Shown here: positions 1 through 64,000 of the stretch, piece after piece
How the letters are laid out: each line of letters starts with the position of its first letter
How positions within the stretch are numbered: position 1 is the first letter of the stretch
Source of the DNA: Promethearchaeia archaeon
GTDB taxonomy: Archaea > Asgardarchaeota > Lokiarchaeia > Sigyniarchaeales > SOKP01
Direction of reading: 5' to 3'
Length of the DNA stretch: 64,000 nt
Assembly (NCBI GenBank): GCA_046483985.1
Contig: JAWOCD010000011.1
Coordinates: 1 to 64,000, forward strand
Notes under the pieces: model-generated
What the model was told of the DNA's origin: nothing
Databases searched by the model: none
What the model saw: the letters and a program-made list of their open reading frames with translations, nothing else
Translations under genes and position numbers: made by a program

Positions 1-338
1 CTTTAGATAAACATATATGGATATCTCCTTTTGATAATAATCCATGGAGATATATCAATCATTCTTGTGACCCGAATACCGGTTTAAAAGGGAAAACTAC
101 GGTTGTAGCAATGAAAGACATAAAAAAGGATGATCATATAACCATAGATTATTCTATAACAGAAGCTTCTCCGTATTGGAAAATGAAATGCGAATGCGGA
201 CAAAAAAACTGTAGGAAAATAATACGAAGTATAAGGTTTCTTCCTCCAAAATTGTTTAAAAAATACAAAGAATATATTCCAAAATTTTTAAAAGAACAAT
301 ATATGAAGGCAAACAAGTCCTTCAAATTACCTTCTTAG
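1..338 (+). CDS. SET-domain protein-lysine methyltransferase with post-SET motif (5' partial)
   Basis: Reading frame 3 from the window start gives ...PWRYINHSCDPN...ITIDY...CECGQKNCRK, i.e. the SET NHSCxPN and terminal xDY motifs plus post-SET CxCx4C. The ORF track starts it too late (111). Confidence 0.9.
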   Translation, partial: LDKHIWISPFDNNPWRYINHSCDPNTGLKGKTTVVAMKDIKKDDHITIDYSITEASPYWKMKCECGQKNCRKIIRSIRFLPPKLFKKYKEYIPKFLKEQYMKANKSFKLPS

Positions 339-373
339 ATTCAGCAGGATTTTGGATGGGGAAAATGTGAAAT

Positions 374-1369
374 TCACAAGAGTTTTAATTTTTGGAGAAG
401 TGCCGTTATTAAAATAGGAAGTGCTATTGTCGCATCACACCACACGCTTACATATTTCGAAGCTAAACTATACTTTCCCCAAGACTTTGATTCCGAAATG
501 GTACACCCCGAAAGGCCTCCATCAAGTTCGGTGGCTGTATGAATTCTCACTGAATAATCATATCCACGATTTTCAACATTTTTTAAATGCTCTAACAATG
601 GAAATATCTGTTGAGCCCAATTTCGGGGTACTCCACCACCTATAATAAAGGTTCCGCATTCCTCTGAATTGTTAATAATTTGTGCGAATTTTTTGAGATC
701 CTCAAACATATCGAATTTAAAGGAATATCCTTTATATTCTGAATAAATAGCCAAGTTTAATGCAAATTCAGAATCGGTAAAAGCTGGGACAAAAATGGGG
801 GTATTTCTCTCAGCAGCAACGGATAAAATGCATCGTTCCTTAATTTGAGTACCAATAATGGATAAAAACTCCGAGACGCACATTTCAATTTTCTTTTGAT
901 CGAAAGAATCTTGTATAATTTTAAGCAATACATCTTCGGTTAGATCATAATTATCTTCAGGTAAAAAAACATCGTAAATTCGATTAATTCGATAGTTAAA
1001 TAAATCTTCATCATCTACTTCCGCACTTCCTTGATAATGACCACCGTCGGCAACAGCATCGATTAAATCGTGGGAAATATTTGCTCCAGTAGAAATTATT
1101 ACATCGATTAAACCATGTTCCATTAAGACACATATAATTTCCCCCATTCCAGCAGGAACCATTGCTCCCGACAATGTTAATACAGTCAATATTTTTTCAT
1201 CAGAAACCATTTTATACAAAACATCCAAAGCCTTCCCTAAGTTCCCCCCTTGAAATCCGCAATTTTGTAAAGATTTTAATACATCAGCAACGTTTTTTAC
1301 CTTTTCCACATCAAATGGATCTATTTTTTTGCGCAAATATTTATGGTCATTTATCTTTTCTTTATTCAT
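374..1369 (-). CDS. dhs: Deoxyhypusine synthase family protein
   Basis: GFQGGNL, LSGAMVPAGMG, IIGGGVPRN, DGGLSG and ESKSWGK (catalytic Lys) motifs. Confidence 0.92.
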   Translation of the reverse strand: MNKEKINDHKYLRKKIDPFDVEKVKNVADVLKSLQNCGFQGGNLGKALDVLYKMVSDEKILTVLTLSGAMVPAGMGEIICVLMEHGLIDVIISTGANISHDLIDAVADGGHYQGSAEVDDEDLFNYRINRIYDVFLPEDNYDLTEDVLLKIIQDSFDQKKIEMCVSEFLSIIGTQIKERCILSVAAERNTPIFVPAFTDSEFALNLAIYSEYKGYSFKFDMFEDLKKFAQIINNSEECGTFIIGGGVPRNWAQQIFPLLEHLKNVENRGYDYSVRIHTATELDGGLSGCTISESKSWGKYSLASKYVSVWCDATIALPILITALLQKLKLL

Positions 1370-1543
1370 TTTTTTAAGGATTAAAATTAATTTTTTTTTA
1401 TTTAATAAAGATATAGTCTCGGTCCATATTATGTGTAATCATTATAGGTCTCCTTTTAATTAATCCAATAACTCTTGAAAACAAATAGTCAAGTGTTTAA
1501 ACATCCAAATAATATTAAATTATCTTTTATTTTTATTGTTAAT

Positions 1544-2092
1544 ATGTCATTAGTCCCCAAAAAAGTTTTTTTTGTAAAAGGGAAGGGATTTCATAAGTCA
1601 AAATTAGGATCTTTTGAAGATGCTTTAAGGGATGCTGGTATTGAGCGGTTTAACTTAGTAAAAGTCTCTTCTATACTTCCCCCGCATTGTATTGAAATAG
1701 ATAAGGAGGGGGGTTTACAAGAATTAAAGACTGGACAAATTGTCTATACTGTCTTAAGTAAGGCTAGTTCTAATGAGTTTAGTCGATTAGTGACCGCTTC
1801 GATAGGAGTTGCAAAACCCTCAGATAAAGAAAATCATGGATATCTAAGCGAGCATCATTCTTTTGGGAGGAAACCAAAAGATGTGGGAGAATTTGCTGAA
1901 GATTTAGCTGCCGAAATGTTGGCAACTACTTTAGGGGTACCATTTGACCCAGAAGCAAATTATGACTATAATAAAGAAATCTTTAAAATGAATGGAAAGA
2001 TTGTGGAGACTAAAAGCATCACAGAATCTGCAACAGTACGCAAGGATAAGGAATGGTTAACAATTCTCGCTGCGGCCATATTTGTTCTCTAA
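1544..2092 (+). CDS. pdaD: Pyruvoyl-dependent arginine decarboxylase
   Basis: SFEDALRDAGI, NLVKVSSILPP (Ser-Ser self-cleavage site), GYLSEH. Likely start is ATG 1544 (MSLVPKK). Confidence 0.9.
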   Translation: MSLVPKKVFFVKGKGFHKSKLGSFEDALRDAGIERFNLVKVSSILPPHCIEIDKEGGLQELKTGQIVYTVLSKASSNEFSRLVTASIGVAKPSDKENHGYLSEHHSFGRKPKDVGEFAEDLAAEMLATTLGVPFDPEANYDYNKEIFKMNGKIVETKSITESATVRKDKEWLTILAAAIFVL

Positions 2093-2135
2093 CTTTAACC
2101 TCAAATATAAATTTACCACTCTTCAATTAGTTAAA

Positions 2136-2726
2136 TTATTCATTATATTCTGTAATAAGCGGCTTATCTTGAAAATAGTTTTCGATAAATGTTTGAAAAT
2201 TGTGCACTATCATATTTGGGTCTTCTATTTTTTCAATCTCCCATGGAATTTTTCGATAATCAGACATCATATTGTAATATTCTTCGCCCCTCAACCGAAA
2301 CACCGAAAATCCATACTCTTCGGGTTCAAGATATTGTGGAGGGCTGAAAATTAATCCGATGAATTTGGAATTAAAGTTTTGAAATTGGATATGGTTTTTA
2401 ATATCTCTGGCACTAAAGCGTATCTTGTCATTCGTAGAGCGATACCAGCCGATGACCTCATTTATGGAATTGATCTCTAACTGCTGCTTGTTGATTTGTC
2501 CTATTTTAGCCATAAATTCGTCATCCATCTCAATGTTCCGGTTTTGGGTGTGCGTAAAGGGTATGGCATCTTCCACATGGCGTGTATCCTCTTCTAAGTA
2601 CCCCAATAAGAGTCCGATGACCATCTCATTGTCCGAAGAGTTGTTAGAGACCCAAAATCGAAATGTATGCAAGGCAATTTTCATGAAAGCTGACGGCTTT
2701 ATTTTGATCAGTCCTTCTTCAGGCAT
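2136..2726 (-). CDS. MPN/JAB-domain protein, catalytically inactive (MPN-)
   Basis: IKIKPSAFMKIALH, VIGLLLG, VIGWYRST, FSARD match the MPN fold, but the HxH zinc ligands are absent. Confidence 0.8.
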   Translation of the reverse strand: MPEEGLIKIKPSAFMKIALHTFRFWVSNNSSDNEMVIGLLLGYLEEDTRHVEDAIPFTHTQNRNIEMDDEFMAKIGQINKQQLEINSINEVIGWYRSTNDKIRFSARDIKNHIQFQNFNSKFIGLIFSPPQYLEPEEYGFSVFRLRGEEYYNMMSDYRKIPWEIEKIEDPNMIVHNFQTFIENYFQDKPLITEYNE

Positions 2727-3353
2727 TTACTCATCCTCCTGATCTTCTTCTATCCCTTCTATTAGGGGTTCATCATGATCTCTTTTATCTTCCATTTCAA
2801 TGCCGAGATTAATAATATCTTCAATATATATGTTTTTTGAAAATGTAAAGGGGAGTTCCGTTAATTCTGTAGTGACATTTACGGATTTATAATCTTCTTG
2901 AAATTCATGGATCTTTATGCCATAGTCGATGGTGAGATCACCAAAATTAAAAATCCAGAAAAAGGAATTTTTATGTATTGCTTGAAAGAAGATATGATTC
3001 TTCTTATCAATAAGGGTGGTTTCTCTGGTATCATCAATCGAATTACGTGCCCATCCCACTATATAGGAGGGAAATTCCTCATCATCGTATTTCAGATTCA
3101 ATTTTTTAATTTTTTTAATTAGTCGGTGTTTCTCTTTAAAGATAATATGTTGCTTCTTAAATTGCTTATAGGGGATAAAATCTTCAATTACCGTTATTCC
3201 ATCTATGTCCGTGTAGCCTAACAGTAGACCATAGGCCATCTTAAATTGATTTTCATCGATAAATTTGGATGAAAAGCGCTGAAAATACATAAGACTCTTA
3301 ATATAGGCAAGTGGAGACAGAGAAAGGGTCGATTGAGGGGTTTCTTCCATCAT
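2727..3353 (-). CDS. MPN/JAB-domain protein, catalytically inactive (MPN-)
   Basis: LSLSPLAYIKSL, AYGLLLG, IVGWARNS, TLIDKKNH. Paralogous to the adjacent gene; no HxH. Confidence 0.72.
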   Translation of the reverse strand: MMEETPQSTLSLSPLAYIKSLMYFQRFSSKFIDENQFKMAYGLLLGYTDIDGITVIEDFIPYKQFKKQHIIFKEKHRLIKKIKKLNLKYDDEEFPSYIVGWARNSIDDTRETTLIDKKNHIFFQAIHKNSFFWIFNFGDLTIDYGIKIHEFQEDYKSVNVTTELTELPFTFSKNIYIEDIINLGIEMEDKRDHDEPLIEGIEEDQEDE

Positions 3354-3422
3354 ATTTTACAATTTTCCCAAAATTACCTTTAACATCTATGTAATAAAAA
3401 AATGAATTAAAATAAGAATAAA

Positions 3423-4223
3423 TTATTTCTCTTCTCCAGCATGGGGCAGTTTCTCACCGCAATATGGACAGTAATTCCAGCCTAAGTCTTTTCCACAATA
3501 GGGACAAAAGACAGATGTTCCCGCAGGTGTTAAAGCAGCTTTTTCCCCTTCTTCTGCTTTAGCTTCGGGTTTTTTCTCCTCTTCTGTCTTAGGTTTGGAT
3601 TCTTTCGGTTGTTTTTTCGGTCCAGGTTTTTCCGTTTCTTTACCCGAGGGTATAGATGGTAATTCTCTTGAAGTCTTCGCGGTAGGGGTTTTTTCGGCTT
3701 CTTCAGCCTTTGGGGGTTTTTCGGTCTTTTCCCCTCCTTCTTCCGCTTCCCCCGCTTTTGCTTTTTTAGCTTTCATCCTTTCACGGAATGCTTGTCTCTT
3801 CTCTTCTTCACTTTTTACCGATTCGGGCGCCTCTTTGTCCTTAACCCATCCTTGTGCTTTAGGTCTTTTCAATTCTTTTTCTGGAACTTTTTCGAGTTCA
3901 ACGTCCTTTGTTTCAGAAAGTGGCGCTTTTACTTTACGCTCCTCTTTATTCCTTTTTGCTTGCTTTACTAAAGCAGAAGTTGTTTTCATTATCTGATGCG
4001 GATTAATGTTGGGAATTGCAACGGTTTTAATTACCCAGCCAACAATCCTATTTTGATTTGGGAATTCTCCTTCTACGTCTTTATAGACATAACTATCAAT
4101 CACATTTTTTCCTTTTAAAATTCGAGATGCCCATTGATCATTAATAAGCCCTACTTGAAGTCTGTATGACGTCCCAGCAATGCCAAGTTGACTTGTTAAT
4201 GGTTCAAATCCTTTTTCAGTCAC
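3423..4223 (-). CDS. Hypothetical protein: globular N-terminus, charged low-complexity linker, C-terminal double zinc ribbon
   Basis: C-terminal CPYCG..YCPYCG; K/E/P-rich middle; co-oriented with the two MPN- genes. Confidence 0.75.
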   Translation of the reverse strand: MTEKGFEPLTSQLGIAGTSYRLQVGLINDQWASRILKGKNVIDSYVYKDVEGEFPNQNRIVGWVIKTVAIPNINPHQIMKTTSALVKQAKRNKEERKVKAPLSETKDVELEKVPEKELKRPKAQGWVKDKEAPESVKSEEEKRQAFRERMKAKKAKAGEAEEGGEKTEKPPKAEEAEKTPTAKTSRELPSIPSGKETEKPGPKKQPKESKPKTEEEKKPEAKAEEGEKAALTPAGTSVFCPYCGKDLGWNYCPYCGEKLPHAGEEK

Positions 4224-4447
4224 ATTTTTTCACTTATACATTATTTTCTTAAATTTAATGGAAAGCTTTAAAATCCTTAATATTAATTAGATTTTCCACT
4301 TAATTAAGTTTTTCTTAAGCATAATATGGCAATTGAAGATCGTTAAATTAAAATTAAATTAAAATTAAAAACTATTATTTTAATTATTTATTAAACAGAA
4401 TTAAATAGAATTAAAGTTTTTAGGAATACATAATAAGATGACCTTTT

Positions 4448-5398
4448 ATGACTGTTATTATACCAAATAAAGTATATAAGACTATTATCGCTGCGGCAAC
4501 TCGATTTGCTAATCAGAGATTTCCCAAAGCCGATTGGCTGGAGGTAAGCGGAATCTTTATCGGAAAAAACGAAGATGAAAATGTAAAGATTTCTGCTGCC
4601 CATCCAATTATGCATCAAGAGTATGAAGAAGAGGCTGTTATTGATAAATACATGTGGGATGATCAAGATATGATTATCACCTCGGAGCTTGAAGCAAAAG
4701 CCTACGAAAATGGGGAATTTATCGTTGGATGGTGGCACAGTCATCCGGGATTTAAGGTCATGATGAGTCACATAGACATTCGCACCACCTTATCGTATCA
4801 ACAAAATAATCCACAGGCAATTTCGCTTGTATTTAATCCGGAACGCTTGATAAGACAAGTGGAACTTCCCTCCCGAAAAGGTGACCCCGAAAAGCAACTA
4901 AAGAATGACCCTGGATTTAAAATATTTCGCTTGGATGATGTAGAAAGAGGGATCGAGGCATCCTATCATACAGTGGAGTATGAAATCTTGGGATATGACA
5001 CTCTAGAGCAAGCGGTTACCCAAGCTCAGAAATTCGTGGTAGAGGTAACGAACTTTTTTCCCCAGAATGACATATTTACCACTTATAAAAATTTCGTTGA
5101 TAAACGGGTTAAGGAATTAAATTCAAAATTGGTGGGCACAAAAGAATATCTCAAAACCTTAAAGAGAAAGGGCGAGGCGGATAGAATGTCCGAGGTACTG
5201 CAGACTCAAAAAAAAGAGATTCAGAAATATGTAGCCGAGACCTATATTAAAATCGAGAACATAAAGGAATTTATGAATTATTTGGAATATAAGGAAAAAC
5301 AGACTGTTATCCCAAAGGTAAAGGAAATTTTATCCAAATGGGATGAATCCATTACTGATTTAAATAATCGGCTGCAAAAATTGGAAAAAATTAAATGA
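4448..5398 (+). CDS. JAMM/MPN+ metalloprotease (Rpn11/CSN5-like) with C-terminal helical extension
   Basis: LEVSGIFIG (catalytic Glu) and IVGWWHSHPGFKVMMSHID (HxHx7Sx2D); ~120 aa amphipathic helical tail. Confidence 0.9.
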   Translation: MTVIIPNKVYKTIIAAATRFANQRFPKADWLEVSGIFIGKNEDENVKISAAHPIMHQEYEEEAVIDKYMWDDQDMIITSELEAKAYENGEFIVGWWHSHPGFKVMMSHIDIRTTLSYQQNNPQAISLVFNPERLIRQVELPSRKGDPEKQLKNDPGFKIFRLDDVERGIEASYHTVEYEILGYDTLEQAVTQAQKFVVEVTNFFPQNDIFTTYKNFVDKRVKELNSKLVGTKEYLKTLKRKGEADRMSEVLQTQKKEIQKYVAETYIKIENIKEFMNYLEYKEKQTVIPKVKEILSKWDESITDLNNRLQKLEKIK

Positions 5399-5550
5399 TT
5401 TTGTTTTGTTTTTGATAACACTGGTTCTGCTTTCATAAATTTAAACATAATTATAACAAGATTATAAATCGAGTTAGGTTTTTATTGTATAAATTGTTAT
5501 TTGAACAAAAATAATGTGAAAAAGGAGCAAAGTTTAGAAACTTAAGGAAA

Positions 5551-7758
5551 ATGAAAAAAATTAACTTTCCGTTCACGGCAATTATGGGACAGCCCAAGAT
5601 GAAATTAGCTTTAATTTTAAATGTGATAGACCCTCAAATTGGAGGGGTATTACTGACCGGGCATCAAGGCACCGGTAAATCAACGGCGGTGCGTTCCTTA
5701 GTGGATGTCATGCCCGAAATTGAAGTGGTAAAAGGATGTGAATTTTCATGCGACCCGAATTCTGATATGGAAGATCTGTGTCAGAGTTGTCAGAAAAAGA
5801 GGGAAAAAGGGCAGATGGAAACCTTTACTCGGAAAATGAGAATAATCAACTTGCCCTTGGGAGTCACTGAAGATATGGTATGTGGAAGTCTGTCAATCGA
5901 TAAAGTTCTTTCTGAAGGAATCAGAGATTTACATCCCGGACTGTTGGCAAAAGCAAATCGAGGAATTTTATATGTAGATGAGATTAACTTGTTACAAGAC
6001 CATATCGTCGATGTTTTATTAGATGCTGCTGCATCGGGTGTAAATATTATCGAAAGAGAAGGGATCTCTGTAATGCATCCGTCCAAATTTATTCTGGTTG
6101 GCTCTATGAACCCCGAAGAGGGTGAACTACGACCACAAATTGCCGATAGATTGGGGTTAGAGGTGAAGATCAAGGCGCCCACCAATCCAAAAACACGCGC
6201 AGAAATCACCAGACGCGTAATAGAATTTGATGATAATCCCAAGGAATTTATCAAACAGTATGAGGAAAAGCAAAAGGAGTTACAGGGGAAAATTTTAAAC
6301 GCTCGAAACAATGTAAAGGATGTCAAAATTCCGGCACATATTTATCAATTAGTTTCAAAAATTGTAAATGATTTAGAGATTTTCTCTCAACGAGCGGATA
6401 TCACTTATGTTCGTTGTGCGCGAGCAAATGCAGCATTTAATGACAGAAAAGTGGTAAATAAAGATGATCTTAATATCGCAATGGGTTTAGTCTTTGAACA
6501 CCGGATTCAATCACTTCACTATGAAATGACGCCGAAGGAAATCGAAGCAAAAATTAAGGATGTGTTCGGGAAAATCAAAGAAGCATATGAAGATACAGAT
6601 ATCTATAAACCGAATAAGGAAAATGAAGGCCCCTTAAAACACTCTGATGAACCCCAATCAGAATTTAAAAGGCAGCCCATTGATCCCGAAAAGGTTGAAA
6701 TCCCAGAATCTAAAGAGCAAAAATTACCGCCACCTTTAGAAAAGGACGAAAAAAAACGTAAGGCCACCCCCGCTGGAGGATGGAAAGTAAAAGACATTCC
6801 TATAGACGATGATTTGGAGTTAGAAAATTATGAATATGATGAAAGTGAAATGATGCCGTTCATCTATGAAATGGAAAAAAAGATGACAAAAATCCTAGAT
6901 AATATCAGATCTCAAAGGAAAATTTCGAATTACGGTGGGCGAGGAATTGGTAGAAGGATTAAATTAGCGTCCACTCAGAAGGGAAGATATATCTCTTATC
7001 GAAAACCAATGCGAAATCCGAAGAGCATTGCATTGGACGCAACTTTGAGAACATATCTCAAAAACTTGACCTATAACAAGACGGATTTAGAGTTTCCGAT
7101 TCGATTTAACAAGTATGATATCCAAGAAAAGATCTATCAATACCGCGCTCCGCTTTCCCTTTTTTTTGTCTTGGATAGTTCCGCATCGATGTACTATGTA
7201 ATAAAACAGATGACCGATGTAATTTTGGCACTGCAAAAGGAAGGATATCGAAAACGGGATAAAATTTCGCTTATTGTATTCCGAGGGAAAAAAGCAGTTG
7301 TACTTCAGAAGCCCACCGTTTATTATAAACAAGCGATCTCTAAATTACAAGATCTAGAGGGAAAGTCATATACGCCTATGGCAGCAGCACTGAATAAATG
7401 TCATCGGCTGATTAAAACGGAACGGTTAAAAGATCGTAATATTGTCCCCGTTATTTTTATTCTTTCTGATTGCGGGGCGAATATTTCAGTGAAACATCCT
7501 GATCTGATCGCTCAGATAGAATCAGATTATACTTTAATAGTGAATGAACTGGAAGAAATTACAAAAAAACTAATGAAACAAGATATAAATCTGATAGTAC
7601 TGGAGCCGAAAAAATCTTTTGCAACTCAAGCCTTGGGAGTACATCCATACTCGGCTAATAAGATCAAAGAAAACTTCCAAAAGCACGGAGGAAAAGTATA
7701 CAAGTTTGATAAATATAGTACCTCCGATTTGCTTTTGAAGTTAAGAAAGATCTTATAA
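5551..7758 (+). CDS. ChlI/ChlD-like (Mg-chelatase family) AAA+ ATPase fused to a vWA domain
   Basis: [18 protein letters not shown] (Walker A), LYVDEINLL (Walker B), [13 protein letters not shown]; C-terminal FVLDSSASM (MIDAS) and TPMAAAL. Confidence 0.9.
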
Positions 7759-7824
7759 TGAAAGAGTTTTTATTCCCCGATTATTTCTTAATCTCTAAAT
7801 AGTTGTCCTTCTTTTTGTATATAT

Positions 7825-9081
7825 ATGCATTCTGTATTAGTTGTAGGATTTAATGTTCGTCCTTTGGCATATTCTTTACATACAGCAGGGTATAAAGTAT
7901 ATGCAGTGGATTTTTTTGGAGATCTGGACCTATTTCCCTATGTGGAAGAAGCAAAAATTATTTTGGATGAATTAGGGACACAATATAAACTAATGAAAGA
8001 CATTTATCCAGAATATCTTGCACATTTTGCAATTGATATGCTTAACAAATATGATAATATTGACTATCTGCTTATAGGGAGCGGACTTGATGATGCCTTT
8101 GAAGAGCGTCAAATGATCCAAGACTATATAACTGAAAGTGGTTATAACCTACGGTCTTTAAATAATGAAATAAATCTTTTAAAGAAAGCAAGGGATATCT
8201 TCTATGTTTATAACATTTTATCGGAAAAAGGCTTTAAATTTCCTAAAACTTTTATCTTTGATGAAAATTTGGTCCATTCCTCAATCGATTTTCCTTTTAT
8301 TCTTAAACGGGCTGAAAGCTCGGGCGGAATAAGTATATTGAAATGTGAAAACAAGGATGACCTAGATACCTTTCTTAAAATGCAGCATGCAAAAAACATA
8401 AGTCCTAACGATTATTTAATTCAAGAATATATTGAAGGGATTGATGTAAGTTGTACCACAATTTCGGATGGCAAACAAAATCATGTTATTTCCATTAATA
8501 AACAAATTTTGGGAGAGAAGTTTCTTAACGCCCCTAAAGATTTTATCTATTGCGGAAATGTCGTCCCAGCCAATATATTACAAAAAGATCGTGATAAAAT
8601 AAGGCGGATTTCTCAATTTTTAACTTCCGAGTTAGGTTTAAAGGGGATCATCGGATTTGATTATGTTTTACATAAACACGAGGCTTTTCTGATGGAGATC
8701 AATCCCCGCATCCCTGGTTCCATATGGGCCTCCGAAAAGGCTCTAGATCTCAATTTATTAGATCTCCATGTCAAATGTTATGCAAAAAAAAGTCATTGGC
8801 CTTTCATCCGTAAAAAATTAAAGAAAAAATCTACTAATTGTTTTGCTACTAAACTAATCTTCTTTGCCCCCCAAACTATTAAACCAAAAATCATAAGAAG
8901 TGTTAATGACCTCCCATATGTGCACGATAAAACGCCTCCTAAAAATAAAATTCTGAAAGGAGACCCTATATGCACCATCATGCATACGGGCAATAAATTT
9001 GCGGAGTCTTATTTTGCTGCTTTAAAAAAAGCCGAGAACATAAACAGGATTATAAAAGAAAAGTATAACCTTAGCGATTGA
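7825..9081 (+). CDS. ATP-grasp domain ligase (COG2232-like)
   Basis: RPLAYS..AVDFFGDLD N-terminus; FPFILK..SSGG, IQEYIEG, GFDY..LMEINPR. Confidence 0.85.
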   Translation: MHSVLVVGFNVRPLAYSLHTAGYKVYAVDFFGDLDLFPYVEEAKIILDELGTQYKLMKDIYPEYLAHFAIDMLNKYDNIDYLLIGSGLDDAFEERQMIQDYITESGYNLRSLNNEINLLKKARDIFYVYNILSEKGFKFPKTFIFDENLVHSSIDFPFILKRAESSGGISILKCENKDDLDTFLKMQHAKNISPNDYLIQEYIEGIDVSCTTISDGKQNHVISINKQILGEKFLNAPKDFIYCGNVVPANILQKDRDKIRRISQFLTSELGLKGIIGFDYVLHKHEAFLMEINPRIPGSIWASEKALDLNLLDLHVKCYAKKSHWPFIRKKLKKKSTNCFATKLIFFAPQTIKPKIIRSVNDLPYVHDKTPPKNKILKGDPICTIMHTGNKFAESYFAALKKAENINRIIKEKYNLSD

Positions 9082-9808
9082 TAATCGATTTAATCTTCAC
9101 AAGATAAGAACCTAATTTCGACTCATCTGCCTCTGGAACCGCTACACATAAGATCCTGTTTTCATCAAGCTCATGAATGATTATCGAGCCTATTTCTCCG
9201 GCAATAATTGAATATTCAAAATCTTTAATTAATACATTTGATAAATCAAAGACTGCAGATATCATCGCCGAAATTGTCGGTTCTGGCATGGTGGCTTGTA
9301 TCTTTATGGGCAAGCCCTCTTTGGTAATGATGGCTATAAGAAGTGCATTGGGGATGGAACGCTTTATGCCGACAAAGAGTTCTTCTTTTGCAAGTTCGGA
9401 GGTTTCAATAATGGCGGAAATATGAAGCGCCAAGTCTCTAAGTTTTTTAATTGATTCATTCAATCCCTCCAGATCCGCTAATTCACGATCGAGGTAGGCA
9501 ACCATGGTGATATCCTCAGTCAAAATGGATATCAGAATGTATTTTTTCCCAGTCACTAAATTATAGGACACCTCTTGATTTAATGTCCCTTTAAGCATTT
9601 TCGATGCAAGGAAAATTAAACTACTGGTTGCCGATGCTATTTTAACTTCTGAAAGGAATTCATCCTTTTTCTTAAAGGCACTCGTCACCGGCGTGCCCGT
9701 CAAGCTTCCAACATTAATTCCAATAAGCGAAGGATTCTTTTCCAGTTGATCTTCTATCAATTGCGTTATATCTGACTCTAAATCTTCCATATTCTTTTGT
9801 TTTGACAT
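9071..9808 (-). CDS. Tandem Roadblock/LC7-domain protein
   Basis: Two ~110-aa repeats with the Roadblock pattern (GSLTGTPV..KIASATSSL; IITKEGLPI..TISAMISAV). Confidence 0.75.
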   Translation of the reverse strand: MSKQKNMEDLESDITQLIEDQLEKNPSLIGINVGSLTGTPVTSAFKKKDEFLSEVKIASATSSLIFLASKMLKGTLNQEVSYNLVTGKKYILISILTEDITMVAYLDRELADLEGLNESIKKLRDLALHISAIIETSELAKEELFVGIKRSIPNALLIAIITKEGLPIKIQATMPEPTISAMISAVFDLSNVLIKDFEYSIIAGEIGSIIIHELDENRILCVAVPEADESKLGSYLVKIKSIINR

Positions 9809-10031
9809 AGAGAATTACTCTCCAAAATTTTTTTCTTTGTATAAATACCTTTACAGCTATATGAATTACAAATTAATTAAATTTTAGTCCGTTAATATAA
9901 AAAAGTAGAGCATTCCACAATTTATAATTTTATTAATTATGAGACATAATATAATTCTAAGCATAAGCAAAATAAGAAAATCAAATTTGCTTTAAAATAA
10001 ATTTAAGGAAGTATTATTAGTTGAGATTTTT

Positions 10032-10829
10032 ATGGAAGATTTAAAAGACCAAATCGAGATGCTTAAGGATTCTGTGCGACTTAAGGATGATCAAATTCAA
10101 ACCATTAAAGATTCAATGAAATTGAAGAACGAACAAATTCAAACCCTTGAAAAGTCCATGAAGTTAAAGGAAGATAAAATTCAAACATTGGAAAAAACCA
10201 TAGAACTAAAAGAGCAGCAAATAAAGGATGCTGAAGGAAGTTCCGGAAAGACTCAAGAATTAGAAGAAAAAGAGGAGGAAATTACCGAATTGAAGCAACA
10301 AGTCGATATCTTAAATGAAGAACTATTAAAAGCAGATAAAGATATAGAAAATCTTGAGTTAGAAATTGAAGAATTACGAAGTGGCGCTCAATCCACGGGA
10401 GATTCGAAAATCCCGGATTTCACTGACATCGAAATTTCAAGGGAAGAAATCTTAAATAAAATGCGCGATATTCTCGGTAGAGCGCTTTCTAAAGTTACCT
10501 TAGTAGTTCCAACTATCACCGATTTAATGGACCTTCAGTTATACGATGTAAGGTCCTCGGTAAATCTAAAAATTTCTTGTCTAATAAATCCGGGTATTGA
10601 AGAACATTCTGCTTTGTTAGAAGAATTTGAAGTGTTAGATAACATATCATTACGCGCCTATGAAGAAAAAGATAGATATGTCATCATTCGGGATGGTGAA
10701 GAACTAATGATGGCTATAATTGGAAATAAACCCAATAATCACCTCGCATTTCATACTAAAGACGCGGCCCATATTAAATTTTTTAATTCCCTAGTTCTCG
10801 AGGCGTGGTTACGCAGCCGAAAAATATGA
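10032..10829 (+). CDS. Coiled-coil protein with 14-aa repeats and a C-terminal globular (TrmB/PLD-like?) domain
   Basis: LKDDQIQTIKDSMK / LKNEQIQTLEKSMK / LKEDKIQTLEKTIE repeats; C-terminal alpha/beta domain with YVIIRDGEELMMA. Confidence 0.65.
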   Translation: MEDLKDQIEMLKDSVRLKDDQIQTIKDSMKLKNEQIQTLEKSMKLKEDKIQTLEKTIELKEQQIKDAEGSSGKTQELEEKEEEITELKQQVDILNEELLKADKDIENLELEIEELRSGAQSTGDSKIPDFTDIEISREEILNKMRDILGRALSKVTLVVPTITDLMDLQLYDVRSSVNLKISCLINPGIEEHSALLEEFEVLDNISLRAYEEKDRYVIIRDGEELMMAIIGNKPNNHLAFHTKDAAHIKFFNSLVLEAWLRSRKI

Positions 10830-10926
10830 AAACGTTAAAATTCAATTAATTTTTTCTTTTTCTTTCACAAATAGATCAAAGAAATGATGATCGTTTATAA
10901 TTTATTTTATGACAGGGAATTTTAAA

Positions 10927-12336
10927 TTAACCCCTCAAGTCATATTCCCAGTTATCAATTTTATTGAGCAAAGCAAATTTACTATCCTCATCAACTGGTT
11001 CATTTGGCCCCTTTCTTCGAAATGCTGAGGCTTTATTTAAGAGTTTAAACAAGACCTTATGAAATTTTACAAAATTCTTTAACTTTTTACTTGCCGTATT
11101 CAATGATAAAGCAATATCCTCATTTGTTTCCGAGAGTTTTATATCAATTTCAAGATTATGCCATACATCAGAAATTCCTTTTATGTTTTGGATCTTTTGA
11201 GCGGCCAACTGCTGTTTTTTTGTACTTTTATCGGGTGACGGTTCTTTTTTCTGCTCTTTTATTTTTGGAGCAGACGTATCCTTTTGTGGAGGAGGTGTTA
11301 TTTCTGAGGCTTGTTCGGATGCCTGTGGGCTTGGTTGTACTTCTGATTCAGAAGTAGTAGGAATTTCTTCTTGTCCTTCTTGAGTTTCTGGTGGGGCTTG
11401 TTCTTGGGAAGTGACGGGTTTTTTTGTTGGTTGGGGTTGTGGGATCTCTGGTTGCTCTGCTGACGCTGATAACGCTGGTTCTGGTTGGTTTTTTGCTTGC
11501 AATTCTGGTTCTGGGGATGACGCCGGAGTGGAATGTGGTTGTGGGATCTCTGGTTGCTCTGCTGACGCTGAAGTAGATTTTGGACTTAAATCCTTGGTTC
11601 CAGTTGGTGTTTCCTGTTGTGAGACCTCCGCTGTAATCTCGCTCGCTCCAATACTTTCAGGAGGAGTTCCCTCTTCCACTTCAGTTTCCTTTAACGATTG
11701 GGAAGCAGGTTCTGGTTCTGGTATAGCCTCTGCTGCCTTTTCTTCACTTAATTTCTTTTCCGTTTTTGGAACAGTTTTTTGAGCTGGTTCAAGTGTTGGT
11801 TCGGCGAGTTTTTCTGTTGATTTCGCTTTGATCTCTTTTTCCTTCTTCTTTTCTTTCTCTTCTTTTTCCTTTTCTACTACTTCTTTCTCTTTCTCTTTGT
11901 CTTCCTCCTCTTCTTCGGTTAAAATCTCATCCAATGAGGGCAATTCATCTGCGGATCCAAATTCATCAAGACTGTCCTTTATTTCTTCCTTACTTTTTCC
12001 TTCGAACTTAGCTCCTAATACTTCAGCAATTTCATCCGTAGATGCTTTCTTTTTCTTGCCTTTTTCTTCGCCTTCCCCAGCAGCTGGAATTTGAAAACCG
12101 CCTACACTCATTTCTCTCAAACGTCTTTCCAAATTTTTGAATGATTGTTCCATTTTTGAATATAACTGTTTATTTTCGATAGTTTGCATACGAATTTTGC
12201 CGAGGAAATCCAAACCGTCCTTTACCCGGTTGAATGCGTCTTTAATTTCATTGAATTTTGAGATTAGGGTAAACATTTTTTCTTGGAACCGTTCTTGGAA
12301 ATCCTCAATAATTTTTTTTACTTCTTCTTCCGACAT
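10927..12336 (-). CDS. Hypothetical protein: N-terminal coiled coil, long E/P/K/Q-rich disordered linker, C-terminal helical domain
   Basis: Long ORF with compositionally biased centre; likely start MSEEE at 12336. Confidence 0.75.
   Translation of the reverse strand: MSEEEVKKIIEDFQERFQEKMFTLISKFNEIKDAFNRVKDGLDFLGKIRMQTIENKQLYSKMEQSFKNLERRLREMSVGGFQIPAAGEGEEKGKKKKASTDEIAEVLGAKFEGKSKEEIKDSLDEFGSADELPSLDEILTEEEEEDKEKEKEVVEKEKEEKEKKKEKEIKAKSTEKLAEPTLEPAQKTVPKTEKKLSEEKAAEAIPEPEPASQSLKETEVEEGTPPESIGASEITAEVSQQETPTGTKDLSPKSTSASAEQPEIPQPHSTPASSPEPELQAKNQPEPALSASAEQPEIPQPQPTKKPVTSQEQAPPETQEGQEEIPTTSESEVQPSPQASEQASEITPPPQKDTSAPKIKEQKKEPSPDKSTKKQQLAAQKIQNIKGISDVWHNLEIDIKLSETNEDIALSLNTASKKLKNFVKFHKVLFKLLNKASAFRRKGPNEPVDEDSKFALLNKIDNWEYDLRG
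11435..11571. repeat. Exact 35-bp direct repeat (11435-11469 and 11537-11571) inside the CDS
   Basis: ggttgtgggatctctggttgctctgctgacgctga occurs twice, 102 bp apart, encoding SASAEQPEIPQP twice. Confidence 0.95.
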
Positions 12337-12374
12337 TTTTAACAACTCTCTTCGTTATGCTCTCCTTTGGGTGA

Positions 12375-12614
12375 TTATAATCTATTAAGCCTATCCATTA
12401 GTTCATTCATGGTTTCTTCAATAGTTTTAAGGCGTTTACTCTGTTTATCATAATTCTTTTTCATTTTTTTCAGAAAATCGGTGTTTTCCGCCATCTCCAC
12501 TGCTTCTTTACTTAAATCCGTCAATTTTTGGAGTAAATCTCCGGTGATATTATCCAAACTTTTCTCAAACATCGTTAAATTTGACTCAAACTCTTTAAGA
12601 ATTTGTTCATCCAT
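12375..12614 (-). CDS. Small coiled-coil hypothetical protein
   Basis: Heptad-rich ORF directly upstream of and co-oriented with 10927-12336; likely start MDEQ. Confidence 0.65.
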   Translation of the reverse strand: MDEQILKEFESNLTMFEKSLDNITGDLLQKLTDLSKEAVEMAENTDFLKKMKKNYDKQSKRLKTIEETMNELMDRLNRL

Positions 12615-12751
12615 TTTACAGCAACTCAATTAGGTGTTTTTTAAAATATCTTACTTACTAATCTTACAAAAATATTCTTCCAAATAAAATTTAATCTTTT
12701 ACCTAAATAAAATTTCGTATTCTCTCGCAAAAAATAAAATAAAAAAGTAAT

Positions 12752-13465
12752 TTATGTTTTTGGAAAAAACCGTTTAAACCCTAAACTAAAGATGGAATTA
12801 CCACTAATCAGTAGGAGGGGAGCCAGTATTCTGATAACAACTTCGGGATTTTCTTGTTCCAGACTCCACATAAAATATGCCGTTTCGGGTAAATCTATCA
12901 TGACTGCGATAACAAAAATCAACATCCCTACCGAGATCATAATACAGCCATTCCTTACCGGTCCAGAAGGTGTTTTCCGCGCTAAATTTAAGAATAGTAG
13001 CGGCATAAAAAAGCCAGCAATAAAGAACAGTATAACAGCAGTCCAATATGTGATCTCGTTAAAAAAGAAATAATTAACAATCGAAACCGTTCCCTCAAGG
13101 ATGGAGACAATGGTAAGAATATATCGATTTTTCTTAAAAATAAATTTCTCTATATTAAAATACATTACCGCGATGCCGATCCAAGCTATAAAATAGTAGA
13201 AAAACCTGAGCCAGAAGTTTAGGCCTGTGATTTGATCTCCATTTACCCAAGCATCAAACACATCACCATAATACCCAATAAAATAACGTCTGATATTTTC
13301 TATCAGACGGGCTACACCGTACGAGGCCATAAAAATTGCAAGACCTAAAAAGAATGGTCTTGAAAGTGTTTTTCTCCGTTTATATTGAACAAGAAACATA
13401 ATCATCAAAGAAAAACAAAGTATTACGGCAAAATACCATAGGACTAATTCTATTAATTCGAACAT
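12752..13465 (-). CDS. Standalone seven-transmembrane membrane protein
   Basis: About seven hydrophobic segments and no soluble output domain; likely start MFELIE. Confidence 0.7.
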   Translation of the reverse strand: MFELIELVLWYFAVILCFSLMIMFLVQYKRRKTLSRPFFLGLAIFMASYGVARLIENIRRYFIGYYGDVFDAWVNGDQITGLNFWLRFFYYFIAWIGIAVMYFNIEKFIFKKNRYILTIVSILEGTVSIVNYFFFNEITYWTAVILFFIAGFFMPLLFLNLARKTPSGPVRNGCIMISVGMLIFVIAVMIDLPETAYFMWSLEQENPEVVIRILAPLLLISGNSIFSLGFKRFFPKT

Positions 13466-13538
13466 TTTAAAGAAACCATAATTTTTCAAAATAATTTCGA
13501 TGTTTAATAAAAAAATTGGTTCTTAATTAGGGTTTTGA

Positions 13539-14816
13539 CTATTTTTTGATTTCATTGAGAAGTGATAAGGCCGAATCATAATTTGGGTCAAGGACTAACG
13601 CCTGTTCAAGACATTGTTTCGCTTTCTCATTATTCCCTTTCTTGAGATAGGTTTTTCCAAGATGCAACCAAATAGATTTTTTATCTCCTTTAATTTCTAT
13701 TGCTTTTTTCAGAAATTTTACTGATTGATCGAAGCGTCCCTTATCGTAAAATGCTGAGGCGATGGTTACATATGTATCGACATAATTGGGATTTAATTTT
13801 AATGCCTTTTTCCCATATTGAATTGCTTGATCATAGGACTCTGTTTCAATCAAACACGTTGCTAAATTCGTCAATATTCTAGGGTTTTTTGGATTTTGAG
13901 CCAAAGCGCGTTGATACTGTTCTATTGCTTTTTGATAATTGTTTTGTTTTTGAAAAGCTTGTCCTTTATTAAACAATGCGAATTCATACTGGGGATCAAT
14001 TTGGAGTGCGTGATCATAAGCATTTAAAGCGTTCATGTACTCTTTCTTGAGAAAATAACAATAACCAAGCCCATTCCAAGCATTTTTGAAATTTTCATCA
14101 AGTTCCAATGCGTTTCGAAAATGGTCAATCGCTTTTTCATAATCCTTTTTTTCTTGATATGCATAAGCAATATTCACGTGGGCTTGTATATAGTCTTTAT
14201 CTAATTCCAAAGCCTTTATAAAGTATTCTATTGCTGAATCAAAGTGTCCCATCTGGAAATAAGACAACCCTGCGTTGTACCAGACGATCTTATCCTTTTT
14301 ATCAAATGCTAAAATCTTCTCATATGTCTTTAGGGCTTTTGAAAATTTTCTTGCTTTATTATAGATTATCCCTAAATTCAGCAAAGTCCGCTTATGTTGC
14401 GGGTAAATATCTATAATTTTTTGATAAATTTGAACTGCCTTTTGAAATTTTCCTTGTCTATGGAAAACTTGGGCCTTGAAAAACAAGGCGTCTTTTTGTT
14501 CTGGTTCTTTTTCTAAAATTTCATTACATTGCTTCACGACCTTTTTCAAGTTTCTTTTTTTAAGGTTTTCTTTTATCTTGTTGAACTTTAGTCGGAAGGT
14601 TAGATTTTTTATTCGTTTTAAATATTGATTAATTTTTGTTCTACATTGCTCAGTTAAATCTTGATTGGTGGATTTTTTTACAAAATGTGAAAGTAGATCT
14701 GAAGCCTCTTGATATTTGTCTATTGCATCTCTAATTTTTCCACTGGCATCAAGCTCAGTCGCATTTTGAGCAATTTTTACTGCTTTTTTAAAAACATCAT
14801 TATCCGGAGTTCTCAT
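13539..14816 (-). CDS. MIT-domain + TPR-repeat protein
   Basis: N-terminal AVKIAQNATELD..G..AIDKYQEA..L...KINQYLKRIKNL is an MIT three-helix pattern; about ten 34-aa TPRs follow. Confidence 0.85.
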   Translation of the reverse strand: MRTPDNDVFKKAVKIAQNATELDASGKIRDAIDKYQEASDLLSHFVKKSTNQDLTEQCRTKINQYLKRIKNLTFRLKFNKIKENLKKRNLKKVVKQCNEILEKEPEQKDALFFKAQVFHRQGKFQKAVQIYQKIIDIYPQHKRTLLNLGIIYNKARKFSKALKTYEKILAFDKKDKIVWYNAGLSYFQMGHFDSAIEYFIKALELDKDYIQAHVNIAYAYQEKKDYEKAIDHFRNALELDENFKNAWNGLGYCYFLKKEYMNALNAYDHALQIDPQYEFALFNKGQAFQKQNNYQKAIEQYQRALAQNPKNPRILTNLATCLIETESYDQAIQYGKKALKLNPNYVDTYVTIASAFYDKGRFDQSVKFLKKAIEIKGDKKSIWLHLGKTYLKKGNNEKAKQCLEQALVLDPNYDSALSLLNEIKK

Positions 14817-14879
14817 TATTGTTTACCCTCTTTTTAAATCGTATAATAAAAAGAAAGAGTTGAATCGTTAAATTTTTAA

Positions 14880-16304
14880 TTATTGCTGTAGATAAAGAAA
14901 TCGCTCAAGATAGAACATCCACACTTGGGCGAAATTATTATTCACTAGGAAATCGCTCGCGTGCGTTGCAAAAGGAAATTCAATCCGGATACAATTGACT
15001 CCCTTATCTTCTAAAGCAATTTCTATGTCCTTACTTTCTTGGGGATCAACTAAGCCATCTTGTAAACCGTGATAGATTAGTGCAGCGCTGTCATTTTGGT
15101 CTGCGAGATTACTGGGGGTAAATTTCTCAAAAGCAAGCGGATTTGATTGGGGTGTACCAGGAATTAACTCCTTTCTGTCACCCGAACTAATCCTTTCTGC
15201 GTCATTTGCCGGATAAATAGGGACGGTTCCTTTAATCGTAATGGCATTACTGAAATTACCACTAAAATAGGGATCGTTATACCCTAGTCCTGAAATTGCA
15301 GTTAAATGGCCCCCCGCTGAACCGCCCATAATAAATACAGAATCCAAACGGGATTGATATTCATCGGCTAAATTCTCTTCCAATTGGTGGGTAAAGTATC
15401 CAATGTGGGATACCATATCGTGTAGGGTAAAATTACCCCGTACATGCTCCGGAGTGGGCAGAGTTGGATCTTCCCCATGATCATATAATCCATATTGAAT
15501 ATCAAATACGATATATCCTTGTGAAGCCAGGTATTTATTCACGGGGATCATATTTGCTAATCCTTTATCTCCTTCCGTCCAGCCGCCGCCATGTATCTTT
15601 ATGATGGTGCTATTGCCTCCCGGGAGCTCTCGCTCGGTGGCTTTTGGATAATAGACATCGAACATAAGATAGATATTCTCATCTCTGTAATACTCTCTAT
15701 CTGTTTGTAGATTACATTCTTTTTGAGGGATTCCTAAATAATAATTCAAAAGGTTAAATTGAGTTCCCATAAATGATCTCTGGATGTTCTGAGGGATCGT
15801 TGAGTCCCACTTCGGTCCATATGCTTCCTCAAATTCTCGTTCGGCATTTTGGACTGACAGCGGAGTTGTTGCAAGGGGGAATGCATTAACAATAGCTAAA
15901 ATTAAGCCAAACACTAAAATTACCTTCTTTATCATTTCTATTTGATTTGTATGCGGTTTTTCTCTTTCTCTATCCGAAAATTCTGAATAGACAGAGGGAA
16001 AAACTTTGATTATAAGAAGAGCTGCGAGAAGGTAAATAAAGATTAAAAATCCGGAAATTTGACTCGCTCCAGTAGAAATTGTATTTGAAATTCCCCCAAA
16101 AGAGATAAACAAACACAGACTAGCATAGACGCCAAATCCAAGAGTGATAAATCCCAGTATCAGCAAGATAAATTTAAGGTAAAATCGAAATCCCCGCCCG
16201 TTTCCTTGCGATTTATATTTAAACTTCTTTCCTTTTGATTTTTTCGCTTTTTTCGATGGAGTCTTTGAATCCTCCTGTTTTCCCTCGGTTGTTTCTTCAC
16301 TCAA
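14880..16304 (-). CDS. Membrane-anchored alpha/beta hydrolase (HSL-type esterase/lipase)
   Basis: Three N-terminal TM segments; HGGGW, GGSAGG nucleophile elbow, HGLQDGLV, ATH. Confidence 0.88.
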   Translation of the reverse strand: MSEETTEGKQEDSKTPSKKAKKSKGKKFKYKSQGNGRGFRFYLKFILLILGFITLGFGVYASLCLFISFGGISNTISTGASQISGFLIFIYLLAALLIIKVFPSVYSEFSDREREKPHTNQIEMIKKVILVFGLILAIVNAFPLATTPLSVQNAEREFEEAYGPKWDSTIPQNIQRSFMGTQFNLLNYYLGIPQKECNLQTDREYYRDENIYLMFDVYYPKATERELPGGNSTIIKIHGGGWTEGDKGLANMIPVNKYLASQGYIVFDIQYGLYDHGEDPTLPTPEHVRGNFTLHDMVSHIGYFTHQLEENLADEYQSRLDSVFIMGGSAGGHLTAISGLGYNDPYFSGNFSNAITIKGTVPIYPANDAERISSGDRKELIPGTPQSNPLAFEKFTPSNLADQNDSAALIYHGLQDGLVDPQESKDIEIALEDKGVNCIRIEFPFATHASDFLVNNNFAQVWMFYLERFLYLQQ

Positions 16305-16761
16305 AGTTAAACACCTCTCGTTTATCGATTGTTAATAATGTCAAGATAGAAAAGAAGATGCCGAGCACGGCAACTCCTATAAGTCCGACGGAGATATTCA
16401 CATGGTATAAAATTGTCCCGATCATATAGAATTCTCCCTTTAAAATAATGCTCTGAAAGACTACCCCCATAAAGATGAGGAATACCGCCGCGATGAAAAA
16501 TACAATAAAATAATAGGAATATCTGTTTATTATTTTACCAATTTTATTCGTTTTAACGAGGGTTTTATCTAATTCATAAATTAAATACAGATTCATAAGC
16601 CAACTAAGAATTAACAAAATTCCAGCAAAATCAAAGAAAGGATTATAGGTTGAAATTACTTGAAACGCAATACCAAAACACAAGGTTAACAGATTCAAAG
16701 CAACCAAACTTTTACAGAACCGTATGAACCACGTTTTTTTAGAATTTCTCAATGAGACCAT
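16297..16761 (-). CDS. Four-TM membrane protein, overlapping the hydrolase start
   Basis: Four hydrophobic stretches; 8-bp overlap with the downstream gene. Confidence 0.7.
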   Translation of the reverse strand: MVSLRNSKKTWFIRFCKSLVALNLLTLCFGIAFQVISTYNPFFDFAGILLILSWLMNLYLIYELDKTLVKTNKIGKIINRYSYYFIVFFIAAVFLIFMGVVFQSIILKGEFYMIGTILYHVNISVGLIGVAVLGIFFSILTLLTIDKREVFNFE

Positions 16762-16988
16762 TTTAATCAGTAATTGATTTTTTTAAATGTATAAATATAT
16801 TAATATTACGTCTTCATGTTATTTTAAATTTCAAATTTTAATTTTACCTTCATTTTTAAATCATTAGTTGGCAGTTTATATCAATGCATGAAATAGTCTC
16901 TAACGTAATACAAATATTAAAAAGAAGGTTTTTACTATTATTATTAATTTTAAGAATTAATCTCTTTACAATATAAAATATTTTAATA

Positions 16989-17909
16989 ATGACGGAAAAA
17001 GAAACAAACAACTCATTTTCTGAAAAAGTTAAAAATTATATTATAAATCTCTTTGATTTTTCGGAATTTGATCGAAAAACCATCGTGTATATAATAATTT
17101 TTATTATATTATTCGTAGTCTCAGTTTCCTTATTATATTATATGTATTTTATTGACGAAACTCTACTATATCGGCTTGTAATCAACCTATTTGTTAACCC
17201 AATTTTTCATATAGGGTTTTGGGGAATATTTCTATTTCTTGCGGTTATGTCTTTACAAGGAATATTAGTCCCAATTCCATCAGCGATTGTAACATTAGCC
17301 GCGGGGATATTATGGGGTTTTTGGTGGGGTGGCGTATTGGGTGTTATTGGATCTATGTGCGCAGCTACATTATGCTACTACATCTCAAAGAAAGGAGGTC
17401 GCCCTTTAGCTGAAAAGTTTGTGGGAAAGTCAACCATTGATATGACCGATAAATTGATAGAAAAATATGGGACAGGAGCTATATTAATAACAAGATTAAT
17501 CCCTTTTATCTCCTTTGACGCTATTAGCTATACTGCTGGTATTGTAGATTTGAACATTAAAAAATATATCATTGCTACTTTTATAGGGTCAATTCCCAGA
17601 GTCTTTTTTTATACATGGTTAGGATCCATAATGAATATTGAACCCCCCGTAAATCTCTTAGAACTTCCTTTGAGTGAAATTGAAGCCCGTGCGAGGGAAT
17701 TCAATCTTATATTATCTATTGTTGTGGTCGTTATTTCTGTACTGTTCATTGCCTACATATTATACTCAAAAATTCAAGAAAAAAGGATGGGTAAAAGGGT
17801 TAAGGAACCAGCTATGGAGAATGAAGGAAAAACAAAAACCACCAACATTAATGGTAAAAGTAATAAAACGGATCAAGAAGAAGGTTCAAGAGCGCCACCC
17901 GATATTTGA
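16989..17909 (+). CDS. DedA/TVP38/TMEM64 (VTT domain) membrane protein
   Basis: VPIPSAIVTLAAG..G, ITRLIPFISFDAISYTAG, ATFIGSIPR. Confidence 0.9.
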   Translation: MTEKETNNSFSEKVKNYIINLFDFSEFDRKTIVYIIIFIILFVVSVSLLYYMYFIDETLLYRLVINLFVNPIFHIGFWGIFLFLAVMSLQGILVPIPSAIVTLAAGILWGFWWGGVLGVIGSMCAATLCYYISKKGGRPLAEKFVGKSTIDMTDKLIEKYGTGAILITRLIPFISFDAISYTAGIVDLNIKKYIIATFIGSIPRVFFYTWLGSIMNIEPPVNLLELPLSEIEARAREFNLILSIVVVVISVLFIAYILYSKIQEKRMGKRVKEPAMENEGKTKTTNINGKSNKTDQEEGSRAPPDI

Positions 17910-18135
17910 ACAGCGGTCGACAGAACGTAAGGAGAGCGCAACCGTGAATGCTCGATCGACGCTATCAGATATTGCGGATCTTGCCCGACCGGCTCGCCGC
18001 GGTCTGGCAGGTCAACACCGCTTCCTTTTCATTGGCTTGTCTGGTGCAGGCAAAATAATAGCTTCTTCGGCCTTGGCGGAGCAACTGAAGATGGAAATGA
18101 CTCGCCCGTATGTTTGATCGCACCGAAAACCAGTG
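17870..18135 (+). pseudogene. GC-rich foreign fragment with a degenerate AAA-type P-loop
   Basis: About 54% GC by hand count over 17881-18120 against an AT-rich background; one frame reads FLFIGLSGAGKIIASSALAEQLKME. Confidence 0.45.
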
Positions 18136-18186
18136 CTTTCTTGCACTTTAGTGATAAAATAAATAGAAAAAAAATATAAAAGATCT

Positions 18187-19008
18187 TTATTTTAAGTAGT
18201 ATTTTTTGTATAAAAGAATCATCACAAGTGAAGGAATAGCCGTAGAAAATAATACATCAGAGGCAAAATGGGCAGTCACGACCACTCTAGATGCTCCCAC
18301 AAGCAATCCCCAGAAAATGACTCCAATCCACGTCATAATTTTAACTGGATCCTTCCACTCTCGGTCTTTCACCAGCAGGAGAATCGGTAGTAACATCCAT
18401 CCCATTGATGTGTGGCCACTTGGAAAAGATTTGTTTCCGGTCACACCATTTATAACGAACCACGGTGTAAATAATTCTTCATTTCCTCCTAATACATGCC
18501 GAGGTCGAACTCTCCCCCATAAGAGTTTCATGGTTTGCACGGTTATTAACGGGTAGATGATGGCTAACAACACCACCACAATAGCAAAAGTTCGATAATT
18601 ATTCCAGTCCTTATTCATGGTGATAAGAGAAAATAAGACTATGGAAACGCCTATTGCTCCTCCCACATGGATTGAAGAATCATCACCTATAATAAGACCT
18701 ATAATCATGATAATAAACCCGATTACTGCCAATACAAGCGGGGCCTTTTTTTGAGACTTTATATCGTCCGTGTTTTTAGAGGTTTTAATTCCAAGTAAGA
18801 TAGCAATGCCAATGGCAATTAAACCGTATCCTGGTATTTCACCATAGTCTGCACCAAAATTCCCCCACACAGATTCAGTATTCATAACTGCTTTGGTTAT
18901 TGCTAAATCCGTAAACCCGAAAATAATTGCTAAAATAATCCACGGAATAATGACAATCAAGAGCATCTTGGCTATGACAGATTCTTTTATTTTATCGCTT
19001 AGACTCAT
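18187..19008 (-). CDS. PAP2-family membrane phosphatase
   Basis: KLLWGRVRP, SFPSGH, SRVVVTAHFASD motifs. Confidence 0.92.
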   Translation of the reverse strand: MSLSDKIKESVIAKMLLIVIIPWIILAIIFGFTDLAITKAVMNTESVWGNFGADYGEIPGYGLIAIGIAILLGIKTSKNTDDIKSQKKAPLVLAVIGFIIMIIGLIIGDDSSIHVGGAIGVSIVLFSLITMNKDWNNYRTFAIVVVLLAIIYPLITVQTMKLLWGRVRPRHVLGGNEELFTPWFVINGVTGNKSFPSGHTSMGWMLLPILLLVKDREWKDPVKIMTWIGVIFWGLLVGASRVVVTAHFASDVLFSTAIPSLVMILLYKKYYLK

Positions 19009-19177
19009 ATTTATACCTTTTTATTGATTATGTAATAATAATATTCTGTATTTTACTTTAATGTTATTAGGATTTAAAATTTATTATTATATTACTTACT
19101 TCAATGCTGACCAAAAATAATAAATCTCAATTCATTCAATTAATTGTTAAAAACTTTTTTCTCAGAGAAAACTAAGC

Positions 19178-19948
19178 ATGAAAACAAAATCTAATACGGA
19201 TATAGAGCAATTTTTCGAAGATAAACCTTACATCTTCGCGCATCGGGGTGCAATGGGATATGAAGTGGAAAACACCATGGAGTCCTTTAAAAAGGCTTTG
19301 GATATGCGAGTGGGGATTGAAACAGATGTACGCCTTACTAAGGATAAGAAACTCGTCTGTTTTCATGATAAGAGTTTTAAGATTAATGAGAGATGGCATT
19401 CCGTCAAAAGAAGTACCTTAAAGGAGCTTCGTGGATATAATTTTAAAGATGACCGTTATATTCCCACCATTAAAGAAGTGTTTGAAGAATTTCAATATTG
19501 TTCCATTTTGCGATATAGTATAGATATAAGTAATAGTCGGGCAGGAAAAAGGCTCATTGATATAGCCAAGGAATTTAATATCTTGAATCGGATTGAGATC
19601 ACCGATACTCGATTGCGAGTTTTAGAAAAGTTAAGAAACTATGATAATAAGGTAAAATTAGTACATACAGTTCCACCTATAGTACAGAAGGTTAAAGATG
19701 ATAATGTAGAATTCCAAAAATTAAAAGATTTAAGTATTGACACACTTAATATTCAATATATCCGTGCGGACGAAGAGAATTTTGAGTTAATCGTTGATCA
19801 TGGGTTCCACTGTTATGTCTGGGGCGTAAATCGATCGGTATGGATGAAGCGAATACTAAAACTCAGACATCACGGTGAGTTTGTTAGAGCTCTCTACAGT
19901 AATTACCCAGACAAGCTGAAACGGTTAAGAAAAGAATGTTTTGGCTAA
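19178..19948 (+). CDS. Glycerophosphodiester phosphodiesterase family protein
   Basis: AHRGA..ENT, ETDVRLTKD..VCFHD, SNYPD. Confidence 0.9.
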   Translation: MKTKSNTDIEQFFEDKPYIFAHRGAMGYEVENTMESFKKALDMRVGIETDVRLTKDKKLVCFHDKSFKINERWHSVKRSTLKELRGYNFKDDRYIPTIKEVFEEFQYCSILRYSIDISNSRAGKRLIDIAKEFNILNRIEITDTRLRVLEKLRNYDNKVKLVHTVPPIVQKVKDDNVEFQKLKDLSIDTLNIQYIRADEENFELIVDHGFHCYVWGVNRSVWMKRILKLRHHGEFVRALYSNYPDKLKRLRKECFG

Positions 19949-20111
19949 CTCATTCTCGACATATTGCGCTATGTTTAGATTGCATAGTATCCCAGTTTTT
20001 CACTTTTTTTCAAAAAAGGACTAATTACTCACTTATAGGATAAACTTGATATGGAATGCAGTCTAAATTAAATATGAATGGATATCAATTACTAAGTGAA
20101 GGAGAAAATCG

Positions 20112-20774
20112 ATGAAAGAGATTGTGAAAGATGTGTATCATGTCGGTGATTGGGGATGTTCTGTTTTTCTTGTTGACACAAAAAGTGAGGGTGGATATGT
20201 CCTAATTGATTGCGGGTTAAATATTCAATTGCTCGATAAGATTGAGCAATATGGATTAGACCCCCATAATATTAAGCACTGTATTATTACTCATGCGCAT
20301 ATTGATCATATCGGCGCTTGTACTGAGCTACGCGATTTCAACCCCCGAATAAAATTTTACGCTCACAAAAAGGATGCAGCGGCTATTGAAGAAAAAGGTC
20401 ACGACAGGAAAACCGCCGCCTCGTGGTACGGCATAGATTATCAGCCTATTCCCTTATTTAAAAAATTCGAGAAAGACAAAGAAACTCTTCAAATTGGCGG
20501 GTACACATTTCAATGCATCCATACCCCTGGACATACCCCAGGGTCTATCTCTGTCTTTGTTAAAATCGACGAAAAAAAGGTACTTTTTGGACAAGATGTC
20601 CATGGCCCCTTCCGAAATAGTTTTGGATCTGATTTGAACGAATATCAAAAATCAATGGAGAGACTTCTCGATCTTGATGCAGATATTTTATGTGAAGGTC
20701 ATTTTGGAGTGTTTCGCCCTGCAAAAAAAGTAGAACAATATATTAAAAAACATATAGCTCAGAATGAACCCTAA
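20112..20774 (+). CDS. Metallo-beta-lactamase fold hydrolase
   Basis: THAHIDHIG, HTPGHTPGS, FGQD, EGH. Confidence 0.92.
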   Translation: MKEIVKDVYHVGDWGCSVFLVDTKSEGGYVLIDCGLNIQLLDKIEQYGLDPHNIKHCIITHAHIDHIGACTELRDFNPRIKFYAHKKDAAAIEEKGHDRKTAASWYGIDYQPIPLFKKFEKDKETLQIGGYTFQCIHTPGHTPGSISVFVKIDEKKVLFGQDVHGPFRNSFGSDLNEYQKSMERLLDLDADILCEGHFGVFRPAKKVEQYIKKHIAQNEP

Positions 20775-21337
20775 AAGTTTGAAATGATTTTTTGAAAAAG
20801 CAAATTAAATGCTTTATCCACGTTCTTGTTTAATTTCGCCGAAGTTTCTATGTAAGGAGCTCCCAATATTGTACATTTTTTTTCAATCGCTGTTTCGGGA
20901 ACTTCCCGATTTTCCCCATCAAATAAATCTATTTTGTTTCCCACAATCACATAAGGGATATCACCGCATTTTTCGTGTATCTTTTCTACCCAGAAGTCCA
21001 AGTGGTTAAAGGTTTCATAGTTATTAAGATTAAACACGACCATTGCTCCGTGCGCATCTTCAAAATAATAATTAGTGACAAATAGGGTATTTTTTTGTCC
21101 GCCTATATCCCAGAAATAAATTTTAAATCCTTTTTGTCTCATTTTCTTTCGAGACTTGAAATCTTTAAACTCGATTTTATCAAGAATTTCGGTTAAATTA
21201 ATTTCGTTAACTATAAAATTAGCGCCCACGGTCTGATTATATTCATCCCTGAAGATTCCTTCGGAATAACGCAAAAGAAGACTCGTTTTGCCCACCATCG
21301 AATCTCCGCACATCACGACCTTCCCTGTATAGCTCAT
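20771..21337 (-). CDS. Rab/Ras-like small GTPase
   Basis: G1 GDSMVGKT, G2 QTVG, G3 WDIGGQ, G4 NKID, G5 ETSAK. Confidence 0.95.
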   Translation of the reverse strand: MSYTGKVVMCGDSMVGKTSLLLRYSEGIFRDEYNQTVGANFIVNEINLTEILDKIEFKDFKSRKKMRQKGFKIYFWDIGGQKNTLFVTNYYFEDAHGAMVVFNLNNYETFNHLDFWVEKIHEKCGDIPYVIVGNKIDLFDGENREVPETAIEKKCTILGAPYIETSAKLNKNVDKAFNLLFQKIISNF

Positions 21338-21664
21338 GGTTATTTTTGATTCATATCTGTTTATTGACTGATTTTTGGTCTATATCTTTTTATATTCATA
21401 ACTAATATATAAATCTTTCACTCATTACTCACTCTTAGGTGAAAAGACAAACATCAAATATTAAAAATAAGGAATCACAGACAAATTTAAGGAGTATAAA
21501 ATAAAAAAACAAAAAAGCAATAAGATGCACAGATGATACATAGTCACATGGTACATTTATTGCATGCGTTAATTATTTCGAATGGTGCGATAATCATTAG
21601 AAATGGGTTAGTTCTCTATTTCTAAGTACTTATTGCATTAAAAGATAGAACGTTCTTTGGTATT

Positions 21665-21913
21665 TTAATATCTTTGGCTTCTTCGTGGGGCTTCTTCGGT
21701 AACTTCCACATTCTCTGCTTGAGGACCTTTCTCTCCTTCAACTATCTCAAATTCAACTTTATCTCCTTCATACATTGTCTTGAAGGAATCTTCTGGCCCT
21801 TCAATTGCCGAATAATGGACGAATACATCTTCCTCTTCGCCCTCTTCAGTAGTGTAAGTTATGAACCCATAGCCCTTACGCGAGTTAAACCATTTAACGG
21901 TACCCTCGGTCAA
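21665..21913 (-). CDS. csp: Cold-shock domain protein
   Basis: [31 protein letters not shown]; TTG start. Confidence 0.95.
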
Positions 21914-22162
21914 TTAAATCACTCAATTGTTACTTATTGTTTGTTAATTTAATTATATTTAATTTAGATATAACTATATTTAAGTAATAAACCATAATAT
22001 AAAAAAATTATTAGGAATTAAGAGAACTATGCATACGACACCAGAACGTGTAATATTCACAAAATTATCTCAAAATTTTAGAGAAAATCTTTTTTTTGGT
22101 ATCGCTAAGAAATAAAAAAATTGAAATTAATAATAATTATTAATGAAATAGGTCGAAAATTT

Positions 22163-22657
22163 TTAGTCAGGATGCTCGATATGTTTGTCCCATATCGCCA
22201 GGTTTTTCTTACCGCCCATGCTAAAGGAATCATAGAGATCGGTAAAAAGATTCTCTTCTTCCATTTGCTCGTCGATAAACCAATTTAATAGGTCATATGC
22301 ATAGTACTCCTCTTTCTGTTTAGCCAAATCCATAAGATTTTCAATTGTACTGGAAATGTGCTCTTCGTGACTGATGGCTTCTTTTAATACTTGTTCCACA
22401 TTTTCATAATCGGTAGAGACCTTTTCAATTGTTCCATACTCTACTTTTCCACCAGCTTCTACGATATAGTCAACAAATTTCATTGCATGTTCATATTCTT
22501 CTTTTTCCGCATGGATTCGTAAAAATCTCGCTAATCCTTTAAGCCCTTGGGATTCTGCCCACGCCGCCATTCCTAAATAAATATATCCTGACCTAAGTTC
22601 TTCTACAATTTGATTATTCATTAAGTCATTCATTTCCTTGGAAATAAAATTAACCAT
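22163..22657 (-). CDS. ftn: Ferritin
   Basis: E..SGYIYLGMA, EEYEHAMK, HEEHI, WFIDEQMEEE ferroxidase pattern. Confidence 0.92.
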   Translation of the reverse strand: MVNFISKEMNDLMNNQIVEELRSGYIYLGMAAWAESQGLKGLARFLRIHAEKEEYEHAMKFVDYIVEAGGKVEYGTIEKVSTDYENVEQVLKEAISHEEHISSTIENLMDLAKQKEEYYAYDLLNWFIDEQMEEENLFTDLYDSFSMGGKKNLAIWDKHIEHPD

Positions 22658-22823
22658 TTTTATCCACCTACTATCTTTTTGATTTATCGAATTAAAAAGA
22701 CTTTATATTATAATTTATAAAAATCAATGGGAGATATGGTAGATAAAAAATTTGGAGATCAGACTATTATATCTATGGGAATCTTATCGGTATGAATATA
22801 TTAATTTGTTCTTTCGCAGATCG

Positions 22824-23642
22824 TTAATAACTAAAAAACTTTTTAATCTCCCTATTGCGGTGTTTTATATCACTTTCCCTGACAAATTCGTGGTCCATAT
22901 CTTCAATTAAATAGGTAGAGGGTTGCTTATTGGATTGCTGAAAAATCTCATCAATCTCTTCAGGCGGAGTGAGCTTGTCCTCCTTACCAGCAATTATCTT
23001 TAGTTCATTCAATTTAAGCTTACTCACGATGATGCGAATTTGATATTTCTCGTTTTCAAGCTCTTCCCTCGTCATTTCAATAAATTGCTCCTCATCATCT
23101 ATCCCCTTTACATTACCAGGCACAAATTTATTTAAATACCGTAGTCCTGCTTCAAAATCTTTATGGTTTATATGTCTTTTTAAATCCAAGATAGGAGAAA
23201 TTAGGAGGACCTTGTTAAAAAATTCAATTTGAGAGCATACAATCAATCCAATAAAGGCTCCGAAATCGTGCGCGATGAGATGAATCTCGGATAGGTCAAA
23301 TATTCCTTTTTCCGCCATTTTTTCGATAAATTCTCTGATTTTCATAGCATCCTTCACTTGGGAAGTAATGGAAACAGATCCTTCACTGATTCTATAGCCA
23401 CGAAAGTCAAACACTAAAAATGCATATCCCATATCCAGTAAGGGCTGATGTTTCTTTACAATTTCTTGTAATGGATCTAGTTGAGGAAATCCATGAAAAA
23501 ATGTTACCAAAGGATAGGGTTTGTTGACGTATTGTGGTGGGAAATATAATACTCCCCTTAGAAGCTCTCCGTCAATCTTAATCTGGATCTCGGAAACTTC
23601 ATAAGGTCCATCAAATTGTCTCTCTCTATCTTCAAATTCCAT
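22824..23642 (-). CDS. Alpha/beta hydrolase with an Asp at the nucleophile elbow
   Basis: FFHGFP, FDFRG...SEG, IAHDFGA, GKEDKL, MDH. Confidence 0.8.
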   Translation of the reverse strand: MEFEDRERQFDGPYEVSEIQIKIDGELLRGVLYFPPQYVNKPYPLVTFFHGFPQLDPLQEIVKKHQPLLDMGYAFLVFDFRGYRISEGSVSITSQVKDAMKIREFIEKMAEKGIFDLSEIHLIAHDFGAFIGLIVCSQIEFFNKVLLISPILDLKRHINHKDFEAGLRYLNKFVPGNVKGIDDEEQFIEMTREELENEKYQIRIIVSKLKLNELKIIAGKEDKLTPPEEIDEIFQQSNKQPSTYLIEDMDHEFVRESDIKHRNREIKKFFSY

Positions 23643-23728
23643 ATCACAGCACCTTTATTAAATAATCAAAAGTTTTTTCTTAGTTTAATTATTTGGTTTA
23701 TTAAAATTAAAGTCTTGTTATATTTTAT

Positions 23729-24577
23729 ATGAAAGTTTTAGAAGATTGGCACACCCATCATAAACGTTGCCGGCACGCAGAAGGGATGATCGAAGATTAT
23801 ATCAAATCTGCTCTTGATTCTGGAGTCACCTCTATCGGAGTGAGCGACCACTTTCCGTACGAGTTTTTGAATGATCTCGACCGTATCCCTCATGAGGAAT
23901 ATGGAATGAGTTTAACGGAGATAACTAGTTATTTAGATGATATTAATACCCTGCAAAAAAAATATGGCGAGAAAATTACCATTCGTGCCGGATTTGAAAT
24001 TGATTTCCTCCTCAATCAAGAACATTTATTAAATAAGCAACTCGACAAATTTAAAGAAAAATTAGATTATATTCTTGGATCCGTCCACATTTTAGAAGGA
24101 GACCGGGGTAAATGGAGTTTCGATGATTCTCGATTTCTCCAAGAATATAAAGATATCGGAGTCGACCAAGTCTATTTAGCCTACTATGAAACCCTCCAAA
24201 AAATGATTTTGTCTGATTCCTTTGATTTTGATATAGTTAGCCATTTTGATTTACCCAAAAAGTTTAACCTCTTTCCCAAGCAAAAAGAGACTGTCCAGAA
24301 TGAAGCTTTCGAAACCTTGGAACTTATTAAAGAGAATGAAAAAGTAATGGAGATCAATACAGGGGGATTGCGAAAAGAAGTCAAGCAACAATATCCCAGC
24401 AAAAGAATTATTGAGGAAATGTTTAGTTTGGGCATTCCCGTTCTATTAGGATCCGATGCCCATCATCCCTCCGAGGTTGCCTTCGAATTTGGTCAAATGA
24501 AATCTATGTTAAAAGAGATTGGTTATAATCGATTGGCTCATTTCGAAAACCGGACGATGCATTTCGTCGATTTATGA
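23729..24577 (+). CDS. Histidinol-phosphatase HisJ/HisK family (PHP domain)
   Basis: DWHTH..RCRHA, SDH, GSVH, HFDLPK, EINT, GSDAH. Confidence 0.9.
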   Translation: MKVLEDWHTHHKRCRHAEGMIEDYIKSALDSGVTSIGVSDHFPYEFLNDLDRIPHEEYGMSLTEITSYLDDINTLQKKYGEKITIRAGFEIDFLLNQEHLLNKQLDKFKEKLDYILGSVHILEGDRGKWSFDDSRFLQEYKDIGVDQVYLAYYETLQKMILSDSFDFDIVSHFDLPKKFNLFPKQKETVQNEAFETLELIKENEKVMEINTGGLRKEVKQQYPSKRIIEEMFSLGIPVLLGSDAHHPSEVAFEFGQMKSMLKEIGYNRLAHFENRTMHFVDL

Positions 24578-24644
24578 AAGACTAAAAGTTTAAACTTTTC
24601 TCCATTTCAAAGTTTATGGGCGTTTTCCTTAACTTCTTAATTCT

Positions 24645-26378
24645 TTACTCCAGAACATCATCTAAAACTCGGCCGTCAACCATTTTCCCATCAAATTCGA
24701 CCCCCAAGGCTGCTAATAGGGTGGGAAGAACGTCAATATTTCTTCCGTAGGGAATTTCGTAATTCTTTTTAATTCCCGGACCTGAAATCGTTAGCGGAAC
24801 AATGCTCTCAACTGCATAAACCCCTCCATGGGATTGAACGTTTTGAATTGCCTTTTCCTTTTTATTCACAATTTGGTTCACATTGACAAACCGATAATCA
24901 TAGTCGGAGGTAACTACAAAATTGGGCGCATGAATGCAATCAAAGAAACCAAAAAGTCTGTGGATTATATCTGGTAAAGGGTGATCAATGGTTGCCTGAA
25001 GCCATTCTTGTTTTGAATAATATTTCTTATATTCTAAATCAATATCAGCGTATTTTAAGGGATCCCTTCCCTCTGTACATTTATAAGCATATTCAATTGC
25101 CCCCGCGTGATATCTTCGCATGATTTTTCCAGTTCCTTCCCCGTCAAATAGATCAATAGAATAAGGACGGGGGATTGGTTCTTCCATACGCTCTTTAGAA
25201 TTACTTATCGGTATCGGAAGGCTCACATCTTCCCGGGGGATAATAACGAATTGGGTATACTCCTTATCGGTATAATACTCAATTAAATTAAGAGGGTTTC
25301 CCTTTTTCGTTTTCCTGTTGTAATTTCGAAAATAAGGCGCCCCGTAAAATCTACGAAAATCCTCCGAACAGCTCCCTTTTGGTCCACCAAACCAACAATG
25401 CCATTGTTCAGAAGCACAAACTGTAAATACATCTATCCTTGATAAATCGCCGTCCAAATTATCCAGTTCATCTAATTTCTCCTCATTTTCGTTTTCGATC
25501 ACGTTAAGTTTTAATCGTTTGTCGGTAATGGTATCAATAAATACATATTTACTCGGATCGATTTTTCGGCCGGCATGATCCGTGCAGATATTCCAAATAA
25601 TATGGTCATAGAGTCCTAACTCCTTTAACCCAGGGATATGGTTTCCCTTCTTATCTTCTAAACCCTCTACAAGGCATTTTATGAAATAATCCAAGAGCTC
25701 GATTGATGCTTCATATTCTTTCGAATCAAAACCATAATGATGGGCATTTCCGTCTGATAAGAGAAAGACAATAAAGGTGGCTTGAGGAAAATCTTCTGGC
25801 TTTTTTATTTTCTTTAGGAATCTAATGATGTTTTTATGGAAAAATCTTTTCCAGAATTCAGGGGATTCAATAGGACTCTGTTCGGTGTGACTTTTCCGTT
25901 TTATTTTCCATAGCAAGGGCAAAAACCGAAACAAAATTGTGGTTAAGTTGAGAAGTTTTATGTCTGCACCGCGATGTATGGCATGAAATGAAGCAGACTT
26001 GTCGGTATGTTCAAATATTGTTTTGCATACGGGATAAATTCGGTCTTTATTCATTGCCCTTAAGGCAGAAATGGATATATCCTCAACGTTTATATATTCG
26101 GGGGAGTTCTTCTGGAAATCCCAGAATTGCGAATGCAAGAGATCATTCTTTCCCGCCCAACATCCCGTCATTAAACTGGTATGGGCATTAGCGGAAGTTG
26201 ACGGATAACCTGTCACCAAATTCCTTGAGATTGAAGCTTTTTCATAGGTCCCCTTATCTGATTTTTCCCCTAAGATATATTTCGTCAAATGCGGGGTTAA
26301 ACCTCTATCCACGATATTAAAAAACACGTCTGGGTTTGCATGGTCCACTAAGAACTGGATCAAATATTTTCTTGCCAT
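24645..26378 (-). CDS. Alkaline phosphatase superfamily (nucleotide pyrophosphatase/phosphodiesterase-like) protein
   Basis: YPSTSANAHTSLMTG, DGNAHHYG, CTDH, SHGG, IDVLPT. Confidence 0.8.
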   Translation of the reverse strand: MARKYLIQFLVDHANPDVFFNIVDRGLTPHLTKYILGEKSDKGTYEKASISRNLVTGYPSTSANAHTSLMTGCWAGKNDLLHSQFWDFQKNSPEYINVEDISISALRAMNKDRIYPVCKTIFEHTDKSASFHAIHRGADIKLLNLTTILFRFLPLLWKIKRKSHTEQSPIESPEFWKRFFHKNIIRFLKKIKKPEDFPQATFIVFLLSDGNAHHYGFDSKEYEASIELLDYFIKCLVEGLEDKKGNHIPGLKELGLYDHIIWNICTDHAGRKIDPSKYVFIDTITDKRLKLNVIENENEEKLDELDNLDGDLSRIDVFTVCASEQWHCWFGGPKGSCSEDFRRFYGAPYFRNYNRKTKKGNPLNLIEYYTDKEYTQFVIIPREDVSLPIPISNSKERMEEPIPRPYSIDLFDGEGTGKIMRRYHAGAIEYAYKCTEGRDPLKYADIDLEYKKYYSKQEWLQATIDHPLPDIIHRLFGFFDCIHAPNFVVTSDYDYRFVNVNQIVNKKEKAIQNVQSHGGVYAVESIVPLTISGPGIKKNYEIPYGRNIDVLPTLLAALGVEFDGKMVDGRVLDDVLE

Positions 26379-26464
26379 ATAAAATCAAATAATTCCAAAA
26401 TTAAAAGTTTATTTTTAATTTTTAATTTTTAATCCAAAAAGAGTATAAGAACAGAAGGTAAATA

Positions 26465-27979
26465 TTGATGAATAAAAAGATACCAGTAGTTATTGGTGCT
26501 GCTCAATTTACGCAGTCAAAAGATTTGAAAAAACGCTTGGATCCCTTAGGTTTGATGGAAAAAACCGCAAATATGGCCATAGAAGATACGGAATCCTCTA
26601 AAATTAGAGAAATGATAGATTCGATATTCATGTCTAATATAGTCAGTTGGACTTACAGTGATGCGCCCGGAAAACTCGGAAAACGGTTAAATTTAGACCT
26701 CAAGGAAAAGCACTATATGCCAATTGGTGGAAATACCCCACAATATATGTTAAATAAGGCGGCCGAATCGATTGAGAACGGTGAAATACAAGGGGCTCTT
26801 TTAGTCGGAGGGGAAGCTAATTACTCTACATACAAGGCAAAAAAAGGAAAATATGAATTAGATTGGCCAAAGCGTGAGAAGCCCTCCTATGTTGATGAAA
26901 CGCAACCGTTAGGATTTAATCATTTGATAAAAAGATACAATCTCCTCACATTTCCGACCGGATACGCCCTCTTCGAGACCGCATTACGAGCTGCTCAAGG
27001 GCTTTCCATTCAAGGGTATAAAAATCAAATCGGAGAGCTATTCGCTGAGTTTTCTTCCGTAGCGGCTAAAAATCCCCATGCATGGAGCCAAAAAAATTAT
27101 ACAAAGGAAGATATCATCACGCCGGGACCAAAAAATCGGTTAATCTCACATCCCTATACCAAGCGAATGGTCTCTAATCTTTATGTCGATATGTCGGCCG
27201 CTGTTTTAATTACGTCCGCAGATATCGCTTCACAATTACATATTCCTTCCGATAAGTGGGTCTATCCCATGGGAGGAGCAAATTTAATGAATGTGAAATA
27301 TATGTTACAAAAGCCAAAACTCTATACTTCTCCCGCTATAAAGTATGCAAGTCAACTGGCGTTAAAACAAGCGGGTCTTTCTCTGAATGATATTCATGCG
27401 TTTGATTTATATAGCTGTTTTCCGTGTATGGTACAGATTGCCCGAAGGGAGATAGGTATTCCAAAAGAAGATCCCCGACCTCTAACCCTAACTGGCGGAC
27501 TTCCCTATTTTGGCGGACCATTTAATAATTATTCCATGCATGGGATTGTCGAAGCCATTAATTATGTTCGGGATAATCCAGAGAAAAAAGCGTTGGTTCA
27601 CGCTAATGGGGGGTATAATACCAAACAATCCATCGGAATCTATGGAAGCAAACCAGGAAAAAAGGCTTGGAATGACAAAACTGAAGGTGAAGAGAAACAG
27701 ACCCTGATCGACAAAACCGCATTGCCAAAACCCATTAAAAAAGCAAACGGCATCTATGAGATTAAAGGGTATACGATCATCTATAATCGAGATGGAACTC
27801 CAAAAAAAGGGTTAATAGTTGCAGAAAAAACCACGTCAAATCAAAGAACCTATGCGTTTGTAAAACCAAAAGCATTAACGCTTAATAAATTCGTAACCGA
27901 AGAACATGTGGGAAAACATTGCAAGCTGAAATTCGATGAAAATAAATCTGCAAATTATTGTATAGAATTGGATTACTAA
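26465..27979 (+). CDS. Thiolase-like protein (SCP2/TLP type) with C-terminal extension
   Basis: PVVIGAAQ, GGNTPQ, PYTKRM, DLYSCFP, LTLTGGLPYFGGP. Confidence 0.82.
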   Translation: MMNKKIPVVIGAAQFTQSKDLKKRLDPLGLMEKTANMAIEDTESSKIREMIDSIFMSNIVSWTYSDAPGKLGKRLNLDLKEKHYMPIGGNTPQYMLNKAAESIENGEIQGALLVGGEANYSTYKAKKGKYELDWPKREKPSYVDETQPLGFNHLIKRYNLLTFPTGYALFETALRAAQGLSIQGYKNQIGELFAEFSSVAAKNPHAWSQKNYTKEDIITPGPKNRLISHPYTKRMVSNLYVDMSAAVLITSADIASQLHIPSDKWVYPMGGANLMNVKYMLQKPKLYTSPAIKYASQLALKQAGLSLNDIHAFDLYSCFPCMVQIARREIGIPKEDPRPLTLTGGLPYFGGPFNNYSMHGIVEAINYVRDNPEKKALVHANGGYNTKQSIGIYGSKPGKKAWNDKTEGEEKQTLIDKTALPKPIKKANGIYEIKGYTIIYNRDGTPKKGLIVAEKTTSNQRTYAFVKPKALTLNKFVTEEHVGKHCKLKFDENKSANYCIELDY

Positions 27980-28013
27980 AATGGAGAAAAAAAAGGATTG
28001 GTTAATTTTTTAA

Positions 28014-30005
28014 TTATAATTCTTCCCTTATTTCTTCATAGAAATCTAAAGAATCTGGATTACTTAAAGCTCCACGATTACCAACGGACATACCTCGTAA
28101 GATCTTCGTGACAGCTATTTCTACTTTCTTTCCACTGAAGGTATAAGGAATACAATTTTCAGGGACTTTCATGATTTGAGAAGGTACATGTCTGGGGGAT
28201 GCATCATTTCTTAGGGTAGTTTTTATTTTGTCCTTTAGATCATCGGTCAACTCTACGCCTTCAGCAAGATTAACGAACAAGATAACTTCTACATCCCCTC
28301 TTTCTCCTTTATGACCGATCGCTAAACTGTCTTCTACTTCTGGGAGCTGTTCAACCACATTGTAGATTTCTGCTGTGCCAATTCTAACGCCAGATGGTTT
28401 CAGAGTAGCATCGGATCTTCCCAAAAAGGTTATTCCGCCCGTGTCACTATGGATGATTATCCAGTCTCCGTGCCGCCAGACATTTTTATCTTCGTAAAAG
28501 TTAAAGTAGGCATCCTTGTATTTGGTCATATTCTCATCATCTCCCCAGAAATATATGGGCATCGAGGGAGATGGAGCTTCACAGACAAGTTCTCCTTGCT
28601 GATCCAGGACAGGCTTTCCTTCTGGATCGTATGCCTTAATTTTCATTGCTAATGCTGGAGCTTGTAATTCTCCCGAATATACCGGTTCGATTGGGAATGC
28701 TCCCGCAAAACATCCGTTAATATCGGTACCTCCCGAAATTGAATTTAGAAAAAGATCCTCCTTAATTTCATTATAGCAATATTCAAATCCTTCCGGACTC
28801 AAAGCACTCGCGGTTTGGGAGATCTCTCGTAAGCTCGATAAGTCATATTTCTCCTTCGGCTTTAGTCCTTTTCCCATTAATGTGTGAATATATGTCGCAG
28901 ACGTTCCAAAAATGGAAATATTATATTTTTCTATGAGTTCAAACATCCGTAAAGGTTCCGGATACAAGGGATTGCCATCATAGAGAAAAATAGTTGCGCC
29001 AACACCTAAGGAACTAATTAACCAATTCCACATCATCCATGATGGCGCCGTGATATAATTGATAATATCATTTCTTGTCAGATCAGTAGATAGGATCAGT
29101 TCTTTAAGATGATTAATTAATACGCCTCCAGCACTTTGAACCATACATTTGGGTTTCCCCGTCGTTCCAGATGAAAACATAACATAAACGGGGTGTCCAA
29201 ACGGGAGTTGCTCAAATTGGAGTTTCGGATTCTCTTCTTTTGAGAGAAACTCATCCCAGTGAACTGCATTCGAAAGGCCGCTGATATCTGGTTTATCATC
29301 TGAAATATAAGAGACGACTACGATTTTTTCAATTGAGGGGATAGCATCAACTACTTCTTTTACATTAGAAAGAATGTTAAACTTCTTATCTTTATAAAAA
29401 TAACCATCCACTGTAAAGAGAACTTTCGGTTCAATTTGACCAAATCGGTCGATTACGGCACTTGCTTGTAACTCCGCGCCACAAGATGCCCAAGTAGCCC
29501 CAATTGCCGTTGTGGCGAGCATAGCAACAGGGGCTTCAATCAAGTTGGGGATATAAGATACTACTCTATCTTTAGGTTTAATTCCTTCCTCTTTCAAAGA
29601 TTTTGCGACTCTGGCAACAAGTGAATTCAGTTCTTTATAGGTAATTTTCTGTGTTTTTTTTGTTTCTCCTTGGAAGATAAAGGCTAATTGGTCATCATCA
29701 AATTTCAGTAAATTTTCTGCAAAATTTAACCGAGCTCCCTTAAACCATTTACACCCCGGAAACTTATTGAGATCATCAACTATTTCAGTATACGGTTCAG
29801 ACGCTTTGATATCTCCAAAATCCCACATCGCCTCCCAAAAGTTCGGTATTTCTTGGATCGACCATTCATACAAATCGTCATAAGTTTCAATATTTTGGTT
29901 ATATTCTTCATTTACATAATTAATAAACCTAGTAACTTCAGCCTTCTCAATCCAATCCTTGGCAGGTGTCCATAATTTTTTTCTTTTTACCATTTTTTTC
30001 GCCAT
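28014..30005 (-). CDS. Acetoacetate-CoA ligase
   Basis: WFKGARLNFAENLL, FSSGTTGKPKC, SISGGTDI, WRHGD, GRSDATLKPSGVRIGTAEIY, SGKKVE. Confidence 0.92.
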   Translation of the reverse strand: MAKKMVKRKKLWTPAKDWIEKAEVTRFINYVNEEYNQNIETYDDLYEWSIQEIPNFWEAMWDFGDIKASEPYTEIVDDLNKFPGCKWFKGARLNFAENLLKFDDDQLAFIFQGETKKTQKITYKELNSLVARVAKSLKEEGIKPKDRVVSYIPNLIEAPVAMLATTAIGATWASCGAELQASAVIDRFGQIEPKVLFTVDGYFYKDKKFNILSNVKEVVDAIPSIEKIVVVSYISDDKPDISGLSNAVHWDEFLSKEENPKLQFEQLPFGHPVYVMFSSGTTGKPKCMVQSAGGVLINHLKELILSTDLTRNDIINYITAPSWMMWNWLISSLGVGATIFLYDGNPLYPEPLRMFELIEKYNISIFGTSATYIHTLMGKGLKPKEKYDLSSLREISQTASALSPEGFEYCYNEIKEDLFLNSISGGTDINGCFAGAFPIEPVYSGELQAPALAMKIKAYDPEGKPVLDQQGELVCEAPSPSMPIYFWGDDENMTKYKDAYFNFYEDKNVWRHGDWIIIHSDTGGITFLGRSDATLKPSGVRIGTAEIYNVVEQLPEVEDSLAIGHKGERGDVEVILFVNLAEGVELTDDLKDKIKTTLRNDASPRHVPSQIMKVPENCIPYTFSGKKVEIAVTKILRGMSVGNRGALSNPDSLDFYEEIREEL

Positions 30006-30177
30006 TAATTAGTCAAACTTTTAAGTAAATAATAATAGATGTTTTCTATAATTTAAATCTTCACAAATTTTCAATTTTTAACATATAGATGAAATTAATG
30101 AAACATTTGAAAAAAAAAGTGAATAACTCTTTAAAAAAAATAAAAAGAAGTTATATGGATTTTTAAGAATTGGGAAT

Positions 30178-31083
30178 TTAGAGCTCAACTTCATCCTTGA
30201 GGCAATTAAAAATTTTAAGGGCCTCCTCACCTTGAGCAATCTCTCTACCAGCATCTTTTGCAACCTTTACTGCCCATTCAACTTGTTCCCAAGAACCTTT
30301 AGCCAAGTCACCTTCGATGTTACGGATATTATCCTCTAATCCAACTCTTATATGCCCACCTAAAGCCGCTGCGCACATTCCCGCTTGAAATTGCTGTTTA
30401 GCCACTCCGCACACACTCCAAGTAGCTTCTGGAGGCTTAAGTTGAAGCAGATGGGCAAGATTTAAAGGAGAAAAAGGAATACCACCAAGCACACCAAATA
30501 CAAATTGAAAATGAAGAGGTTGTTCAAAAAGACCCTCTTGCTTATTTAAAAAGAGCATATTATGTAATCCGCCCATATCATAAATTTCCATTTCTGGCTT
30601 GGTTTTCGCCTTTTTCATCTTTTTCGCGAACTTTTGGATGGTCTTAAACGAGTTTTCGAAAATATTCCCAGCAGCCATAATCACTTCTCCCGTTTTAAAA
30701 TCGCCAATGCTAAAATTCATGGAATTAGTATTTAAAGACGCAATGGGTGGTTTAAAAGTCTTTACCGGTTTTATCCGTTGTCTCTCAGATGCAACTGCAC
30801 TAATAGCAGTGCTTAAATTAATGATCACATCAGGAGCTTTTGATTTTATATTTTCTAAGGCATCTCTGATTAAATCCAAGTCCCATGTTGGAATACCCTT
30901 CTCTGGATCTCGAATGTGAAGGTGTACAATTGCCGCTCCAGCGTCATAGCATTTCTTTGCTGCGTCACCGAATTCCTCTGCTGTATAAGGGACTGCTTCA
31001 TTTTGAGACTTTCGAGTTGCCGCTCCAGTCAAAGCTGCAGTAATTATCAACTTATTATCCGGATTTGATTTTGATGAATACAT
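30178..31083 (-). CDS. Beta-keto acid cleavage enzyme (BKACE/Kce family)
   Basis: LIITAALTGA, AGAAIVHLHIRD, KPEMEIYD, HIRVGLEDN. Confidence 0.92.
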   Translation of the reverse strand: MYSSKSNPDNKLIITAALTGAATRKSQNEAVPYTAEEFGDAAKKCYDAGAAIVHLHIRDPEKGIPTWDLDLIRDALENIKSKAPDVIINLSTAISAVASERQRIKPVKTFKPPIASLNTNSMNFSIGDFKTGEVIMAAGNIFENSFKTIQKFAKKMKKAKTKPEMEIYDMGGLHNMLFLNKQEGLFEQPLHFQFVFGVLGGIPFSPLNLAHLLQLKPPEATWSVCGVAKQQFQAGMCAAALGGHIRVGLEDNIRNIEGDLAKGSWEQVEWAVKVAKDAGREIAQGEEALKIFNCLKDEVEL

Positions 31084-31112
31084 TTTTTAATTAAACTTTT
31101 GTTTTTAATTGG

Positions 31113-31132
31113 AAATTCTATATATAGAATTT
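31113..31132. promoter_or_regulatory. Perfect 20-bp palindrome around a TATA-like core upstream of the BKACE gene
   Basis: aaattctatatatagaattt is self-complementary and lies 30-49 bp upstream of the start codon. Confidence 0.5.
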
Positions 31133-31397
31133 TTTTTAGAAAAGATATATTGAATAATAACTTATATCTCTTTCTTTATAAATCTTAAAAAATCATAAAA
31201 ATTAAATTAAAAATTACCGATTTTCGTATTTCTTAAGGAATTTAGTCATTATAAAGTATAAAAATGCAGAAATTAGTTTGCTTTCTATTATCATCTTTTG
31301 GATTCTGAAAATATGAAAAAATAATGATGTCTCACAATTCCTTTAAGAAATTGCTTTAAAAATGGAAATTAAAAAAAAAGTTTAAAAAATGATGGTT

Positions 31398-31919
31398 TTA
31401 TTCCTCGTTATCCTCCTCTTCGTTAATTTCCTTTGCTGGGTCGGGTATTACATCATAATGATCAATATCCATCCATTGTCCCTTTCTTTCATCCGCCCAT
31501 GCTACTTTTAATGGCATCCCCACATACACATCATGAAAATCCACTTGCTCTTCATTTAAGTTTTGAATAAATACTGTATCTGCTCCATCTTGTTGCACAG
31601 CAACAACAGGAAAAGGTACTTTTTCTCCCTCCTCATTTTCTTCGTAAGTTGCTGAAAACGTTGAGACTTTTGCCGTCTTTGGGAGTGTTACCCATTGATC
31701 GGGCTTTTTAAGGCATCTTCCACAGATCAAACGAGGTGGAAACGAAACTGTATTACAGGATCTACATTTTAATCCGAGTAAATTGCCTTCTTTTAATCCT
31801 TGCAAGAAAACTTTAATTCGGGAGAGGTTAAATTTATAATTATAACTGCTTAAATACCAATGTCCCTTTGTGGTTTTTGTCTTCTTATATTCCTTTTTCT
31901 CATAATCTGGTAAAGGCAT
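31398..31919 (-). CDS. DUF35 (zinc-ribbon/OB-fold) acyl-CoA-binding protein
   Basis: CRSC...FPPR..CGRC followed by OB fold ending VGMPLKV. Confidence 0.9.
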   Translation of the reverse strand: MPLPDYEKKEYKKTKTTKGHWYLSSYNYKFNLSRIKVFLQGLKEGNLLGLKCRSCNTVSFPPRLICGRCLKKPDQWVTLPKTAKVSTFSATYEENEEGEKVPFPVVAVQQDGADTVFIQNLNEEQVDFHDVYVGMPLKVAWADERKGQWMDIDHYDVIPDPAKEINEEEDNEE

Positions 31920-31937
31920 TAGTCAACATTTCACCTC

Positions 31938-33182
31938 CTATGTAAATTTTCTCCTTGGCTTATCGGCCAATACAATATGTGTAATAAAATTTATCGCGCC
32001 ACCCCAACCATGCCCTAAAGCGGTATGTACTGTTTTAGGAACCCGGTTTCCAGCTTTGCCCATAATTTGTAGCGCCGCTTCAGCTGGTCGTTCCATCGCA
32101 GATGCACCAATAGCATTAGTTGAATTTACTCCACCCGAACAATTCACGGGTAACTCCCCATCACGAGCAGTGACTCCATTTTTATAGGCTTCGGGTGCAG
32201 AATTAGGCTCAAATAAACCCGTTCTTTCTACCCACATTAATTCTTGATTTGGAAAGGGAGAATACACTTCAGCATAATCAATTTCTTTTTGTGGAAAAGC
32301 AATTCCTGCTTGACCGTAAGCAATTTCTGCGGATTTAACAGCGCCTAACTGTTCTGTGGGGTCTACTTGACCAGCACCAGAAACATCAACCCCTATAATC
32401 GCGGGCTCATTAGCTATACTGGCTACCCCATTAACGTAGACTGGAATATCTGCAATTTCTTTTGCTTTCTCTTCTGTGGTGAATAGAACCGCGCAAGCTC
32501 CATCCGATGCCGGACACACCATCCCAAACCTTAGGGGATAGGAAATATAAGGGGTATCGAGCACATCATCAATGGTTAAATTGGGCATTTTTAAATGGGT
32601 CCACCAATTTTTAGCAGCGTTTCTGCGATTTTGAACAACAACACGGGCTAAATCTTCTTCGGTTGCTTTAGTCCGTTTCATATAATTCATAGCTTGATAT
32701 GACGCAACTCCTATAGCTGCTCCCGCCCCCATATTTCTCCTCAATCTATCAATATCATAGCCAAGTTGGGGAAAGATTGATACCTCCCCTAAAGCTACAG
32801 AAGATAATCCCACAGTAGTATCACCACATGATTGCTGTTCAAACGCAATAGCCAAAACCGTATCATATAGTCCCGATGCAACTGCATAATACCCAGAAAT
32901 AAAAACTGATCCTCCAGTTGTTCCGCCAGTAGTTACCCTTAAAAGAGGTTTATCTTTTGCGGCAATATGATCGGTCATCCATAATTCGGGCATATTAGCT
33001 CCCTCAAATGCGGGCATATTTCCATTAATAACACAATCGATATCTTTCCACTCCACAGAATCGGCTTTCTCTAAACAATCTTCGACTGCTTCGTTTACCA
33101 TCTCGGCCATATTCACATCAGAGCGTTTCGATGCATGCTCACAAAACCCACAGCTAATTACAGCAGGTTGAATTTTTTCCAT
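31938..33182 (-). CDS. Ltp3-like Cys-less thiolase-fold protein
   Basis: RVTTGGTTGGS in place of the Cys loop; CPASDGACA, AEVYSPF, SGGVNSTNAIGASAM..AEAALQIMGKAG. Confidence 0.8.
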   Translation of the reverse strand: MEKIQPAVISCGFCEHASKRSDVNMAEMVNEAVEDCLEKADSVEWKDIDCVINGNMPAFEGANMPELWMTDHIAAKDKPLLRVTTGGTTGGSVFISGYYAVASGLYDTVLAIAFEQQSCGDTTVGLSSVALGEVSIFPQLGYDIDRLRRNMGAGAAIGVASYQAMNYMKRTKATEEDLARVVVQNRRNAAKNWWTHLKMPNLTIDDVLDTPYISYPLRFGMVCPASDGACAVLFTTEEKAKEIADIPVYVNGVASIANEPAIIGVDVSGAGQVDPTEQLGAVKSAEIAYGQAGIAFPQKEIDYAEVYSPFPNQELMWVERTGLFEPNSAPEAYKNGVTARDGELPVNCSGGVNSTNAIGASAMERPAEAALQIMGKAGNRVPKTVHTALGHGWGGAINFITHIVLADKPRRKFT

Positions 33183-33184
33183 TT

Positions 33185-34318
33185 TTAGGCAGCACCTCCT
33201 TCTAATACAAATATTATATTATTCTGCGCACAGAATCCAACTTGCCCAGACGCGATTGCTCTTTTTGCCCCCGAAACTTGATGGCCTTCCGCTTCCCCAC
33301 GAATTTGTTTCGCTGCCTCAATAATTCTCGTTAGCCCGTTTGCACATGGAGTATATCCCGCCATTGTTCCGCCGGAAGGATTCAAAATCTCCTTATCCAC
33401 CAATTCGACACCTTTTCCTTTTTCAGCTAATTTTGCGGCTTCTGATAAAATTAAATCCTCACATGCCGTATGTCCGAATATCTCGGCAACATCGATTTCC
33501 TTTTTTGGATCCCGAATATTAGCCATTTCATACGCTTTCTTAGAAGCTCGTTCCATTGATTTGCTTGTACTAAGGTCCCGATCTCCTATATAATAGGTAT
33601 CATTATTATGCCCTACACCTGTAATCCATACGGGGTTGTCAGTGATTTTTAACGCTAATCTTTCTGGGGCGATAATCACTACTGAGCAAGAATCACATAG
33701 TATAGGATACATCAACTCTCTTAAAGGAGAACTTAAATAGTCAGATTCAAGCACATCTTCAACTGTGATACCCGATTTCTGAGCTTCGGAAAGCGCTAAG
33801 GGATTTTTAGCCGCATTTTTATAATTGGATACCGCCATTTTCGCTATAACTTCCTTAGATACCCCAAAATTATGCATATATGCCCTCATTTGCATTGCAC
33901 CTGTCGTATAACTGTTGAGTAAATTAATCTGTCTATCAAAAGTGGGATCATTCTCTAAAACTCGGGTAGATTCATATGGGAAACATGAAGGCATGCTCGT
34001 TCCGTATATTACTGCAAGATTGTGATTGCCTGATAATATTCTCCATAGACCGTACATCAACCCATGTGCACCATCCATTTCTACCTTAGTTTCATCCTTC
34101 ATATAGGCTCCCCCAGACTCAACCTTAAAACAGTTTGATATCGTCTTTCCATCATAATAATCATTATTGACACCCACTACAGTTGTGATATCATCTCGTT
34201 TTAAATTTGCATAGTCCAAAGCCCCTCTGACTGCCGTGAAGTCCATTTCATATTGGCTCATTTTCATATCTAAATCGGGTTTCACTTGGTAATATCCTAC
34301 TATTCCAACTTTATGCAC
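33185..34318 (-). CDS. Ltp4-like Cys-less thiolase-fold protein
   Basis: DYYDG...KVEMDGA signature, NPSGG. Likely GTG start at 34318, downstream of GGAGGTGA. Confidence 0.8.
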   Translation of the reverse strand: MHKVGIVGYYQVKPDLDMKMSQYEMDFTAVRGALDYANLKRDDITTVVGVNNDYYDGKTISNCFKVESGGAYMKDETKVEMDGAHGLMYGLWRILSGNHNLAVIYGTSMPSCFPYESTRVLENDPTFDRQINLLNSYTTGAMQMRAYMHNFGVSKEVIAKMAVSNYKNAAKNPLALSEAQKSGITVEDVLESDYLSSPLRELMYPILCDSCSVVIIAPERLALKITDNPVWITGVGHNNDTYYIGDRDLSTSKSMERASKKAYEMANIRDPKKEIDVAEIFGHTACEDLILSEAAKLAEKGKGVELVDKEILNPSGGTMAGYTPCANGLTRIIEAAKQIRGEAEGHQVSGAKRAIASGQVGFCAQNNIIFVLEGGAA

Positions 34319-34319
34319 C

Positions 34320-34805
34320 TCATTCACCTCCCAAGGGTTCAAACCCTTCTATATCTGATGGATCTCCTTCACGCTTTTCACTCCAGACAATTTGCATTTT
34401 CATATTCATTTTTAAATCTCCCAGTTCGGTATTAATAATTGGGAGAACCATGGCTGTATCAGCTCCATCTATTTTTATTAACCCAACCGTATTTTCTGAA
34501 CGACTCTTTCTTTTTCTTCGTTCTGAAATTTTATAGGGTGTCACAGTAAAATTCTTCAATGTTCCCGTATCGGGCAATACGATATATTCTTCTGCTTTGG
34601 TGAAACAATCTCCGCATCTCTTTCTTGGGGGGATAAATATTTTACCACATTTATTGCATTTGTTACCGATTAATTGCTGATTCTCTAATCCCTCGAAAAA
34701 TTTATCCATAGGTTCGCCAACCCAAAAATCAAATTCTGCACGTACCATTCCACGAGTTACGTAAATGTCTTGGTCTTCTTCTAAATCAATAGGCATTTCA
34801 TTCAC
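34320..34805 (-). CDS. DUF35 zinc-ribbon/OB-fold protein
   Basis: CNKC..IPPR..CGDC, GTL, GLIKIDGAD. Confidence 0.9.
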   Translation of the reverse strand: MNEMPIDLEEDQDIYVTRGMVRAEFDFWVGEPMDKFFEGLENQQLIGNKCNKCGKIFIPPRKRCGDCFTKAEEYIVLPDTGTLKNFTVTPYKISERRKRKSRSENTVGLIKIDGADTAMVLPIINTELGDLKMNMKMQIVWSEKREGDPSDIEGFEPLGGE

Positions 34806-35104
34806 TTATCTTTTTTGAATTTTTTATTTAATTACGTTTTATTTTTTAAAAATTGGATATAAATATTTTTCTTTTCCCTAAATATATATTTTTAATTTTT
34901 CTGTTTTGATAATTTGTTTTTATATTATTTTCATAGATTCCACATTTTATGAATTTTTAATCATTGAACCTCTCTTTTTCTATTAAAATTATAATTATGG
35001 AGGAATTACTACCTCTTATGGAGAATTTCTGTTAAATTTCATAAAAGTTTTAACTTTTTATAAATGAAAAGTATTAAATTATAAAAAAACCCATAAATAT
35101 TAAT

Positions 35105-36841
35105 ATGGAATTTAATAATGAGATCAAAAGATCGGACTACAAATCACGTTTTTGGAAAAACAACTGGGATGAAGGATTAGAAGACCTAGATCCCAATAAA
35201 TGGAAAAAATTGGGATCTTTTGATAATGCCTTACGGCACGCATTTGAAACATATCCAAATAGAAATGCTTTATCATTTTTGGGTGTTGAAATCACCTTTC
35301 GAGAGCTTGATAAATATTCCAATCAATTCGCAAATATGCTCCTCGACAAAGGGTTTCAAAAGGGAGATATTGTTGCTATAGCTATGCCTAACATTCCTGA
35401 ATATATCATTGCAATAGTAGGGGGCTTAAAAGCAGGTTGTACGGTCTCAGGTGTGAGTCCCTTGTTTTCAGATGTTCAAATGGAATATCAATTAAATGAT
35501 TTAGGAAGCTCTGGTAGGAAGATATGTTTAGTAACCTTAGATGCAATATTTGAAGAGCGAGTAACTAAAATCCATCATTTGATAAAACAGATCAAATTGG
35601 TGGTGGCAGGAAACCTAGGAGATTTTTTACCAGCTTACAAACGCTTTTTGGGAAAATTATTGAACAAAATTCCCAAAGGGAAGGTAACTCCTTTACCAGA
35701 GAAGGAAGTTTTGGACTTTCATAATGATATATTGAACACTTATCCCCATACTGCAGTGAACGTAGAAGTAGATAATGAAGATATAGCCTTTATTCAATAT
35801 ACTGGAGGAACCACTGGAACGCCGAAAGGCGCGAAGTTAACACATAAGAATATTCTTTCCGATTTACTTATTGTGCAAGAGTGGTTGGGGTGGGAAGAAG
35901 GAAAAGGAACTGCTCTATCGGGGTTCCCATTTTTTCACATTGCCGGTTTGTTCTTCTGTGAAAATTGTCTATATCTTGGCTGGCAACAATGCTTAATTCC
36001 AGATCCCCGGGATGCTTCCCATATTTGCGATGAAATAGAAAAATATAAGCCAACGGCCTTAGTCAATGTCCCCTCCTTATTTCAGATTCTATTAAAAGAA
36101 CCAGAATTTAAAGAACTTGATCATTCTAATTTAGAGTTTTGTATATCCGCAGCCTCCCCGTTTCCTGTAGAATCGCAAGAGAAATTAGAAGCAATTATAG
36201 GAGAAGGAAAATTATTGGAGGTTTATGGGATGACTGAAACTTCTCCGCTCACTACTATGAATCCTGCCCACGGTGAAAAAAAACTCGGGTCTATCGGATT
36301 GCCTTTACTAAATACTGAATTAAAATTGGTTGCACCCGATACCGGTGAAGAAGTCCCAATCGGAGAGCCAGGCGAAATATGCGTCAAGGGACCTCAAGTA
36401 ATGAAAGGGTATTTAAATAAGCCAGAAGAAACTGAAAAAGCAATTGACTCAGAGGGTTATATGCATACTGGCGATGTCGCCATAATGGATGAGGAAGGAT
36501 ATTTAAGAATTGTAGATCGCACGAAAGATATGATAAATGTCTCGGGTTATAAGGTATTTTCTACCAAAGTTGAAGACACTTTATCAAAACACCCGGCAAT
36601 AGACATGATTGCGTTGGTAGGAGTTGATAACCCCGAAAGACCCGGTTCTGAAATAGTAAAAGCATATATTAAATTAACTGCTGAGTATGAAGAGACCCCC
36701 GCCGAAGAAGTTAAAGCAGATATCATTGAGTATGCGAAGGAACACTGCGCGCCCTATGAAGTCCCAAAAATCATTGATATTTCAAAGGAAATGCCTATGA
36801 CAGGAGTGGGTAAGATAGATAAGAAAATCCTAAGAGATTGA
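35105..36841 (+). CDS. Long-chain acyl-CoA ligase (AMP-binding)
   Basis: YTGGTTGTPKG, YGMTETSP, GEICVKGPQVMKGY, HTGD, VGKIDK. Confidence 0.93.
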   Translation: MEFNNEIKRSDYKSRFWKNNWDEGLEDLDPNKWKKLGSFDNALRHAFETYPNRNALSFLGVEITFRELDKYSNQFANMLLDKGFQKGDIVAIAMPNIPEYIIAIVGGLKAGCTVSGVSPLFSDVQMEYQLNDLGSSGRKICLVTLDAIFEERVTKIHHLIKQIKLVVAGNLGDFLPAYKRFLGKLLNKIPKGKVTPLPEKEVLDFHNDILNTYPHTAVNVEVDNEDIAFIQYTGGTTGTPKGAKLTHKNILSDLLIVQEWLGWEEGKGTALSGFPFFHIAGLFFCENCLYLGWQQCLIPDPRDASHICDEIEKYKPTALVNVPSLFQILLKEPEFKELDHSNLEFCISAASPFPVESQEKLEAIIGEGKLLEVYGMTETSPLTTMNPAHGEKKLGSIGLPLLNTELKLVAPDTGEEVPIGEPGEICVKGPQVMKGYLNKPEETEKAIDSEGYMHTGDVAIMDEEGYLRIVDRTKDMINVSGYKVFSTKVEDTLSKHPAIDMIALVGVDNPERPGSEIVKAYIKLTAEYEETPAEEVKADIIEYAKEHCAPYEVPKIIDISKEMPMTGVGKIDKKILRD

Positions 36842-37046
36842 ACTACCACGCCATAAATGTCGGTGGATTCGTGCTCTCCGCTACGGCGGATAACACTTGC
36901 TGGTTCTCCAGCGGCTCTCGCATGGTTTCTATTCATTGCGAACTGTTTTCTCGGAATTCTTATATATATCCTTTCCGTTATTTAAATGGTTGGATTGGTG
37001 CGATTCATCGCACACCTAAAGGAGTATGTTTTCTCGCACATTTTGG
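36838..37046 (-). mobile_element. Non-autonomous IS200/IS605-family element (PATE-like, tnpB-derived ends), 209 bp
   Basis: The minus strand reads TTTAT | ccaaaatgtgcgagaaaacatactcctttaggtgtgcgatgaatcgcac (left-end hairpin) ... gaatccaccgacatttatggcgtggtagTTCAA (right-end hairpin and terminus). There are no terminal inverted repeats and no target duplication. Excision restores ...CTA AGA GAA TAA. Confidence 0.8.
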
Positions 37047-37220
37047 ATAAAAATAAAAATTGGGATCAGTAAAAAACAGTCACAAAATCAGTAATAATTC
37101 TGACAAATTATTATTACTACTCGTATAATCAGTAATTAAAAATAGCACGAAATTTTCTAAATGTGAAAAAAACATGAATTTTAAAAAAAAAAAAATAGCA
37201 AAAAAAAATAAAGAAAATTA

Positions 37221-37721
37221 TTATAAATCCTTTGAATCGTCTTCTATAGGCTCGTAATGATCAATCGCGGAAATATTAGCTACTGGCTCTTCAGACCATA
37301 CCACTTTAACTGGCATTCCGACATACACATCTTCAAAATCTATATCCTTTCTCAATGATGCTAACATTGTCGTATCACAGCCATCATGACGGACTGCAAC
37401 AACCGGTTTTTCAGCAACTTCTCCAGTTTCGGGATCTTTTTCATAGGTTATACTATATGTGGCAATTTGAGCCGTTTCACGAATATCTACCCATCTGTCG
37501 GGTTTAATAAAGCACTTTCCACAGACCAGTTTTGGAGGAAAAAACACCGCATTACAACTCCGACATTGATTTCCAACTAACTTTCTCTCCTTTAATTTCT
37601 CAAAGAATGGTTGAAAATGAGTGAAGTCAAATCGGAATTTATACTTGGATAAATACCAATTAGCGCCAATTGTTCTTGTCTCTTCATATTCTTTTCTTTC
37701 ATACTCCAATTTTTTTGACAT
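37221..37721 (-). CDS. DUF35 zinc-ribbon/OB-fold protein (paralog of 31398-31919)
   Basis: CRSC..FPPK..CGKC; shares YE.KEY..T, WYLS and DF.DVYVGMP with the paralog. Confidence 0.9.
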   Translation of the reverse strand: MSKKLEYERKEYEETRTIGANWYLSKYKFRFDFTHFQPFFEKLKERKLVGNQCRSCNAVFFPPKLVCGKCFIKPDRWVDIRETAQIATYSITYEKDPETGEVAEKPVVAVRHDGCDTTMLASLRKDIDFEDVYVGMPVKVVWSEEPVANISAIDHYEPIEDDSKDL

Positions 37722-37733
37722 TTTATTAACCTC

Positions 37734-38981
37734 CTATTTCGTTTTTCTTTTTGGCTCATCTGACATGACCATCATCGTGATAAGATTGATAATACCGCCC
37801 CATCCATGCCCTAATGCCGTGTGCACCGTCTTATCAACTTGATTCCCTGCTTTTCCCATGATTTGTAATGCCGCTTCCGCGGGACGTTCCATCGCTGATG
37901 CTCCAATTGCATTGGTTGAATTTACACCTCCAGAAGCACATACAGGGAGTTCCCCATCGGGAGCTGTGACTCCAGTCTCATACATTTCCGGTGCCGTATT
38001 AGTCTCAAATAATCCCAGTTTTTCAACCCACATAAGTTCTTGATTAGGAAATGGTGCATAGACTTCTGCGTAATCAATTTCTTTATTGGGGAAAGAAATC
38101 CCAGCTTGACTATAAGCTAATTCGGCACTTTTTTGAGCGCCCAATTGCTCCGACGGATCCAACTGACCTGAACCCGAGGCAGCATATCCCATAATTCCCG
38201 TCTCATTGGCAACACTAGCTACTCCATTCACATACACAGGCACATCTACCAATTCTTTAGCCTTTTCTTCGGTTGTAAAAATCATAGCACAGCACCCATC
38301 AGATGCCGGACACACCATCCCAAATCTTAATGGATATGAGATATAGGGAGTATCTAACACTTTATCAATAGTAAGATCAGGCATCTTAAGATGCGTATAC
38401 CAATTTTTGGCAGCATTCCTTCGATTTTGGACCACCACACGGGCTAAATCTTCTTCGGTTATCTTCGATTTTCTCATATAATTGGTCGCTTGATAGGACG
38501 CAATCCCGATTGCAGCCCCGGCAGATACCAATCTCTTCAACTTTTGTAAAGGAATCCCTAAGGATTGAGTTGCAGTTAGTTCGCCCAATGCAACACTCGA
38601 CAATCCCACGGTTGTATCCCCAATTGATTGATGTTCAAATGCAATAGCCATCACCGTATCGACACCAGGGATTTCCGCAGCCACGGAATAATATCCTGAG
38701 ATAGCCACAGACCCTCCTGTTGTACCTCCGGTGGTAACACGCATTAAGGGTTTATTTCTCGCTCCCATCCAATCAGTCATCCATAATTCTGGGATACTGG
38801 CCCCCTCGAACGCGGGCATATTTCCATTTACAAACATATCAATATCTTCAATTCCCATTCCTGGTACATTTTCTAAGCAGTTTTCCACAGCTTCACTCAC
38901 CATTTCAGGCATACTCACATCAGAACGACTCTTAGCATGTTCACAAAATCCTGCTGAAGCTATAGCAACTTGTCTACCCAT
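37734..38981 (-). CDS. Ltp3-like Cys-less thiolase-fold protein (paralog of 31938-33182)
   Basis: RVTTGGTTGGS and SGGVNSTNAIGASAMERPAEAALQIMGKAG are identical to the paralog; likely start ATG 38981. Confidence 0.8.
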   Translation of the reverse strand: MGRQVAIASAGFCEHAKSRSDVSMPEMVSEAVENCLENVPGMGIEDIDMFVNGNMPAFEGASIPELWMTDWMGARNKPLMRVTTGGTTGGSVAISGYYSVAAEIPGVDTVMAIAFEHQSIGDTTVGLSSVALGELTATQSLGIPLQKLKRLVSAGAAIGIASYQATNYMRKSKITEEDLARVVVQNRRNAAKNWYTHLKMPDLTIDKVLDTPYISYPLRFGMVCPASDGCCAMIFTTEEKAKELVDVPVYVNGVASVANETGIMGYAASGSGQLDPSEQLGAQKSAELAYSQAGISFPNKEIDYAEVYAPFPNQELMWVEKLGLFETNTAPEMYETGVTAPDGELPVCASGGVNSTNAIGASAMERPAEAALQIMGKAGNQVDKTVHTALGHGWGGIINLITMMVMSDEPKRKTK

Positions 38982-38982
38982 T

Positions 38983-40122
38983 TTAATTTGCACCTCCTTC
39001 TAAAATAAAAGCAATATTGTTTTGTGCACAGAAACCTATTTGACCCGTTGCGATTGCCCGTTGTGGGTCTTCCACTTGGTGATTACCAGCCTTTCCTTGA
39101 AGCTGTTTAACGGCTTCAATAATTCTTATTATACCCGTTGCAAACGGGGCATTTCCCGCAATCCCTCCACCCGACGGATTAATTGGTAAGTCCCCGTCTA
39201 TCTCAGAATTGATCTCGGGGGCTTTTCCTTTTTCAGCTAAACCGATTGCTTCAGCCAGAATTAATTCTTCGTGGGCAGAATGTTCAAATATTTCAGCAAC
39301 ATCAATATCCTCCGCTGAGAGATCAGCAGATTTCAAAGCCAATCTTGCTGCTTTTTCCATTGCTTTATTTTCATATAAGTTTCTATCTCCCAAATAATAG
39401 GTATCTTGGTTATATCCCACTCCAGTAATCCAAATGGGGTTATCAGTTATTTTAAGAGCTTGTTTTTCTGGTGCTAGTAATAAAGCTGCCATCCCGTCAC
39501 ACGGATGTGCATACATTGATTCCGTTACTGGAGAACTCATGATTTCGGATTCCATTACATCATCCACCGTAATCTCTGCGTCTTGAGCATCGGGACAAGC
39601 CTTTTCATTCTTGGCAGCATTCTTTCGATTTTTCACTGCAACTTCAGCGATTTCCTCAGCACTTACACCGAACTTCTCCATGTAGGCTCTCATCTGGAAA
39701 CCACCGGCTGTGATATCATTTACCAGCATAGTAGGGCGTTCCCAAGTAGGATCAGATGTATACAAGCGTGCAGCATGATACGGATATGTACTGGGAGTTG
39801 AGCCGCCGTAAACCACTGCCAATTTATGATTTCCGGATAGAATGCGCATCAAGCCATAAAGAACCGCAAACGCGCCGTCCATCTCAACCTTACTTTCGTC
39901 TTCCAAATACGCACCAGCAGGCTCCACGACATATGCATTTGAGATGGTTCTTCCGTCATAATAGTCATTCGTAGCGGAGATCACCGTAGTAATATCCTTT
40001 TTCTTGAGATCGGCATTATCTAATGCGCCCCGGACAGTTTCAAAAATGAGATCATAACGTCCATATTTTAATTTACTCGCTAAAGGACTCTGTTTATATC
40101 CGACTATGCCAACTTTTTGCAT
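38983..40122 (-). CDS. Ltp4-like Cys-less thiolase-fold protein (paralog of 33185-34318)
   Basis: NDYYDGRTISN, ESKVEMDGA, INPSGG, GFCAQNN. Confidence 0.8.
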   Translation of the reverse strand: MQKVGIVGYKQSPLASKLKYGRYDLIFETVRGALDNADLKKKDITTVISATNDYYDGRTISNAYVVEPAGAYLEDESKVEMDGAFAVLYGLMRILSGNHKLAVVYGGSTPSTYPYHAARLYTSDPTWERPTMLVNDITAGGFQMRAYMEKFGVSAEEIAEVAVKNRKNAAKNEKACPDAQDAEITVDDVMESEIMSSPVTESMYAHPCDGMAALLLAPEKQALKITDNPIWITGVGYNQDTYYLGDRNLYENKAMEKAARLALKSADLSAEDIDVAEIFEHSAHEELILAEAIGLAEKGKAPEINSEIDGDLPINPSGGGIAGNAPFATGIIRIIEAVKQLQGKAGNHQVEDPQRAIATGQIGFCAQNNIAFILEGGAN

Positions 40123-40124
40123 CT

Positions 40125-40601
40125 TTACTCCTCACCTCCAGCTTTAATAAACCCTTCAATATCTTCTGGGCTTCCCTTGGGTTTTTCTGCCCATTTTACT
40201 TTCACTTTCAGTCCCGTTTCTAATTCTTCTGGTTCCATATCTAATAATTCATAGATGATTGAGGTGGAGCATCCATCTATCTGTACCATTCCAATCATTC
40301 GTTTAGAGCTCACGGTTCTTGCCCCTCTTTCATTAACTTTATAGGGGGTCAGAGTATAATTCACCAAGGTTCCTGTGTCTGGAAGGTCTACCCAATTCTC
40401 TTCTAAGGGGATAGTAACATGGCATTTTCCGCAGATTTTTCTCGGGGGGAGAAACACATCATTGCATTCCGGACATTGATTCCCAATCAATTCTTTATTC
40501 TCAAATTCGTCAAACATTTTATCCATGTATTTTCCCACATAAAAGTCGAAATTGGCTCGGACCATTCCACGATTTGTTACGATTACTTTGTCATTTGACA
40601 T
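40125..40601 (-). CDS. DUF35 zinc-ribbon/OB-fold protein (paralog of 34320-34805)
   Basis: RGMVRA.FDF.VG, CPEC..LPPR..CGKC; likely start MSNDK. Confidence 0.9.
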   Translation of the reverse strand: MSNDKVIVTNRGMVRANFDFYVGKYMDKMFDEFENKELIGNQCPECNDVFLPPRKICGKCHVTIPLEENWVDLPDTGTLVNYTLTPYKVNERGARTVSSKRMIGMVQIDGCSTSIIYELLDMEPEELETGLKVKVKWAEKPKGSPEDIEGFIKAGGEE

Positions 40602-40766
40602 TTTTTTTCCTTCTTCTAAATTTGGATTAAATAAATTTTCTAATAAACTATTTGTTTTCAATCAATTTAAAGGTTTTAATTAAAAATTATCATAATCCCA
40701 AATTTGTTAAACTTTAATTATGAAAAATAGAAAATCTGATCACTAAATATAAAAAAAAATTAAAAT

Positions 40767-41138
40767 TTATTGAGATTTTAATGCAGCAGTTATGGCTCTG
40801 GTTAATCGAATAACTTCCATTACTTTTCCTTGTTCGACGGTGATTTCCTCTCTAGAAATCGCGTGGGTGAAATCTCCTTGTCCATTGCAAATCTTAACAA
40901 TGGCTTCCGAATCTCCAGACATAATGATATCGGGGTTTTCTGCCTTTCCTTCATACAGTTCTCCTTTTGTGTCTTCGATCTGAAGATAAAACGGTTTTTG
41001 ATCGTCCAAATTAAATTGAAATACCATGTCCCAGTTGACATCGGTACCGGCTTTATTGGTCACAAAGACTTGACGGGCTTTTCGCGTATCATTCACTTTC
41101 TTGATAATTTCTTCTAAATTCTTTTTTGGCTCGCTCAT
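40767..41138 (-). CDS. SCP2 sterol/lipid-binding domain protein
   Basis: VFQFNL..PFYLQI...G.LYEG...PDIIMSG...G..AI....I.V pattern typical of SCP2. Confidence 0.75.
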   Translation of the reverse strand: MSEPKKNLEEIIKKVNDTRKARQVFVTNKAGTDVNWDMVFQFNLDDQKPFYLQIEDTKGELYEGKAENPDIIMSGDSEAIVKICNGQGDFTHAISREEITVEQGKVMEVIRLTRAITAALKSQ

Positions 41139-41644
41139 TCTTTCTCGCCTCCTTCAAATTCTGGTTTTTGTATCCAATTTTCATATTCTCCTTCGGGAAC
41201 AAAGAAAAAATCCGTAATTTTTCCTTCCCGATCTTCTTCCTTCTTAAAGACTGCGCGAACTATTTCTCCTTTTTTGATTTTGGAAGGGACTAAGTTTTCC
41301 GAAAAGATTCCTTGTAGCATAGCCGTATCTGCCTCATCCAATCGGATAAACGCAATCCCATATGGAACATTTTGGATAAAGTCAGATGTGGTATACCAGA
41401 CGATTGTGCTGACCTCAATAGTTCCCGTATGGGGAAGTTCAATCCACTCGGTATCTTCGTAGCAATCAGAACATGCAATTCTGGGCGGCATCCAGACTTT
41501 CCCGCACTTCTTACACTGAGTTCCCAGCAATTTTTTCTCATTCATCAAGTCTATAAAGAACTTTGATTGACCACCCAGTGTATATTTGTAGGATATCTTG
41601 ATTTGATCTCTTATCTGATGTTCTTGAAAATCTTTCTCACTCAT
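41135..41644 (-). CDS. DUF35 zinc-ribbon/OB-fold protein
   Basis: CKKC..MPPR..CSDC, VPYGIAFIRLD. Confidence 0.9.
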   Translation of the reverse strand: MSEKDFQEHQIRDQIKISYKYTLGGQSKFFIDLMNEKKLLGTQCKKCGKVWMPPRIACSDCYEDTEWIELPHTGTIEVSTIVWYTTSDFIQNVPYGIAFIRLDEADTAMLQGIFSENLVPSKIKKGEIVRAVFKKEEDREGKITDFFFVPEGEYENWIQKPEFEGGEKE

Positions 41645-42894
41645 TCTTTTATCAACCCCTCCTTATTTGCCATTGTAATTACGGCAGCATATGCTGCCCC
41701 CGGTCCACCAATTGAATGAGAAAGTGCACGTCCATGTTTTATGGAAACTTGATGCTTTCCAGCATCTTCTCGTAATTGAAGTGCAGCTTCACCCGTTGAC
41801 ATAATCCCCGTGGCGCCTACGGCATGACCACATCCAATTAATCCACCTGACGGGCAGCAAGGTAATTCACCGTCAATCCATGGTCCCTCTCCGGTATTAG
41901 GTCCGGATTCAATCCATTTTCCTCCTTGTCCGAAGTCAACAAATCCGAGTTCCTCATAACTGATTACCTCTTGGCCGGAAAAGGCATCATGTAACTCCGC
42001 CACATCAATTTGATCCTTAATGTTATCATAATCCAATCCCGCCATCTCATAGGCTTTTTTTGCTGCATTAATATTCGAATATAACCTCCCCAAATCCTCT
42101 CTATTTCCAATAAAGCAATCGGTATTGGCAGCTCCAACACCCGTGATCCAAATTGGCTTTTCAATTCCCAACTCCTTTACCTTATCTTCATTGGCTAATA
42201 TTAAGGCGGCAGACGCTTCTGAATAAAGACAACAATCTAACATCTTGAATGGATAACAAATGATCCTTGAATTCATAACATCTTGAACGTTTATGTCCAT
42301 TGGAGATTGCGCTTTGGGATTTAACATTGCATTTTTATGATTTTTTACAGAGACCAGTGCCATTTGTTCTTCAGTCGGATTTCCAAACTCTTCTTTATGT
42401 GCGTTGACCATGGATACATACGAACTTGCCGCCATCATACCTAATGGATATTCATAAGTCATATCAGCACTGTAGGCGATAGCATTAAGAACTTCTGGAG
42501 TGGTTGTCCCTGTCTGTTCGTCATAACAATCATTGCATTTTTCTACTCCTAGACATAAAGATAAGTCGGAAAGACCCGAAGCAACTTCCGCATATGCCAT
42601 TCGTACAGTGTATCCTCCTGTAGCCCCACCGGAGGCAATTCTTGTCCCCGGTTTATCATTCATTCCAATATAGCTATTTGTGAAAATATCTGGCATAAAC
42701 TGTCGTTCAAATAATTCATTATAAATCCCGTAGACAGTCGATTCGAGATTCTTGTGGGTAATATTGGCACCATTCCGGTTTGCATCTTCAAGTGCTAATT
42801 TTGTAGCATCGTAGGCTAATTCAAAATAAGTCTTATCCAAATAGCGAGCTTTAAATGGTGTAATTCCAACCCCTATTATAGCTACTTTCTTCAT
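41641..42894 (-). CDS. Thiolase-fold protein (SCP2-type, Cys-less)
   Basis: VAIIGVG, RIASGGATGG, VAELHDAF, PSGGLIGCGHAVGATG. Confidence 0.85.
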   Translation of the reverse strand: MKKVAIIGVGITPFKARYLDKTYFELAYDATKLALEDANRNGANITHKNLESTVYGIYNELFERQFMPDIFTNSYIGMNDKPGTRIASGGATGGYTVRMAYAEVASGLSDLSLCLGVEKCNDCYDEQTGTTTPEVLNAIAYSADMTYEYPLGMMAASSYVSMVNAHKEEFGNPTEEQMALVSVKNHKNAMLNPKAQSPMDINVQDVMNSRIICYPFKMLDCCLYSEASAALILANEDKVKELGIEKPIWITGVGAANTDCFIGNREDLGRLYSNINAAKKAYEMAGLDYDNIKDQIDVAELHDAFSGQEVISYEELGFVDFGQGGKWIESGPNTGEGPWIDGELPCCPSGGLIGCGHAVGATGIMSTGEAALQLREDAGKHQVSIKHGRALSHSIGGPGAAYAAVITMANKEGLIKE

Positions 42895-43074
42895 TTTTAT
42901 ACTCCTTTTTGTAAAAATTTTTATATTTTTTATTGAATTCTTAATTTATTTTTGATTTCTTTATTAGATAATTAATTTTAAACGAAATACTATTTATAAT
43001 TAAACATTTTTAAGTTAATAAAACAAAATTATCTTAAATTATTTCAAAAAGTAATAAAATATATGTGATTCCTC

Positions 43075-44097
43075 TTGTTAAAAACTAAAATAACAGAAAA
43101 ATTTGGAATTAAGTACCCGATTATGAGTGCTCCAATGGGTCCTTTTTATACAACAGAATTGACTATTGCGACTTCCGAGGCGGGAGGTCTGGGTGTATTA
43201 TCTCATGCAACTCTCATGGGGAAGAATTCTATTGAAGATATGAAGGATCAAATTGATTACGTTGTTGAACATACAGATAAACCCTTCGGAGTAAATATTC
43301 GAACTGCTCGAGTACAAACCGACCATAAAATTCTGTTAAGAAAAATAAGAGAATGGAGAAATAAGAACCCAAAGATTAGGGAACAATTAATCTACGGATT
43401 AACAAGCGCTGGGGGACCCCATTATGCGAGAAAAATATGGGGGGAAAAATCGCCAGGATTAAATCATTATCATGTAGCGCCTGCAATGTGGCTCATTGAT
43501 AAAGTTGTAGAACAAGGGTGTGATGGAATTGTTGCAACCGGAACAGAAGGAGGAGGGCATCAATCTTATGAAAAGATTACAAGCTTGGTGCTTTTACAAG
43601 AAGTTGCCCGAAAATATCCTGATATGCCATTAGTTGCATGTGGCGGTATTGCTTCTCCGGAAGGAATTGCAGCTTCAATTGCCTTAGGTGCCGATGCGGT
43701 TACTATGGGGACCCGATTTATTGCTTCTGAACAAAGTGAATTTCATCCGAAATATAAGAATCTTATCCCCCCCGCGGAAGACCGAGATACCCTCTTAACA
43801 ACCGGAGGATTTGGCCCTATTAGACTTATTAAGAATAAATACGCCTTAGAACATGGAAAAGTCATCTCTAAAGAAGAGAAAATTGCTCAAGAATTATCAT
43901 ATGATATTGATGAATATATCAAAGATTTGAAAAAATATGAGATAGTCTATACCAAAGGCGATGTGGAGAATGGTGCAATCCCCGTAGGACAATCTTGTGG
44001 AATTATTAAGGAAATAAAAGACGTTGATGACATTATTACCACGTTTACTAAAAAAACTGAAGAAATTCTACAAGAAGCGTGTTCTAAAATATCTTAA
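43075..44097 (+). CDS. Nitronate monooxygenase/FabK-like FMN enzyme
   Basis: YPIMSAPMG, SEAGGLG, GTEGGGH, ACGGI, MGTRF, GQSCG; TTG start. Confidence 0.9.
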   Translation: MLKTKITEKFGIKYPIMSAPMGPFYTTELTIATSEAGGLGVLSHATLMGKNSIEDMKDQIDYVVEHTDKPFGVNIRTARVQTDHKILLRKIREWRNKNPKIREQLIYGLTSAGGPHYARKIWGEKSPGLNHYHVAPAMWLIDKVVEQGCDGIVATGTEGGGHQSYEKITSLVLLQEVARKYPDMPLVACGGIASPEGIAASIALGADAVTMGTRFIASEQSEFHPKYKNLIPPAEDRDTLLTTGGFGPIRLIKNKYALEHGKVISKEEKIAQELSYDIDEYIKDLKKYEIVYTKGDVENGAIPVGQSCGIIKEIKDVDDIITTFTKKTEEILQEACSKIS

Positions 44098-44147
44098 TTA
44101 TTTCTTTTTACCCTATTTTTTTTAATATTTTATTTAAACTAAAAACT

Positions 44148-44399
44148 ATGAAATCAGCAACAAAAAGATTAGAACAGAAATTTAAGGAACTTTCTAGTTT
44201 CATCTATAAGGCAATTACAGTTGGAGAATGTGTGGGCTGTGGTACTTGTGTTAAGTTCTGTCCTCTAAAGATACGGGTATTTGATGTACATAAAAAGGCG
44301 AAAACAATAAACACTTATAAAACTTGTCATGGTTGTTCTGTTTGTGTGAAACGTTGCCCTCTAAATGCGATACAACTCATTAACACGAAAAAACTTTAG
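44148..44399 (+). CDS. 2x[4Fe-4S] ferredoxin
   Basis: CVGCGTCVKFCP and CHGCSVCVKRCP. Confidence 0.88.
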   Translation: MKSATKRLEQKFKELSSFIYKAITVGECVGCGTCVKFCPLKIRVFDVHKKAKTINTYKTCHGCSVCVKRCPLNAIQLINTKKL

Positions 44400-44434
44400 G
44401 AGAAATATTAAGAGTTCATAACTTTTCCTTGATG

Positions 44435-45598
44435 TTAGGGTATCCAATTCTGTTTTTTATACCAAATTACATTTTTAATGATTCCTTCCCGAAATTTAGG
44501 GTATTTATATTTGAATCCAAGTTTCTGAAGCTTTTTAGTGTCCCAGATGTAGTTTGATTGGAAATAGGTAAACCATTCCTTAGAAATATTGACCGGGATT
44601 TTGGTGAATTCATAGTCCATGTATAATCCATATAACTTAAATAGGAATGAAAGAATCATCGCAACCAACTTTGAAATATATTTATTAAAAATCTTGTCGA
44701 AGCGCTGGATTAAAAACTTAGATAAAGGTATGACCCCCCAATTGAAGGACATTTTCTCAGAAGCCATCATTAAATTAAAAAAATCGATGCTATTGATCGG
44801 ATCCAAATCGGCAATATTGTATGCTTCTCCAATAGCTTCGTCTTTTTCTAATATCAGCGCACATGCCCTGATAATATCTTCCACGTGAACAAAATGTAAG
44901 TATGTAGCTCCTCGGCATGGAATGGCTAAAAGGGAAAGGAGAAGATACTTTAAAAATCCAGAAAAGAGGTTTCTGCAGATGGATGCAATTTGGAAAAAAA
45001 TTGCCAATCCATATCGGTTTTTGGGTCCATAGATAAGCGTTGGTCTGAAAACTGTGACCGGAAGCCCCTTTTTATAATATTTCCAAGCAAAATTTTCGCC
45101 CATAAATTTTGTAATTCCGTATGGACTATTTGGCTTTTGAGGTTCACTTTCTTTATAAGGTTTTAAATCTGTGTAAGGATTCGACCCTCTGTTTTCATAC
45201 GGCGTTCCGTAGATTGAAACGGTGGAAATATGAATGATATGTCTCCAATTATTTACTTGATAGGCTGCAGCCATTACATTCTTTGTTAATGCAACATTGA
45301 TAAGAAATAGCTTTTCGGGAGAAGCACTAAATTTAAACAATCCAGCAAGATGTATCATATATGCTTCGTCACATTCTTGGATAAGACGTTTAAATAAGGG
45401 GACTAAATTATCATGTAATAAGTCTATTTTAATGGTTTCTATTTTTTCACCTTTAGCTGCAATATTTTTCAACTCAGTATCATTTATATCAATCGCAACG
45501 ATATGGTACTCTCGATTTATAAAATTATCTACTATATTCTTACCTAAGAAACCTCCCGCTCCCGTTATTATTACAGATTTATTATATTTACTACTCAT
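44435..45598 (-). CDS. Extended SDR (NAD-dependent epimerase / 3-beta-HSD-like)
   Basis: ITGAGGFLG, HLAG, ISTVSIYG, YGITK, RPTLIYGP, VHVEDI. Confidence 0.88.
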   Translation of the reverse strand: MSSKYNKSVIITGAGGFLGKNIVDNFINREYHIVAIDINDTELKNIAAKGEKIETIKIDLLHDNLVPLFKRLIQECDEAYMIHLAGLFKFSASPEKLFLINVALTKNVMAAAYQVNNWRHIIHISTVSIYGTPYENRGSNPYTDLKPYKESEPQKPNSPYGITKFMGENFAWKYYKKGLPVTVFRPTLIYGPKNRYGLAIFFQIASICRNLFSGFLKYLLLSLLAIPCRGATYLHFVHVEDIIRACALILEKDEAIGEAYNIADLDPINSIDFFNLMMASEKMSFNWGVIPLSKFLIQRFDKIFNKYISKLVAMILSFLFKLYGLYMDYEFTKIPVNISKEWFTYFQSNYIWDTKKLQKLGFKYKYPKFREGIIKNVIWYKKQNWIP

Positions 45599-45627
45599 TG
45601 ATTAAAACTTTCTTTTTTGTTTATATT

Positions 45628-47646
45628 CTAGGTGAGTACACTCATATCATAAAAATCTGTCAAACGATCTTCCATAATTAAAAATTCCTTATTTATCTCA
45701 TATAGCCTATCAATTGTATCGGAAAACTCATCATAAACTTTATTGCGCTTGAATTTTAAAGTGGGGGTTAGAAAGCCTTCTTTTTCAGAAAAATATTGAC
45801 AGCTGATTGCAAATCTTTTTGGTCGAGAGAATTCCGCCACATCTTCAGTGAATTCTACAACCTCTTCTTTTATTAACTTTTGAATTTTCTCATTCTTAAC
45901 TAAATCCTTCAATGTTTCATACTCTATTTCATGGTTCTTAGCAAATTTTTTCAACGGTTCTTGATAGGGAACTACAATTGCGGTAAGGTATTTTTTTTCT
46001 TGGCCCGTGAGCACAATCTGAGCTATAATTCTTGAATAAGGAACAATCATCCCTTCCACTAACGCGGGACTTATCATTTTACCGGTAGATAGTTTGATAA
46101 TTGCCTTCTTTCTTCCAATAATCCTAACGTAACCATCCTCATCAATTTCAGCTAAATCCCCTGTATGGAGCCATCCCTCATCATCAAGCGCAGCTTGAGT
46201 CAGCTTCGGCTTTTTCCAATAACCTTTCATTATATTAGGGCCTTTAAGCAATAATTCTCCCTCCTCGGTGAGCTTTTGCTGCATATTTTCATATGGATTA
46301 AGATACTCTGGAATTTCCATAAGAGGTCCCACAGTCCCTATTTTTTCATAAACCTCAACTTTTTTATCGAAGTTCGGTCGAAAATCCGAATTATCTTTTG
46401 TTCGCGAATAATGAGTTGCTGGAGCCGCCTCAGTCAATCCATATCCCTCTGCAATATTAAAGCCACACGACCAGAAAAATAAGATCAGTTCCTCAGAAAT
46501 TGAAGCGGAAGCCGTAGCAAGCAATTGCAACTTGCCTCCCATTTCTTTCTGAATCCTTTTTAGAATTAGATGTTGATAAAACCAATATTTTATTCTTAAC
46601 CATAAGGGATTCTTTTTACCCTCTATTTTATTTTTATAATATTGTTTCCCCGTGGACACAGCACTATTGAAAATGCTTTGAACCATAGGACTCATCTTTT
46701 CTACGGTGTTAATAATTCGTTCATAAATCTTTTGATAGAGATATGGAACACCCACCATGATAGTTGGCTTAAAAACTTGAAATGCCTTTTGAATTTGTTC
46801 TTGTGTCTTGCCTCCCACATAATTAATGGTTGAAGAATTAAAAATTAGTCCATATTCTTCCACAGTTCTTCCATAAGAATGAGCGTAAGGCATATAGGTA
46901 ATGGATCCTTCTCCCCAGGGTTTTTTCCCTTTTTCCAAGGTTAGGGCGATGGCAGATACAACGAGAGTATCAGATAAAAAGTTTTTATGAGTAAGCATAA
47001 CTCCTTTCGGTATACCGGTTGTTCCCGAGGTATAAATTAGACTGGCTAAGTCATCCTCATAGATATTTGCGATTGAACCGTTAAACAGATCGGGATGGTT
47101 CTTTTCATAATCCTTTCCTTTTTGCATAAATTCTTCCCATAAAATTACATTGGACTTGTTCAATTCATCATTGATTTCTTCAAATACAATGATGTTTTCT
47201 ACTTTTGGTACTTTTTCTTGAATGGCGTAAAACTTTTTCAAATTCTCTTGGGTATCAATGATTAATGCAATTGATTCTGAATCCTTGATGATATATAAGA
47301 TTTCTTTCGGTTTTAATTGGGGATAAATTGCAATAGTTATTCCACCTAAGCATTGAATTCCTAAATCCGCCCAAGCCCAATATTGAGAGGTTTCAGCACA
47401 GATTGAAATATGGTCTCCTTTTTTTAAGCCCAGAGATCGGAGCCCATAAAATACTGTTTTGATAATCCCGTAAAGATCCTTATATTTTATAGATTCCACT
47501 GTTTCTCCATCTTCCTTGAACCATCTCATTACAATTTCTTCTGGAGTATGATCGATGGTTTCGAGCACCATCTCTGCAATATTATTATATCTTTTAAGTC
47601 TGAGATACGGCGACCATTTGGTTTCGGTATAATAATCTTCCGACAT
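45628..47646 (-). CDS. Long-chain fatty acid-CoA ligase (FadD15/ACSL type)
   Basis: YTSGTTGIPKG, EGYGLTE, WLHTGD, IIKLSTGK, LTPTLKFKR. Confidence 0.92.
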   Translation of the reverse strand: MSEDYYTETKWSPYLRLKRYNNIAEMVLETIDHTPEEIVMRWFKEDGETVESIKYKDLYGIIKTVFYGLRSLGLKKGDHISICAETSQYWAWADLGIQCLGGITIAIYPQLKPKEILYIIKDSESIALIIDTQENLKKFYAIQEKVPKVENIIVFEEINDELNKSNVILWEEFMQKGKDYEKNHPDLFNGSIANIYEDDLASLIYTSGTTGIPKGVMLTHKNFLSDTLVVSAIALTLEKGKKPWGEGSITYMPYAHSYGRTVEEYGLIFNSSTINYVGGKTQEQIQKAFQVFKPTIMVGVPYLYQKIYERIINTVEKMSPMVQSIFNSAVSTGKQYYKNKIEGKKNPLWLRIKYWFYQHLILKRIQKEMGGKLQLLATASASISEELILFFWSCGFNIAEGYGLTEAAPATHYSRTKDNSDFRPNFDKKVEVYEKIGTVGPLMEIPEYLNPYENMQQKLTEEGELLLKGPNIMKGYWKKPKLTQAALDDEGWLHTGDLAEIDEDGYVRIIGRKKAIIKLSTGKMISPALVEGMIVPYSRIIAQIVLTGQEKKYLTAIVVPYQEPLKKFAKNHEIEYETLKDLVKNEKIQKLIKEEVVEFTEDVAEFSRPKRFAISCQYFSEKEGFLTPTLKFKRNKVYDEFSDTIDRLYEINKEFLIMEDRLTDFYDMSVLT

Positions 47647-47983
47647 TTTTAATTTCACGATTTTGTCGATTTAGGACTAATGAATATTAAGATCTTAACT
47701 TTTTTACTAGATTTATTATTAGGATCCACTAGTATTTATAAGTTTAGTTATCATTTTTCCTCATTTTATGCGAGATTCATCATCTATTAATATGGATTAT
47801 GGGTCCTCTTCATTTTCAAAAGCTTTTTTCATATATTTTCCAAAATTTCATCAGTACAAAAAATCTTTTTTTTTAAAAAGAAAACTTCTGATCCAGTTAA
47901 TATTTCATAGAGGAAACCTCTGGCGAATAATTATCTATAATCATAATCTTATTTTAGGCAAATCAATATATTTCTAATATATC

Positions 47984-48406
47984 ATGAAAGGAAAACAGAA
48001 AAAAAAGAATGAAAAAGAAAAAGAAACCAAAGAATATTGGAAAGAGAAGTTAACAGAAGATCAATACAGAGTCCTTCGGAAAAAGGGAACTGAACCTCCA
48101 TTTACGGGTAAATATTGGGATAATCATAAAAATGGTATTTATAAATGTGCCGCATGTGGGGAACCCCTATTCGAGTCTAAAACAAAATTTAAATCTGGTT
48201 CGGGATGGCCTAGTTTCTATAAACCAATTAAAGATGAAAATATAGATGAAAAATCCGATACAAGTCTGGGAATGAGACGGACGGAAGTTCTATGCAGTAA
48301 CTGCAAAGGGCATTTAGGACATATATTCAAAGACGGACCAAAACCAACAGGATTACGATATTGCGTTAATTCAATTTCCCTTGATTTTGAAGCCAATGGA
48401 GATTGA
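47984..48406 (+). CDS. msrB: Peptide methionine-(R)-sulfoxide reductase
   Basis: [41 protein letters not shown] (Cys form). Confidence 0.96.
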
Positions 48407-48439
48407 AATCGCTATAATTTAAGAATATTGTTATTTGAT

Positions 48440-48580
48440 ATCCATTATTCACATACTTTCCTTAACAAACCTCGACTGATTTCACTAGAAAGTCCAAAAC
48501 CTTCATAATATTCATCAACTACCACAATTTCCCCCTGTTTTCTCAACAGACTTTTTTATGGCATCCATCTCTAATTCAGA
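48440..48580 (-). pseudogene. Frameshifted remnant of a 2-oxoacid dehydrogenase E1-beta / transketolase C-terminal domain
   Basis: The minus strand reads ELEMDAIKKSVEKTG, then a frameshift in a G5 run, then EIVVVDEYYEGFGLSSEI. This resembles the SV.KTG.LVVVDE....G...EI motif. Confidence 0.6.
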
Positions 48581-48656
48581 ATCAATAAATACTAATCAGA
48601 AGGTTTTAATAAAATTAATTTTATCTTATTAATAATATATAAAAATTGAATTTGAG

Positions 48657-49022
48657 GTGACATCAATTAAGGAAATCAAGTTTAATATCAGCATCCCCTT
48701 GAGCGGGTTGCGAAAAGGGAACGAATTTACTGTACACGTAAAGGATGATGCAAGCTTTCTGGAAGCTTTAGCTATTGTTGATAAGCAAGATAAAGCACAT
48801 CCAGAAGACTCCATTTTCCCGATCTACGAGGATTACATCTACAGTTACTTGCAACTCTTTTGGGATCCGAGGGATAACGTCTTGTACGAAGATTGCGGTA
48901 TTTCGGCATATGCTCCCAATGAGGAAGGATTATTGAGGGAATTTCAACCTGTTGCAGAGAATCCCGATTATGTCATTGCCGACGGTACTTATGTATATTT
49001 GGAACCAGACGCAGGATGTTGA
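48657..49022 (+). CDS. MoaD/ThiS/ubiquitin-like beta-grasp protein ending in -AGC (possible Sec readthrough)
   Basis: Strand-strand-helix start (EIKFNISI, EFTVHV, SFLEAL). The C-terminus VIADGTYVYLEPDAGC parallels MoaD-type L.DGD.V...P...GG. It is followed by TGA TGA. Confidence 0.65.
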   Translation: MTSIKEIKFNISIPLSGLRKGNEFTVHVKDDASFLEALAIVDKQDKAHPEDSIFPIYEDYIYSYLQLFWDPRDNVLYEDCGISAYAPNEEGLLREFQPVAENPDYVIADGTYVYLEPDAGC

Positions 49023-49120
49023 TGAAATAAGGTGAAAACACGCGTGGACAAGGGCACCTTAAAACAATATATAAGAGATAAGTTTGATAAGGAACATGAA
49101 TACTTTTCTCATTATTTTCA

Positions 49121-49190
49121 AGGGTCATGAAGGGATGAGATCTTTCAATAAATGGTTGTGAAAGATTGACCGCGGGACAGCCTCCCGTAA
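49121..49190 (+). promoter_or_regulatory. Candidate eukaryote-type SECIS hairpin
   Basis: AUGA (49135-38), 11 nt, AAA (49150-52), then GA (49168-69); helix gatctttca/tgaaagatt. Confidence 0.4.
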
Positions 49191-49476
49191 TTAAATATCT
49201 CACTAAAGATTAGAAATACAACAAGAATTTTAAGAGCTATATAGTCTCTTGCTATAATAATTTTTAATCATATATATCCAGATATCCCGCTTCTTTTCAG
49301 AATTGAGGGTAGATATGATTAAAGTTGCTATAAATTAGAAAAACTGGAATTATAAAGTGTAAAAAAACTTATGCAAAAAAATATAGAAATTTGATCTCTC
49401 ACAATTTCGTAATACAAGAACAAAAAACCCAAAATTCACATCGATTTAAATACTTTTGTTGGTTCTTTCTATTTAG

Positions 49477-49755
49477 GTGGTTTTATTGGAATCAGTTGAG
49501 GTTGAAAAGAAAAAAATTTTAGATGCTCGCAGGAATTTTGAAAATGTCAAGCGTGCAATAAAAGGTATATATGAAATCCTTTCAATCAATTTGTCTGAAG
49601 AAAATATGTATTACAAAATGAGTATCGATAATATCATTGGACTTTATCAGAATTTACTAGAACTCTTAACTAATGAACAAGGTATGAAGGATTTACGAGA
49701 ACGAATTAAAAATTCAGAAATTGATATTGACATCCCAATGGATATTTTCATTTAA
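49477..49755 (+). CDS. Small helical hypothetical protein
   Basis: 92-aa ORF with protein-like amphipathic composition in an otherwise gene-free interval. Confidence 0.65.
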   Translation: MVLLESVEVEKKKILDARRNFENVKRAIKGIYEILSINLSEENMYYKMSIDNIIGLYQNLLELLTNEQGMKDLRERIKNSEIDIDIPMDIFI

Positions 49756-50020
49756 TGAATAAAATAATCAAGCAAAATTTGTATTACTTCTTTAGAGGTT
49801 GTCAAAGTTTGTCCAGAGTTATATTTACTAGTTACTACAGTTCTTTAATCTATTTTTAATCTATTTTTAATTCTCCAAAAATAATGTTTCAAATTTCCAA
49901 TCCTCAAAATATAAAGTCCATAATTAAAAAATTTCATTTCTAACGAAAAGAGACTAAGTGTTATATTTTTTGTAAGAAAATAAAATCATCTCTTTTCATT
50001 CGTTCTTTAAAAAGTTAAAC

Positions 50021-50154
50021 TCATCTATTTGCACCATTATTATAGCAAGAAATTTAGGGAACCCTTTAAGCGGCAATAATCTCCCTAAGAAAGAGCCTCT
50101 ACTGAGTCGGTAGGAGTCACAATTTTCGAGGGAGATCGAATGGTTTTTAGATGA
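50021..50154 (+). ncRNA. Candidate structured intergenic RNA
   Basis: Nested pairings tcatcta/tagatga, accatt/aatggt, atctccct/agggagat, ctactg/cggtag, aggg/ccct. Confidence 0.35.
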
Positions 50155-50224
50155 AGGATTTACAGTTTGATCATACAAAAAATATAACATTAAGTCCGAA
50201 AAGAAAAAAAAGAGTAAATTTTAT

Positions 50225-50959
50225 TTATTCTTTGGGCAAGAATAAGTCCTTGATTCCGGGGGGCAAAATGAATCCGATATAAAATAACAATGCGCTTGAG
50301 ACCAAAAGTAATCGAGTTATCGGTAATGTAAAGAAGGTTAGCTCAATCGAGGAATCTAAAATTGCTCCTGTACACCACGTTAAGAAAGCAACCAATAAAA
50401 ACCTCCCCTTTATTTTAACTTCCCTCTGATTAGACTTTAAAGAGTTTCGGGCAAACACTATTCCCGTAATTAACAAATTTAAGACAATGAATAGCAAGTA
50501 AATCATGACAAAGGACTTATACTCGATATCAATTCCTGAAGTAGGATTTGAAAATTCGCCTATGAGCTTTGGATCTTCAAATAGAAGATTAAAGAATATG
50601 ATCTCGAACGCAATTCCAATAATGATGTAGATTCCAATTATAATCGCTTGGTGTTTTTTATAGATGAGATCTGTAAATGCAATCATCCACGCAACTAAAC
50701 TTACCGGCGTTAATACATTACCGATAATCACATAGAGGTCCAAGCCTAACGGGGTATTAAATATCAAATTCGAGAGAAAACTTAATGTACTGGGTATCCA
50801 CGGTTCGCTGATACCGATCCAAGTAATACCCACAAAAAGAAAAGATCGTTGTCTATACTTAAAATACTTAGATAATATTTTCAAGCCCACCAGAAAGCTC
50901 ACAATTACAAATGCTAAAGAAGAAAATCCATTTAAATAATCTACTGCCTCTAATACCAT
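50225..50959 (-). CDS. Standalone seven-transmembrane membrane protein
   Basis: About seven hydrophobic segments; same size and layout as 12752-13465. Confidence 0.7.
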   Translation of the reverse strand: MVLEAVDYLNGFSSLAFVIVSFLVGLKILSKYFKYRQRSFLFVGITWIGISEPWIPSTLSFLSNLIFNTPLGLDLYVIIGNVLTPVSLVAWMIAFTDLIYKKHQAIIIGIYIIIGIAFEIIFFNLLFEDPKLIGEFSNPTSGIDIEYKSFVMIYLLFIVLNLLITGIVFARNSLKSNQREVKIKGRFLLVAFLTWCTGAILDSSIELTFFTLPITRLLLVSSALLFYIGFILPPGIKDLFLPKE

Positions 50960-51190
50960 TTTAATTCTATCTCTATTTTTTTGATTTTTTTAGCCAATGT
51001 TGGCCTTAGATTGTAATAGAAAATAAATTCCCAATTTATTATTATAGTTATTTTTATATATAAGCTTTTTTGATTTCAGTAATTTTTTGAGTTTTCTTTT
51101 CGAAAATGGAAAATTGTAAGCATGTTTAAATCCAAGTTAAAATTAAAAATGGAGACTTTTTTACAGATTAATAATTTTCCATAATCACAT

Positions 51191-51916
51191 ATGGTTAACA
51201 GAATTGAAACACAAATTATAAACCTATATGAGTATGCTAAAAATTTAGTACAGAATAGCGGATATCGCGAATATATTCATACCTTAACAGAATTATTAGA
51301 AAAAAAGCCGTATAAAACCATAGATAGTTCAAAATTCTTAAGAGAATATACCTGGGTTGTTTTCTCGTGCGGATTTAAGGCTGACACAGTGAGAAAATAT
51401 TGGTCTGAAATTCAGAAAATGCTTTTTAATTTTAACGTAAAAAAAATCAGGAAGTTAACTTTTGAGGAAATGCTAAATAAGTGCCCCATAAAAAATGAAC
51501 GGAAAGTAACCGCGATTTATAAAACATGTAGAGATTTAGATAAACAATTCTTAGCAAAAATTGCCCACTTAGATTCGGAGAAAGAGGCAAAAGAACTATT
51601 TAAATCATTACCATTCATTGGAGATATCACAGTTTTTCATATTATGCGCAATTTAGGAATAGACTGCTATAAACCCGATCGTCATATTAAAAATTTGGCT
51701 AAAACATTAGGAATTGAAGAGAAGAAAATATTCAACATATTATTATCTAAGAAAAAAGTCAAATATGTCGGAATTGCGGATTTTATTCTTTGGAGAGCCT
51801 CAGCATGTCTCAATTCCGCCCAAAAATTAGTTGAATATGCACAAAAAGATTTAGATCTTGAGAAAATCGATAATGTGGTACAAGCTGAGGAGGAAGTTAA
51901 TTCGTTTCTTTTTTAG
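51191..51916 (+). CDS. HhH-superfamily DNA glycosylase-like protein
   Basis: REYTWVVFSCGF, SLPFIGDITVFH (HhH), KPDRH. Confidence 0.65.
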   Translation: MVNRIETQIINLYEYAKNLVQNSGYREYIHTLTELLEKKPYKTIDSSKFLREYTWVVFSCGFKADTVRKYWSEIQKMLFNFNVKKIRKLTFEEMLNKCPIKNERKVTAIYKTCRDLDKQFLAKIAHLDSEKEAKELFKSLPFIGDITVFHIMRNLGIDCYKPDRHIKNLAKTLGIEEKKIFNILLSKKKVKYVGIADFILWRASACLNSAQKLVEYAQKDLDLEKIDNVVQAEEEVNSFLF

Positions 51917-52162
51917 TTGGAATAAGAGAATCCGTTTCGGCCGATATCCTAAATAAAAAAAAGATATCTATAATTTTGTATACAAGCCAGCAGTTTTCTT
52001 ACCCCTTTTACTAAAATCTTCTTTATTTCATGAGAAAACTATGAAATTAATCCCTTTTTTGTAATCATAACACGAAATGAGTATTAAATTACTTTAGTTT
52101 ATATAGGTAAAATCATATCTAAATATTGAGAATTGTGAAAATATCTGGAGGTATATATTATA

Positions 52163-52492
52163 ATGATGGAAAATAATGACTCTGAACTCGAATGTTATCT
52201 TAAAATCATCAGATATTTCCAAGAGCGGGAAAATAAAGAAAAAACCGAAATTTGGAAAAGTTCTACGTTAATTCATCTTATGGAAAAGCTCAAGGAAATT
52301 GAAGATGAAGGGATCGAAAAGAAAAGAAATGTCATTAAAAATTCCTTAATCTTATTAATGTCCTTATTCGAAAATATTCCTCCAGATGTCTACAACAATA
52401 GGGGAGTACATATTAATCGGCTTTCTGAGGAAGATAAAGAACCCTTAAAGAACACACTTAAAGAAGAAGTGCTAATTGAAGCTAATTCCTAA
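52163..52492 (+). CDS. Small helical hypothetical protein
   Basis: 109-aa ORF with GGAGG upstream. Confidence 0.65.
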   Translation: MMENNDSELECYLKIIRYFQERENKEKTEIWKSSTLIHLMEKLKEIEDEGIEKKRNVIKNSLILLMSLFENIPPDVYNNRGVHINRLSEEDKEPLKNTLKEEVLIEANS

Positions 52493-52792
52493 GAATTTCT
52501 AAAGTTGCGATTTAACAGTTCCCTCTCTGCTTTTATATTATATTAAATATTCCTTTAAGAAAATAGATCTATAATTAGTTAAGTGGTACTGTTACAATAT
52601 CATAAAATTTAAATGGGATCTTATTAAAATCCTCTAAGTAATCGTAAAATTTAAAAATATATTAAGTGAGCTCGGAGATAATGAAAATATATTCCTAAAT
52701 TTTTTATATTCTTCACCATTTATAGATTTAAAAAATTTTTATTTATCTATTTAACTTTAAAACTTGAAAATTACAAATGATTTTGATGAATT

Positions 52793-55060
52793 ATGTTTTA
52801 TCAATTACCTAGTATTCAAGCACTCAGAGATTCGCTCACCCCAATTGGAGATAATTTGATCTTTTTTATCTGTTTATTTGTCTTGATTCCGATCACGATT
52901 GCTTGCTCTTTTATTGCGCTTTTTCTTATTTTTCGAAAAATTAATTCCTTAGAAGAAAAAACTAAACGGATGCGAGAAATATCAGGGTATATCAGGCACG
53001 GAGCACGTATATATTTAAAAAGGCAAGGAAGAATGCTTCTAATTATATCCGCTGTGCTTTTTATTCCGGTCGGTATAACAGGAATAGGATATTTAGGAAT
53101 TCCATTATTGAGTTTACTGATAACGGGCTTAGTCTTTATTATAGGAGCCCTAAGTTCTATGCTTGCCGGATATATCGGGATGATGTCGGCAACAAAGGCA
53201 AATATATTAGTCCTTGAGGCCACTATTGATGACCCGAATGAAGGTTTTAAACTAGCATATTATGGAGGGATGGTAACTGGGATATTAAACATTTCTCTTT
53301 TTGTCGTTGGTATTTGGTTGATATTTTTATTCACCAATGCAAATATCTATCTTATAATTGGTTTTGGGTTCGGAGCAAGTGTATGTGCGCTTTTATCTCA
53401 AGTTGGCGGAGGAATCTACACGAAATCAGCTGATATGGGAGCCGATCTTGTAGGGAAATACGAGTATAATATTAAGGAAGATGACCCGCGTAATCCTGCG
53501 GCAATTGCCGATTTAGTTGGCGATAATGTCGGAGATTGCGCTGGACGTGGTGCGGATTTATTTGAAAGTGCCTCTTCTGATGTTGTAGGAGGGATGGTGC
53601 TGGGACTCACCTTATTTTTGTTCTTGGGAGATCCCATTTTTATCATTACGAACATCACTTTAATCTCGTTAGGGGTGTTTTCCTTATTCTTTACGACATT
53701 GTTTCTAAAAATCGATTTTGAAAATACGGCACGAAGCATTTGGAAGGTCTTTATTTCTGCAACTCTAATGAACGGAGTGATTCTTTTAACACTCAATCTA
53801 TTGCTTTTTGGTTCAGAGGGGATCTATTTATTTTTCGCGTGTTTTACGGGTTTAATGGCTGTCTTTGTCACGATCATTTTGACAGTCTATTATACAAGCA
53901 TTGAATATGAACCAACTAAGAGAGTATCACGAAGTTGTAAAGATAGCCCTTCTTTAAATATTATTGCTGGGCTTTCTGCTGGATTTGGCTCCACCTTTGG
54001 TCCTATTATTGTATTTATAGTTGGAATTGTAGGAGCATACTTTTTTGGAGCTCTTTTTGGAGAAGAGATGTTAGCTACTTTAGGTTCAAACCCCACTAAT
54101 ATTTTCGGACAGGAAATCAAACCAGAATTAATTATAATCACCTTCGGAATCTGGGGAATCAATATGGCTTCTGCGTCCAGTGATGTAATTATCAGTACAA
54201 TCTTAAGTTTTGATACATTCGGTCCCATCCTTGATAATGCGGCAGGGATTGCGCAAATGGGGAAAGAAATAGATCATACCCCTGAGGATTTACGAGTAAA
54301 CTTAGATAGACTTGATGCGGTAGGAAATACCACTAAAGCTGTTGCTAAGGGTTTTGCGTTAGTATGTGGTGGTTTTTCCAGTATTGTGATGTTTTTGACC
54401 TTTCTAACCTCTACTTCGACCTTAGCTCCTGATGTGTCAACCTTAATTCCCACGGAGGAACTAGTAAATATTTTTGACTATTTAGTCCTTCATAACCCCT
54501 TAATTATTGGAGGGTTGTTTGTGGGCGTGTCTATACCGGTAATTTTTTCTGCTTTAATTTTAAATGCGGTCCAAAAAGGTGCAAAGGATATGGTCGCTGA
54601 AGTGCGATTCCAGTTTGAAAATGTAGATGGATTGATAGACGGAGATACGGATCCCAATTATGATAAAGGTATTGAGCTTGCTGCGAAGAATGCATTGAAA
54701 TATATGATAAAACCGGTATTTGTCGTTGTCCTAATAGTTATCATTGTGGGAATTTTGTTTGGACCAATGGTGGTTGGGGGACTTTTGATTGGAAATCTAG
54801 TTGGTTGCTTGATATTCGGAATTTTCATGAGTGTAAGTGGTGCTGCCTACGATAATGCGAAGAAAGGGATCGAAGATGGATTACACGGGGGAAAACAAAG
54901 TGCTGCTCATAAAGCTGCAATTATTGGAGATACGGTCGGCGACCCCTTAAAAGATGCTGCGGGACCTAGTATGAATATTATTATTACAACGATCAACACG
55001 CTTGCGATGACGTTCTTACCCATATTCATAATGACTGGTTTTCTCTGGGGAATTATCTAA
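52793..55060 (+). CDS. hppA: Membrane-bound ion-translocating pyrophosphatase, K+-independent type
   Basis: GGGIYTKSADMGADLVGK, EDDPRN, GDNVGD, DAVGNTTKA, GDTVGDPLKD. Confidence 0.95.
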   Translation: MFYQLPSIQALRDSLTPIGDNLIFFICLFVLIPITIACSFIALFLIFRKINSLEEKTKRMREISGYIRHGARIYLKRQGRMLLIISAVLFIPVGITGIGYLGIPLLSLLITGLVFIIGALSSMLAGYIGMMSATKANILVLEATIDDPNEGFKLAYYGGMVTGILNISLFVVGIWLIFLFTNANIYLIIGFGFGASVCALLSQVGGGIYTKSADMGADLVGKYEYNIKEDDPRNPAAIADLVGDNVGDCAGRGADLFESASSDVVGGMVLGLTLFLFLGDPIFIITNITLISLGVFSLFFTTLFLKIDFENTARSIWKVFISATLMNGVILLTLNLLLFGSEGIYLFFACFTGLMAVFVTIILTVYYTSIEYEPTKRVSRSCKDSPSLNIIAGLSAGFGSTFGPIIVFIVGIVGAYFFGALFGEEMLATLGSNPTNIFGQEIKPELIIITFGIWGINMASASSDVIISTILSFDTFGPILDNAAGIAQMGKEIDHTPEDLRVNLDRLDAVGNTTKAVAKGFALVCGGFSSIVMFLTFLTSTSTLAPDVSTLIPTEELVNIFDYLVLHNPLIIGGLFVGVSIPVIFSALILNAVQKGAKDMVAEVRFQFENVDGLIDGDTDPNYDKGIELAAKNALKYMIKPVFVVVLIVIIVGILFGPMVVGGLLIGNLVGCLIFGIFMSVSGAAYDNAKKGIEDGLHGGKQSAAHKAAIIGDTVGDPLKDAAGPSMNIIITTINTLAMTFLPIFIMTGFLWGII

Positions 55061-55355
55061 AAAACTTTTTTCATTAATCTTTATCTTTTTTATTTAAAAT
55101 TTGCTTTTTTTTCTAGGGAAACGTGGGATTTGAATGTTACTTTATTATTCAAATTAAATAGGATCGTGAAATTGTTCATGAAGATAATACGGATCTCATT
55201 ATCGAGGATTTAAGTCGTTTATTTCTAAAAAAATTATTATTCCTTATAATGAGAAAAAAATGATACAAATTAGGACACGGCAAAGAAAGATATAAATTAA
55301 ATGTAAAAAGAAAATTCAAAAATTATTATTCATTTTTATTTATTAGAGTAGTTCT

Positions 55356-55982
55356 ATGTCCGAAAAACGAAAAAAAGGACTTCGTTTTCAGTGCGTTCGC
55401 TGTGGAAATTGTTGTACTGACAAAGATACTTTAGTAAATGTGACATTTCATGATATATTGCGCTTGAAAAAAGGGCTAGATCTTACATTGGACGAGATCT
55501 TGGAAATTCTAGGATTTTATATGTTTGATAATCCCCCATCCCAAGACCAGATCGATAAAATGGTTGTTCCCCCTATAAAAACGGAGAGGGGTTTGGCCTT
55601 TGTGGGATTGAGAAAGAACCCCTCCGGTCAGTGTTTTTTTTATAACAATGAGGAAGAGAAATGCATGATCTATAGGATCAGACCAATGTTTTGCCGTACT
55701 TTCCCTTTTTCTTTTAAAATCCTCTTTAATAAAAAAGATAAACGGAAAGGAAAAATCAAGATGTACCGCACGGAAAAAGCAAAACGATATTGTAAAGGAA
55801 TAGGAGATGAGATGCCGAAAATCGATGAGGAAGCGTGGATACAACTGGGCAAGACCACCATCGAACAAATGAACGAAAATAATATCTTAACGGAAAAATG
55901 GAACGATAATGTGGAAAAAGGGGTAGTGGTACCCACCGCAAGAAATTATCTTCTAACCGTCTTTAACATTGAAAAAAATTAA
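55356..55982 (+). CDS. YkgJ-family (CxxCxxCC) Fe-S/zinc cluster protein
   Basis: FQCVRCGNCC, CFFY...CMIYRIRPMFCRTFPF. Confidence 0.88.
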   Translation: MSEKRKKGLRFQCVRCGNCCTDKDTLVNVTFHDILRLKKGLDLTLDEILEILGFYMFDNPPSQDQIDKMVVPPIKTERGLAFVGLRKNPSGQCFFYNNEEEKCMIYRIRPMFCRTFPFSFKILFNKKDKRKGKIKMYRTEKAKRYCKGIGDEMPKIDEEAWIQLGKTTIEQMNENNILTEKWNDNVEKGVVVPTARNYLLTVFNIEKN

Positions 55983-56014
55983 TGTACGTACGAATCTGTT
56001 TTCTTGTTATTTAT

Positions 56015-57880
56015 TTAATAGCATGTAATTAATGCCCAGTATAACATACGCAATTCTACCTTATAAGCATATTTATCTGTTTTCCAGTTAAAATCTTCAT
56101 TTAAATTTTCTTGGCTAAAATAATTTGCCTTATTGGCTATATATTCACGGAGATTTTGGACGAGTTTAAACTCTTTTTGTGAAAGATCCAATAATTTTAG
56201 TGCAAGAAAGGAGCGTGCGGCGTCAGTAATAGTCGTGTCTATCTTTTTTTCAGAATTTAAGACTGCTTTTTTTAACTCATTCGTATATAAGCCCCTGTAA
56301 TGACTTAAATCCGTAGAGGGATCTAACAATCTAATAAGAGCAATTTTTTCGAAAATATCTAAGGGGGGATCGTATTTCTCAAATTCCCTCACTTTCAAAT
56401 TTAAAAGAGGATTTAGTAAATTAGTTTTGGGTGTGATGACAGAGCCATTCTTTTCCAAGATTTTCAAGCCGAGTAACGTATAAAAATTGAGATGTAACTT
56501 TTCCGGAATAAATTTGGATAATTCTCCTTCAAGAAACATCTCTATGTCAAGAAGGTCTATGATAGAAGTGGTATTCAGCAAGTCGTATTCAGAAAGGATA
56601 GACAGTCCATAAAAAACTGAAACGGGATCGGCTGCACCCTCTTGCTGGGATATAAATAATCCATTTTGTGTGTACTTATCAAGTAGAGAGATTATCTTCT
56701 CCTCGGTAAAGGGCAGATCTACATTCATCATTTTTAAGATCGATACATAATAATAAAGGTTTTCCAGATCTAAAAAGGAGGAATCGTTATCTCGCGAGGT
56801 TATTAGATTAAGTCGATTAATTGTCAGTTCTCCCAACGAGTCTGATTTTACTTCCGGAAATTCTCCAAAATGATCCAAAAAATATCCAGATTTTTTAATA
56901 AGCATTGCCTTGGTATCCAATGACTCGCTTATCTCTTCTATGCTCTTCGAAATAGGGGGTTCGGATTGCTCTACCAGTTCCGACTCGGTGCTCTCTTCAA
57001 CTTGGGTTGGCTCTTGCTGCGATGGAGCGGGTCCCTCTTCGATTCCGGGTTCTTGTTTCGAAACTGAAACATCTAGAGTTGATTCAACAACTTCTGGGGT
57101 TGGTTCCATCTTTTCTCTCGCTTTAACGGGCTCGACTGCTTCTGGAGCTCTTTCTTTCGTGGATGACTTTATGGATGCTTTTAACGCTTCGATATTTGTT
57201 TCCTTTGCTAATCGAAGTTTTTCTAGGATTTCCCCTTCGTCTGCTTTTGATGTCGAGGGTGCTGCTTCTTGAGAGTCTGCAGTTTCTTTCTCTTTCTCTT
57301 CTTCAATTACAAATTCCTCATTTAGAGTTAAGGTGGACGGATCGAGATAGTCTCCCAGGTTAGTTCGCTCTTGGTTTATCAAATCTTTCAATTTAGAGGA
57401 GGTAATAAATTGATCTTTAACTTGGTCTAATTTCGAAATAAAATTACGGGGTAACAAGTCAAATAAATCGAGATTCTCAATATTCGAGGGGTCACGATCG
57501 ATTAAATACTCTATCAAAAGTTCCAATAAAAGCGGATCTATATGGGATTTCAAATCCTTTACAAAATAAGATTCATAATCGGGATATCCTTCTTTTTTGT
57601 CATCAAGATCCGTAAAATCCTCAAAATACTCTTCTAACTGATTTATCCGGTCTTTCGAAACACCAATTGTATTAAGGGCAACTCTCAAACTTTTCGTCAT
57701 TTTTTTTAATGTATCTCTTACCTTCTTTACGCTTTCATAATTCGTTTTAAATTTTAGATCAATTTGCTTATCAGCGAATAAATCCTTGATGTAATCATAG
57801 CATCTATCATAATATTCAAGGATATCTTCTTTTAGCATTTTTGAGAACCGGGCAAGAATTTTACCGACTTCTTCTTCCAT
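56015..57880 (-). CDS. Hypothetical protein with acidic disordered linker and helical C-terminal domain (prenyltransferase-repeat-like?)
   Basis: 621-aa ORF; C-terminal helices such as NGLF....DPVSVFYGLSIL and NFYTLLGLKIL. Confidence 0.6.
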   Translation of the reverse strand: MEEEVGKILARFSKMLKEDILEYYDRCYDYIKDLFADKQIDLKFKTNYESVKKVRDTLKKMTKSLRVALNTIGVSKDRINQLEEYFEDFTDLDDKKEGYPDYESYFVKDLKSHIDPLLLELLIEYLIDRDPSNIENLDLFDLLPRNFISKLDQVKDQFITSSKLKDLINQERTNLGDYLDPSTLTLNEEFVIEEEKEKETADSQEAAPSTSKADEGEILEKLRLAKETNIEALKASIKSSTKERAPEAVEPVKAREKMEPTPEVVESTLDVSVSKQEPGIEEGPAPSQQEPTQVEESTESELVEQSEPPISKSIEEISESLDTKAMLIKKSGYFLDHFGEFPEVKSDSLGELTINRLNLITSRDNDSSFLDLENLYYYVSILKMMNVDLPFTEEKIISLLDKYTQNGLFISQQEGAADPVSVFYGLSILSEYDLLNTTSIIDLLDIEMFLEGELSKFIPEKLHLNFYTLLGLKILEKNGSVITPKTNLLNPLLNLKVREFEKYDPPLDIFEKIALIRLLDPSTDLSHYRGLYTNELKKAVLNSEKKIDTTITDAARSFLALKLLDLSQKEFKLVQNLREYIANKANYFSQENLNEDFNWKTDKYAYKVELRMLYWALITCY

Positions 57881-58028
57881 TTTTCAAGATCCCACGATAA
57901 ATTAAATACTAATGATCTTATATTTTTAATTCTATAAATATTTTTAATCAATAGTATGAGAAATGTAACATTATTCCCCTCTCTAAAATTAAATTGGAAA
58001 AAGTCTTTAAACGGAAAAAAAATTCATC

Positions 58029-58766
58029 ATGACCGAAAAAGAACGAGTTTATTATAATTTTTTTGCACATGATTATCATCTTAAAAGAAAACAGCCGTGG
58101 AGGGCATTTTTGGACTTTATCGAAAAATATGTCGGAAAAGATCTATTTAGATCAATAACTACAGGGATTTCGGTAGATTTAGGGTGTGCAAATGGGAGAC
58201 ATTTTGAGGTAATAAATTCAAAACATAACCATTTAATCGGAATTGACAATTCGATTGAATTCCTCACCATAGCCAGAAAGACCCAATTGGAAGATAATTT
58301 TAAAACAATACATTTATGCTGTGCGGATATCAATTATTTACCTCTACGGACCGCTTCTGTGGATAACTTCATTTCTATTGCAACATTACATCATATCTCC
58401 TCGGAGAAGAATCGGAAACGCGTTATGGAAATCATTTTTAAGAGTTTAAAAAAGGAGGGATACTTACTCTTTTCAGTCTGGAGACGATGGCAAAAAAAGT
58501 TTTTCTCACATTTCCTTTTGGATAAAATAAAACGGCTTTTCTTGCCAAAATATCGGATTTGTCAAGAAAAGTTAGGCTTAAAAGAATTCGGCGATAAACT
58601 GGTTCCTTGGACGGTATCTCAAACAAATAAGACCTATTATCGATTTTATCATCTTTTTTCTAAGCGAGAAGCTAAGCATCTTTGCGAGGATTTTGAGATT
58701 GTTAAGTTTGAAGCTATAGGAGGTCCTACTCACAGAGATAATTTTTTTATTCTTTGTCAGAAATAG
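58029..58766 (+). CDS. Class I SAM methyltransferase, Trm9/ALKBH8-like tRNA wobble-U methyltransferase
   Basis: DLGCANGRH, ISIATLHHI, FSVW, VPW...YYRFYHLF..E. Confidence 0.75.
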   Translation: MTEKERVYYNFFAHDYHLKRKQPWRAFLDFIEKYVGKDLFRSITTGISVDLGCANGRHFEVINSKHNHLIGIDNSIEFLTIARKTQLEDNFKTIHLCCADINYLPLRTASVDNFISIATLHHISSEKNRKRVMEIIFKSLKKEGYLLFSVWRRWQKKFFSHFLLDKIKRLFLPKYRICQEKLGLKEFGDKLVPWTVSQTNKTYYRFYHLFSKREAKHLCEDFEIVKFEAIGGPTHRDNFFILCQK

Positions 58767-58806
58767 TTAGAATGAGCCAGTTTTTTTCTTATTTTACTCA
58801 TTAAAG

Positions 58807-58964
58807 AATAAAAAGGGTGGAAGTTCCGTGCATCCATGAGCCCAGAAGATATTGGGGCTCTCGAACGGAATAGGGTAAGCAGGGCAAAATCAAAATTACG
58901 CTATATCGCGTAATCACCAAAAGACAAAAATCCAGGGTGATGCACGAACCTTCCATTTTTTATT
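58807..58964 (+). ncRNA. Candidate structured intergenic RNA
   Basis: Closing stem tggaag..cgtgcatc / gatgcacg..cttcca with inner hairpins gagccc/gggctc and attacgc/gcgtaat. Confidence 0.45.
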
Positions 58965-59073
58965 GGTACTTGATATTTGTATTTCATCTTCTGTTCTACT
59001 AAATAAATAAGTAAGAAGATTAATAAATACAATAGCTTATCATTTGAGGCCGTACATTTAGTAAACATCTATA

Positions 59074-59087
59074 TGACATATATGTCA
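59074..59087. promoter_or_regulatory. Perfect 14-bp palindrome tgacatatatgtca, possible operator
   Basis: Self-complementary; about 200 bp upstream of the NERD-helicase start. Confidence 0.35.
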
Positions 59088-59286
59088 GTTTATTTACAAA
59101 CTCTTGAAAGAATGTTTTAGATAAAAGGTTCTTAGAAACATAGCGTCTCTTTCTAAAAATTGATAGAATTCCCCTCTGGATTGAAAATTAGCAAAGATTT
59201 CATATGTTTTGCAAAAAAAGTATTAATAGCAGAATGTATCATACTTTATGTAAGAATCAAAAAAGTATCTTTTAAGGTAAGGTCAT

Positions 59287-61170
59287 ATGGTAACAAAGTT
59301 TCCGAAAACAGAGGAAGATTTAAGGCGAAAGAGTATTAAAGTTCCAAAGTCTGAGCTTGACTTTTTTCGATTAGTTGATGCGCTCCCAGATGAGTGGTAT
59401 GTGTGGCATTCGGTCAAATGGTATAATGATGCTGATGCCCAATTAGGTGAGGCTGATTTCTTGGTCTTTCATCCAGAATACGGATTTATCGTGGTGGAAG
59501 CAAAGGGAGGGATCATTCATGTAAATGGAGGGGTATTTTCTCAACAAGACACTCATACCCTTAAAACCCATCGTCTTTCCAAGAGTCCGTTTAGTCAAGC
59601 AGAAAATACGATGTACCAATTCTTAAAACTTTACCAGAAGGCGGCAAAAGAACAAGAAAATCCTCGTCAATTCCTTAAAGAAGGGAAATATCAATTAAAA
59701 TTCCCATTAAATTTTGATTTTGCAGTCTTTTTTCCCCAAACGAAATTCAAAAAAGAATTTGAGTATTTACAATATCCCGATAAACGTATATTTGATGAAA
59801 CAGATGTTAAAAAGCAAAAGGAATGGAAAAATTCTGGTTCACAAAATAAGGCTTCTCCTTTGGAACAGTTTATTGTTAATCTTTTGGATACCCATAAACA
59901 TACTCGCGTCTTAAAACCACAGATAAAGTCATTTTTTCCAAGGTGGATCGGCTCTGATATACGCAGATCTATGAGTTTAGAGAAATATTATCAAATTCGA
60001 GCAGAAGAATTAGAGGAGATCAATGAGATTCAAGATTTTTTATTGAATGCTCTATCAGAAAAAAAACGGTGCATCTTTAAAGGAAGTGCGGGCTCTGGTA
60101 AAACCTATGTCGCCATGAAGAAAGCCATCCGAAATTATAAAAACGGAATAGAAACCTTATTTATCTGTTTTAACACCGAGCTCCGGGATTCTGTCCGCGG
60201 GTATATCACTGAACAATTGGAAAAACCTTATGAACGGCTTCAAGGAGACTTAGATATCTATTCTGTTAATGCATTTTTATATAAACTCATTGGAAAACTC
60301 TTTAATGAATACACCGCAAACAAGTTAAGAGACCATCTTGGCGAATTCGAATACGAACCAATTAGTAAGAAAATGGAGGAGAAGCGAGAGAGTTTACCGT
60401 TGAGCTATAAGTATAATGCGATTTTAGTCGATGAAGCTCAAGATATTGATAAGAGTCTCTGGAGTGTTTTGGAATACTTTCTAAAAGATTTTGACGAATC
60501 TTTATTTTATGTCTTTTATGACGGAGGGCAAGCAATCTTCATGGATGAGTTCAGCCCCGCACAATTCGGGATGGAGGAAAAATCAGATTTAATTCTGCTC
60601 GATCGAAACCTCAGAAATACCATTGAGATAGCAAAATATCTACAGCATAGAACCAAATTTGGAAAATATAAAGAATATTCGGGCATAAATGGCTTTAAAA
60701 TTTCAAAACTTTCAAGAAATTCAGCACGAGAAGCAATAATTTCTGCTGTAAACGTCATAAAGAAAGAACTTCTCGATGAAGGGATCGGGCCAGAAAAAGT
60801 CACAGTTCTCTCCAATTATAGATTACATACTTTAATCTCCGATTTAAATGAAAATGAATTTGGAGAATATCTTTGCTTTGGAGATCAATCAGAAGATGTT
60901 GACACGATGTTTTATCTATTCGAGCCGAAGAGTATTCATGAATTCCCTAAGATTAAAGACCATAAGGAGATTAAGAGTAAATGGATTATCCTATACAAAA
61001 CGATCAGCTCTTTTAAAGGTTTAGAAAGCGATATTGTTTTGCTTATTATCCCGAATATAGACGAATACAAGGAAATGAAGCCGAATCGATTTAAGAATTT
61101 TCTAATGCAAGTTTATGTCGGCGCTTCTCGGGCGAAATTTAAATTGTATATCGTTGAGTACGCTTTATGA
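59287..61170 (+). CDS. NERD nuclease fused to an SF1 (UvrD-like) helicase/ATPase
   Basis: GEADFLV..GFIVVEAKGG (NERD), GSAGSGKT, LVDEAQD, NLRNT, SFKGLE, YVGASRA. Confidence 0.9.
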   Translation: MVTKFPKTEEDLRRKSIKVPKSELDFFRLVDALPDEWYVWHSVKWYNDADAQLGEADFLVFHPEYGFIVVEAKGGIIHVNGGVFSQQDTHTLKTHRLSKSPFSQAENTMYQFLKLYQKAAKEQENPRQFLKEGKYQLKFPLNFDFAVFFPQTKFKKEFEYLQYPDKRIFDETDVKKQKEWKNSGSQNKASPLEQFIVNLLDTHKHTRVLKPQIKSFFPRWIGSDIRRSMSLEKYYQIRAEELEEINEIQDFLLNALSEKKRCIFKGSAGSGKTYVAMKKAIRNYKNGIETLFICFNTELRDSVRGYITEQLEKPYERLQGDLDIYSVNAFLYKLIGKLFNEYTANKLRDHLGEFEYEPISKKMEEKRESLPLSYKYNAILVDEAQDIDKSLWSVLEYFLKDFDESLFYVFYDGGQAIFMDEFSPAQFGMEEKSDLILLDRNLRNTIEIAKYLQHRTKFGKYKEYSGINGFKISKLSRNSAREAIISAVNVIKKELLDEGIGPEKVTVLSNYRLHTLISDLNENEFGEYLCFGDQSEDVDTMFYLFEPKSIHEFPKIKDHKEIKSKWIILYKTISSFKGLESDIVLLIIPNIDEYKEMKPNRFKNFLMQVYVGASRAKFKLYIVEYAL

Positions 61171-61386
61171 CAATTTTTCTTGTTTCCCTTTTCTACTCTC
61201 TGTATTTTATATTTATTAAGTTTGTTAAGTTAATAGAATTCAAATATTTGGTTACTTTACTTTTTATTACAATGAGAAATATTTTGAACTTTTCTTTTGA
61301 TTTCTTAATAAATTATTATCAGATTGACTCTAGGAATTTAAATACGTGCAAAATAATTAATAAATATACTATTTGAGGTAAAGAAA

Positions 61387-62565
61387 ATGAGCGAAGATGA
61401 TAAGGAATTTGAGGAGACATTAACTCTGGTGTCCCCAGAAGGTAAAATAAAATCTCCCATAAAGAACTGTATTAATTTCATCGAATCAGCAAAAAAAGAA
61501 TTTAAGATTGGAGATAAGCCATTTGTTTCAGGTACTGATGAGGAATCGTTTCCTATCGCCGAAAAACGCATTAAACGAATTCCTACATGTAAAGATATCC
61601 GGAAAGTTGGTTTTGTTGATGGAGGAAATGCCCCACTTATTAAAAGTGCAGATTTTAATGTCAGTCTAAATCGCGTAGCGGGAACAATATTTCGGTCATC
61701 CGAATTTATTCCCTTACAAGACATGCCTGAAGTGGTGGAATTTTATTCGGCAACTATTTTATCCCCCACAAAAGGCGGCGGAATGGAATTTCACACGAAA
61801 TTTTTTCCGCAAAATCCAGAAGATAAAATTTATCTCCCCAAAAAAGATATTAAAATCTCCATATCTGATGAATCGATAAGAGAACGTGGGTTTTTGCCGA
61901 GAATTGAACGCTTTGGAGGGATAGCACGTAGATTTGCGGAATGGTCTTATGCTAAAGAGTTAATTAAACGAGAATTGGATGAGAAGGATATTTTTGTACG
62001 AGACGGTTCACTGCAGACAGGATATAAAGATGAAATTCTTTTAGCAGAGCGCTTATATAAAAAAGCCAAACATAAAAATGTTTATGTCACTGGCATTTCC
62101 AAAACATGTCGACTTTTTACTACCAGAGGGGATTCGCTCATTTCTGCCGTCGATTATATCGCGAGCAATAAATATCCCAAGGAAAGATGGTATTTCCATC
62201 CAATATATAAAATCACTAAAGCGGATAACCAAGCTGACCTATATTTTGTAAAATTACACGCGCAGTCAGATTACCCATTCAGATTTGATATTTACTTAGA
62301 ACAATCTGAAAAGTTAGACCAGCAAGGACGTGAAAATATTATTTCCAATATCGCCACCACCGCGCAAGATTTATCCTTTCCTGGATATCCCTACGGCCTC
62401 ATTAAAGTGGACCAACTCTCACGAGTCGCATTTCGTGAATTAGATTCCTATAAAGTGATGCTGCTTTCCGAATTCCCCCAAGATATTTATGAAAATTTCA
62501 TTGTACCACGTGTACATTCTGTAAATGCACACGATTTAATAAATAAGGTTCGCATTAATAGATAG
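61387..62565 (+). CDS. nurA: NurA-family nuclease
   Basis: VGFVDGG, RRFAE, VRDGSL, GISKT, PGYPYGLIKVD; directly upstream of a HerA gene. Confidence 0.85.
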   Translation: MSEDDKEFEETLTLVSPEGKIKSPIKNCINFIESAKKEFKIGDKPFVSGTDEESFPIAEKRIKRIPTCKDIRKVGFVDGGNAPLIKSADFNVSLNRVAGTIFRSSEFIPLQDMPEVVEFYSATILSPTKGGGMEFHTKFFPQNPEDKIYLPKKDIKISISDESIRERGFLPRIERFGGIARRFAEWSYAKELIKRELDEKDIFVRDGSLQTGYKDEILLAERLYKKAKHKNVYVTGISKTCRLFTTRGDSLISAVDYIASNKYPKERWYFHPIYKITKADNQADLYFVKLHAQSDYPFRFDIYLEQSEKLDQQGRENIISNIATTAQDLSFPGYPYGLIKVDQLSRVAFRELDSYKVMLLSEFPQDIYENFIVPRVHSVNAHDLINKVRINR

Positions 62566-62646
62566 AGTTATTAAGAATTAAAATCATATTATTTCATTTA
62601 CAATAATCAAAATAAATAAAAACCAAAAAAAGAAATATTGAAGAAA

Positions 62647-64000
62647 ATGACAAAATTAGGAAAAAATATTGGACAATTCGTTTCTGGTTCCTTTGATAAA
62701 TTAATTTTACGGCAAAAGGCTGACCAAACCTTTGAAATTGGTCAATTATTAGTCGCCGGCACTGATCTTAAAAACTATTCGATTTATCAAATTAACGATT
62801 TGAAGTACGGCAGCCAAATTCCCGGCGATTCACTTGAATTAATGGCAGGATATCAGTTAGAACGGGAACACACCTCTTTCCAAATCTACGAACCCGAATT
62901 ACGTAATTACGTATTGGCAGAGGCAAAGGCTCTGGTGAAAGTGTCCTATGATCCAGAACGAGATGAACTAATTCCCGTCTTGCCGAAAACACTTCCCTCT
63001 TTTTTCCAAGCAGTTTGTGAACTTAATAATGACCACCTTTCATTTTTGAAAGAAAGGGAGCTGAAAAATCCAATTGGCATCGGAAAAGTTCGATCGGGTT
63101 CTCAAATTCTCGATACGGAGGTAAATTTAGAGGCTCGAGATGTTTTAACCCATCACATCCTCATTCCGGCAACGACTGGCAGGGGAAAATCAAATCTCGT
63201 CAAGGTAATGTTGTATAACATTTTAGAGAATGAAGACTGCGGAATACTGGTATTTGACGCTCATAATGAATATTATGACAGTCTCAAAGAACATCCAAAA
63301 AGCTCGGAATTTCTGAAATATTACTCTATCCGCGGAATTCCCGGTTCTCTCGATCTCAAATTTAATACAAAATTTATTCAACCCAGTCATATTCGGGGAG
63401 CAATTTCTCTTACCAATGCTCAACGACAAGCACTCACAGTATATCATCGAGATGCCAAGTCAAATGATGAAAATTGGATTAAAAATCTCTTTACCAAAGA
63501 CCTCTCCGAAAGGGGTGTCGCTACCAGTACGCAATCTGCATTAAGACGGAAAATAGGGATCTTACTACATATCAAAATGGAACCCAATGACACCGGAGTT
63601 GAGGAACCAATTGAAGGGGGAATATACCGATTTAGTGGCTATGAAACTACAGTAACAAGTATACTTGATGCATTGGAAGATGGCAAGACTGTAGTTGTTG
63701 ATACCTCATTACTAGGAGGGAACGAGGAAATATTCGTGGCTACCATCATTGTTGAGAAGCTTTTCGCACAATATAAAAATTATAAATTCAACGACCTATT
63801 AAAAAATTATCCGGTCATTTCTGTGGTGCTGGAAGAAGCTCCCCGGGTTATTGGGAAAAAGGTCTTGGAGGCGAAGGAAAATATTTTTGGCACGATTGCC
63901 AAAGAAGGGCGGAAATTTGATATTGGACTTATCGCAATTACGCAACTACCGAGCATCATCCCCCGCGAAATTTTAGCAAATATGAACACCAAAATTGTGT
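62647..64000 (+). CDS. herA: HerA-family ATPase/helicase (3' partial; absent from the ORF track)
   Basis: Frame from ATG 62647: MTKLGKNIGQFVSG (HAS-barrel-like), HILIPATTGRGKSN (Walker A), VLEEAPRV (Walker B), IAKEGRKF, ITQLPS. It stays in frame to the window end. Confidence 0.92.
   Translation, partial: MTKLGKNIGQFVSGSFDKLILRQKADQTFEIGQLLVAGTDLKNYSIYQINDLKYGSQIPGDSLELMAGYQLEREHTSFQIYEPELRNYVLAEAKALVKVSYDPERDELIPVLPKTLPSFFQAVCELNNDHLSFLKERELKNPIGIGKVRSGSQILDTEVNLEARDVLTHHILIPATTGRGKSNLVKVMLYNILENEDCGILVFDAHNEYYDSLKEHPKSSEFLKYYSIRGIPGSLDLKFNTKFIQPSHIRGAISLTNAQRQALTVYHRDAKSNDENWIKNLFTKDLSERGVATSTQSALRRKIGILLHIKMEPNDTGVEEPIEGGIYRFSGYETTVTSILDALEDGKTVVVDTSLLGGNEEIFVATIIVEKLFAQYKNYKFNDLLKNYPVISVVLEEAPRVIGKKVLEAKENIFGTIAKEGRKFDIGLIAITQLPSIIPREILANMNTKIV

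Follow-up and report, generated by a model that had tools for sequence, protein, structure and literature searches.

Two conserved, catalytically dead MPN-domain genes in a cluster of active MPN genes in Lokiarchaeia

The window analyzed here is a stretch of 64,000 nucleotides at the start of contig JAWOCD010000011.1 of a Promethearchaeia archaeon (assembly GCA_046483985.1). Genes for MPN-domain proteins and their neighbors occupy its left end as follows:

2136..2726, minus strand: m1 (P0001), a tail-less, catalytically dead MPN-domain protein of 196 aa; second gene of an abutting pair
2718..2745, minus strand: junction of m2 and m1, caggaggatgagTAAATGcct, a stop codon and then a start codon with no gap, as read from the sequence
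2727..3353, minus strand: m2 (P0002), a catalytically dead MPN-domain paralog of m1, 208 aa; first gene of the pair
3423..4223, minus strand: ZNR (P0003), a zinc-ribbon protein of 266 aa; first gene leftwards from the spacer
4224..4447, no strand: divergent intergenic spacer between ZNR and MPN320, 224 bp, AT-rich
4448..5398, plus strand: MPN320 (P0004), an MPN+ protein of the JAMM metalloprotease type, 316 aa, with a conserved C-terminal tail of ~130 aa
5551..7758, plus strand: P0006, a fusion of ChlI-type AAA+ and VWA, 735 aa; constant downstream neighbor of MPN320
7825..9081, plus strand: an ATP-grasp ligase-type protein of 418 aa (Pfam ATP-grasp_3, 99 bits); conserved as the next gene of the rightward unit
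9071..9808, minus strand: a Roadblock/LC7-like protein of 245 aa (Pfam Robl_LC7, 25.1 bits); conserved convergent neighbor

An initial annotation of this DNA had described one active and two dead MPN genes transcribed away from a common spacer, and its three open reading frames are all present. The spacer is divergent and 224 bp long, but the gene that borders it on the left is ZNR, which had been overlooked, and not an MPN gene; ZNR and m2 are 69 nt apart. The two small genes do abut: the TAA of m2 is followed directly by the ATG of m1, and a Shine-Dalgarno-like AGGAGG lies within the end of m2, just upstream.

The rightward gene, MPN320, is a complete JAMM gene, as first proposed. The motif is formed by E32, H97-S-H99, seven residues, S107, two residues and D110, with the histidines in GWWHSHPGF, and E32, H97, H99, S107 and D110 are invariant across nine orthologs. 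Pfam JAB matches the protein with 52.1 bits (E = 7e-14), and its best solved relative in the PDB is the Caldiarchaeum Rpn11-like protein CsRpn11 (6fjv, E = 1e-8), with Rpn11, CSN5 and BRCC36 also matched.

Neither small gene retains this active site. The MPN domain of m1 is detected directly by Pfam JAB (PF01398; 43.1 bits, E = 4e-11, against a cut-off of 22.5 bits), while the direct Pfam search with m2 gave zero matches. However, the profiles of the m2 and m1 families align over their whole length (hhalign, probability 99.2, E = 9e-20, 198 columns), and the two proteins are 28% identical (BLASTP, E = 1e-6). The AF2 model of m2 (pLDDT 81, pTM 0.80) matches the MPN domains of BRCC36, Rpn11, CSN6, CsRpn11, eIF3h and Rpn8 with probability 1.00 and E-values from 5e-10 to 1e-7 in Foldseek, BRCC36 being the top structural match. 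The translations read VIGLLLGY and VIGWYRSTND in m1, and AYGLLLGY and IVGWARNSID in m2. Where the active proteins have EVxG and WYHSH, m1 has MVIG and WYRST and m2 has MAYG and WARNS. Family alignments show that the catalytic glutamate and both histidines are absent and the aspartate alone is retained in all members, none of which matches the JAMM motif E-x(n)-H-x-H-x(7)-S-x(2)-D. The initial assignment thus holds: m1 and m2 each have the complete MPN fold but no zinc ligands. N- and C-terminal helices, as in the Rpn8-Rpn11 bundle, are predicted in the m2 model. A terminal motif, KPLIxExNE, is common to m1 and the long MPN proteins described below; the latter continue there into their tails, and the C-termini of m1 and m2 coincide exactly with the tail start of the active paralogs in the alignment.

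Orthologs of m1/m2 were found in 6 of 400 Asgard genomes, and the 24 cluster homologs of m1 are all named Promethearchaeia or Promethearchaeota. The pair is optional and patchy: it occurs in few lineages, and the majority of genomes in the order lack it. Wherever it is carried (10 out of 10 loci), the two genes are adjacent, in the order m2 to m1 and 0 to 40 nt apart. The patchiness and the loss of all catalytic residues could be taken to mean that m1 and m2 are decaying, functionless remnants of duplicated MPN genes. Against this, reading frames are intact in at least 20 distinct cluster representatives for m1 and likewise for m2, and both genes are conserved in two families. The mean column identity is 69% for m1 and 57% for m2, with 41 and 22 invariant columns, respectively. 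When compared to an 80%-identical relative, m1 has a dN of 0.110, which is not above that of MPN320 (0.111), dS being saturated; for m2, dN/dS is ~0.05. Both genes are therefore under purifying selection, with a constraint equal to that of their active paralogs, and decay is extremely improbable.

ZNR combines a conserved N-domain of ~100 aa, a K/E-rich linker and a C-terminal CxxC...CxxC zinc ribbon (Zn_ribbon_3 in Pfam, E = 7e-5). Alignments reveal short conserved motifs in the linker, namely LEKVPExELKRPK..GWVKE, EEKRxAF and R(E/K)LPxIP. Its Atlas cluster has 89 members, all archaeal; the phylum is known for 30 of them and is most commonly Promethearchaeota. ZNR lies upstream of the MPN genes in all loci of its own family that were examined with that side covered, metagenomic relatives included, and the divergent layout of ZNR and MPN320 recurs in four relatives (L001, L003, L004 and L075) and in genera g12 and g13. 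In G133, a genome of a second family (f3), no ZNR gene stands beside m2/m1; a ZNR-like gene (154 bits, without the C-terminal zinc ribbon) adjoins MPN320 instead. On the other side of the spacer, P0006 contains Mg_chelatase, AAA_lid_2 and VWA_2 domains (Pfam). It scores 584 bits against TIGR02442, 'putative cobaltochelatase', and 339 bits against BchD-ChlD, which is under the cut-off in both cases (779 and 499.6, respectively). A homolog of P0006 adjoins MPN320 also in f3 (L078) and in G148 (L076). No NCBIfam equivalog scored past its cut-off for the 418-aa ATP-grasp protein. The Roadblock/LC7-like gene keeps its position in L001, L003, L004, L071, L073 and L075.

The ancestral cluster adds two active genes with long tails, MPN475 (~475 aa) and MPN465 (~465 aa), which in this assembly lie on another contig (C39), apart from m1/m2. 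One active and two dead genes is therefore a correct count for this contig, whereas the number of active MPN genes in the conserved cluster is three. The order ZNR, m2, m1, MPN475, MPN465 was found in five relatives, namely L001, L003, L004, L075 (the 80%-identical relative) and G150. In the first four, the unit of MPN320, AAA-VWA and ATP-grasp genes diverges from this five-gene row; the contig of G150 starts at ZNR, and the MPN320 side falls outside its coverage. G133 keeps m2, m1, MPN475 and MPN465 without MPN320, which in f3 is encoded on contigs other than those of m1/m2. The linkage to active MPN genes anticipated by the initial annotation is hence conserved across relatives, but it does not extend to MPN320 in f3. 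Overall, the steadiest neighbors of m1/m2 are the zinc-ribbon gene and, likewise on their strand, the two MPN+ genes with long tails; the divergent MPN320 is less steady. In one genome (G134), the m2-m1 pair is isolated, with 20 kb between it and the nearest gene of the cluster. Together with the separation seen in the present genome, this indicates that tight physical coupling to MPN475 and MPN465 is dispensable.

To place m1 and m2 among MPN proteins, we relied on a tree of 63 non-eukaryotic MPN domains and on profile comparisons. In the tree, m1 and m2 form one clade (SH-aLRT 99), with both families represented in each subclade. Their sister group, weakly resolved (SH-aLRT 88), consists of long MPN+ genes from other families of the class. 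The m1 profile aligns with the N-domain of MPN475 to its last residues (hhalign, E = 8e-27, score 172) and less strongly with MPN320 (E = 8e-16, score 108). It scores 75 to 104 bits against long MPN+ genes of Lokiarchaeia, compared with 35 for CSN5, 34 for BRCC36, 27 for CsRpn11, 25 for Rpn8 and 24 for eIF3h, CSN6 not being listed. These comparisons place m1 and m2 within the Lokiarchaeial MPN+ radiation, apparently nearest to the long-tailed family. Orthology to Rpn8, CSN6 or eIF3f/h is not supported, as m1 is nearer to Lokiarchaeial MPN+ proteins, CSN5 and BRCC36 than to Rpn8 or eIF3h. A Pfam scan (E up to 1) found no MitMem_reg C-terminal region in m1 or m2. As had been noted for the window, there is no PCI protein: a genome-wide search with PF01399 gave zero matches on this contig, and those elsewhere do not adjoin any MPN gene. 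Profile searches for ubiquitin (PF00240) and E2 (UQ_con, PF00179) also gave no match on this contig; the matches of this genome cluster on contig C99 with a separate JAB gene of 267 aa.

A possible link with the ancestry of the eukaryotic complexes had been suggested. In its most specific form, MPN320 would be the dedicated partner of m1/m2, and the trio would be related by descent to Rpn11/Rpn8, CSN5/CSN6 or eIF3f/h. The divergent layout across a common spacer, kept here and in four metagenomic relatives, fits this scenario, and eukaryotic MPN proteins stand among the best solved-structure matches of all three. However, MPN320 is present in 123 out of 134 genomes of family f1 and in 12 out of 14 of f3 (~90% of the order), so with m1/m2 in so few genomes it normally works without them, and in f3 the genes are on separate contigs. 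Moreover, m1 resembles the MPN475 family more closely than MPN320, its affinities to CSN5 and BRCC36 exceed those to Rpn8 and eIF3h while all remain far below those to Lokiarchaeial MPN+ genes, and no PCI gene lies near any MPN gene of the genome. We therefore consider this scenario very unlikely. Since m1/m2 appear nested in the Lokiarchaeial radiation without being particularly close to Rpn8, CSN6 or eIF3f/h, they are unlikely to be ancestral to the eukaryotic MPN- subunits, and convergence is likely.

A second source of dead MPN proteins in the same cluster is MPN465. Its zinc ligands or glutamate are lost in genus g6 (ISH), in genus g12 (HSR, or Glu to Gln in G231) and in genus g13 (LSH, or the GW motif gone and Glu to Asp in G276), and at least 12 additional representatives at 50% identity also have inactivated copies. 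The active site of MPN475 is intact in every case. Conserved dead MPN copies have thus arisen at least twice in one gene cluster, as m1/m2 and through the repeated inactivation of MPN465. MPN465 is intact in 10 out of 10 loci with m1/m2, and dead MPN465 is found only in genomes without them, which suggests one role in one assembly. This role is not obligatory, as genomes of genus g2 without m1/m2 have all three MPN genes active. The same pattern bears on the idea that m1 and m2 are a self-contained dead/dead heterodimer, in the manner of eIF3f/eIF3h or of the MPN domain of Prp8. Such a binding or scaffold module would not touch the active MPN enzymes and might, for instance, act as a receptor that recognizes either the linker motifs of ZNR or a ubiquitin-like tag. 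The two genes are indeed always together and translationally coupled, the pair is alone in G134 and split from MPN475/MPN465 in this genome, and the tail of the active paralogs has been lost from both. Yet in most loci the pair sits within an operon-like row with active MPN genes, and the mutual exclusion with dead MPN465 points to a shared role in one assembly. We regard a self-contained heterodimer as doubtful.

We favor, at roughly even confidence, the explanation that m1 and m2 serve as non-catalytic subunits in an isopeptidase assembly of several MPN proteins, a design that arose independently of the eukaryotic one. They probably descended from a long-tailed Lokiarchaeial MPN+ gene like their present neighbors. 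Since the glutamate, both zinc-binding histidines and the coiled-coil tail are lost in m1 and m2 alike, the losses predate the tandem duplication, itself older than the split of the two Lokiarchaeial families. The two proteins would be produced together through translational coupling, and their abutting genes and constant co-occurrence are suggestive of a heterodimer. Ancestrally, they were probably co-transcribed with ZNR, a putative zinc-ribbon adaptor, and with the two long-tailed active MPN proteins, facing a unit that encodes the third active MPN protein (316 aa), the ChlI-type AAA+/VWA protein and the ATP-grasp ligase. m1 and m2 would contact each other and/or the active paralogs via MPN-MPN interfaces, for which the N-terminal helix and the C-terminal helix with its KP(L/I)IxE end motif are candidates. 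In this position they may place, stabilize or gate the isopeptidase activity, similarly to Rpn8, CSN6 and Abraxas in eukaryotes; the probable substrate is a tag attached to proteins, either ubiquitin-like or a peptide. The cluster itself is widespread in the order, and m1/m2 would be optional additions to it.

The opposite effect is also conceivable, with m1 and m2 acting as antagonists that switch isopeptidases off, either as decoys displacing the active partner from MPN-MPN dimers or by sequestering tagged substrate. Proteins that keep the MPN core and conserved terminal helices, lack catalytic residues and tail, and are optional and patchily distributed could act in this way. Nevertheless, an inhibitor would be less expected than a constitutive subunit to stay co-transcribed with its supposed targets in two families, and antagonism is quite improbable. 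A broader extension of the subunit model would unite the five MPN proteins, ZNR and the AAA+/VWA protein into one ATP-driven deconjugation machine, whose removed tag the ATP-grasp ligase may write. This extension is unlikely; if true, archaea would have evolved their own counterpart of the lid-like or BRISC-like assemblies independently, with the dead-subunit role filled by m1/m2 or by inactivated MPN465.

It is characteristic of the eukaryotic proteasome lid, COP9 signalosome (CSN), eIF3 and BRISC that an active MPN/JAMM isopeptidase pairs with a dead paralog. Asgard archaea are the archaeal group closest to eukaryotes. The emergence of conserved dead copies at least twice in one of their clusters implies that the combination of enzyme and pseudo-enzyme is easily reached rather than uniquely eukaryotic, and calls for caution in treating such pairs as directly ancestral to the eukaryotic complexes. 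What a dead MPN subunit contributes can be studied in this cluster, which is compact and testable, and the either/or pattern of m1/m2 and dead MPN465 is a natural experiment.

MPN+ enzymes pair with MPN- subunits in the proteasome lid, the CSN and BRISC. Like Rpn11-Rpn8 and CSN5-CSN6, the system described here has the MPN fold and conserved zinc-less paralogs, here encoded together with active copies. It differs in having no PCI partners, no MitMem_reg, two dead and three active proteins and tail-less dead copies; moreover, m1/m2 appear to have originated inside Lokiarchaeia. BRCC36, which pairs with Abraxas or KIAA0157 in BRCA1-A and BRISC, is the best match of m2 by structure and one of the best of m1 by sequence. 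It is an active MPN protein with a helical tail and requires its dead MPN partner. However, Abraxas has its own coiled coil that pairs with that of BRCC36, whereas m1 and m2 stop where the tails of their active paralogs start. By this analogy, MPN475/MPN465 would be the closer counterpart of BRCC36-Abraxas. eIF3f and eIF3h are likewise two MPN- paralogs, there acting together, but they belong to the PCI/MPN octamer of the translation machinery. Here no PCI or translation genes are linked, and the sequence affinity of eIF3h to m1 is weak (24 bits).

Among archaeal proteins, the eukaryote-like JAMM CsRpn11 (PDB 6fjv; PMC6043591) is the best solved match of both MPN320 and the MPN475 family, whose profile scores 61 bits against it. 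The CsRpn11 gene lies together with genes for ubiquitin, E1, E2 and RING proteins, and the crystallized protein is a homodimer (PMC6043591). Unlike the system described here, it has neither a dead partner nor a long tail, and its operon-type JAB counterpart in this genome is the one on C99. Similarly, prokaryotic Ubl-E1-JAB operons (SAMP/ThiS/MoaD- or Caldiarchaeum-type) place the JAB gene beside a ubiquitin-like gene and one for E1 or E2, whereas this contig has no ubiquitin or E2. According to a 2018 paper (PMC6043591), no pairing of active and dead MPN proteins was then known from archaea, and our literature search returned no publication describing the m1/m2 or the MPN475/MPN465 pair. The latter, in which the first gene is always active and the second repeatedly inactivated, belongs to the same cluster and superfamily as m1/m2. 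In comparison, m1 and m2 form a separate, older clade of short, tail-less proteins, both dead and found only where MPN465 is intact.

The three MPN-domain ORFs described by the initial annotation are present at the positions claimed for them. As a layout of the locus the description holds for these three genes but overlooked a fourth, ZNR, which lies between the catalytically dead m2 and the 224-bp spacer. The left end of the window reads as follows.

3-338, + strand: SET-domain fragment
374-1369, - strand: deoxyhypusine synthase
1475-2092, + strand: pyruvoyl-dependent arginine decarboxylase
2136-2726, - strand: m1 (P0001), dead MPN gene; Pfam JAB 43 bits; reads GWYRST
2727-3353, - strand: m2 (P0002), dead MPN gene; no Pfam match; reads GWARNS
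3423-4223, - strand: ZNR (P0003), zinc-ribbon gene, 266 aa
4448-5398, + strand: MPN320 (P0004), active MPN gene, 316 aa

MPN320 carries the entire JAMM motif around GWWHSHPGF (E32, H97-x-H99, S107 and D110), with these residues invariant across nine orthologues. Its Pfam JAB score is 52 bits, and among solved structures it comes closest to the Caldiarchaeum Rpn11-like protein, Rpn11, CSN5 and BRCC36. The products of m1 and m2 are 28% identical to each other, and comparing the m2 family profile with the m1 family in hhalign gives an alignment of 198 columns (probability 99.2, E 9e-20). A search of the m2 family profile against PDB sequences returned no match, and the fold is therefore shown by the profile-profile comparison together with the AF2 model (pLDDT 81), which matches the MPN domains of BRCC36, Rpn11, CSN6, CsRpn11, eIF3h and Rpn8 with probability 1.00. 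Both families have lost the catalytic Glu and both His and kept the Asp alone. Profiles, model and alignments thus bear out the view that the two small proteins are MPN scaffolds devoid of zinc ligands. Proteins altered in this way might act as a decoy or inhibitor, a reading to which we give little weight. The reported gapless junction can be read directly in the sequence: the m2 stop TAA abuts the m1 ATG, with AGGAGG immediately upstream. Three m2 orthologues (P0036, P0039 and P0051) are extended at the C-terminus by a tail whose last residues are LLGVKLG, LLGVKFG or LVGLKLG.

We found one gene order common to four metagenomic contigs, one of which has an m1 80% identical to that of the window. 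It comprises a Roadblock-like gene, an ATP-grasp gene, AAA-VWA and MPN320, in that sequence; divergent from MPN320 lie ZNR, m2, m1, two long-tailed MPN genes (MPN~475 and MPN~465) and a TPR gene. In the window itself, MPN320 is succeeded on its right by genes for a 735-aa ChlI-type AAA+/VWA fusion and a 418-aa ATP-grasp protein, and then by a Roadblock-like gene in convergent orientation. The two long proteins of the relatives have complete JAMM motifs and helical tails of 250-300 aa. One active and two dead genes, as first described, is correct for the window, but the cluster of the relatives adds the active MPN475 and MPN465. In locus L001 (5453-6457) and in about ten genomes of genus g11 (including G177, G208, G214 and G225), two ORFs of about 110 and 214 aa stand in for MPN320, divided at the same place and often by a single TAA; a recurrent split, a frameshift and recoding are all possible explanations. 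A gene of 91-93 aa in the relatives was considered as a ubiquitin-like tag and rejected, being unlike ubiquitin by eye and having no C-terminal Gly-Gly.

The gene between the dead pair and the spacer encodes a conserved N-domain of about 100 aa, a linker rich in K and E that contains conserved short motifs, and a C-terminal zinc ribbon. Three motifs of this disordered linker are kept across genera (LEKVPExELKRPKxxGWVKE, EEKRxAFxER and R(E/K)LPxIP), as is typical where several partners dock. The AF2 model of the N-domain (pLDDT 77) is a beta-meander with two helices. Foldseek on the PDB gave nothing for it at E <= 0.001, a wide VIA search had its top Z, 6.9, to a designed protein, and in the Atlas ZNR found nothing beyond its own archaeal cluster.

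In all close relatives the long-tailed MPN+ genes follow m1. In this genome (G000) their orthologues lie on a different contig, C39 (L015, L016), where they are followed by the same TPR and ~1050-aa genes as in the relatives.

C39:1793-3331: MPN475 orthologue, 512 aa
C39:3334-4737: MPN465 orthologue, 467 aa

A 74-bp repeat with copies on five other contigs opens C39. Beyond m1 the window has, in place of the long MPN genes, the arginine decarboxylase, the deoxyhypusine synthase and the SET fragment, the first two being a polyamine/hypusine gene pair. An insertion or a rearrangement has therefore broken up the five-MPN cluster of this genome.

We determined the distribution of m1 by a whole-genome HMM search of 400 Asgard genomes and annotated the fetched loci with HMMs made from these loci. 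A scan of m1 peptide patterns over one genome per species gave 66 pattern matches, none confirmed. Orthologues of m1 occur in six of the 400 genomes, three in the window's own family f1 (G000, G148 and G150) and three in a second family, f3 (G133, G134 and G144); all m1 and m2 homologues belong to Promethearchaeia/-ota, i.e. Lokiarchaeia. MPN320 is far commoner (123/134 genomes of f1 and 12/14 of f3) and remains the neighbour of the AAA-VWA gene in both families. Genus g12 has the full cluster minus m1 and m2, and genus g2 only ZNR, MPN475 and MPN465. The synteny check upheld the linkage: m2 is followed by m1 in all cases, and active MPN genes adjoin in most loci. In G133, m2, m1, MPN475 and MPN465 are in a row and a separate contig carries MPN320 and a ZNR-like gene; in G134 the m2-m1 pair stands by itself. 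The arrangement in G134 would suit a self-contained dead/dead module, which, with active genes adjoining the pair elsewhere, we consider a minority possibility. No natural m2-m1 fusion was found among the best 150 of 218 matches in 1.84 billion representatives. One library protein, P0174 (1398 aa), has two tandem MPN stretches in one chain (about 28-171 and 210-333).

A tree of 63 non-eukaryotic MPN domains groups m1 and m2 into a single clade with a long stem (SH-aLRT 99). Each of its two subclades contains members of both archaeal families, which points to a single loss of catalysis followed by tandem duplication before the families split. By hhalign, the m1 profile lies closer to the N-domain of MPN475 (E 8e-27) than to MPN320 (E 8e-16), and both short proteins end at a KP(L/I)IxE motif from which the long proteins run on into their tails. 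Against solved structures, the m1 profile scores higher with CSN5 (35 bits) and BRCC36 (34) than with Rpn8 (25) and eIF3h (24). The initial annotation had tentatively related the locus to the ancestry of the eukaryotic complexes; with m1 nearest to a Loki MPN475 and scoring MPN+ proteins above Rpn8 and eIF3h, this is not supported, and its version, ancestral and centred on the active gene of the window, MPN320, is improbable. An origin independent of eukaryotic MPN- subunits is the reading that these sequence comparisons support well.

Columns of the m1 alignment are on average 69% identical, those of the m2 alignment 57%. In the comparison with the relative at 80% identity, dS is at saturation, and the dN of m1 (0.110) matches that of MPN320 (0.111) and is lower than those of MPN475 and MPN465. 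Decay, conceivable for genes without an active site, is very hard to reconcile with such values; m1 and m2 are working genes.

Dead subunits have also arisen by a second route. The active site is intact in MPN475 throughout and lost in some MPN465: it reads HSR in most g12 genomes (Glu to Gln in G231), ISH in g6 and LSH in G275 of g13, while G276 of the same genus has no GW motif and Glu changed to Asp. The m1 profile retrieved 149 representatives; the pattern H-x-H ... S/T-x-x-D is missing from 44, about a dozen of which are MPN465-family proteins reading RSH, LSH, ISH, CSH, SSH or HSR. Dead MPN465 was seen only where m1 and m2 are absent (L046-L063, L071, L073, L088 and L089, in g6, g12 and g13), and MPN465 is intact in all 10 loci carrying them. 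Genomes of g2, also devoid of m1 and m2, still have all MPN genes of the cluster active. Since the lineages are related, we report this as a pattern and not as a statistic.

This genome has 12 MPN genes, 10 with the JAMM motif, and a ubiquitin/E2/JAB operon on contig C99. Its ubiquitin-like proteins are encoded on C99, C70 and C18. Winged-helix/PCI-like matches on C59 and C66 are unlinked to MPN genes, none lying close to one.

C59 (L021:409-2802), - strand: 797-aa protein; PCI-like winged helices 85 bits, E3_UFM1_ligase 68 bits
C66 (L023:1471-2946), - strand: 491-aa protein; C-terminal PCI match 26.6 bits (cut-off 22)
C97:22475-23056, - strand: 193-aa MPN protein with unusual spacing, GWWHSHFIGHTFSGVD

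With its further DDRGK (47 bits) and VPS28 C-terminal (26 bits) domains, the C59 protein resembles a scaffold of the UFL1/DDRGK1 type with an ESCRT-I-like end fused to it. A sequence search of the PDB returned nothing for the C66 protein. At 2.3 kb from the C97 MPN gene, beyond two unrelated genes, is an ORF of 988 aa that has a weak PCI-like match.

m1 and m2 are coupled genes for dead MPN folds, conserved in their linkage and under purifying selection, and a neighbouring paralogue has been repeatedly inactivated. We favour, at roughly even odds, a role as putative non-catalytic subunits that would modulate an isopeptidase directed at some tag, touching each other and/or the active paralogues via MPN-MPN interfaces. 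A complex prediction of m2, m1 and full-length MPN320, run with alignments and MPN320 as partner, gave ipSAE values of 0.05 and 0.00 (mark, 0.32), which count neither for nor against binding. In 2018 an MPN+/MPN- organisation was unreported for archaea (Fuchs et al. 2018, PMC6043591), and we found no description of Asgard MPN- proteins in the open-access literature, nor anything after that paper. m1 and m2 make up a new archaeal family of MPN pseudo-enzymes, and their arrangement is a new form of a design already known. Active and dead paralogues occur together both in this cluster and in the eukaryotic MPN+/MPN- modules, but the origins are probably separate: convergence with the eukaryotic modules, and not ancestry to them, is the well-supported reading.

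Follow-up and report, generated by a model that had tools for sequence, protein, structure and literature searches.

Gene content of the cluster

A gene cluster with six thiolase-fold genes in an Asgard archaeon raises the question of what chemistry such proteins could perform once the nucleophilic cysteine of thiolases has been lost. The cluster (positions 26465-47646) lies in a window of 64,000 nucleotides, positions 1-64,000 of the forward strand of contig JAWOCD010000011.1 (assembly GCA_046483985.1), from a Promethearchaeia archaeon (Lokiarchaeia; Sigyniarchaeales; SOKP01) whose genome is 97% complete. Open reading frames and their translations place the six thiolase-fold genes at 26465-42894. 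Pfam and NCBIfam searches recovered the five DUF35 proteins, the SCP2 protein, the ferredoxin and the three AMP-forming CoA ligases listed in the original prediction, and one of these ligases is a true acetoacetate-CoA ligase (Table 1). The flavoenzyme described there as FabK-like does belong to the NMO family and is probably of the enoyl reductase type, but it is not a FabK equivalog. Likewise, the protein described as a 3-beta-HSD-like SDR is an extended SDR, but the Epimerase (5.9e-32) and NAD_binding_4 (2.8e-20) models outscore 3Beta_HSD (2.6e-15). The matches of both the SDR and the SCP2 protein are generic. A gene for BKACE, absent from the earlier gene list, is also encoded in the cluster. 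In agreement with the original prediction, which listed no acyl-CoA dehydrogenase or hydratase in the window, whole-genome searches for acyl-CoA dehydrogenases (ACADs), crotonases and MaoC proteins placed every match on other contigs.

Four of the six thiolase-fold genes form two paralogous four-gene cassettes in the order DUF35, Ltp4-like, Ltp3-like, DUF35. The stop codon of the upstream DUF35 gene in cassette 2 directly abuts the ATG of the Ltp4-like gene. Ltp4-like subunit 1 has 385 aa as an open reading frame and 377 aa as a database protein.

Table 1. Genes of the cluster, with their coordinates in the window and the basis of assignment.
Feature	Coordinates	Strand	Basis
TLP1-family thiolase-like protein (504 aa)	26465..27979	+	PDB 4egv E 1.2e-71; Pfam TLP1_add_C
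Acetoacetate-CoA ligase (663 aa)	28014..30005	-	NCBIfam NF002937 848 bits, cut-off 639
BKACE, beta-keto-acid cleavage enzyme (301 aa)	30178..31083	-	Pfam PF05853 303 bits; sole genomic copy
DUF35 partner (zinc ribbon + OB fold), cassette 1, downstream	31398..31919	-	Pfam zf-ChsH2, OB_ChsH2_C; position conserved in all cassettes
Ltp3-like subunit 1 (414 aa)	31938..33182	-	Cys to Gly (TTGGTTGG), HDCF to YSPF, GH to TN
Ltp4-like subunit 1 (385 aa)	33185..34342	-	VEMDGA loop; remaining catalytic positions variable across family
DUF35 partner, cassette 1, upstream	34320..34805	-	Pfam; synteny
AMP-forming acyl-CoA ligase (578 aa)	35105..36841	+	Divergent, between the two cassettes; Pfam AMP-binding 299 bits
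DUF35 partner, cassette 2, downstream	37221..37721	-	Pfam
Ltp3-like subunit 2 (419 aa)	37734..38993	-	TTGGTTGG, YAPF, TN
Ltp4-like subunit 2 (379 aa)	38983..40122	-	VEMDGA
DUF35 partner, cassette 2, upstream	40125..40661	-	Pfam; coordinates
SCP2-fold lipid-binding protein (123 aa)	40767..41138	-	Pfam SCP2 27 bits, cut-off 21.3
Fifth DUF35 protein, paired with 417-aa gene	41135..41644	-	Pfam
Cys-less thiolase paralogue (417 aa)	41641..42894	-	PDB 6esq E 1.5e-45; alignment
NMO-family FMN enzyme (340 aa)	43075..44097	+	Pfam NMO 146 bits; FabK model 176, cut-off 453
2x[4Fe-4S] ferredoxin (83 aa)	44148..44399	+	Downstream of NMO gene
Extended SDR (387 aa)	44435..45598	-	Epimerase/fatty-acyl-reductase/3beta-HSD superfamily, no specific assignment
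Long-chain-type AMP-forming acyl-CoA ligase (676 aa)	45628..47658	-	Pfam AMP-binding, AMP-binding_C_3

Loss of the nucleophilic cysteine and conservation of the active site

We aligned the six proteins at residue level with solved thiolases (7yvy, 6esq) and with the two Cys-bearing thiolases of the same genome. The position of the nucleophilic Cys is occupied by the loop RVTTGGTTGGSV in the 414- and 419-aa proteins, KVEMDGA in the 385- and 379-aa proteins, IASGGATGG in the 417-aa protein and PIGGNTPQ in the 504-aa protein, and none of the six has a Cys there; in the VEMDGA proteins the residue opposite Cys depends on gap placement, being Glu with HMMER and Gly with MAFFT. Since the same loops are kept in dozens of orthologues, the Cys-less state is not a product of chance decay. 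The claim that all six proteins lack the catalytic Cys therefore holds for the nucleophile, but the TLP1-like protein retains a second thiolase-type Cys in YSCF, the counterpart of HDCF in SCP2 thiolases. Judged from these alignments, the known mechanism of thiolysis and Claisen condensation should not be available to the thiolase-fold proteins on which the cluster is built.

Conservation was judged across representatives of 50%-identity clusters. In the Ltp3-like family Y307, N356, G87 and G90 are invariant and the HGWGG loop is conserved; the polar residues Y307, N356 and H391 remain invariant at former active-site positions in sequences that are about 35% identical and span two domains of life. 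The Ltp4-like family is variable at the HDCF and GH positions and conserves the EMD loop alone. The Ltp3-like Tyr occupies the first position of the HDCF-equivalent motif, which is that of the catalytic base in YDHF of Ltp2 and YDCY of Sal (PMC12329534). Counting against an aldol reaction, the Ltp3-like motif has no counterpart of Ltp2 Tyr344 or Sal Cys304, as its third position is Pro.

Phylogeny and comparison with known systems

The best NCBIfam models include PRK08313, which ranks top for the 414- and 419-aa proteins, and PRK07937, which is among the best for the 385- and 379-aa proteins, with scores under the family cut-offs (364 versus 514; 166-174 versus 419). The best plasmid-database matches are actinobacterial operons of tandem-DUF35, Ltp4-type and Ltp3-type genes, one of which has the M. 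tuberculosis fadD19-echA19-Rv3521-ltp4-ltp3 layout. In the phylogeny obtained, the Ltp3-like proteins fall in a 33-row clade with actinobacterial Ltp3-type proteins (SH-aLRT 97) and the Ltp4-like proteins in a 31-row clade with the Ltp4 type (SH-aLRT 99). A third small clade, of paired Cys-less proteins, joins these two in a clade of 70 rows (SH-aLRT 100) containing no Cys-bearing thiolase, and the small clade of the 417-aa protein is sister to the Ltp3/Ltp4 clade. The cassettes are thus relatives of actinobacterial Ltp3/Ltp4 and their DUF35 partner, as predicted, and do not group with canonical thiolases. Ltp3-like subunit 2 pairs with cassette-2 orthologues of other genomes, indicating that the duplication predates those genera.

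The actinobacterial Ltp3/Ltp4/tandem-DUF35 system, of the M. tuberculosis Rv3523/Rv3522/Rv3521 type, is genetically required for degradation of C24-branched sterol side chains. Both systems have two neighboring thiolase-fold genes drawn from the same pair of clades, with Cys-less signatures that read Y-x-P-F and N-P/A-I-G-A-S in Ltp3-type and EMD in Ltp4-type proteins, and in both each gene pair comes with two DUF35 domains; as in the Asgard cluster, a CoA ligase and an NMO-family gene lie nearby in Tsukamurella. The Asgard cassettes differ in having two separate flanking DUF35 proteins rather than one upstream tandem protein, in the HDCF position of the Ltp4 type (F-G/E-H-T/S here, H-A-P-F in actinobacterial proteins), in the anaerobic archaeal host, the BKACE linkage and the lack of steroid gene context, and in sequence, with 28-38% identity and NCBIfam scores below cut-offs. 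The original prediction cited Ltp3 and Ltp4 as established retro-aldolases, which is overstated. Their evidence is a gene-deletion study (Wilbrink 2012, as cited in PMC6593523), and in the accessible literature we found biochemistry for Ltp2 and Sal only (PMC12329534) and no assay of an Ltp3/Ltp4-type enzyme, for which deletion phenotypes are the basis of the aldol-lyase label.

Ltp2 (with ChsH1-ChsH2) and Sal (with Shy) are steroid side-chain retro-aldolases of the SCP2-thiolase fold (PDB 6ok1; PMC12329534). They resemble the cassette proteins in lacking the nucleophilic Cys, in the Tyr that opens the HDCF-equivalent motif and in their obligatory DUF35 partner. In contrast to the cassettes, they are homodimers bound to a DUF35 domain within a MaoC hydratase and have a second catalytic residue (Tyr344, or Cys304 in YDCY); the similarity is distant (6ok1 E 3.8e-10 to the 414-aa and 2.7e-4 to the 385-aa protein). 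The best solved-structure match of both cassette subunits is Sulfolobus tokodaii ST0096 (PDB 4yzo; E 8.9e-34 and 6.1e-29), which also lacks Cys at the nucleophile position, where Ser is aligned, but has an HD-type motif (HDMA) and a His-containing GHP loop, was crystallised alone and has no known function.

The archaeal acetoacetyl-CoA thiolase/HMG-CoA synthase/DUF35 complex (6esq, 6et9) and the Sulfolobus ketothiolase/DUF35 synthase share the DUF35 partner and SCP2-type thiolase fold, but their thiolases use the Cys, HDCF and GH residues. The 417-aa protein matches 6esq best. Its nucleophile is replaced by Gly (SGGATGG) and HDCF by HDAF, while both His are retained; two orthologues in other genomes, 31-32% identical, keep the Gly, HDAF and His. 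The true counterpart of 6esq/6et9 in this genome lies on contig C41, adjoining an HMG-CoA synthase-DUF35 fusion. The 504-aa protein is similar over its full length to M. smegmatis TLP1 (4egv), with Gly at the nucleophile, YSCF, GGP and NGG motifs and an extra C-terminal barrel domain (motif equivalences as in PMC3406046); by sequence it is a TLP1 family member with no notable difference from that protein.

Genomic neighborhoods of the cassette

Of the 201 Asgard genomes sampled, 66 have the cassette; it is also present, with its gene order unchanged, in Geothermincolia/Anoxymicrobiaceae-type Actinomycetota and some Proteobacteria MAGs. In three Asgard families, 25 genomes together have 30 places where an Ltp3/4-like cassette has a BKACE gene no more than 4 kb away, and the cassettes concerned belong to several different paralogous types. 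In two other loci a 73-76% identical acetoacetate-CoA ligase adjoins BKACE and cassette 1, and the same two loci have a 70% identical NMO copy with its own ferredoxin beside cassette 1; other NMO types abut cassettes in four further loci. The 578-aa ligase has 42-43% identical homologues near cassettes in four loci and is 29% identical to the ligase adjoining Ltp3/4 in Tsukamurella. Among the actinobacterial relatives we found no BKACE within 8 kb of the cassette, the neighbors being unrelated genes, which suggests that the BKACE coupling may be Asgard-specific.

Cassette neighbors in relatives include aldehyde:ferredoxin oxidoreductase (AOR), Fe- and Zn-alcohol dehydrogenases (ADHs), crotonase, ACADs and a two-subunit CoA transferase of the 3-oxoacid type, all of which fit a route through a hydratase, aldol cleavage and an aldehyde. 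In none of the other genomes examined did the TLP1, SDR or long-chain ligase gene turn up next to a cassette. For the SDR, the Asgard loci checked have no homologue adjoining a cassette, and an actinobacterial locus has a single weak match, 28% identical, about 7 kb away from its cassette. As a whole, the region brings together several conserved acyl-CoA metabolism modules in a combination specific to this genome.

Proposed function

We propose that the cassettes encode C-C lyases of the aldol type, with 3-hydroxyacyl-CoAs as substrates, and that these are coupled to BKACE and to the activation of acetoacetate, a reading to which we give an even chance of being correct. Because of the homology with solved DUF35-thiolase-fold complexes, the products of each cassette would assemble into a heteromer in which two zinc-ribbon/OB DUF35 proteins clamp a single Ltp3-like and a single Ltp4-like subunit; the equal number of DUF35 domains in actinobacterial pairs, which carry a tandem double-DUF35 protein, counts in favor of this proposal. 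The Ltp3-like subunit (in cassette 1, subunit 1) is the probable catalytic one, with its invariant Tyr at the Ltp2/Sal base position, invariant Asn and HGWGG loop, and the Ltp4-like subunit, retaining the EMD loop alone, would be a degenerate partner. The enzyme would convert a 3-hydroxyacyl-CoA to acetyl-CoA (or propionyl-CoA) and an aldehyde, ketone or beta-keto acid, or catalyze the reverse. BKACE would turn a free beta-keto acid and acetyl-CoA into a shortened acyl-CoA and acetoacetate, which the acetoacetate-CoA ligase would re-activate; neighboring steps would fall to the CoA ligases and to the NMO-type flavoenzyme and its ferredoxin. The lack of an encoded hydratase within the window counts against the lyase proposal.

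The original prediction had named sterol or hopanoid side chains or isoprenoid lipids as substrates, for which a branch would be carboxylated, hydrated and removed by an Ltp3/Ltp4-type retro-aldol reaction, as has been proposed for C24-branched sterols in Rhodococcus. The homology to Ltp3/Ltp4/Rv3521 is in keeping with such a pathway, as are the SCP2, NMO-family and CoA ligase genes, which also occur near ltp3/ltp4 in Tsukamurella, and BKACE and acetoacetate-CoA ligase would suit beta-keto acids from tertiary-alcohol cleavage. However, we found no carboxyltransferase, acetone-carboxylase-type hydantoinase B or KshA_C in the 97%-complete genome, and no P450 or MaoC-DUF35 hydratase near the cluster; the seven DUF35 copies found are either separate proteins or part of a fusion with HMG-CoA synthase. 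The generic SDR and SCP2 matches, the 28-38% identity to actinobacterial proteins and the genes missing beside cassettes elsewhere also argue against it, and in anaerobic Actinomycetota the cassette stands alone next to pst/pho phosphate-uptake genes with no lipid context. We therefore consider these substrates unlikely.

The same chemistry could be used biosynthetically, with acetyl-CoA added to an aldehyde (made, for example, by a thioester-reductase-like SDR) to give a 3-hydroxyacyl-CoA and with the NMO enzyme and ferredoxin as enoyl reductase, in a thiolase-free chain elongation alternative to the DUF35-scaffolded fatty-acid synthase of Sulfolobus. Aldol addition sidesteps the unfavorable Claisen step, and the cluster has the FabK-like reductase and ferredoxin, SCP2 and an SDR matching NAD_binding_4. 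We know of no precedent for such a route, however, the cluster has neither a dehydratase nor a ketoreductase, conservation of the cassette does not extend to the SDR, and the BKACE, acetoacetate activation, AOR, ADH and ACAD neighbors look catabolic. Although DUF35 scaffolds a ketothiolase-based synthase complex in S. acidocaldarius and Asgards reportedly average 3.8 thiolase/DUF35 pairs (bioRxiv 10.1101/2024.07.05.601840), we find biosynthesis improbable.

Loss of conservation at most catalytic positions of the Ltp4-like family, and the role of DUF35 proteins as molecular staples in known complexes, would also be expected if the Cys-less proteins were pseudo-enzymes, binding acyl-CoA or lipid or organizing BKACE and the ligases as scaffolds. 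M. smegmatis TLP1, with no thiolase activity and no known function (PMC3406046), offers a parallel. Such a role is quite improbable, given that Ltp2 and Sal are real enzymes and that the invariant Y307, N356 and H391 are hard to explain without chemistry. Least of all do we expect thiolases or acyltransferases with another nucleophile: C223 (CPxSDG motif), near-invariant in Ltp3-like alignments, may point to an unconventional thiol mechanism and the TLP1-like protein keeps its YSCF Cys, but Asn stands in place of His348 and Pro in place of the acid/base Cys, to our knowledge no thiolase-superfamily member uses the C223 position, and MsTLP1 with YSCF is inactive as a thiolase (PMC3406046).

Aldol-type cleavage coupled to BKACE remains the reading that we prefer. 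The cassette is a widespread four-protein module, a relative of the bacterial Ltp3/Ltp4 "aldol-lyase", which in Asgard archaea recurs near BKACE at 30 places.

Gene content of the cluster

The contig carrying the window (C95) belongs to a 4.06-Mb metagenome-assembled genome that is 97% complete. The closest homologs of the proteins encoded in the window carry Promethearchaeia or Lokiarchaeia labels, and the description of the host as an Asgard archaeon is therefore correct. Genes of the cluster were taken from ORF calls and identified by Pfam, NCBIfam and PDB searches. Two paralogous copies of a four-gene unit, referred to here as the cassette (DUF35, Ltp4-like, Ltp3-like, DUF35), lie on the minus strand, the first of them next to a gene for a beta-keto-acid cleavage enzyme (BKACE).

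Features of the window and of related loci (L017, L018, L022, L025 and L036 are cassette-bearing loci from other genomes; C59 is another contig of this genome)
Feature	Sequence	Position	Strand	Content
Ras/Roc-family small GTPase	Window	20771-21337	-	188 aa; Pfam Ras, 129 bits
Region of raised G+C	Window	24001-44000		G+C 0.36-0.41, against 0.32-0.35 in the flanks
Gene cluster	Window	26465-47658		19 genes
TLP1-family thiolase-like protein	Window	26465-27979	+	504 aa; first gene of the cluster
Minus-strand run 1	Window		-	Acetoacetate-CoA ligase, BKACE, DUF35, 414-aa and 385-aa thiolase-fold proteins, DUF35
BKACE	Window	30178-31083	-	
Cassette 1	Window	31398-34805	-	Ltp3-like 414 aa, Ltp4-like 385 aa
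AMP-forming ligase	Window			Divergent, between the minus-strand runs
Interval without ORFs	Window	36842-37220		380 bp; separates cassette 2 from the AMP ligase
Minus-strand run 2	Window		-	DUF35, 419-aa and 379-aa thiolase-fold proteins, DUF35, SCP2, DUF35, 417-aa thiolase-fold protein
Cassette 2	Window	37221-40661	-	Ltp3-like 419 aa, Ltp4-like 379 aa
Single-stop DUF35/Ltp4-like junction	Window	40120-40127	-	In cassette 2
417-aa thiolase-fold protein	Window	41641-42894	-	
NMO-family flavoenzyme and 2x[4Fe-4S] ferredoxin	Window			Divergent from run 2
Extended SDR, then long-chain-type ligase	Window			End of the cluster
Membrane H+-translocating pyrophosphatase	Window	52793-55060	+	Pfam H_PPase, 612 bits
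Single-stop DUF35/Ltp4-like junction	L022	about 9230		
Single-stop DUF35/Ltp4-like junction	L025	about 9520		
Cassette 1 and BKACE with redox genes	L018	1427-5838		Adjoin a 369-aa protein (C-terminal 2x[4Fe-4S]) and a 436-437-aa gene
Cassette 1 and BKACE with redox genes	L017	16502-20000		As in L018
Alcohol dehydrogenase-aldehyde:ferredoxin oxidoreductase pair	C59	68391-71586		Orthologous to the pair in L018
Third cassette type	L036	7853-8851		332-aa tandem DUF35 fusion

The cluster is flanked by unrelated genes, which encode a PHP phosphoesterase, a phosphodiesterase, MsrB, ferritin and the Ras-family GTPase, the last a typical Asgard gene with no relation to the cluster. The raised G+C of the cluster may reflect either its Gly/Ala-rich proteins or a foreign origin. 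In cassette 2 the upstream DUF35 and Ltp4-like genes share a reading frame and are divided by one stop codon, after which come 0-5 codons, an arrangement seen in this genome and the two relatives inspected. Open frames of 540-585 aa in orthologs had suggested a DUF35-Ltp4-like fusion; in the two inspected, the genes are in frame, but a stop codon intervenes, and they are thus unfused.

The BKACE protein is a full-length PF05853 match (303 bits against a Pfam cut-off of 24.8) that scores too low for any of the specific NCBIfam equivalogs (for Kce, 260 against a cut-off of 382), and it is therefore assigned to the family and not to a particular substrate. Two weak searches, one among BKACE proteins of 528-2000 aa (a range above the 430-470 aa that a fusion could have) and one for lengthened forms of the cassette DUF35, gave no BKACE-DUF35 fusion. 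The flavoenzyme, originally described as FabK-like, does belong to the NMO superfamily, but at 176.5 bits against the TIGR03151 (FabK) cut-off of 453 it cannot be called a FabK enoyl-ACP reductase II.

Loss of the thiolase catalytic residues

Thiolases (EC 2.3.1.9 and 2.3.1.16, including the SCP2 type) were defined by a nucleophilic Cys in the N-terminal domain (Cys89 of Z. ramigera), an acid/base Cys (HDCF in the SCP2 type) and an oxyanion-hole His (GHP). As alignment references we used the solved thiolases 7yvy and 6esq together with this genome's own two Cys-bearing thiolases, one encoded on contig C94 with a DUF35 gene and the other on contig C41 beside an HMG-CoA synthase-DUF35 fusion.

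The loops quoted in the original prediction are all present in the sequence. Its statement that all six thiolase-fold proteins lack the catalytic Cys holds for the nucleophile, which is replaced in every one of the six in residue-level alignments, but not for the second cysteine, since the TLP1-like protein keeps the Cys of YSCF. At the nucleophile position the 414-, 419-, 417- and 504-aa proteins have Gly, and the 385- and 379-aa proteins have Glu or Gly depending on the alignment. In place of HDCF, the 414/419-aa pair has YSPF/YAPF, the 385/379-aa pair FGHT/FEHS, the 417-aa protein HDAF and the 504-aa protein YSCF. The GH motif survives in the 417-aa protein only; its equivalents are TN in the 414/419-aa pair, with Asn at the histidine position, GY/GN in the 385/379-aa pair, where that position is variable, and GG in the 504-aa protein. 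The latter has every feature of TLP1, namely Gly at the nucleophile, YSCF, GG(L/P), NGG and an additional C-terminal domain, and M. smegmatis TLP1 with the YSCF Cys shows no thiolase activity (PMC3406046).

With both thiolase cysteines gone, the cassette proteins cannot work by the known thiolase mechanism. Of the seven thiolase-fold genes associated with DUF35 in this genome, five cannot be thiolases, and the same applies to the orthologs examined.

Relationship to the actinobacterial Ltp3/Ltp4 module

The top NCBIfam model for the 414/419-aa proteins is PRK08313, and PRK07937 is among the best for the 385/379-aa proteins; the scores are under the cut-offs (364 against 514, and 166-174 against 419), and Ltp3/Ltp4 membership is therefore assigned at the level of the clade and not of the equivalog. 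In a maximum-likelihood tree of 92 sequences, the 414/419-aa proteins fall in a 33-row clade with actinobacterial Ltp3-type proteins (SH-aLRT 97) and the 385/379-aa proteins in a 31-row clade with Ltp4-type proteins (SH-aLRT 99), both of which hold Tsukamurella and Streptomyces pairs. Joined by another small clade, also of paired Cys-less proteins, they form a 70-row clade (SH-aLRT 100) that is free of Cys-bearing thiolases. A small sister clade holds the 417-aa protein, and its members likewise have G, HDAF and H at the three sites. The tree thus agrees with the predicted placement of these proteins apart from canonical thiolases. The relation to Ltp2, Sal and BbsB was judged from PDB E-values and not from the tree. 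The two cassettes are old paralogs, each pairing with its own orthologs in other genera.

The best tblastn matches in a plasmid collection come from Actinobacteria, at 36-38% identity over the full length. The matched gene closes a unit of three genes, which encode a tandem double-DUF35 protein (309-339 aa) and thiolase-domain proteins of ~355 aa and then ~388 aa. In Tsukamurella this unit neighbors genes for an AMP ligase, a crotonase, an F420 oxidoreductase, a P450 and a steroid thiolase, which is the layout of M. tuberculosis fadD19-echA19-Rv3520c-Rv3521-ltp4-ltp3. As in the actinobacterial module, genes of the Ltp3-type (PRK08313) and Ltp4-type (PRK07937) clades are adjacent here and two DUF35 domains accompany each pair, although as two separate flanking genes. 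Both halves of the tandem protein match the DUF35 proteins of the window; a comparison of the split proteins with the two halves found no half-to-half orthology. The proposed homology to actinobacterial Ltp3/Ltp4 with a DUF35 partner is supported, and we interpret the system of the window as an archaeal variant of the Ltp3/Ltp4-type module, duplicated here.

Conserved residues and subunit roles

Conservation was judged on sequences representing clusters at 50% identity. In the Ltp3-like family, Gly at the nucleophile loop and the HG(W/F/Y)GG loop are retained, Tyr (Y307) at the first HDCF position and Asn at the site of the GH histidine are invariant, and a Cys within a CPxSDG motif is nearly so. 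In the Ltp4-like family an acidic EMD/xxDG loop is retained, while the HDCF and GH positions drift freely. In the Ltp3-like subunits only, the Tyr occupies the position of the catalytic base in Ltp2 (YDHF) and Sal (YDCY), an equivalence drawn by transitivity, by way of HDCF in the two Cys-bearing thiolases of this genome and a motif table in PMC12329534. The second catalytic residue is Tyr344 in Ltp2 and, in Sal, the Cys at the third position of this motif, where the Ltp3-like subunits carry Pro. In Ltp2 and Sal, moreover, the DUF35 domain is borne by a MaoC hydratase; in this genome no DUF35 domain is fused to MaoC, the DUF35 proteins of the cassettes stand alone, and the MaoC genes lie on other contigs. 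The conservation pattern in the sequences points to the Ltp3-like subunit as the probable catalyst and to the Ltp4-like subunit as a probable structural partner.

Distribution and genomic neighborhoods

A search with the 385-aa protein gave matches at E <= 1e-40 in 66 of the 201 genomes sampled from the phylum, among them 31 of the 40 from the window's own family, with up to eight per genome in some. Across 20 fetched loci the constant unit is the four-gene cassette. In none of the other loci fetched (n=20) do TLP1, the SDR, the long ligase or the trio of SCP2, DUF35 and 417-aa protein lie beside it, and the 21-kb cluster is therefore made up of smaller modules brought together locally.

BKACE, which is single-copy in this genome, is the recurrent neighbor. 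Hand-matched coordinates from the 385-aa and BKACE searches of the same genomes place it within 4 kb of a cassette at 30 sites, spread over 25 genomes from three Asgard families and involving several paralogous cassette types. The acetoacetate-CoA ligase, a two-subunit CoA transferase and the NMO-ferredoxin pair are also kept with cassette 1 in two other genera. Further cassette neighbors in relatives include aldehyde:ferredoxin oxidoreductase, Fe- and Zn-alcohol dehydrogenases, crotonase and ACADs. In L018 a Pfam scan shows the 436-437-aa gene to encode an Fe-alcohol dehydrogenase, with the gene for an aldehyde:ferredoxin oxidoreductase after it. The cassette type of L036, not found in this genome, has its DUF35 domains fused as in Actinobacteria and is flanked by genes for BKACE, crotonase, Fe-alcohol dehydrogenase, an FAD oxidoreductase and a ferredoxin-reductase-like protein.

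The closest non-Asgard relatives (47% identity) belong to anaerobic Actinomycetota such as Geothermincolia and Anoxymicrobiaceae; those at 40-41% carry Dehalococcoidia and Streptomyces labels. A search for related loci with a single Ltp3-like representative (P0122) showed the cassette in two Proteobacteria MAGs as well. The fetched bacterial loci have the split-DUF35 order of the Asgard cassettes, with pst/pho genes adjoining it in Actinomycetota, and none has BKACE within 8 kb.

Proposed function

The cassette is most likely an aldol-type C-C lyase acting on a 3-hydroxyacyl-CoA. The retained Tyr, the more distant homology to the proven aldolases Ltp2 and Sal, and the aldehyde-handling and hydratase genes beside cassettes in relatives all point to this activity. 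So does homology to Ltp3/Ltp4-type proteins, which are required for the proposed aldol cleavage of sterol side chains according to Wilbrink 2012, as reported in PMC6593523; that account bases their proposed role as aldol lyases of hydrated, branched side-chain CoA esters on gene deletions only.

The linkage to BKACE suggests that a free beta-keto acid arises, either as one product or as an intermediate downstream. From this acid and acetyl-CoA, BKACE would make an acyl-CoA and acetoacetate, and the adjacent acetoacetate-CoA ligase would re-activate the acetoacetate. The flux may also run in the reverse direction, with the cassette building chains by aldol-based elongation.

The predicted substrates, sterol or hopanoid side chains or isoprenoid lipids, find no support in the genome. 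The route proposed for C24-branched sterols and isoprenoid acids requires carboxylation, and searches of this 97%-complete MAG, in which absence is not proof, found neither a carboxyltransferase nor an acetone-carboxylase-type enzyme. The suggested search for sterol ring-degradation genes likewise found no KshA (KshA_C model) in the same MAG. The steroid context of the actinobacterial module (fadD19, echA19, cyp and ring-degradation genes) is missing from the cluster, and no crotonase, P450 or KshA is encoded in the window or cluster. The terms "3beta-HSD-like" and "sterol carrier" are superfamily names only (Pfam), and the nearest relatives of the Asgard proteins among Actinobacteria are without lipid context.

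Ordinary beta-oxidation is rejected as the role of the cluster, which has no Cys thiolase, ACAD or hydratase; consistent with the prediction for the window, whole-genome searches place all ACAD (8), crotonase (6) and MaoC (3) genes, as well as the 3-hydroxyacyl-CoA dehydrogenase genes (2), on other contigs. The cluster is not the mevalonate thiolase/HMGCS complex, which is encoded on contig C41.

Implications for Asgard lipid metabolism

Asgard genomes are mined for clues to the handling of fatty acids and lipids in the archaeal ancestor of eukaryotes, and the Ltp3/Ltp4-type module bears on how their lipid genes are read. A literature search for these archaeal proteins found no paper. One preprint counts Asgard thiolase/DUF35 pairs as possible fatty-acid synthesis genes and does not address the catalytic residues (bioRxiv 10.1101/2024.07.05.601840). 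Since most of the DUF35-associated thiolase-fold genes of this genome and the orthologs alike cannot be thiolases, the catalytic residues have to be checked in such counts.

The four-gene cassette has a wide distribution and is conserved in two domains of life. Knowledge of its reaction would also settle the role of Ltp3/Ltp4 in mycobacterial sterol catabolism. The recurrent BKACE linkage provides a specific hypothesis, involving two enzymes, that is open to testing in vitro. It is conceivable, although we consider it rather doubtful as a whole, that Asgards and several anaerobic bacterial lineages share a four-subunit, Cys-free thiolase-fold C-C lyase, wired in Asgards to BKACE and acetoacetate activation, for thiolase-independent, aldol-based shortening or building of chains. 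If so, most Asgard thiolase/DUF35 pairs counted for fatty-acid synthesis would be a different enzyme.

Follow-up and report, generated by a model that had tools for sequence, protein, structure and literature searches.

An Asgard archaeal gene with two adjacent UGA codons, predicted to encode a Cys-Sec-Sec beta-grasp selenoprotein

Introduction

What does a gene encode when its open reading frame closes on a cysteine codon and two consecutive TGA triplets? Such a frame lies on the forward strand of the window, by which we mean the whole 64,000-nucleotide stretch of Lokiarchaeial DNA analysed here, where 121 codons opening with GTG at 48657 lead to GCA GGA TGT TGA TGA at 49011-49025. A first-pass annotation, made from the letters alone, had proposed a new selenoprotein with selenocysteine (Sec) at the first UGA and a stop at the second, and a eukaryote-type SECIS element downstream; the sequence agrees with this frame end and with the positions given for the AUGA core (49135-49138), the GA (49168-49169) and a second hairpin (cggga/tcccg, 49173-49187). 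It had also remarked, as a caveat, that the frame stays open for about 35 codons beyond both UGAs. That extension is very probably part of the product, a tail of 34 residues. Decoding, fold and family conservation are supported by sequence and structure evidence, and the gene at 48657-49130 is very probably that of a selenoprotein. Judged from sequence, the predicted product is 157 residues long and carries Gly-Cys-Sec-Sec followed by a helical tail, a reading adopted because both TGAs are kept, the tail is under purifying selection and Sec-free relatives hold head and tail in one frame. The coding features are listed below; the putative GTG start is based on the open reading frame listing and the homologue alignment.

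48657..49130, + strand: full predicted selenoprotein coding sequence, 157 codons, Sec at codons 122 and 123, terminator UGA at 49128-49130
48657..49019, + strand: beta-grasp (MoaD/ThiS/SAMP-like) domain, residues 1-121, last residues Pro-Asp-Ala-Gly-Cys
49020..49025, + strand: adjacent UGA pair, predicted to be decoded as Sec122-Sec123
49026..49127, + strand: conserved 34-residue C-terminal tail, predicted helical (pN/pS, family alignment, structure model)
49128..49130, + strand: terminating UGA, 4 nt upstream of the SECIS core AUGA

Results

Of 400 genomes in the phylum, 138 have whole-length matches with two in-frame TGA codons, as do 117 of the 134 genomes in the Lokiarchaeial family to which the window belongs. 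Across those 138 genomes, all listed matches that span the site contain two and sometimes three in-frame TGA codons; each keeps TGA-TGA there, where the first-pass annotation had singled out the codon after Cys as diagnostic. The pair does not vary in any of the 32 loci read, whereas the codons beside it (Gly, Cys and those before them) do, and it persists even in members 24-33% identical. At the far end of the frame the stop is TAA in 24 loci, TAG in one and TGA in six (n = 31), and the frames ending in TGA do so close to the SECIS; in the genome at large, TGA closes no more than 244 of 1581 long frames. The third in-frame TGA of the window copy (49128-49130), on which the first-pass annotation had not remarked, adjoins in the alignment the TAA stop of the closest homologue, L009 (82% identical).

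The codons between the pair and this stop evolve as coding sequence. Over 30 loci the tail has an in-frame pN/pS of 0.265, similar to the 0.306 of the head, with 1.06 and 1.37 for the alternative frames, and the alignment gives it the consensus EKVKNRLDIGxFKxxIRKKYGKxNExFAHYF across the family. Family-wide TGA-TGA and in-frame conservation of the tail thus support the proposal of a new selenoprotein, and the same constraint over 33-37 downstream codons, with both TGAs kept, contradicts a product ending in -Gly-Cys-Sec at a second-UGA stop. The tail is unlikely to be translated on its own: the one ATG contained in TGATGA belongs to another frame, and in most homologues no in-frame start codon follows the TGAs.

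Sec-free relatives carry a single uninterrupted frame spanning head and tail, with G-[GP]-C-I-[TS] at the motif in Bathyarchaeia and T-C-V-S in P0015. Within the main clade a sense codon never replaces either TGA, except in one Val-Ser variant. No Cys was found aligned to either Sec in these homologues; because the Sec-free relatives have Ile-Thr/Ser or Val-Ser and keep only the preceding Cys, the classical Sec/Cys pairing is not seen in this family, and the continuous frame still supports the 157-residue reading.

Downstream of the gene lies the element that would direct recoding, with the following parts.

49130..49191, + strand: lokiSECIS (R1 model, covariation, minimum free energy (MFE) fold, published features)
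49132-33 with 49170-71, + strand: SECIS lower helix, 2 bp (MFE fold)
49135-38, + strand: SECIS core AUGA
49139-47 with 49159-67, + strand: SECIS 9-bp stem (MFE fold)
49148-58, + strand: SECIS 11-nt apical loop (MFE fold)
49168-69, + strand: SECIS GA
49172-88, + strand: 3' hairpin of 6 bp, 49172-77 with 49183-88 (MFE fold)

The MFE of 49128-49192 is -18.2 kcal/mol (z = -2.1). On 31 loci the structure covaries strongly, as the first-pass annotation had asked of the hairpin: 91.4% of cells are paired versus 40-56% with partners slid, compensatory changes fall at 11 of the 17 pairs, and shuffles reached the observed values in 0 of 500 cases on four of five measures and in 11 of 500 on the fifth, the count of further pair types. 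TGA-TGA, tail and hairpins were kept in every homologue examined, well beyond what chance would give; the competing ggtca/tgacc pairing, feared at first to sequester the GA, has no conservation in the alignment. In the family alignment the loop begins with A's and ends in G, followed by GAC, in agreement with the description of Mariotti 2016 (PMC4989117). Our covariance model R1, built from this family, scores 74.7 bits at 49130-49191 and also picks the SECIS of two PF02662 FlpD/VhuD selenoprotein genes in the same genome, each with two TGA. With published features, covariation and R1 in agreement, the proposal of a Lokiarchaeial, eukaryote-type 3' SECIS stands. None of the Rfam SECIS models matched, either at gathering thresholds or at E <= 10, as expected because published tools likewise miss lokiSECIS. 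Of the six most distant loci, four gave no R1 match; by eye, one distant locus (L057) has an AUGA...GAC hairpin downstream, and given this hairpin R1 is probably too family-specific.

In the decoding we propose, the lokiSECIS in the 3' UTR would bring the archaeal Sec elongation factor and Sec-tRNA to both adjacent UGAs, 115 and 112 nt before the AUGA core, and the third UGA, 4 nt from the core, would be too close for recoding and would terminate translation. Known lokiSECIS genes likewise use a UGA terminator near the SECIS, and a minimum-distance rule for the lokiSECIS has been described (Mariotti 2016, PMC4989117). The Lokiarchaeial VhuD/FrhD, HdrA, VhuU/FrhA and PrxL genes share the 3'-UTR position, the AUGA, the 9-bp stem, the 11-nt A-rich loop ending in G and the GA(C), and also serve several UGAs from a single SECIS (PMC4989117; Huang et al. 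2024, PMC11227280). Unlike them, the present gene has directly adjacent Sec codons and a covarying 3' hairpin after the core, and its family lacks any Cys-for-Sec homologue that we could find.

The Sec machinery that such decoding needs was sought in the genome, as the first-pass annotation had advised, and was confirmed for the most part. tRNA-Sec scores 61 bits and is also called as SeC by ARAGORN; SepSecS (488 bits) and SelD (SPS), itself Sec-containing with one in-frame TGA, lie above their cut-offs. The EFSec-like gene falls just below its cut-off at 236 bits, and a PSTK-like gene matches below cut-off at E 4.7e-46.

Could the UGAs be read without Sec, by tRNAs that insert near-cognate Trp or Cys or under a locally altered code, with the hairpin as a stimulator of read-through? 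Pipelines did give Trp for TGA in some family members, as GCWW or WGWW (P0014, P0011, P0035), but TGA is an ordinary stop in this genome, closing 244 of 1581 long frames as well as the MsrB gene in the window. Nor would this account fit a hairpin with every lokiSECIS feature, common to the VhuD selenoprotein genes, a genome with Sec machinery whose tRNA-Sec, SepSecS and SelD exceed cut-offs, or a main clade that, bar the Val-Ser variant, shows no sense replacement of TGA; we regard it as very improbable. Scarcely credible is an ordinary 121-residue protein with a double stop and an untranslated tail and hairpins, which is what standard gene callers annotate and for which tandem stops are a precedent, because two plain stops in a row would be expected to interchange TAA, TAG and TGA, yet all members have TGA-TGA, the tail is conserved by codon position in the frame of the ORF, Sec-free homologues fuse it to the head, and its helices pack with high confidence in the structure model.

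That model, from AlphaFold2 (pLDDT 91.3, pTM 0.88), places helices at residues 122-126, 132-143 and 151-154. All Foldseek matches are beta-grasp or Ubl folds. By VIA-align the nearest chains are SAMP1 (4hro, Z 7.5) and CysO (4n6e, Z 7.3), whose C-termini both align to model residues 119-122; transcobalamin beta domains reach Z 7.3 and MoaD-like chains 6.0-6.4, so that the matches, at Z 7.5 or less, are middling. As modelled, the fold is a MoaD/SAMP-like beta-grasp, and the first-pass annotation of this domain agrees with the model and with both sets of structural matches. At the sequence level the protein had no match in Pfam at E <= 1 (PF02597 included), in NCBIfam or in a PDB sequence search. 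The last strand of the beta-grasp domain would thus lead into Gly-Cys-Sec-Sec, where sulfur carriers have Gly-Gly, and on into a short helical tail.

Elsewhere in the family the gene keeps distinctive company. At 26 of 38 loci at least one of ArsM, ACR3, ArsC-like, ArsR, HgcA-like, HgcB-like or CxC genes lies within 1.5 kb, although the loci come from related genomes and the counts are hence not independent. ArsM (NF008823, 358 bits) and ACR3 (TIGR00832, 288 bits) are matched among these neighbours; a thioredoxin-type ArsC-like gene and the HgcA-like corrinoid protein, the latter beside 8 of the 38 loci, match below cut-off, and an HgcB-like ferredoxin also occurs. The CxC protein, which has a thioredoxin fold in its structure model, is encoded directly upstream at 18 of the 38 loci; in two cases it forms a fusion with ArsM. 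Bathyarchaeial relatives showed no consistent ars context, and neither selD nor any other Sec-machinery gene was linked in any locus. The window copy itself lies outside any ars cluster. An AT-rich upstream region of its own precedes it, and 250 nt separate it from a Cys-type MsrB gene before it on the same strand; this adjacency occurs in this window only and is absent among the conserved neighbour clusters. Another contig of the same genome holds an HgcAB-like/ArsR/CxC cluster with no copy of the present gene beside it.

Discussion

This protein is likely to bind soft metalloids or to serve in redox reactions, because elsewhere the gene follows ArsM, ACR3, ArsC, ArsR or HgcAB-like genes. We suggest that the Cys-Sec-Sec triad may offer soft metal(loid)s a site with three ligands, the candidates being As(III), Hg(II) or the methylated forms of these. 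In clusters for arsenic resistance or HgcAB-like methylation, the protein may carry or sequester such species, and it could pass them to and from the CxC protein of thioredoxin fold whose gene lies immediately upstream in many genomes. Selenoprotein identity together with such a carrier or sequestering function is a plausible if still tentative combination. Bolder, and somewhat doubtful, is the proposal that obligate Sec-Sec beta-grasp proteins are a new class of metalloid carrier, shuttling between ArsM or HgcAB-like enzymes, the CxC partner and efflux pumps. Since Sec-Sec is replaced by non-Cys residues in the Sec-free relatives, a three-ligand site would not be ancestral.

The arsenic metallochaperone ArsD, with Cys12/13/18, and HgcB, with a C-terminal Cys-Cys, offer a parallel for the carrier function. 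Both share with the present protein vicinal chalcogen ligands plus a third, a place in arsenic or mercury clusters and a hand-off role, as proposed here; they differ in being thiol proteins of thioredoxin-like (ArsD) and ferredoxin (HgcB) type, whereas ours is predicted to present selenols on a beta-grasp, and it matches no ArsD family model in Pfam or NCBIfam. Related in chemistry are the bacterial MbdU, SaoB/SaoC and ArsM selenoproteins, which are linked to As/Hg resistance and in which Sec has been proposed as a soft-metal ligand; their SECIS elements are of bacterial type and lie inside the reading frame, their folds are others and their motifs are CU, UxxU and UxxG (PMC13188914). None of the NCBIfam models of these proteins matches the window protein, and in that nomenclature names ending in '_UU' denote two separate Sec residues (PMC13188914).

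The same Cys-Sec-Sec protein might instead be a redox relay, cycling between selenol and selenenylsulfide or diselenide and re-reducing enzymes whose turnover creates disulfides, namely thioredoxin-type ArsC, ArsM and, here, MsrB. Thioredoxin reductase ends in Gly-Cys-Sec-Gly, and such vicinal chalcogens can form an eight-membered ring. Its Gly-Cys-Sec order is matched in our protein, with the second Sec replacing the final Gly; there, however, the motif sits at the penultimate residues of an enzyme with a flavoprotein domain, whereas here it is internal and no such domain is present. The MsrB gene preceding the window copy on the same strand, the thioredoxin-coupled type of ArsC and the thioredoxin-fold CxC protein beside other copies all point the same way, as does the fact that known prokaryotic selenoproteins are mostly thiol oxidoreductases (PMC13188914). 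We nevertheless consider a relay rather unlikely, as the MsrB adjacency is confined to this window, the beta-grasp is not a known thiol-oxidoreductase fold, and ACR3, ArsR and HgcAB-like neighbours favour metal(loid) handling over general redox. Relay and metal(loid) carrier roles are not mutually exclusive.

Other roles for the selenoprotein, including selenium storage or delivery (as a perselenide or diselenide carrier for SelD), service as an accessory to the HgcA-like corrinoid protein, or something unforeseen, appear improbable. Transcobalamin beta domains do match about as well as sulfur carriers (Z 7.3 vs 7.5), HgcA-like genes neighbour some loci, and fold and motif position recall the MoaD/ThiS/CysO/SAMP/Urm1 sulfur carriers, whose reactive group likewise follows the last strand. 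Against this stand the generic nature of these beta-grasp matches and the lack of selD or Sec-machinery linkage in any locus. Sulfur carriers end in Gly-Gly, whereas here Gly-Cys-Sec-Sec is followed by 34 residues; because the chain runs on, the motif would offer no free carboxylate for adenylation or thiocarboxylation.

The Cys-Sec-Sec beta-grasp family is new to published selenoproteins: it is absent from published lists, and our search found no paper, Pfam or NCBIfam model that covers it. It differs from the published Asgard families, namely SelD, FrhA, HdrA, FrhD, PrxL, AhpF-N and DsbA-like, and adds to that short list a widespread member, present in most genomes of one Lokiarchaeial family and often as two or three paralogues. 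Homology-based surveys missed it because it has no Cys homologues and every gene caller truncates it. A Cys-Sec-Sec motif on a ubiquitin-like scaffold in arsenic and HgcAB-like clusters suggests selenium-based handling of As and Hg in anoxic sediments, with a bearing on environmental metalloid methylation. If the carrier reading is true, Lokiarchaeia invest selenium in detoxification chemistry, and one eukaryote-like SECIS serves the efficient decoding of two directly adjacent UGAs.

For annotation, standard gene callers end members of this family at the first TGA, and pipelines should carry such 'hypothetical 120-aa proteins' on through both TGAs. Elsewhere in the genome, a SECIS-like match at C8:27193 follows an orphan frame with one TGA; it was rejected as a further candidate, as 80 related genomes contain no homologue of that frame.

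The gene and its family

The gene runs from a putative GTG start into two consecutive TGA codons, and its frame stays open to a third.

48657 (GTG) onward, + strand: ORF of 121 codons to ...Pro-Asp-Ala-Gly-Cys, from the ORF listing
49020-49025, + strand: tandem TGA TGA directly after the Cys codon
49128-49130, + strand: third in-frame TGA, 34 codons past the pair with TGA read as a residue
47984-48406, + strand: Cys-type MsrB gene (PF01641, E 1.4e-55), ending in TGA

The first-pass annotation had described an open frame of about 35 codons past both UGAs; we count 34, and read-through beyond the third TGA in the window adds six codons before a TAA. The other elements it singled out, AUGA (49135-49138), the loop AAA, GA (49168-49169) and a cggga/tcccg hairpin, all lie where it placed them. 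TGA serves as a normal stop in the rest of the genome, as at the end of the MsrB gene that lies 250 nt upstream on the + strand.

A word-index protein search returned only three relatives, annotated as hypothetical proteins of 121-135 aa with a C-terminal Gly-Cys. In all four of their contigs TGA TGA directly follows the Cys codon, a conserved peptide is encoded by the next ~33 codons, and an AUGA...AAA...GA hairpin and a second hairpin come after it. When the read-through protein was searched in six frames against 400 phylum genomes, the family appeared in 138: 117 of 134 genomes in the window's own taxonomic family and 21 more spread over six neighbouring families within that order and class. 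The same search did not find it in the other 242 phylum genomes. Nearly all matches listed cover residues 3-155 with two TGA inside; just three listed matches are without TGA, and all three stop short of residue 93. G-C-U-U (U, Sec read at TGA) is present in 30 of 30 fetched loci, followed by the tail consensus EKVKNRLDIGxFKxxIRKKYGKxNExFAHYF, and PDAGC-U-U is kept in members of other families at just 24-33% identity. The window's genome also holds two paralogues, each with a strong SECIS of its own, and several other genomes carry paralogues paired in tandem.

C18:75270-75713 (L046:1582-2037), - strand: paralogue with motif D-A-D-U-U
C101:86803-87246 (L048:1038-1502), + strand: paralogue with motif S-U-G-U-U, three Sec codons, adjoining an ArsR gene

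Some copies depart from this pattern. At L007:3440-3470 and in the identical sequence of L008, from two MAGs of the same species, a run of A in the tail lacks one base present at locus L006 and the frame shifts after ...TIIRK; this is either a homopolymer assembly error or a real frameshift. Locus L036 (G241:C78) has a third in-frame TGA in place of the conserved Gly of the tail's RLDIGxFK, and three further best-group matches from its genus (g12) also show three TGA; an additional Sec or a change introduced in sequencing may account for this. Public gene calls P0014, P0011 and P0035 translate TGA as Trp; the proteins come out full-length, with GCWW or WGWW, and could mislead annotation by homology.

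Decoding of the UGA pair

Four lines of evidence indicate that the two adjacent TGAs are decoded. The codon after Cys was central to the original proposal, and in the loci read the TGA-TGA pair is invariant despite variable flanking codons: Gly is encoded by GGA, GGG or GGT and Cys by TGT or TGC, while the codon before them varies widely. The actual terminator of the family (TAA 24, TAG 1, TGA 6; 31 loci) resembles the genome's own stop usage in frames of at least 300 codons (TAA 1075, TAG 262, TGA 244). In the frame of the upstream ORF, pN/pS is 0.265 for the 32 codons after the pair and 0.306 for the 22 codons before it, versus 1.06 and 1.37 in the other two frames. Most of the variation falls at third codon positions. 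A separate start for the tail is lacking, since the one ATG that TGATGA contains lies in another frame. Sec at the first UGA, as the first-pass annotation proposed, is thus very probable, and so is Sec at the second; the proposed protein ending in -Gly-Cys-Sec gives way to one extended by a constrained tail.

The third UGA is probably a stop. It is separated from AUGA by 4 nt, and in the alignment it falls one codon past the TAA of an 82%-identical homologue. Many Lokiarchaeial selenoprotein genes terminate with a UGA adjoining the SECIS, for which a minimum-distance rule has been proposed (Mariotti et al., PMC4989117). The first UGA precedes the SECIS core by 112-142 nt across the family; the window's distance is 115 nt.

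SECIS element and Sec machinery

The downstream regions of 31 loci align nearly gap-free to a consensus of AUGA, a 9-bp stem, an 11-nt loop starting with an A-run and ending (A)G, then GAC; the published lokiSECIS, the Lokiarchaeota 3'-UTR type, has the same architecture including the loop-final G and GAC (PMC4989117). The eukaryote-type hairpin proposed from the window sequence alone is borne out by covariation. With a 3-bp lower helix and a 5-bp 3' hairpin added to the consensus, 91.4% of cells were paired, against 40-56% with partners slid, and 11 of 17 pairs showed compensatory double changes. None of 500 shuffles reached the observed values on four of five measures, and 11 of 500 reached the count of further pair types. 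The minimum-energy fold of the window's own sequence has the family SECIS shape.

A covariance model built from the family's SECIS (R1) was run over the whole 4.06-Mb genome, scoring the window at 74.7 bits and the paralogues at 78.2 and 65.2 bits; of the six most distant members of the family, two scored as well. The next matches, at 38 and 34 bits, lie 24 nt past or overlap the end of two genes that match PF02662 (VhuD/FlpD) at 147 and 146 bits and have two in-frame TGAs each, and which therefore belong to a known Asgard selenoprotein family.

The short 3' hairpin a few nt past the SECIS GAC (window 49172-49188) covaries within the family; its loop starts UUGC in most members and reads CAGCC in the window. 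By eye, a like hairpin is present in VhuD SECIS elements of the same genome (C32:152487-152547, C85:93565-93633), with C8:27193-27252 listed alongside. This last lokiSECIS-like element (R1, 31.9 bits) lies 23 nt past an orphan 96-codon ORF (C8:26882-27169, +; L051:1190-1477) with ...GG-TGA..., an acidic linker and a hydrophobic N-terminal stretch resembling a membrane anchor. The ORF had no homologue in 80 genomes of the taxonomic family and so is unsupported as a selenoprotein.

Of the Sec machinery on which the selenoprotein reading depends, tRNA-Sec, SepSecS and SelD were found, and EFSec-like and PSTK-like genes scored below cut-off.

tRNA-Sec: directly upstream of SepSecS; 61 bits; ARAGORN SeC, anticodon tca
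SepSecS: 488 bits
EFSec-like gene: 4 kb from tRNA-Sec/SepSecS; 236 bits, just below the bacterial SelB cut-off
SelD: one in-frame TGA; 169 bits
PSTK-like gene: E 4.7e-46, below its cut-off

Fold and proposed function

The window protein matched no Pfam, NCBIfam or PDB sequence model. AlphaFold2 with a 24-member alignment (pLDDT 91.3, pTM 0.88) predicts strands at 4-12, 21-29, 80-87, 93-96 and 112-117 and a helix at 34-47, the beta-grasp proposed at first pass, with the tail as three short helices. Foldseek returned beta-grasp and ubiquitin-like folds only, at weak E-values. An exhaustive structural aligner ranked SAMP1 (Z 7.5), the transcobalamin beta domain (7.3) and CysO (7.3) highest, followed by HVO_2177 and MoaD-like proteins (6.0-6.6); such middling values show the fold and not kinship. 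Sulfur-carrier C-termini align to model residues 119-122, placing Cys-Sec-Sec where SAMP1, CysO and MoaD-like carriers have Gly-Gly. Unlike them, this protein has Gly-Cys-Sec-Sec with a tail, and because 34 residues follow the motif, it could not undergo activation as ubiquitin-type modifiers do.

The surroundings of 38 family loci were compared by clustering the ORFs up to 1.5 kb away and annotating cluster representatives. A CxC protein of ~95 aa lies directly upstream on the same strand in 18 loci; its model has a thioredoxin fold with CxC at the start of helix 1, and in two genomes it is fused to the C-terminus of ArsM (NF008823, 358 bits, above cut-off). Other recurrent neighbours are a YdjM membrane protein (13 loci), an HgcB-like 2x[4Fe-4S] ferredoxin (11), an HgcA-like corrinoid protein (8; E 2e-41, below cut-off), ACR3 (7; TIGR00832, 288 bits, above cut-off), ArsR (6), a thioredoxin-type ArsC-like gene (6; below cut-off) and a cation-efflux protein (5). 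Of the 38 loci, 26 have the CxC protein, an ars- or HgcAB-type gene, or more than one of these. All these neighbour counts come from related genomes and short flanks.

Three thiolates typically hold As(III), and vicinal cysteines serve in ArsD and HgcB. Several bacterial selenoproteins linked to As and Hg resistance are on record, with Sec proposed as their metal ligand (2026 review, PMC13188914). From this chemistry, the precedents and the neighbourhood, we infer that the family binds a soft metal(loid): the Cys-Sec-Sec triad would capture it through three ligands, and the protein would act as a carrier within ars and HgcAB-like clusters. The main rival is a redox relay, like the Gly-Cys-Sec-Gly centre of thioredoxin reductase, serving ArsC, ArsM or, in the window, MsrB. 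The adjacent MsrB gene may hint at such a role or be incidental; no other family locus showed the adjacency. The window copy itself is apart from any ars gene, its neighbours being MsrB, an acyl-CoA ligase and ORFs without assigned role. Contig C74 of the same genome has, without a copy of the selenoprotein gene, a cluster suggestive of a metal(loid) methylation system (L064, C74:58000-70000; coordinates below are those within L064).

1673-3355: methyltransferase fused to an HgcA/CdhD-like corrinoid domain
3416-3763: HgcB-like ferredoxin
7374-7697: ArsR
7710-7991: thioredoxin-fold CxC protein, without family model
7994-8455: DGC-domain protein

Novelty and Sec-free relatives

Mariotti 2016 listed five Lokiarchaeial selenoprotein families (PMC4989117), Huang 2024 seven from over 400 Asgard genomes surveyed by homology to known families (PMC11227280), and the 2026 review repeats these Asgard lists and tabulates more than 110 prokaryotic families (PMC13188914). 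A beta-grasp protein with Cys-Sec-Sec is in none of these lists, nor did further full-text searching find one. Novelty lies in the protein family, its two adjacent Sec residues and the gene context, and not in the recoding mechanism, which is known.

Searching 1.8 billion representative proteins with a profile recovered a Sec-free Bathyarchaeial group of ~130 aa, with motif G-[GP]-C-I-[TS]-[DE] and no consistent gene context, and P0015, a Sec-free variant (T-C-V-S) nested within the Sec clade. In all Sec-free relatives found, head and tail form a single uninterrupted ORF, which supports decoding of the window's TGA pair. An unrooted maximum-likelihood tree separates the Sec-free proteins of Bathyarchaeia from those with Sec-Sec as two clans (support 100/99), both with the conserved Cys; P0015 is one secondary loss of Sec-Sec inside the Sec clan. 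The gene for P0015, the only Sec-free variant there, is followed immediately by a NifU_N/IscU-like gene (L061:1274-2216).
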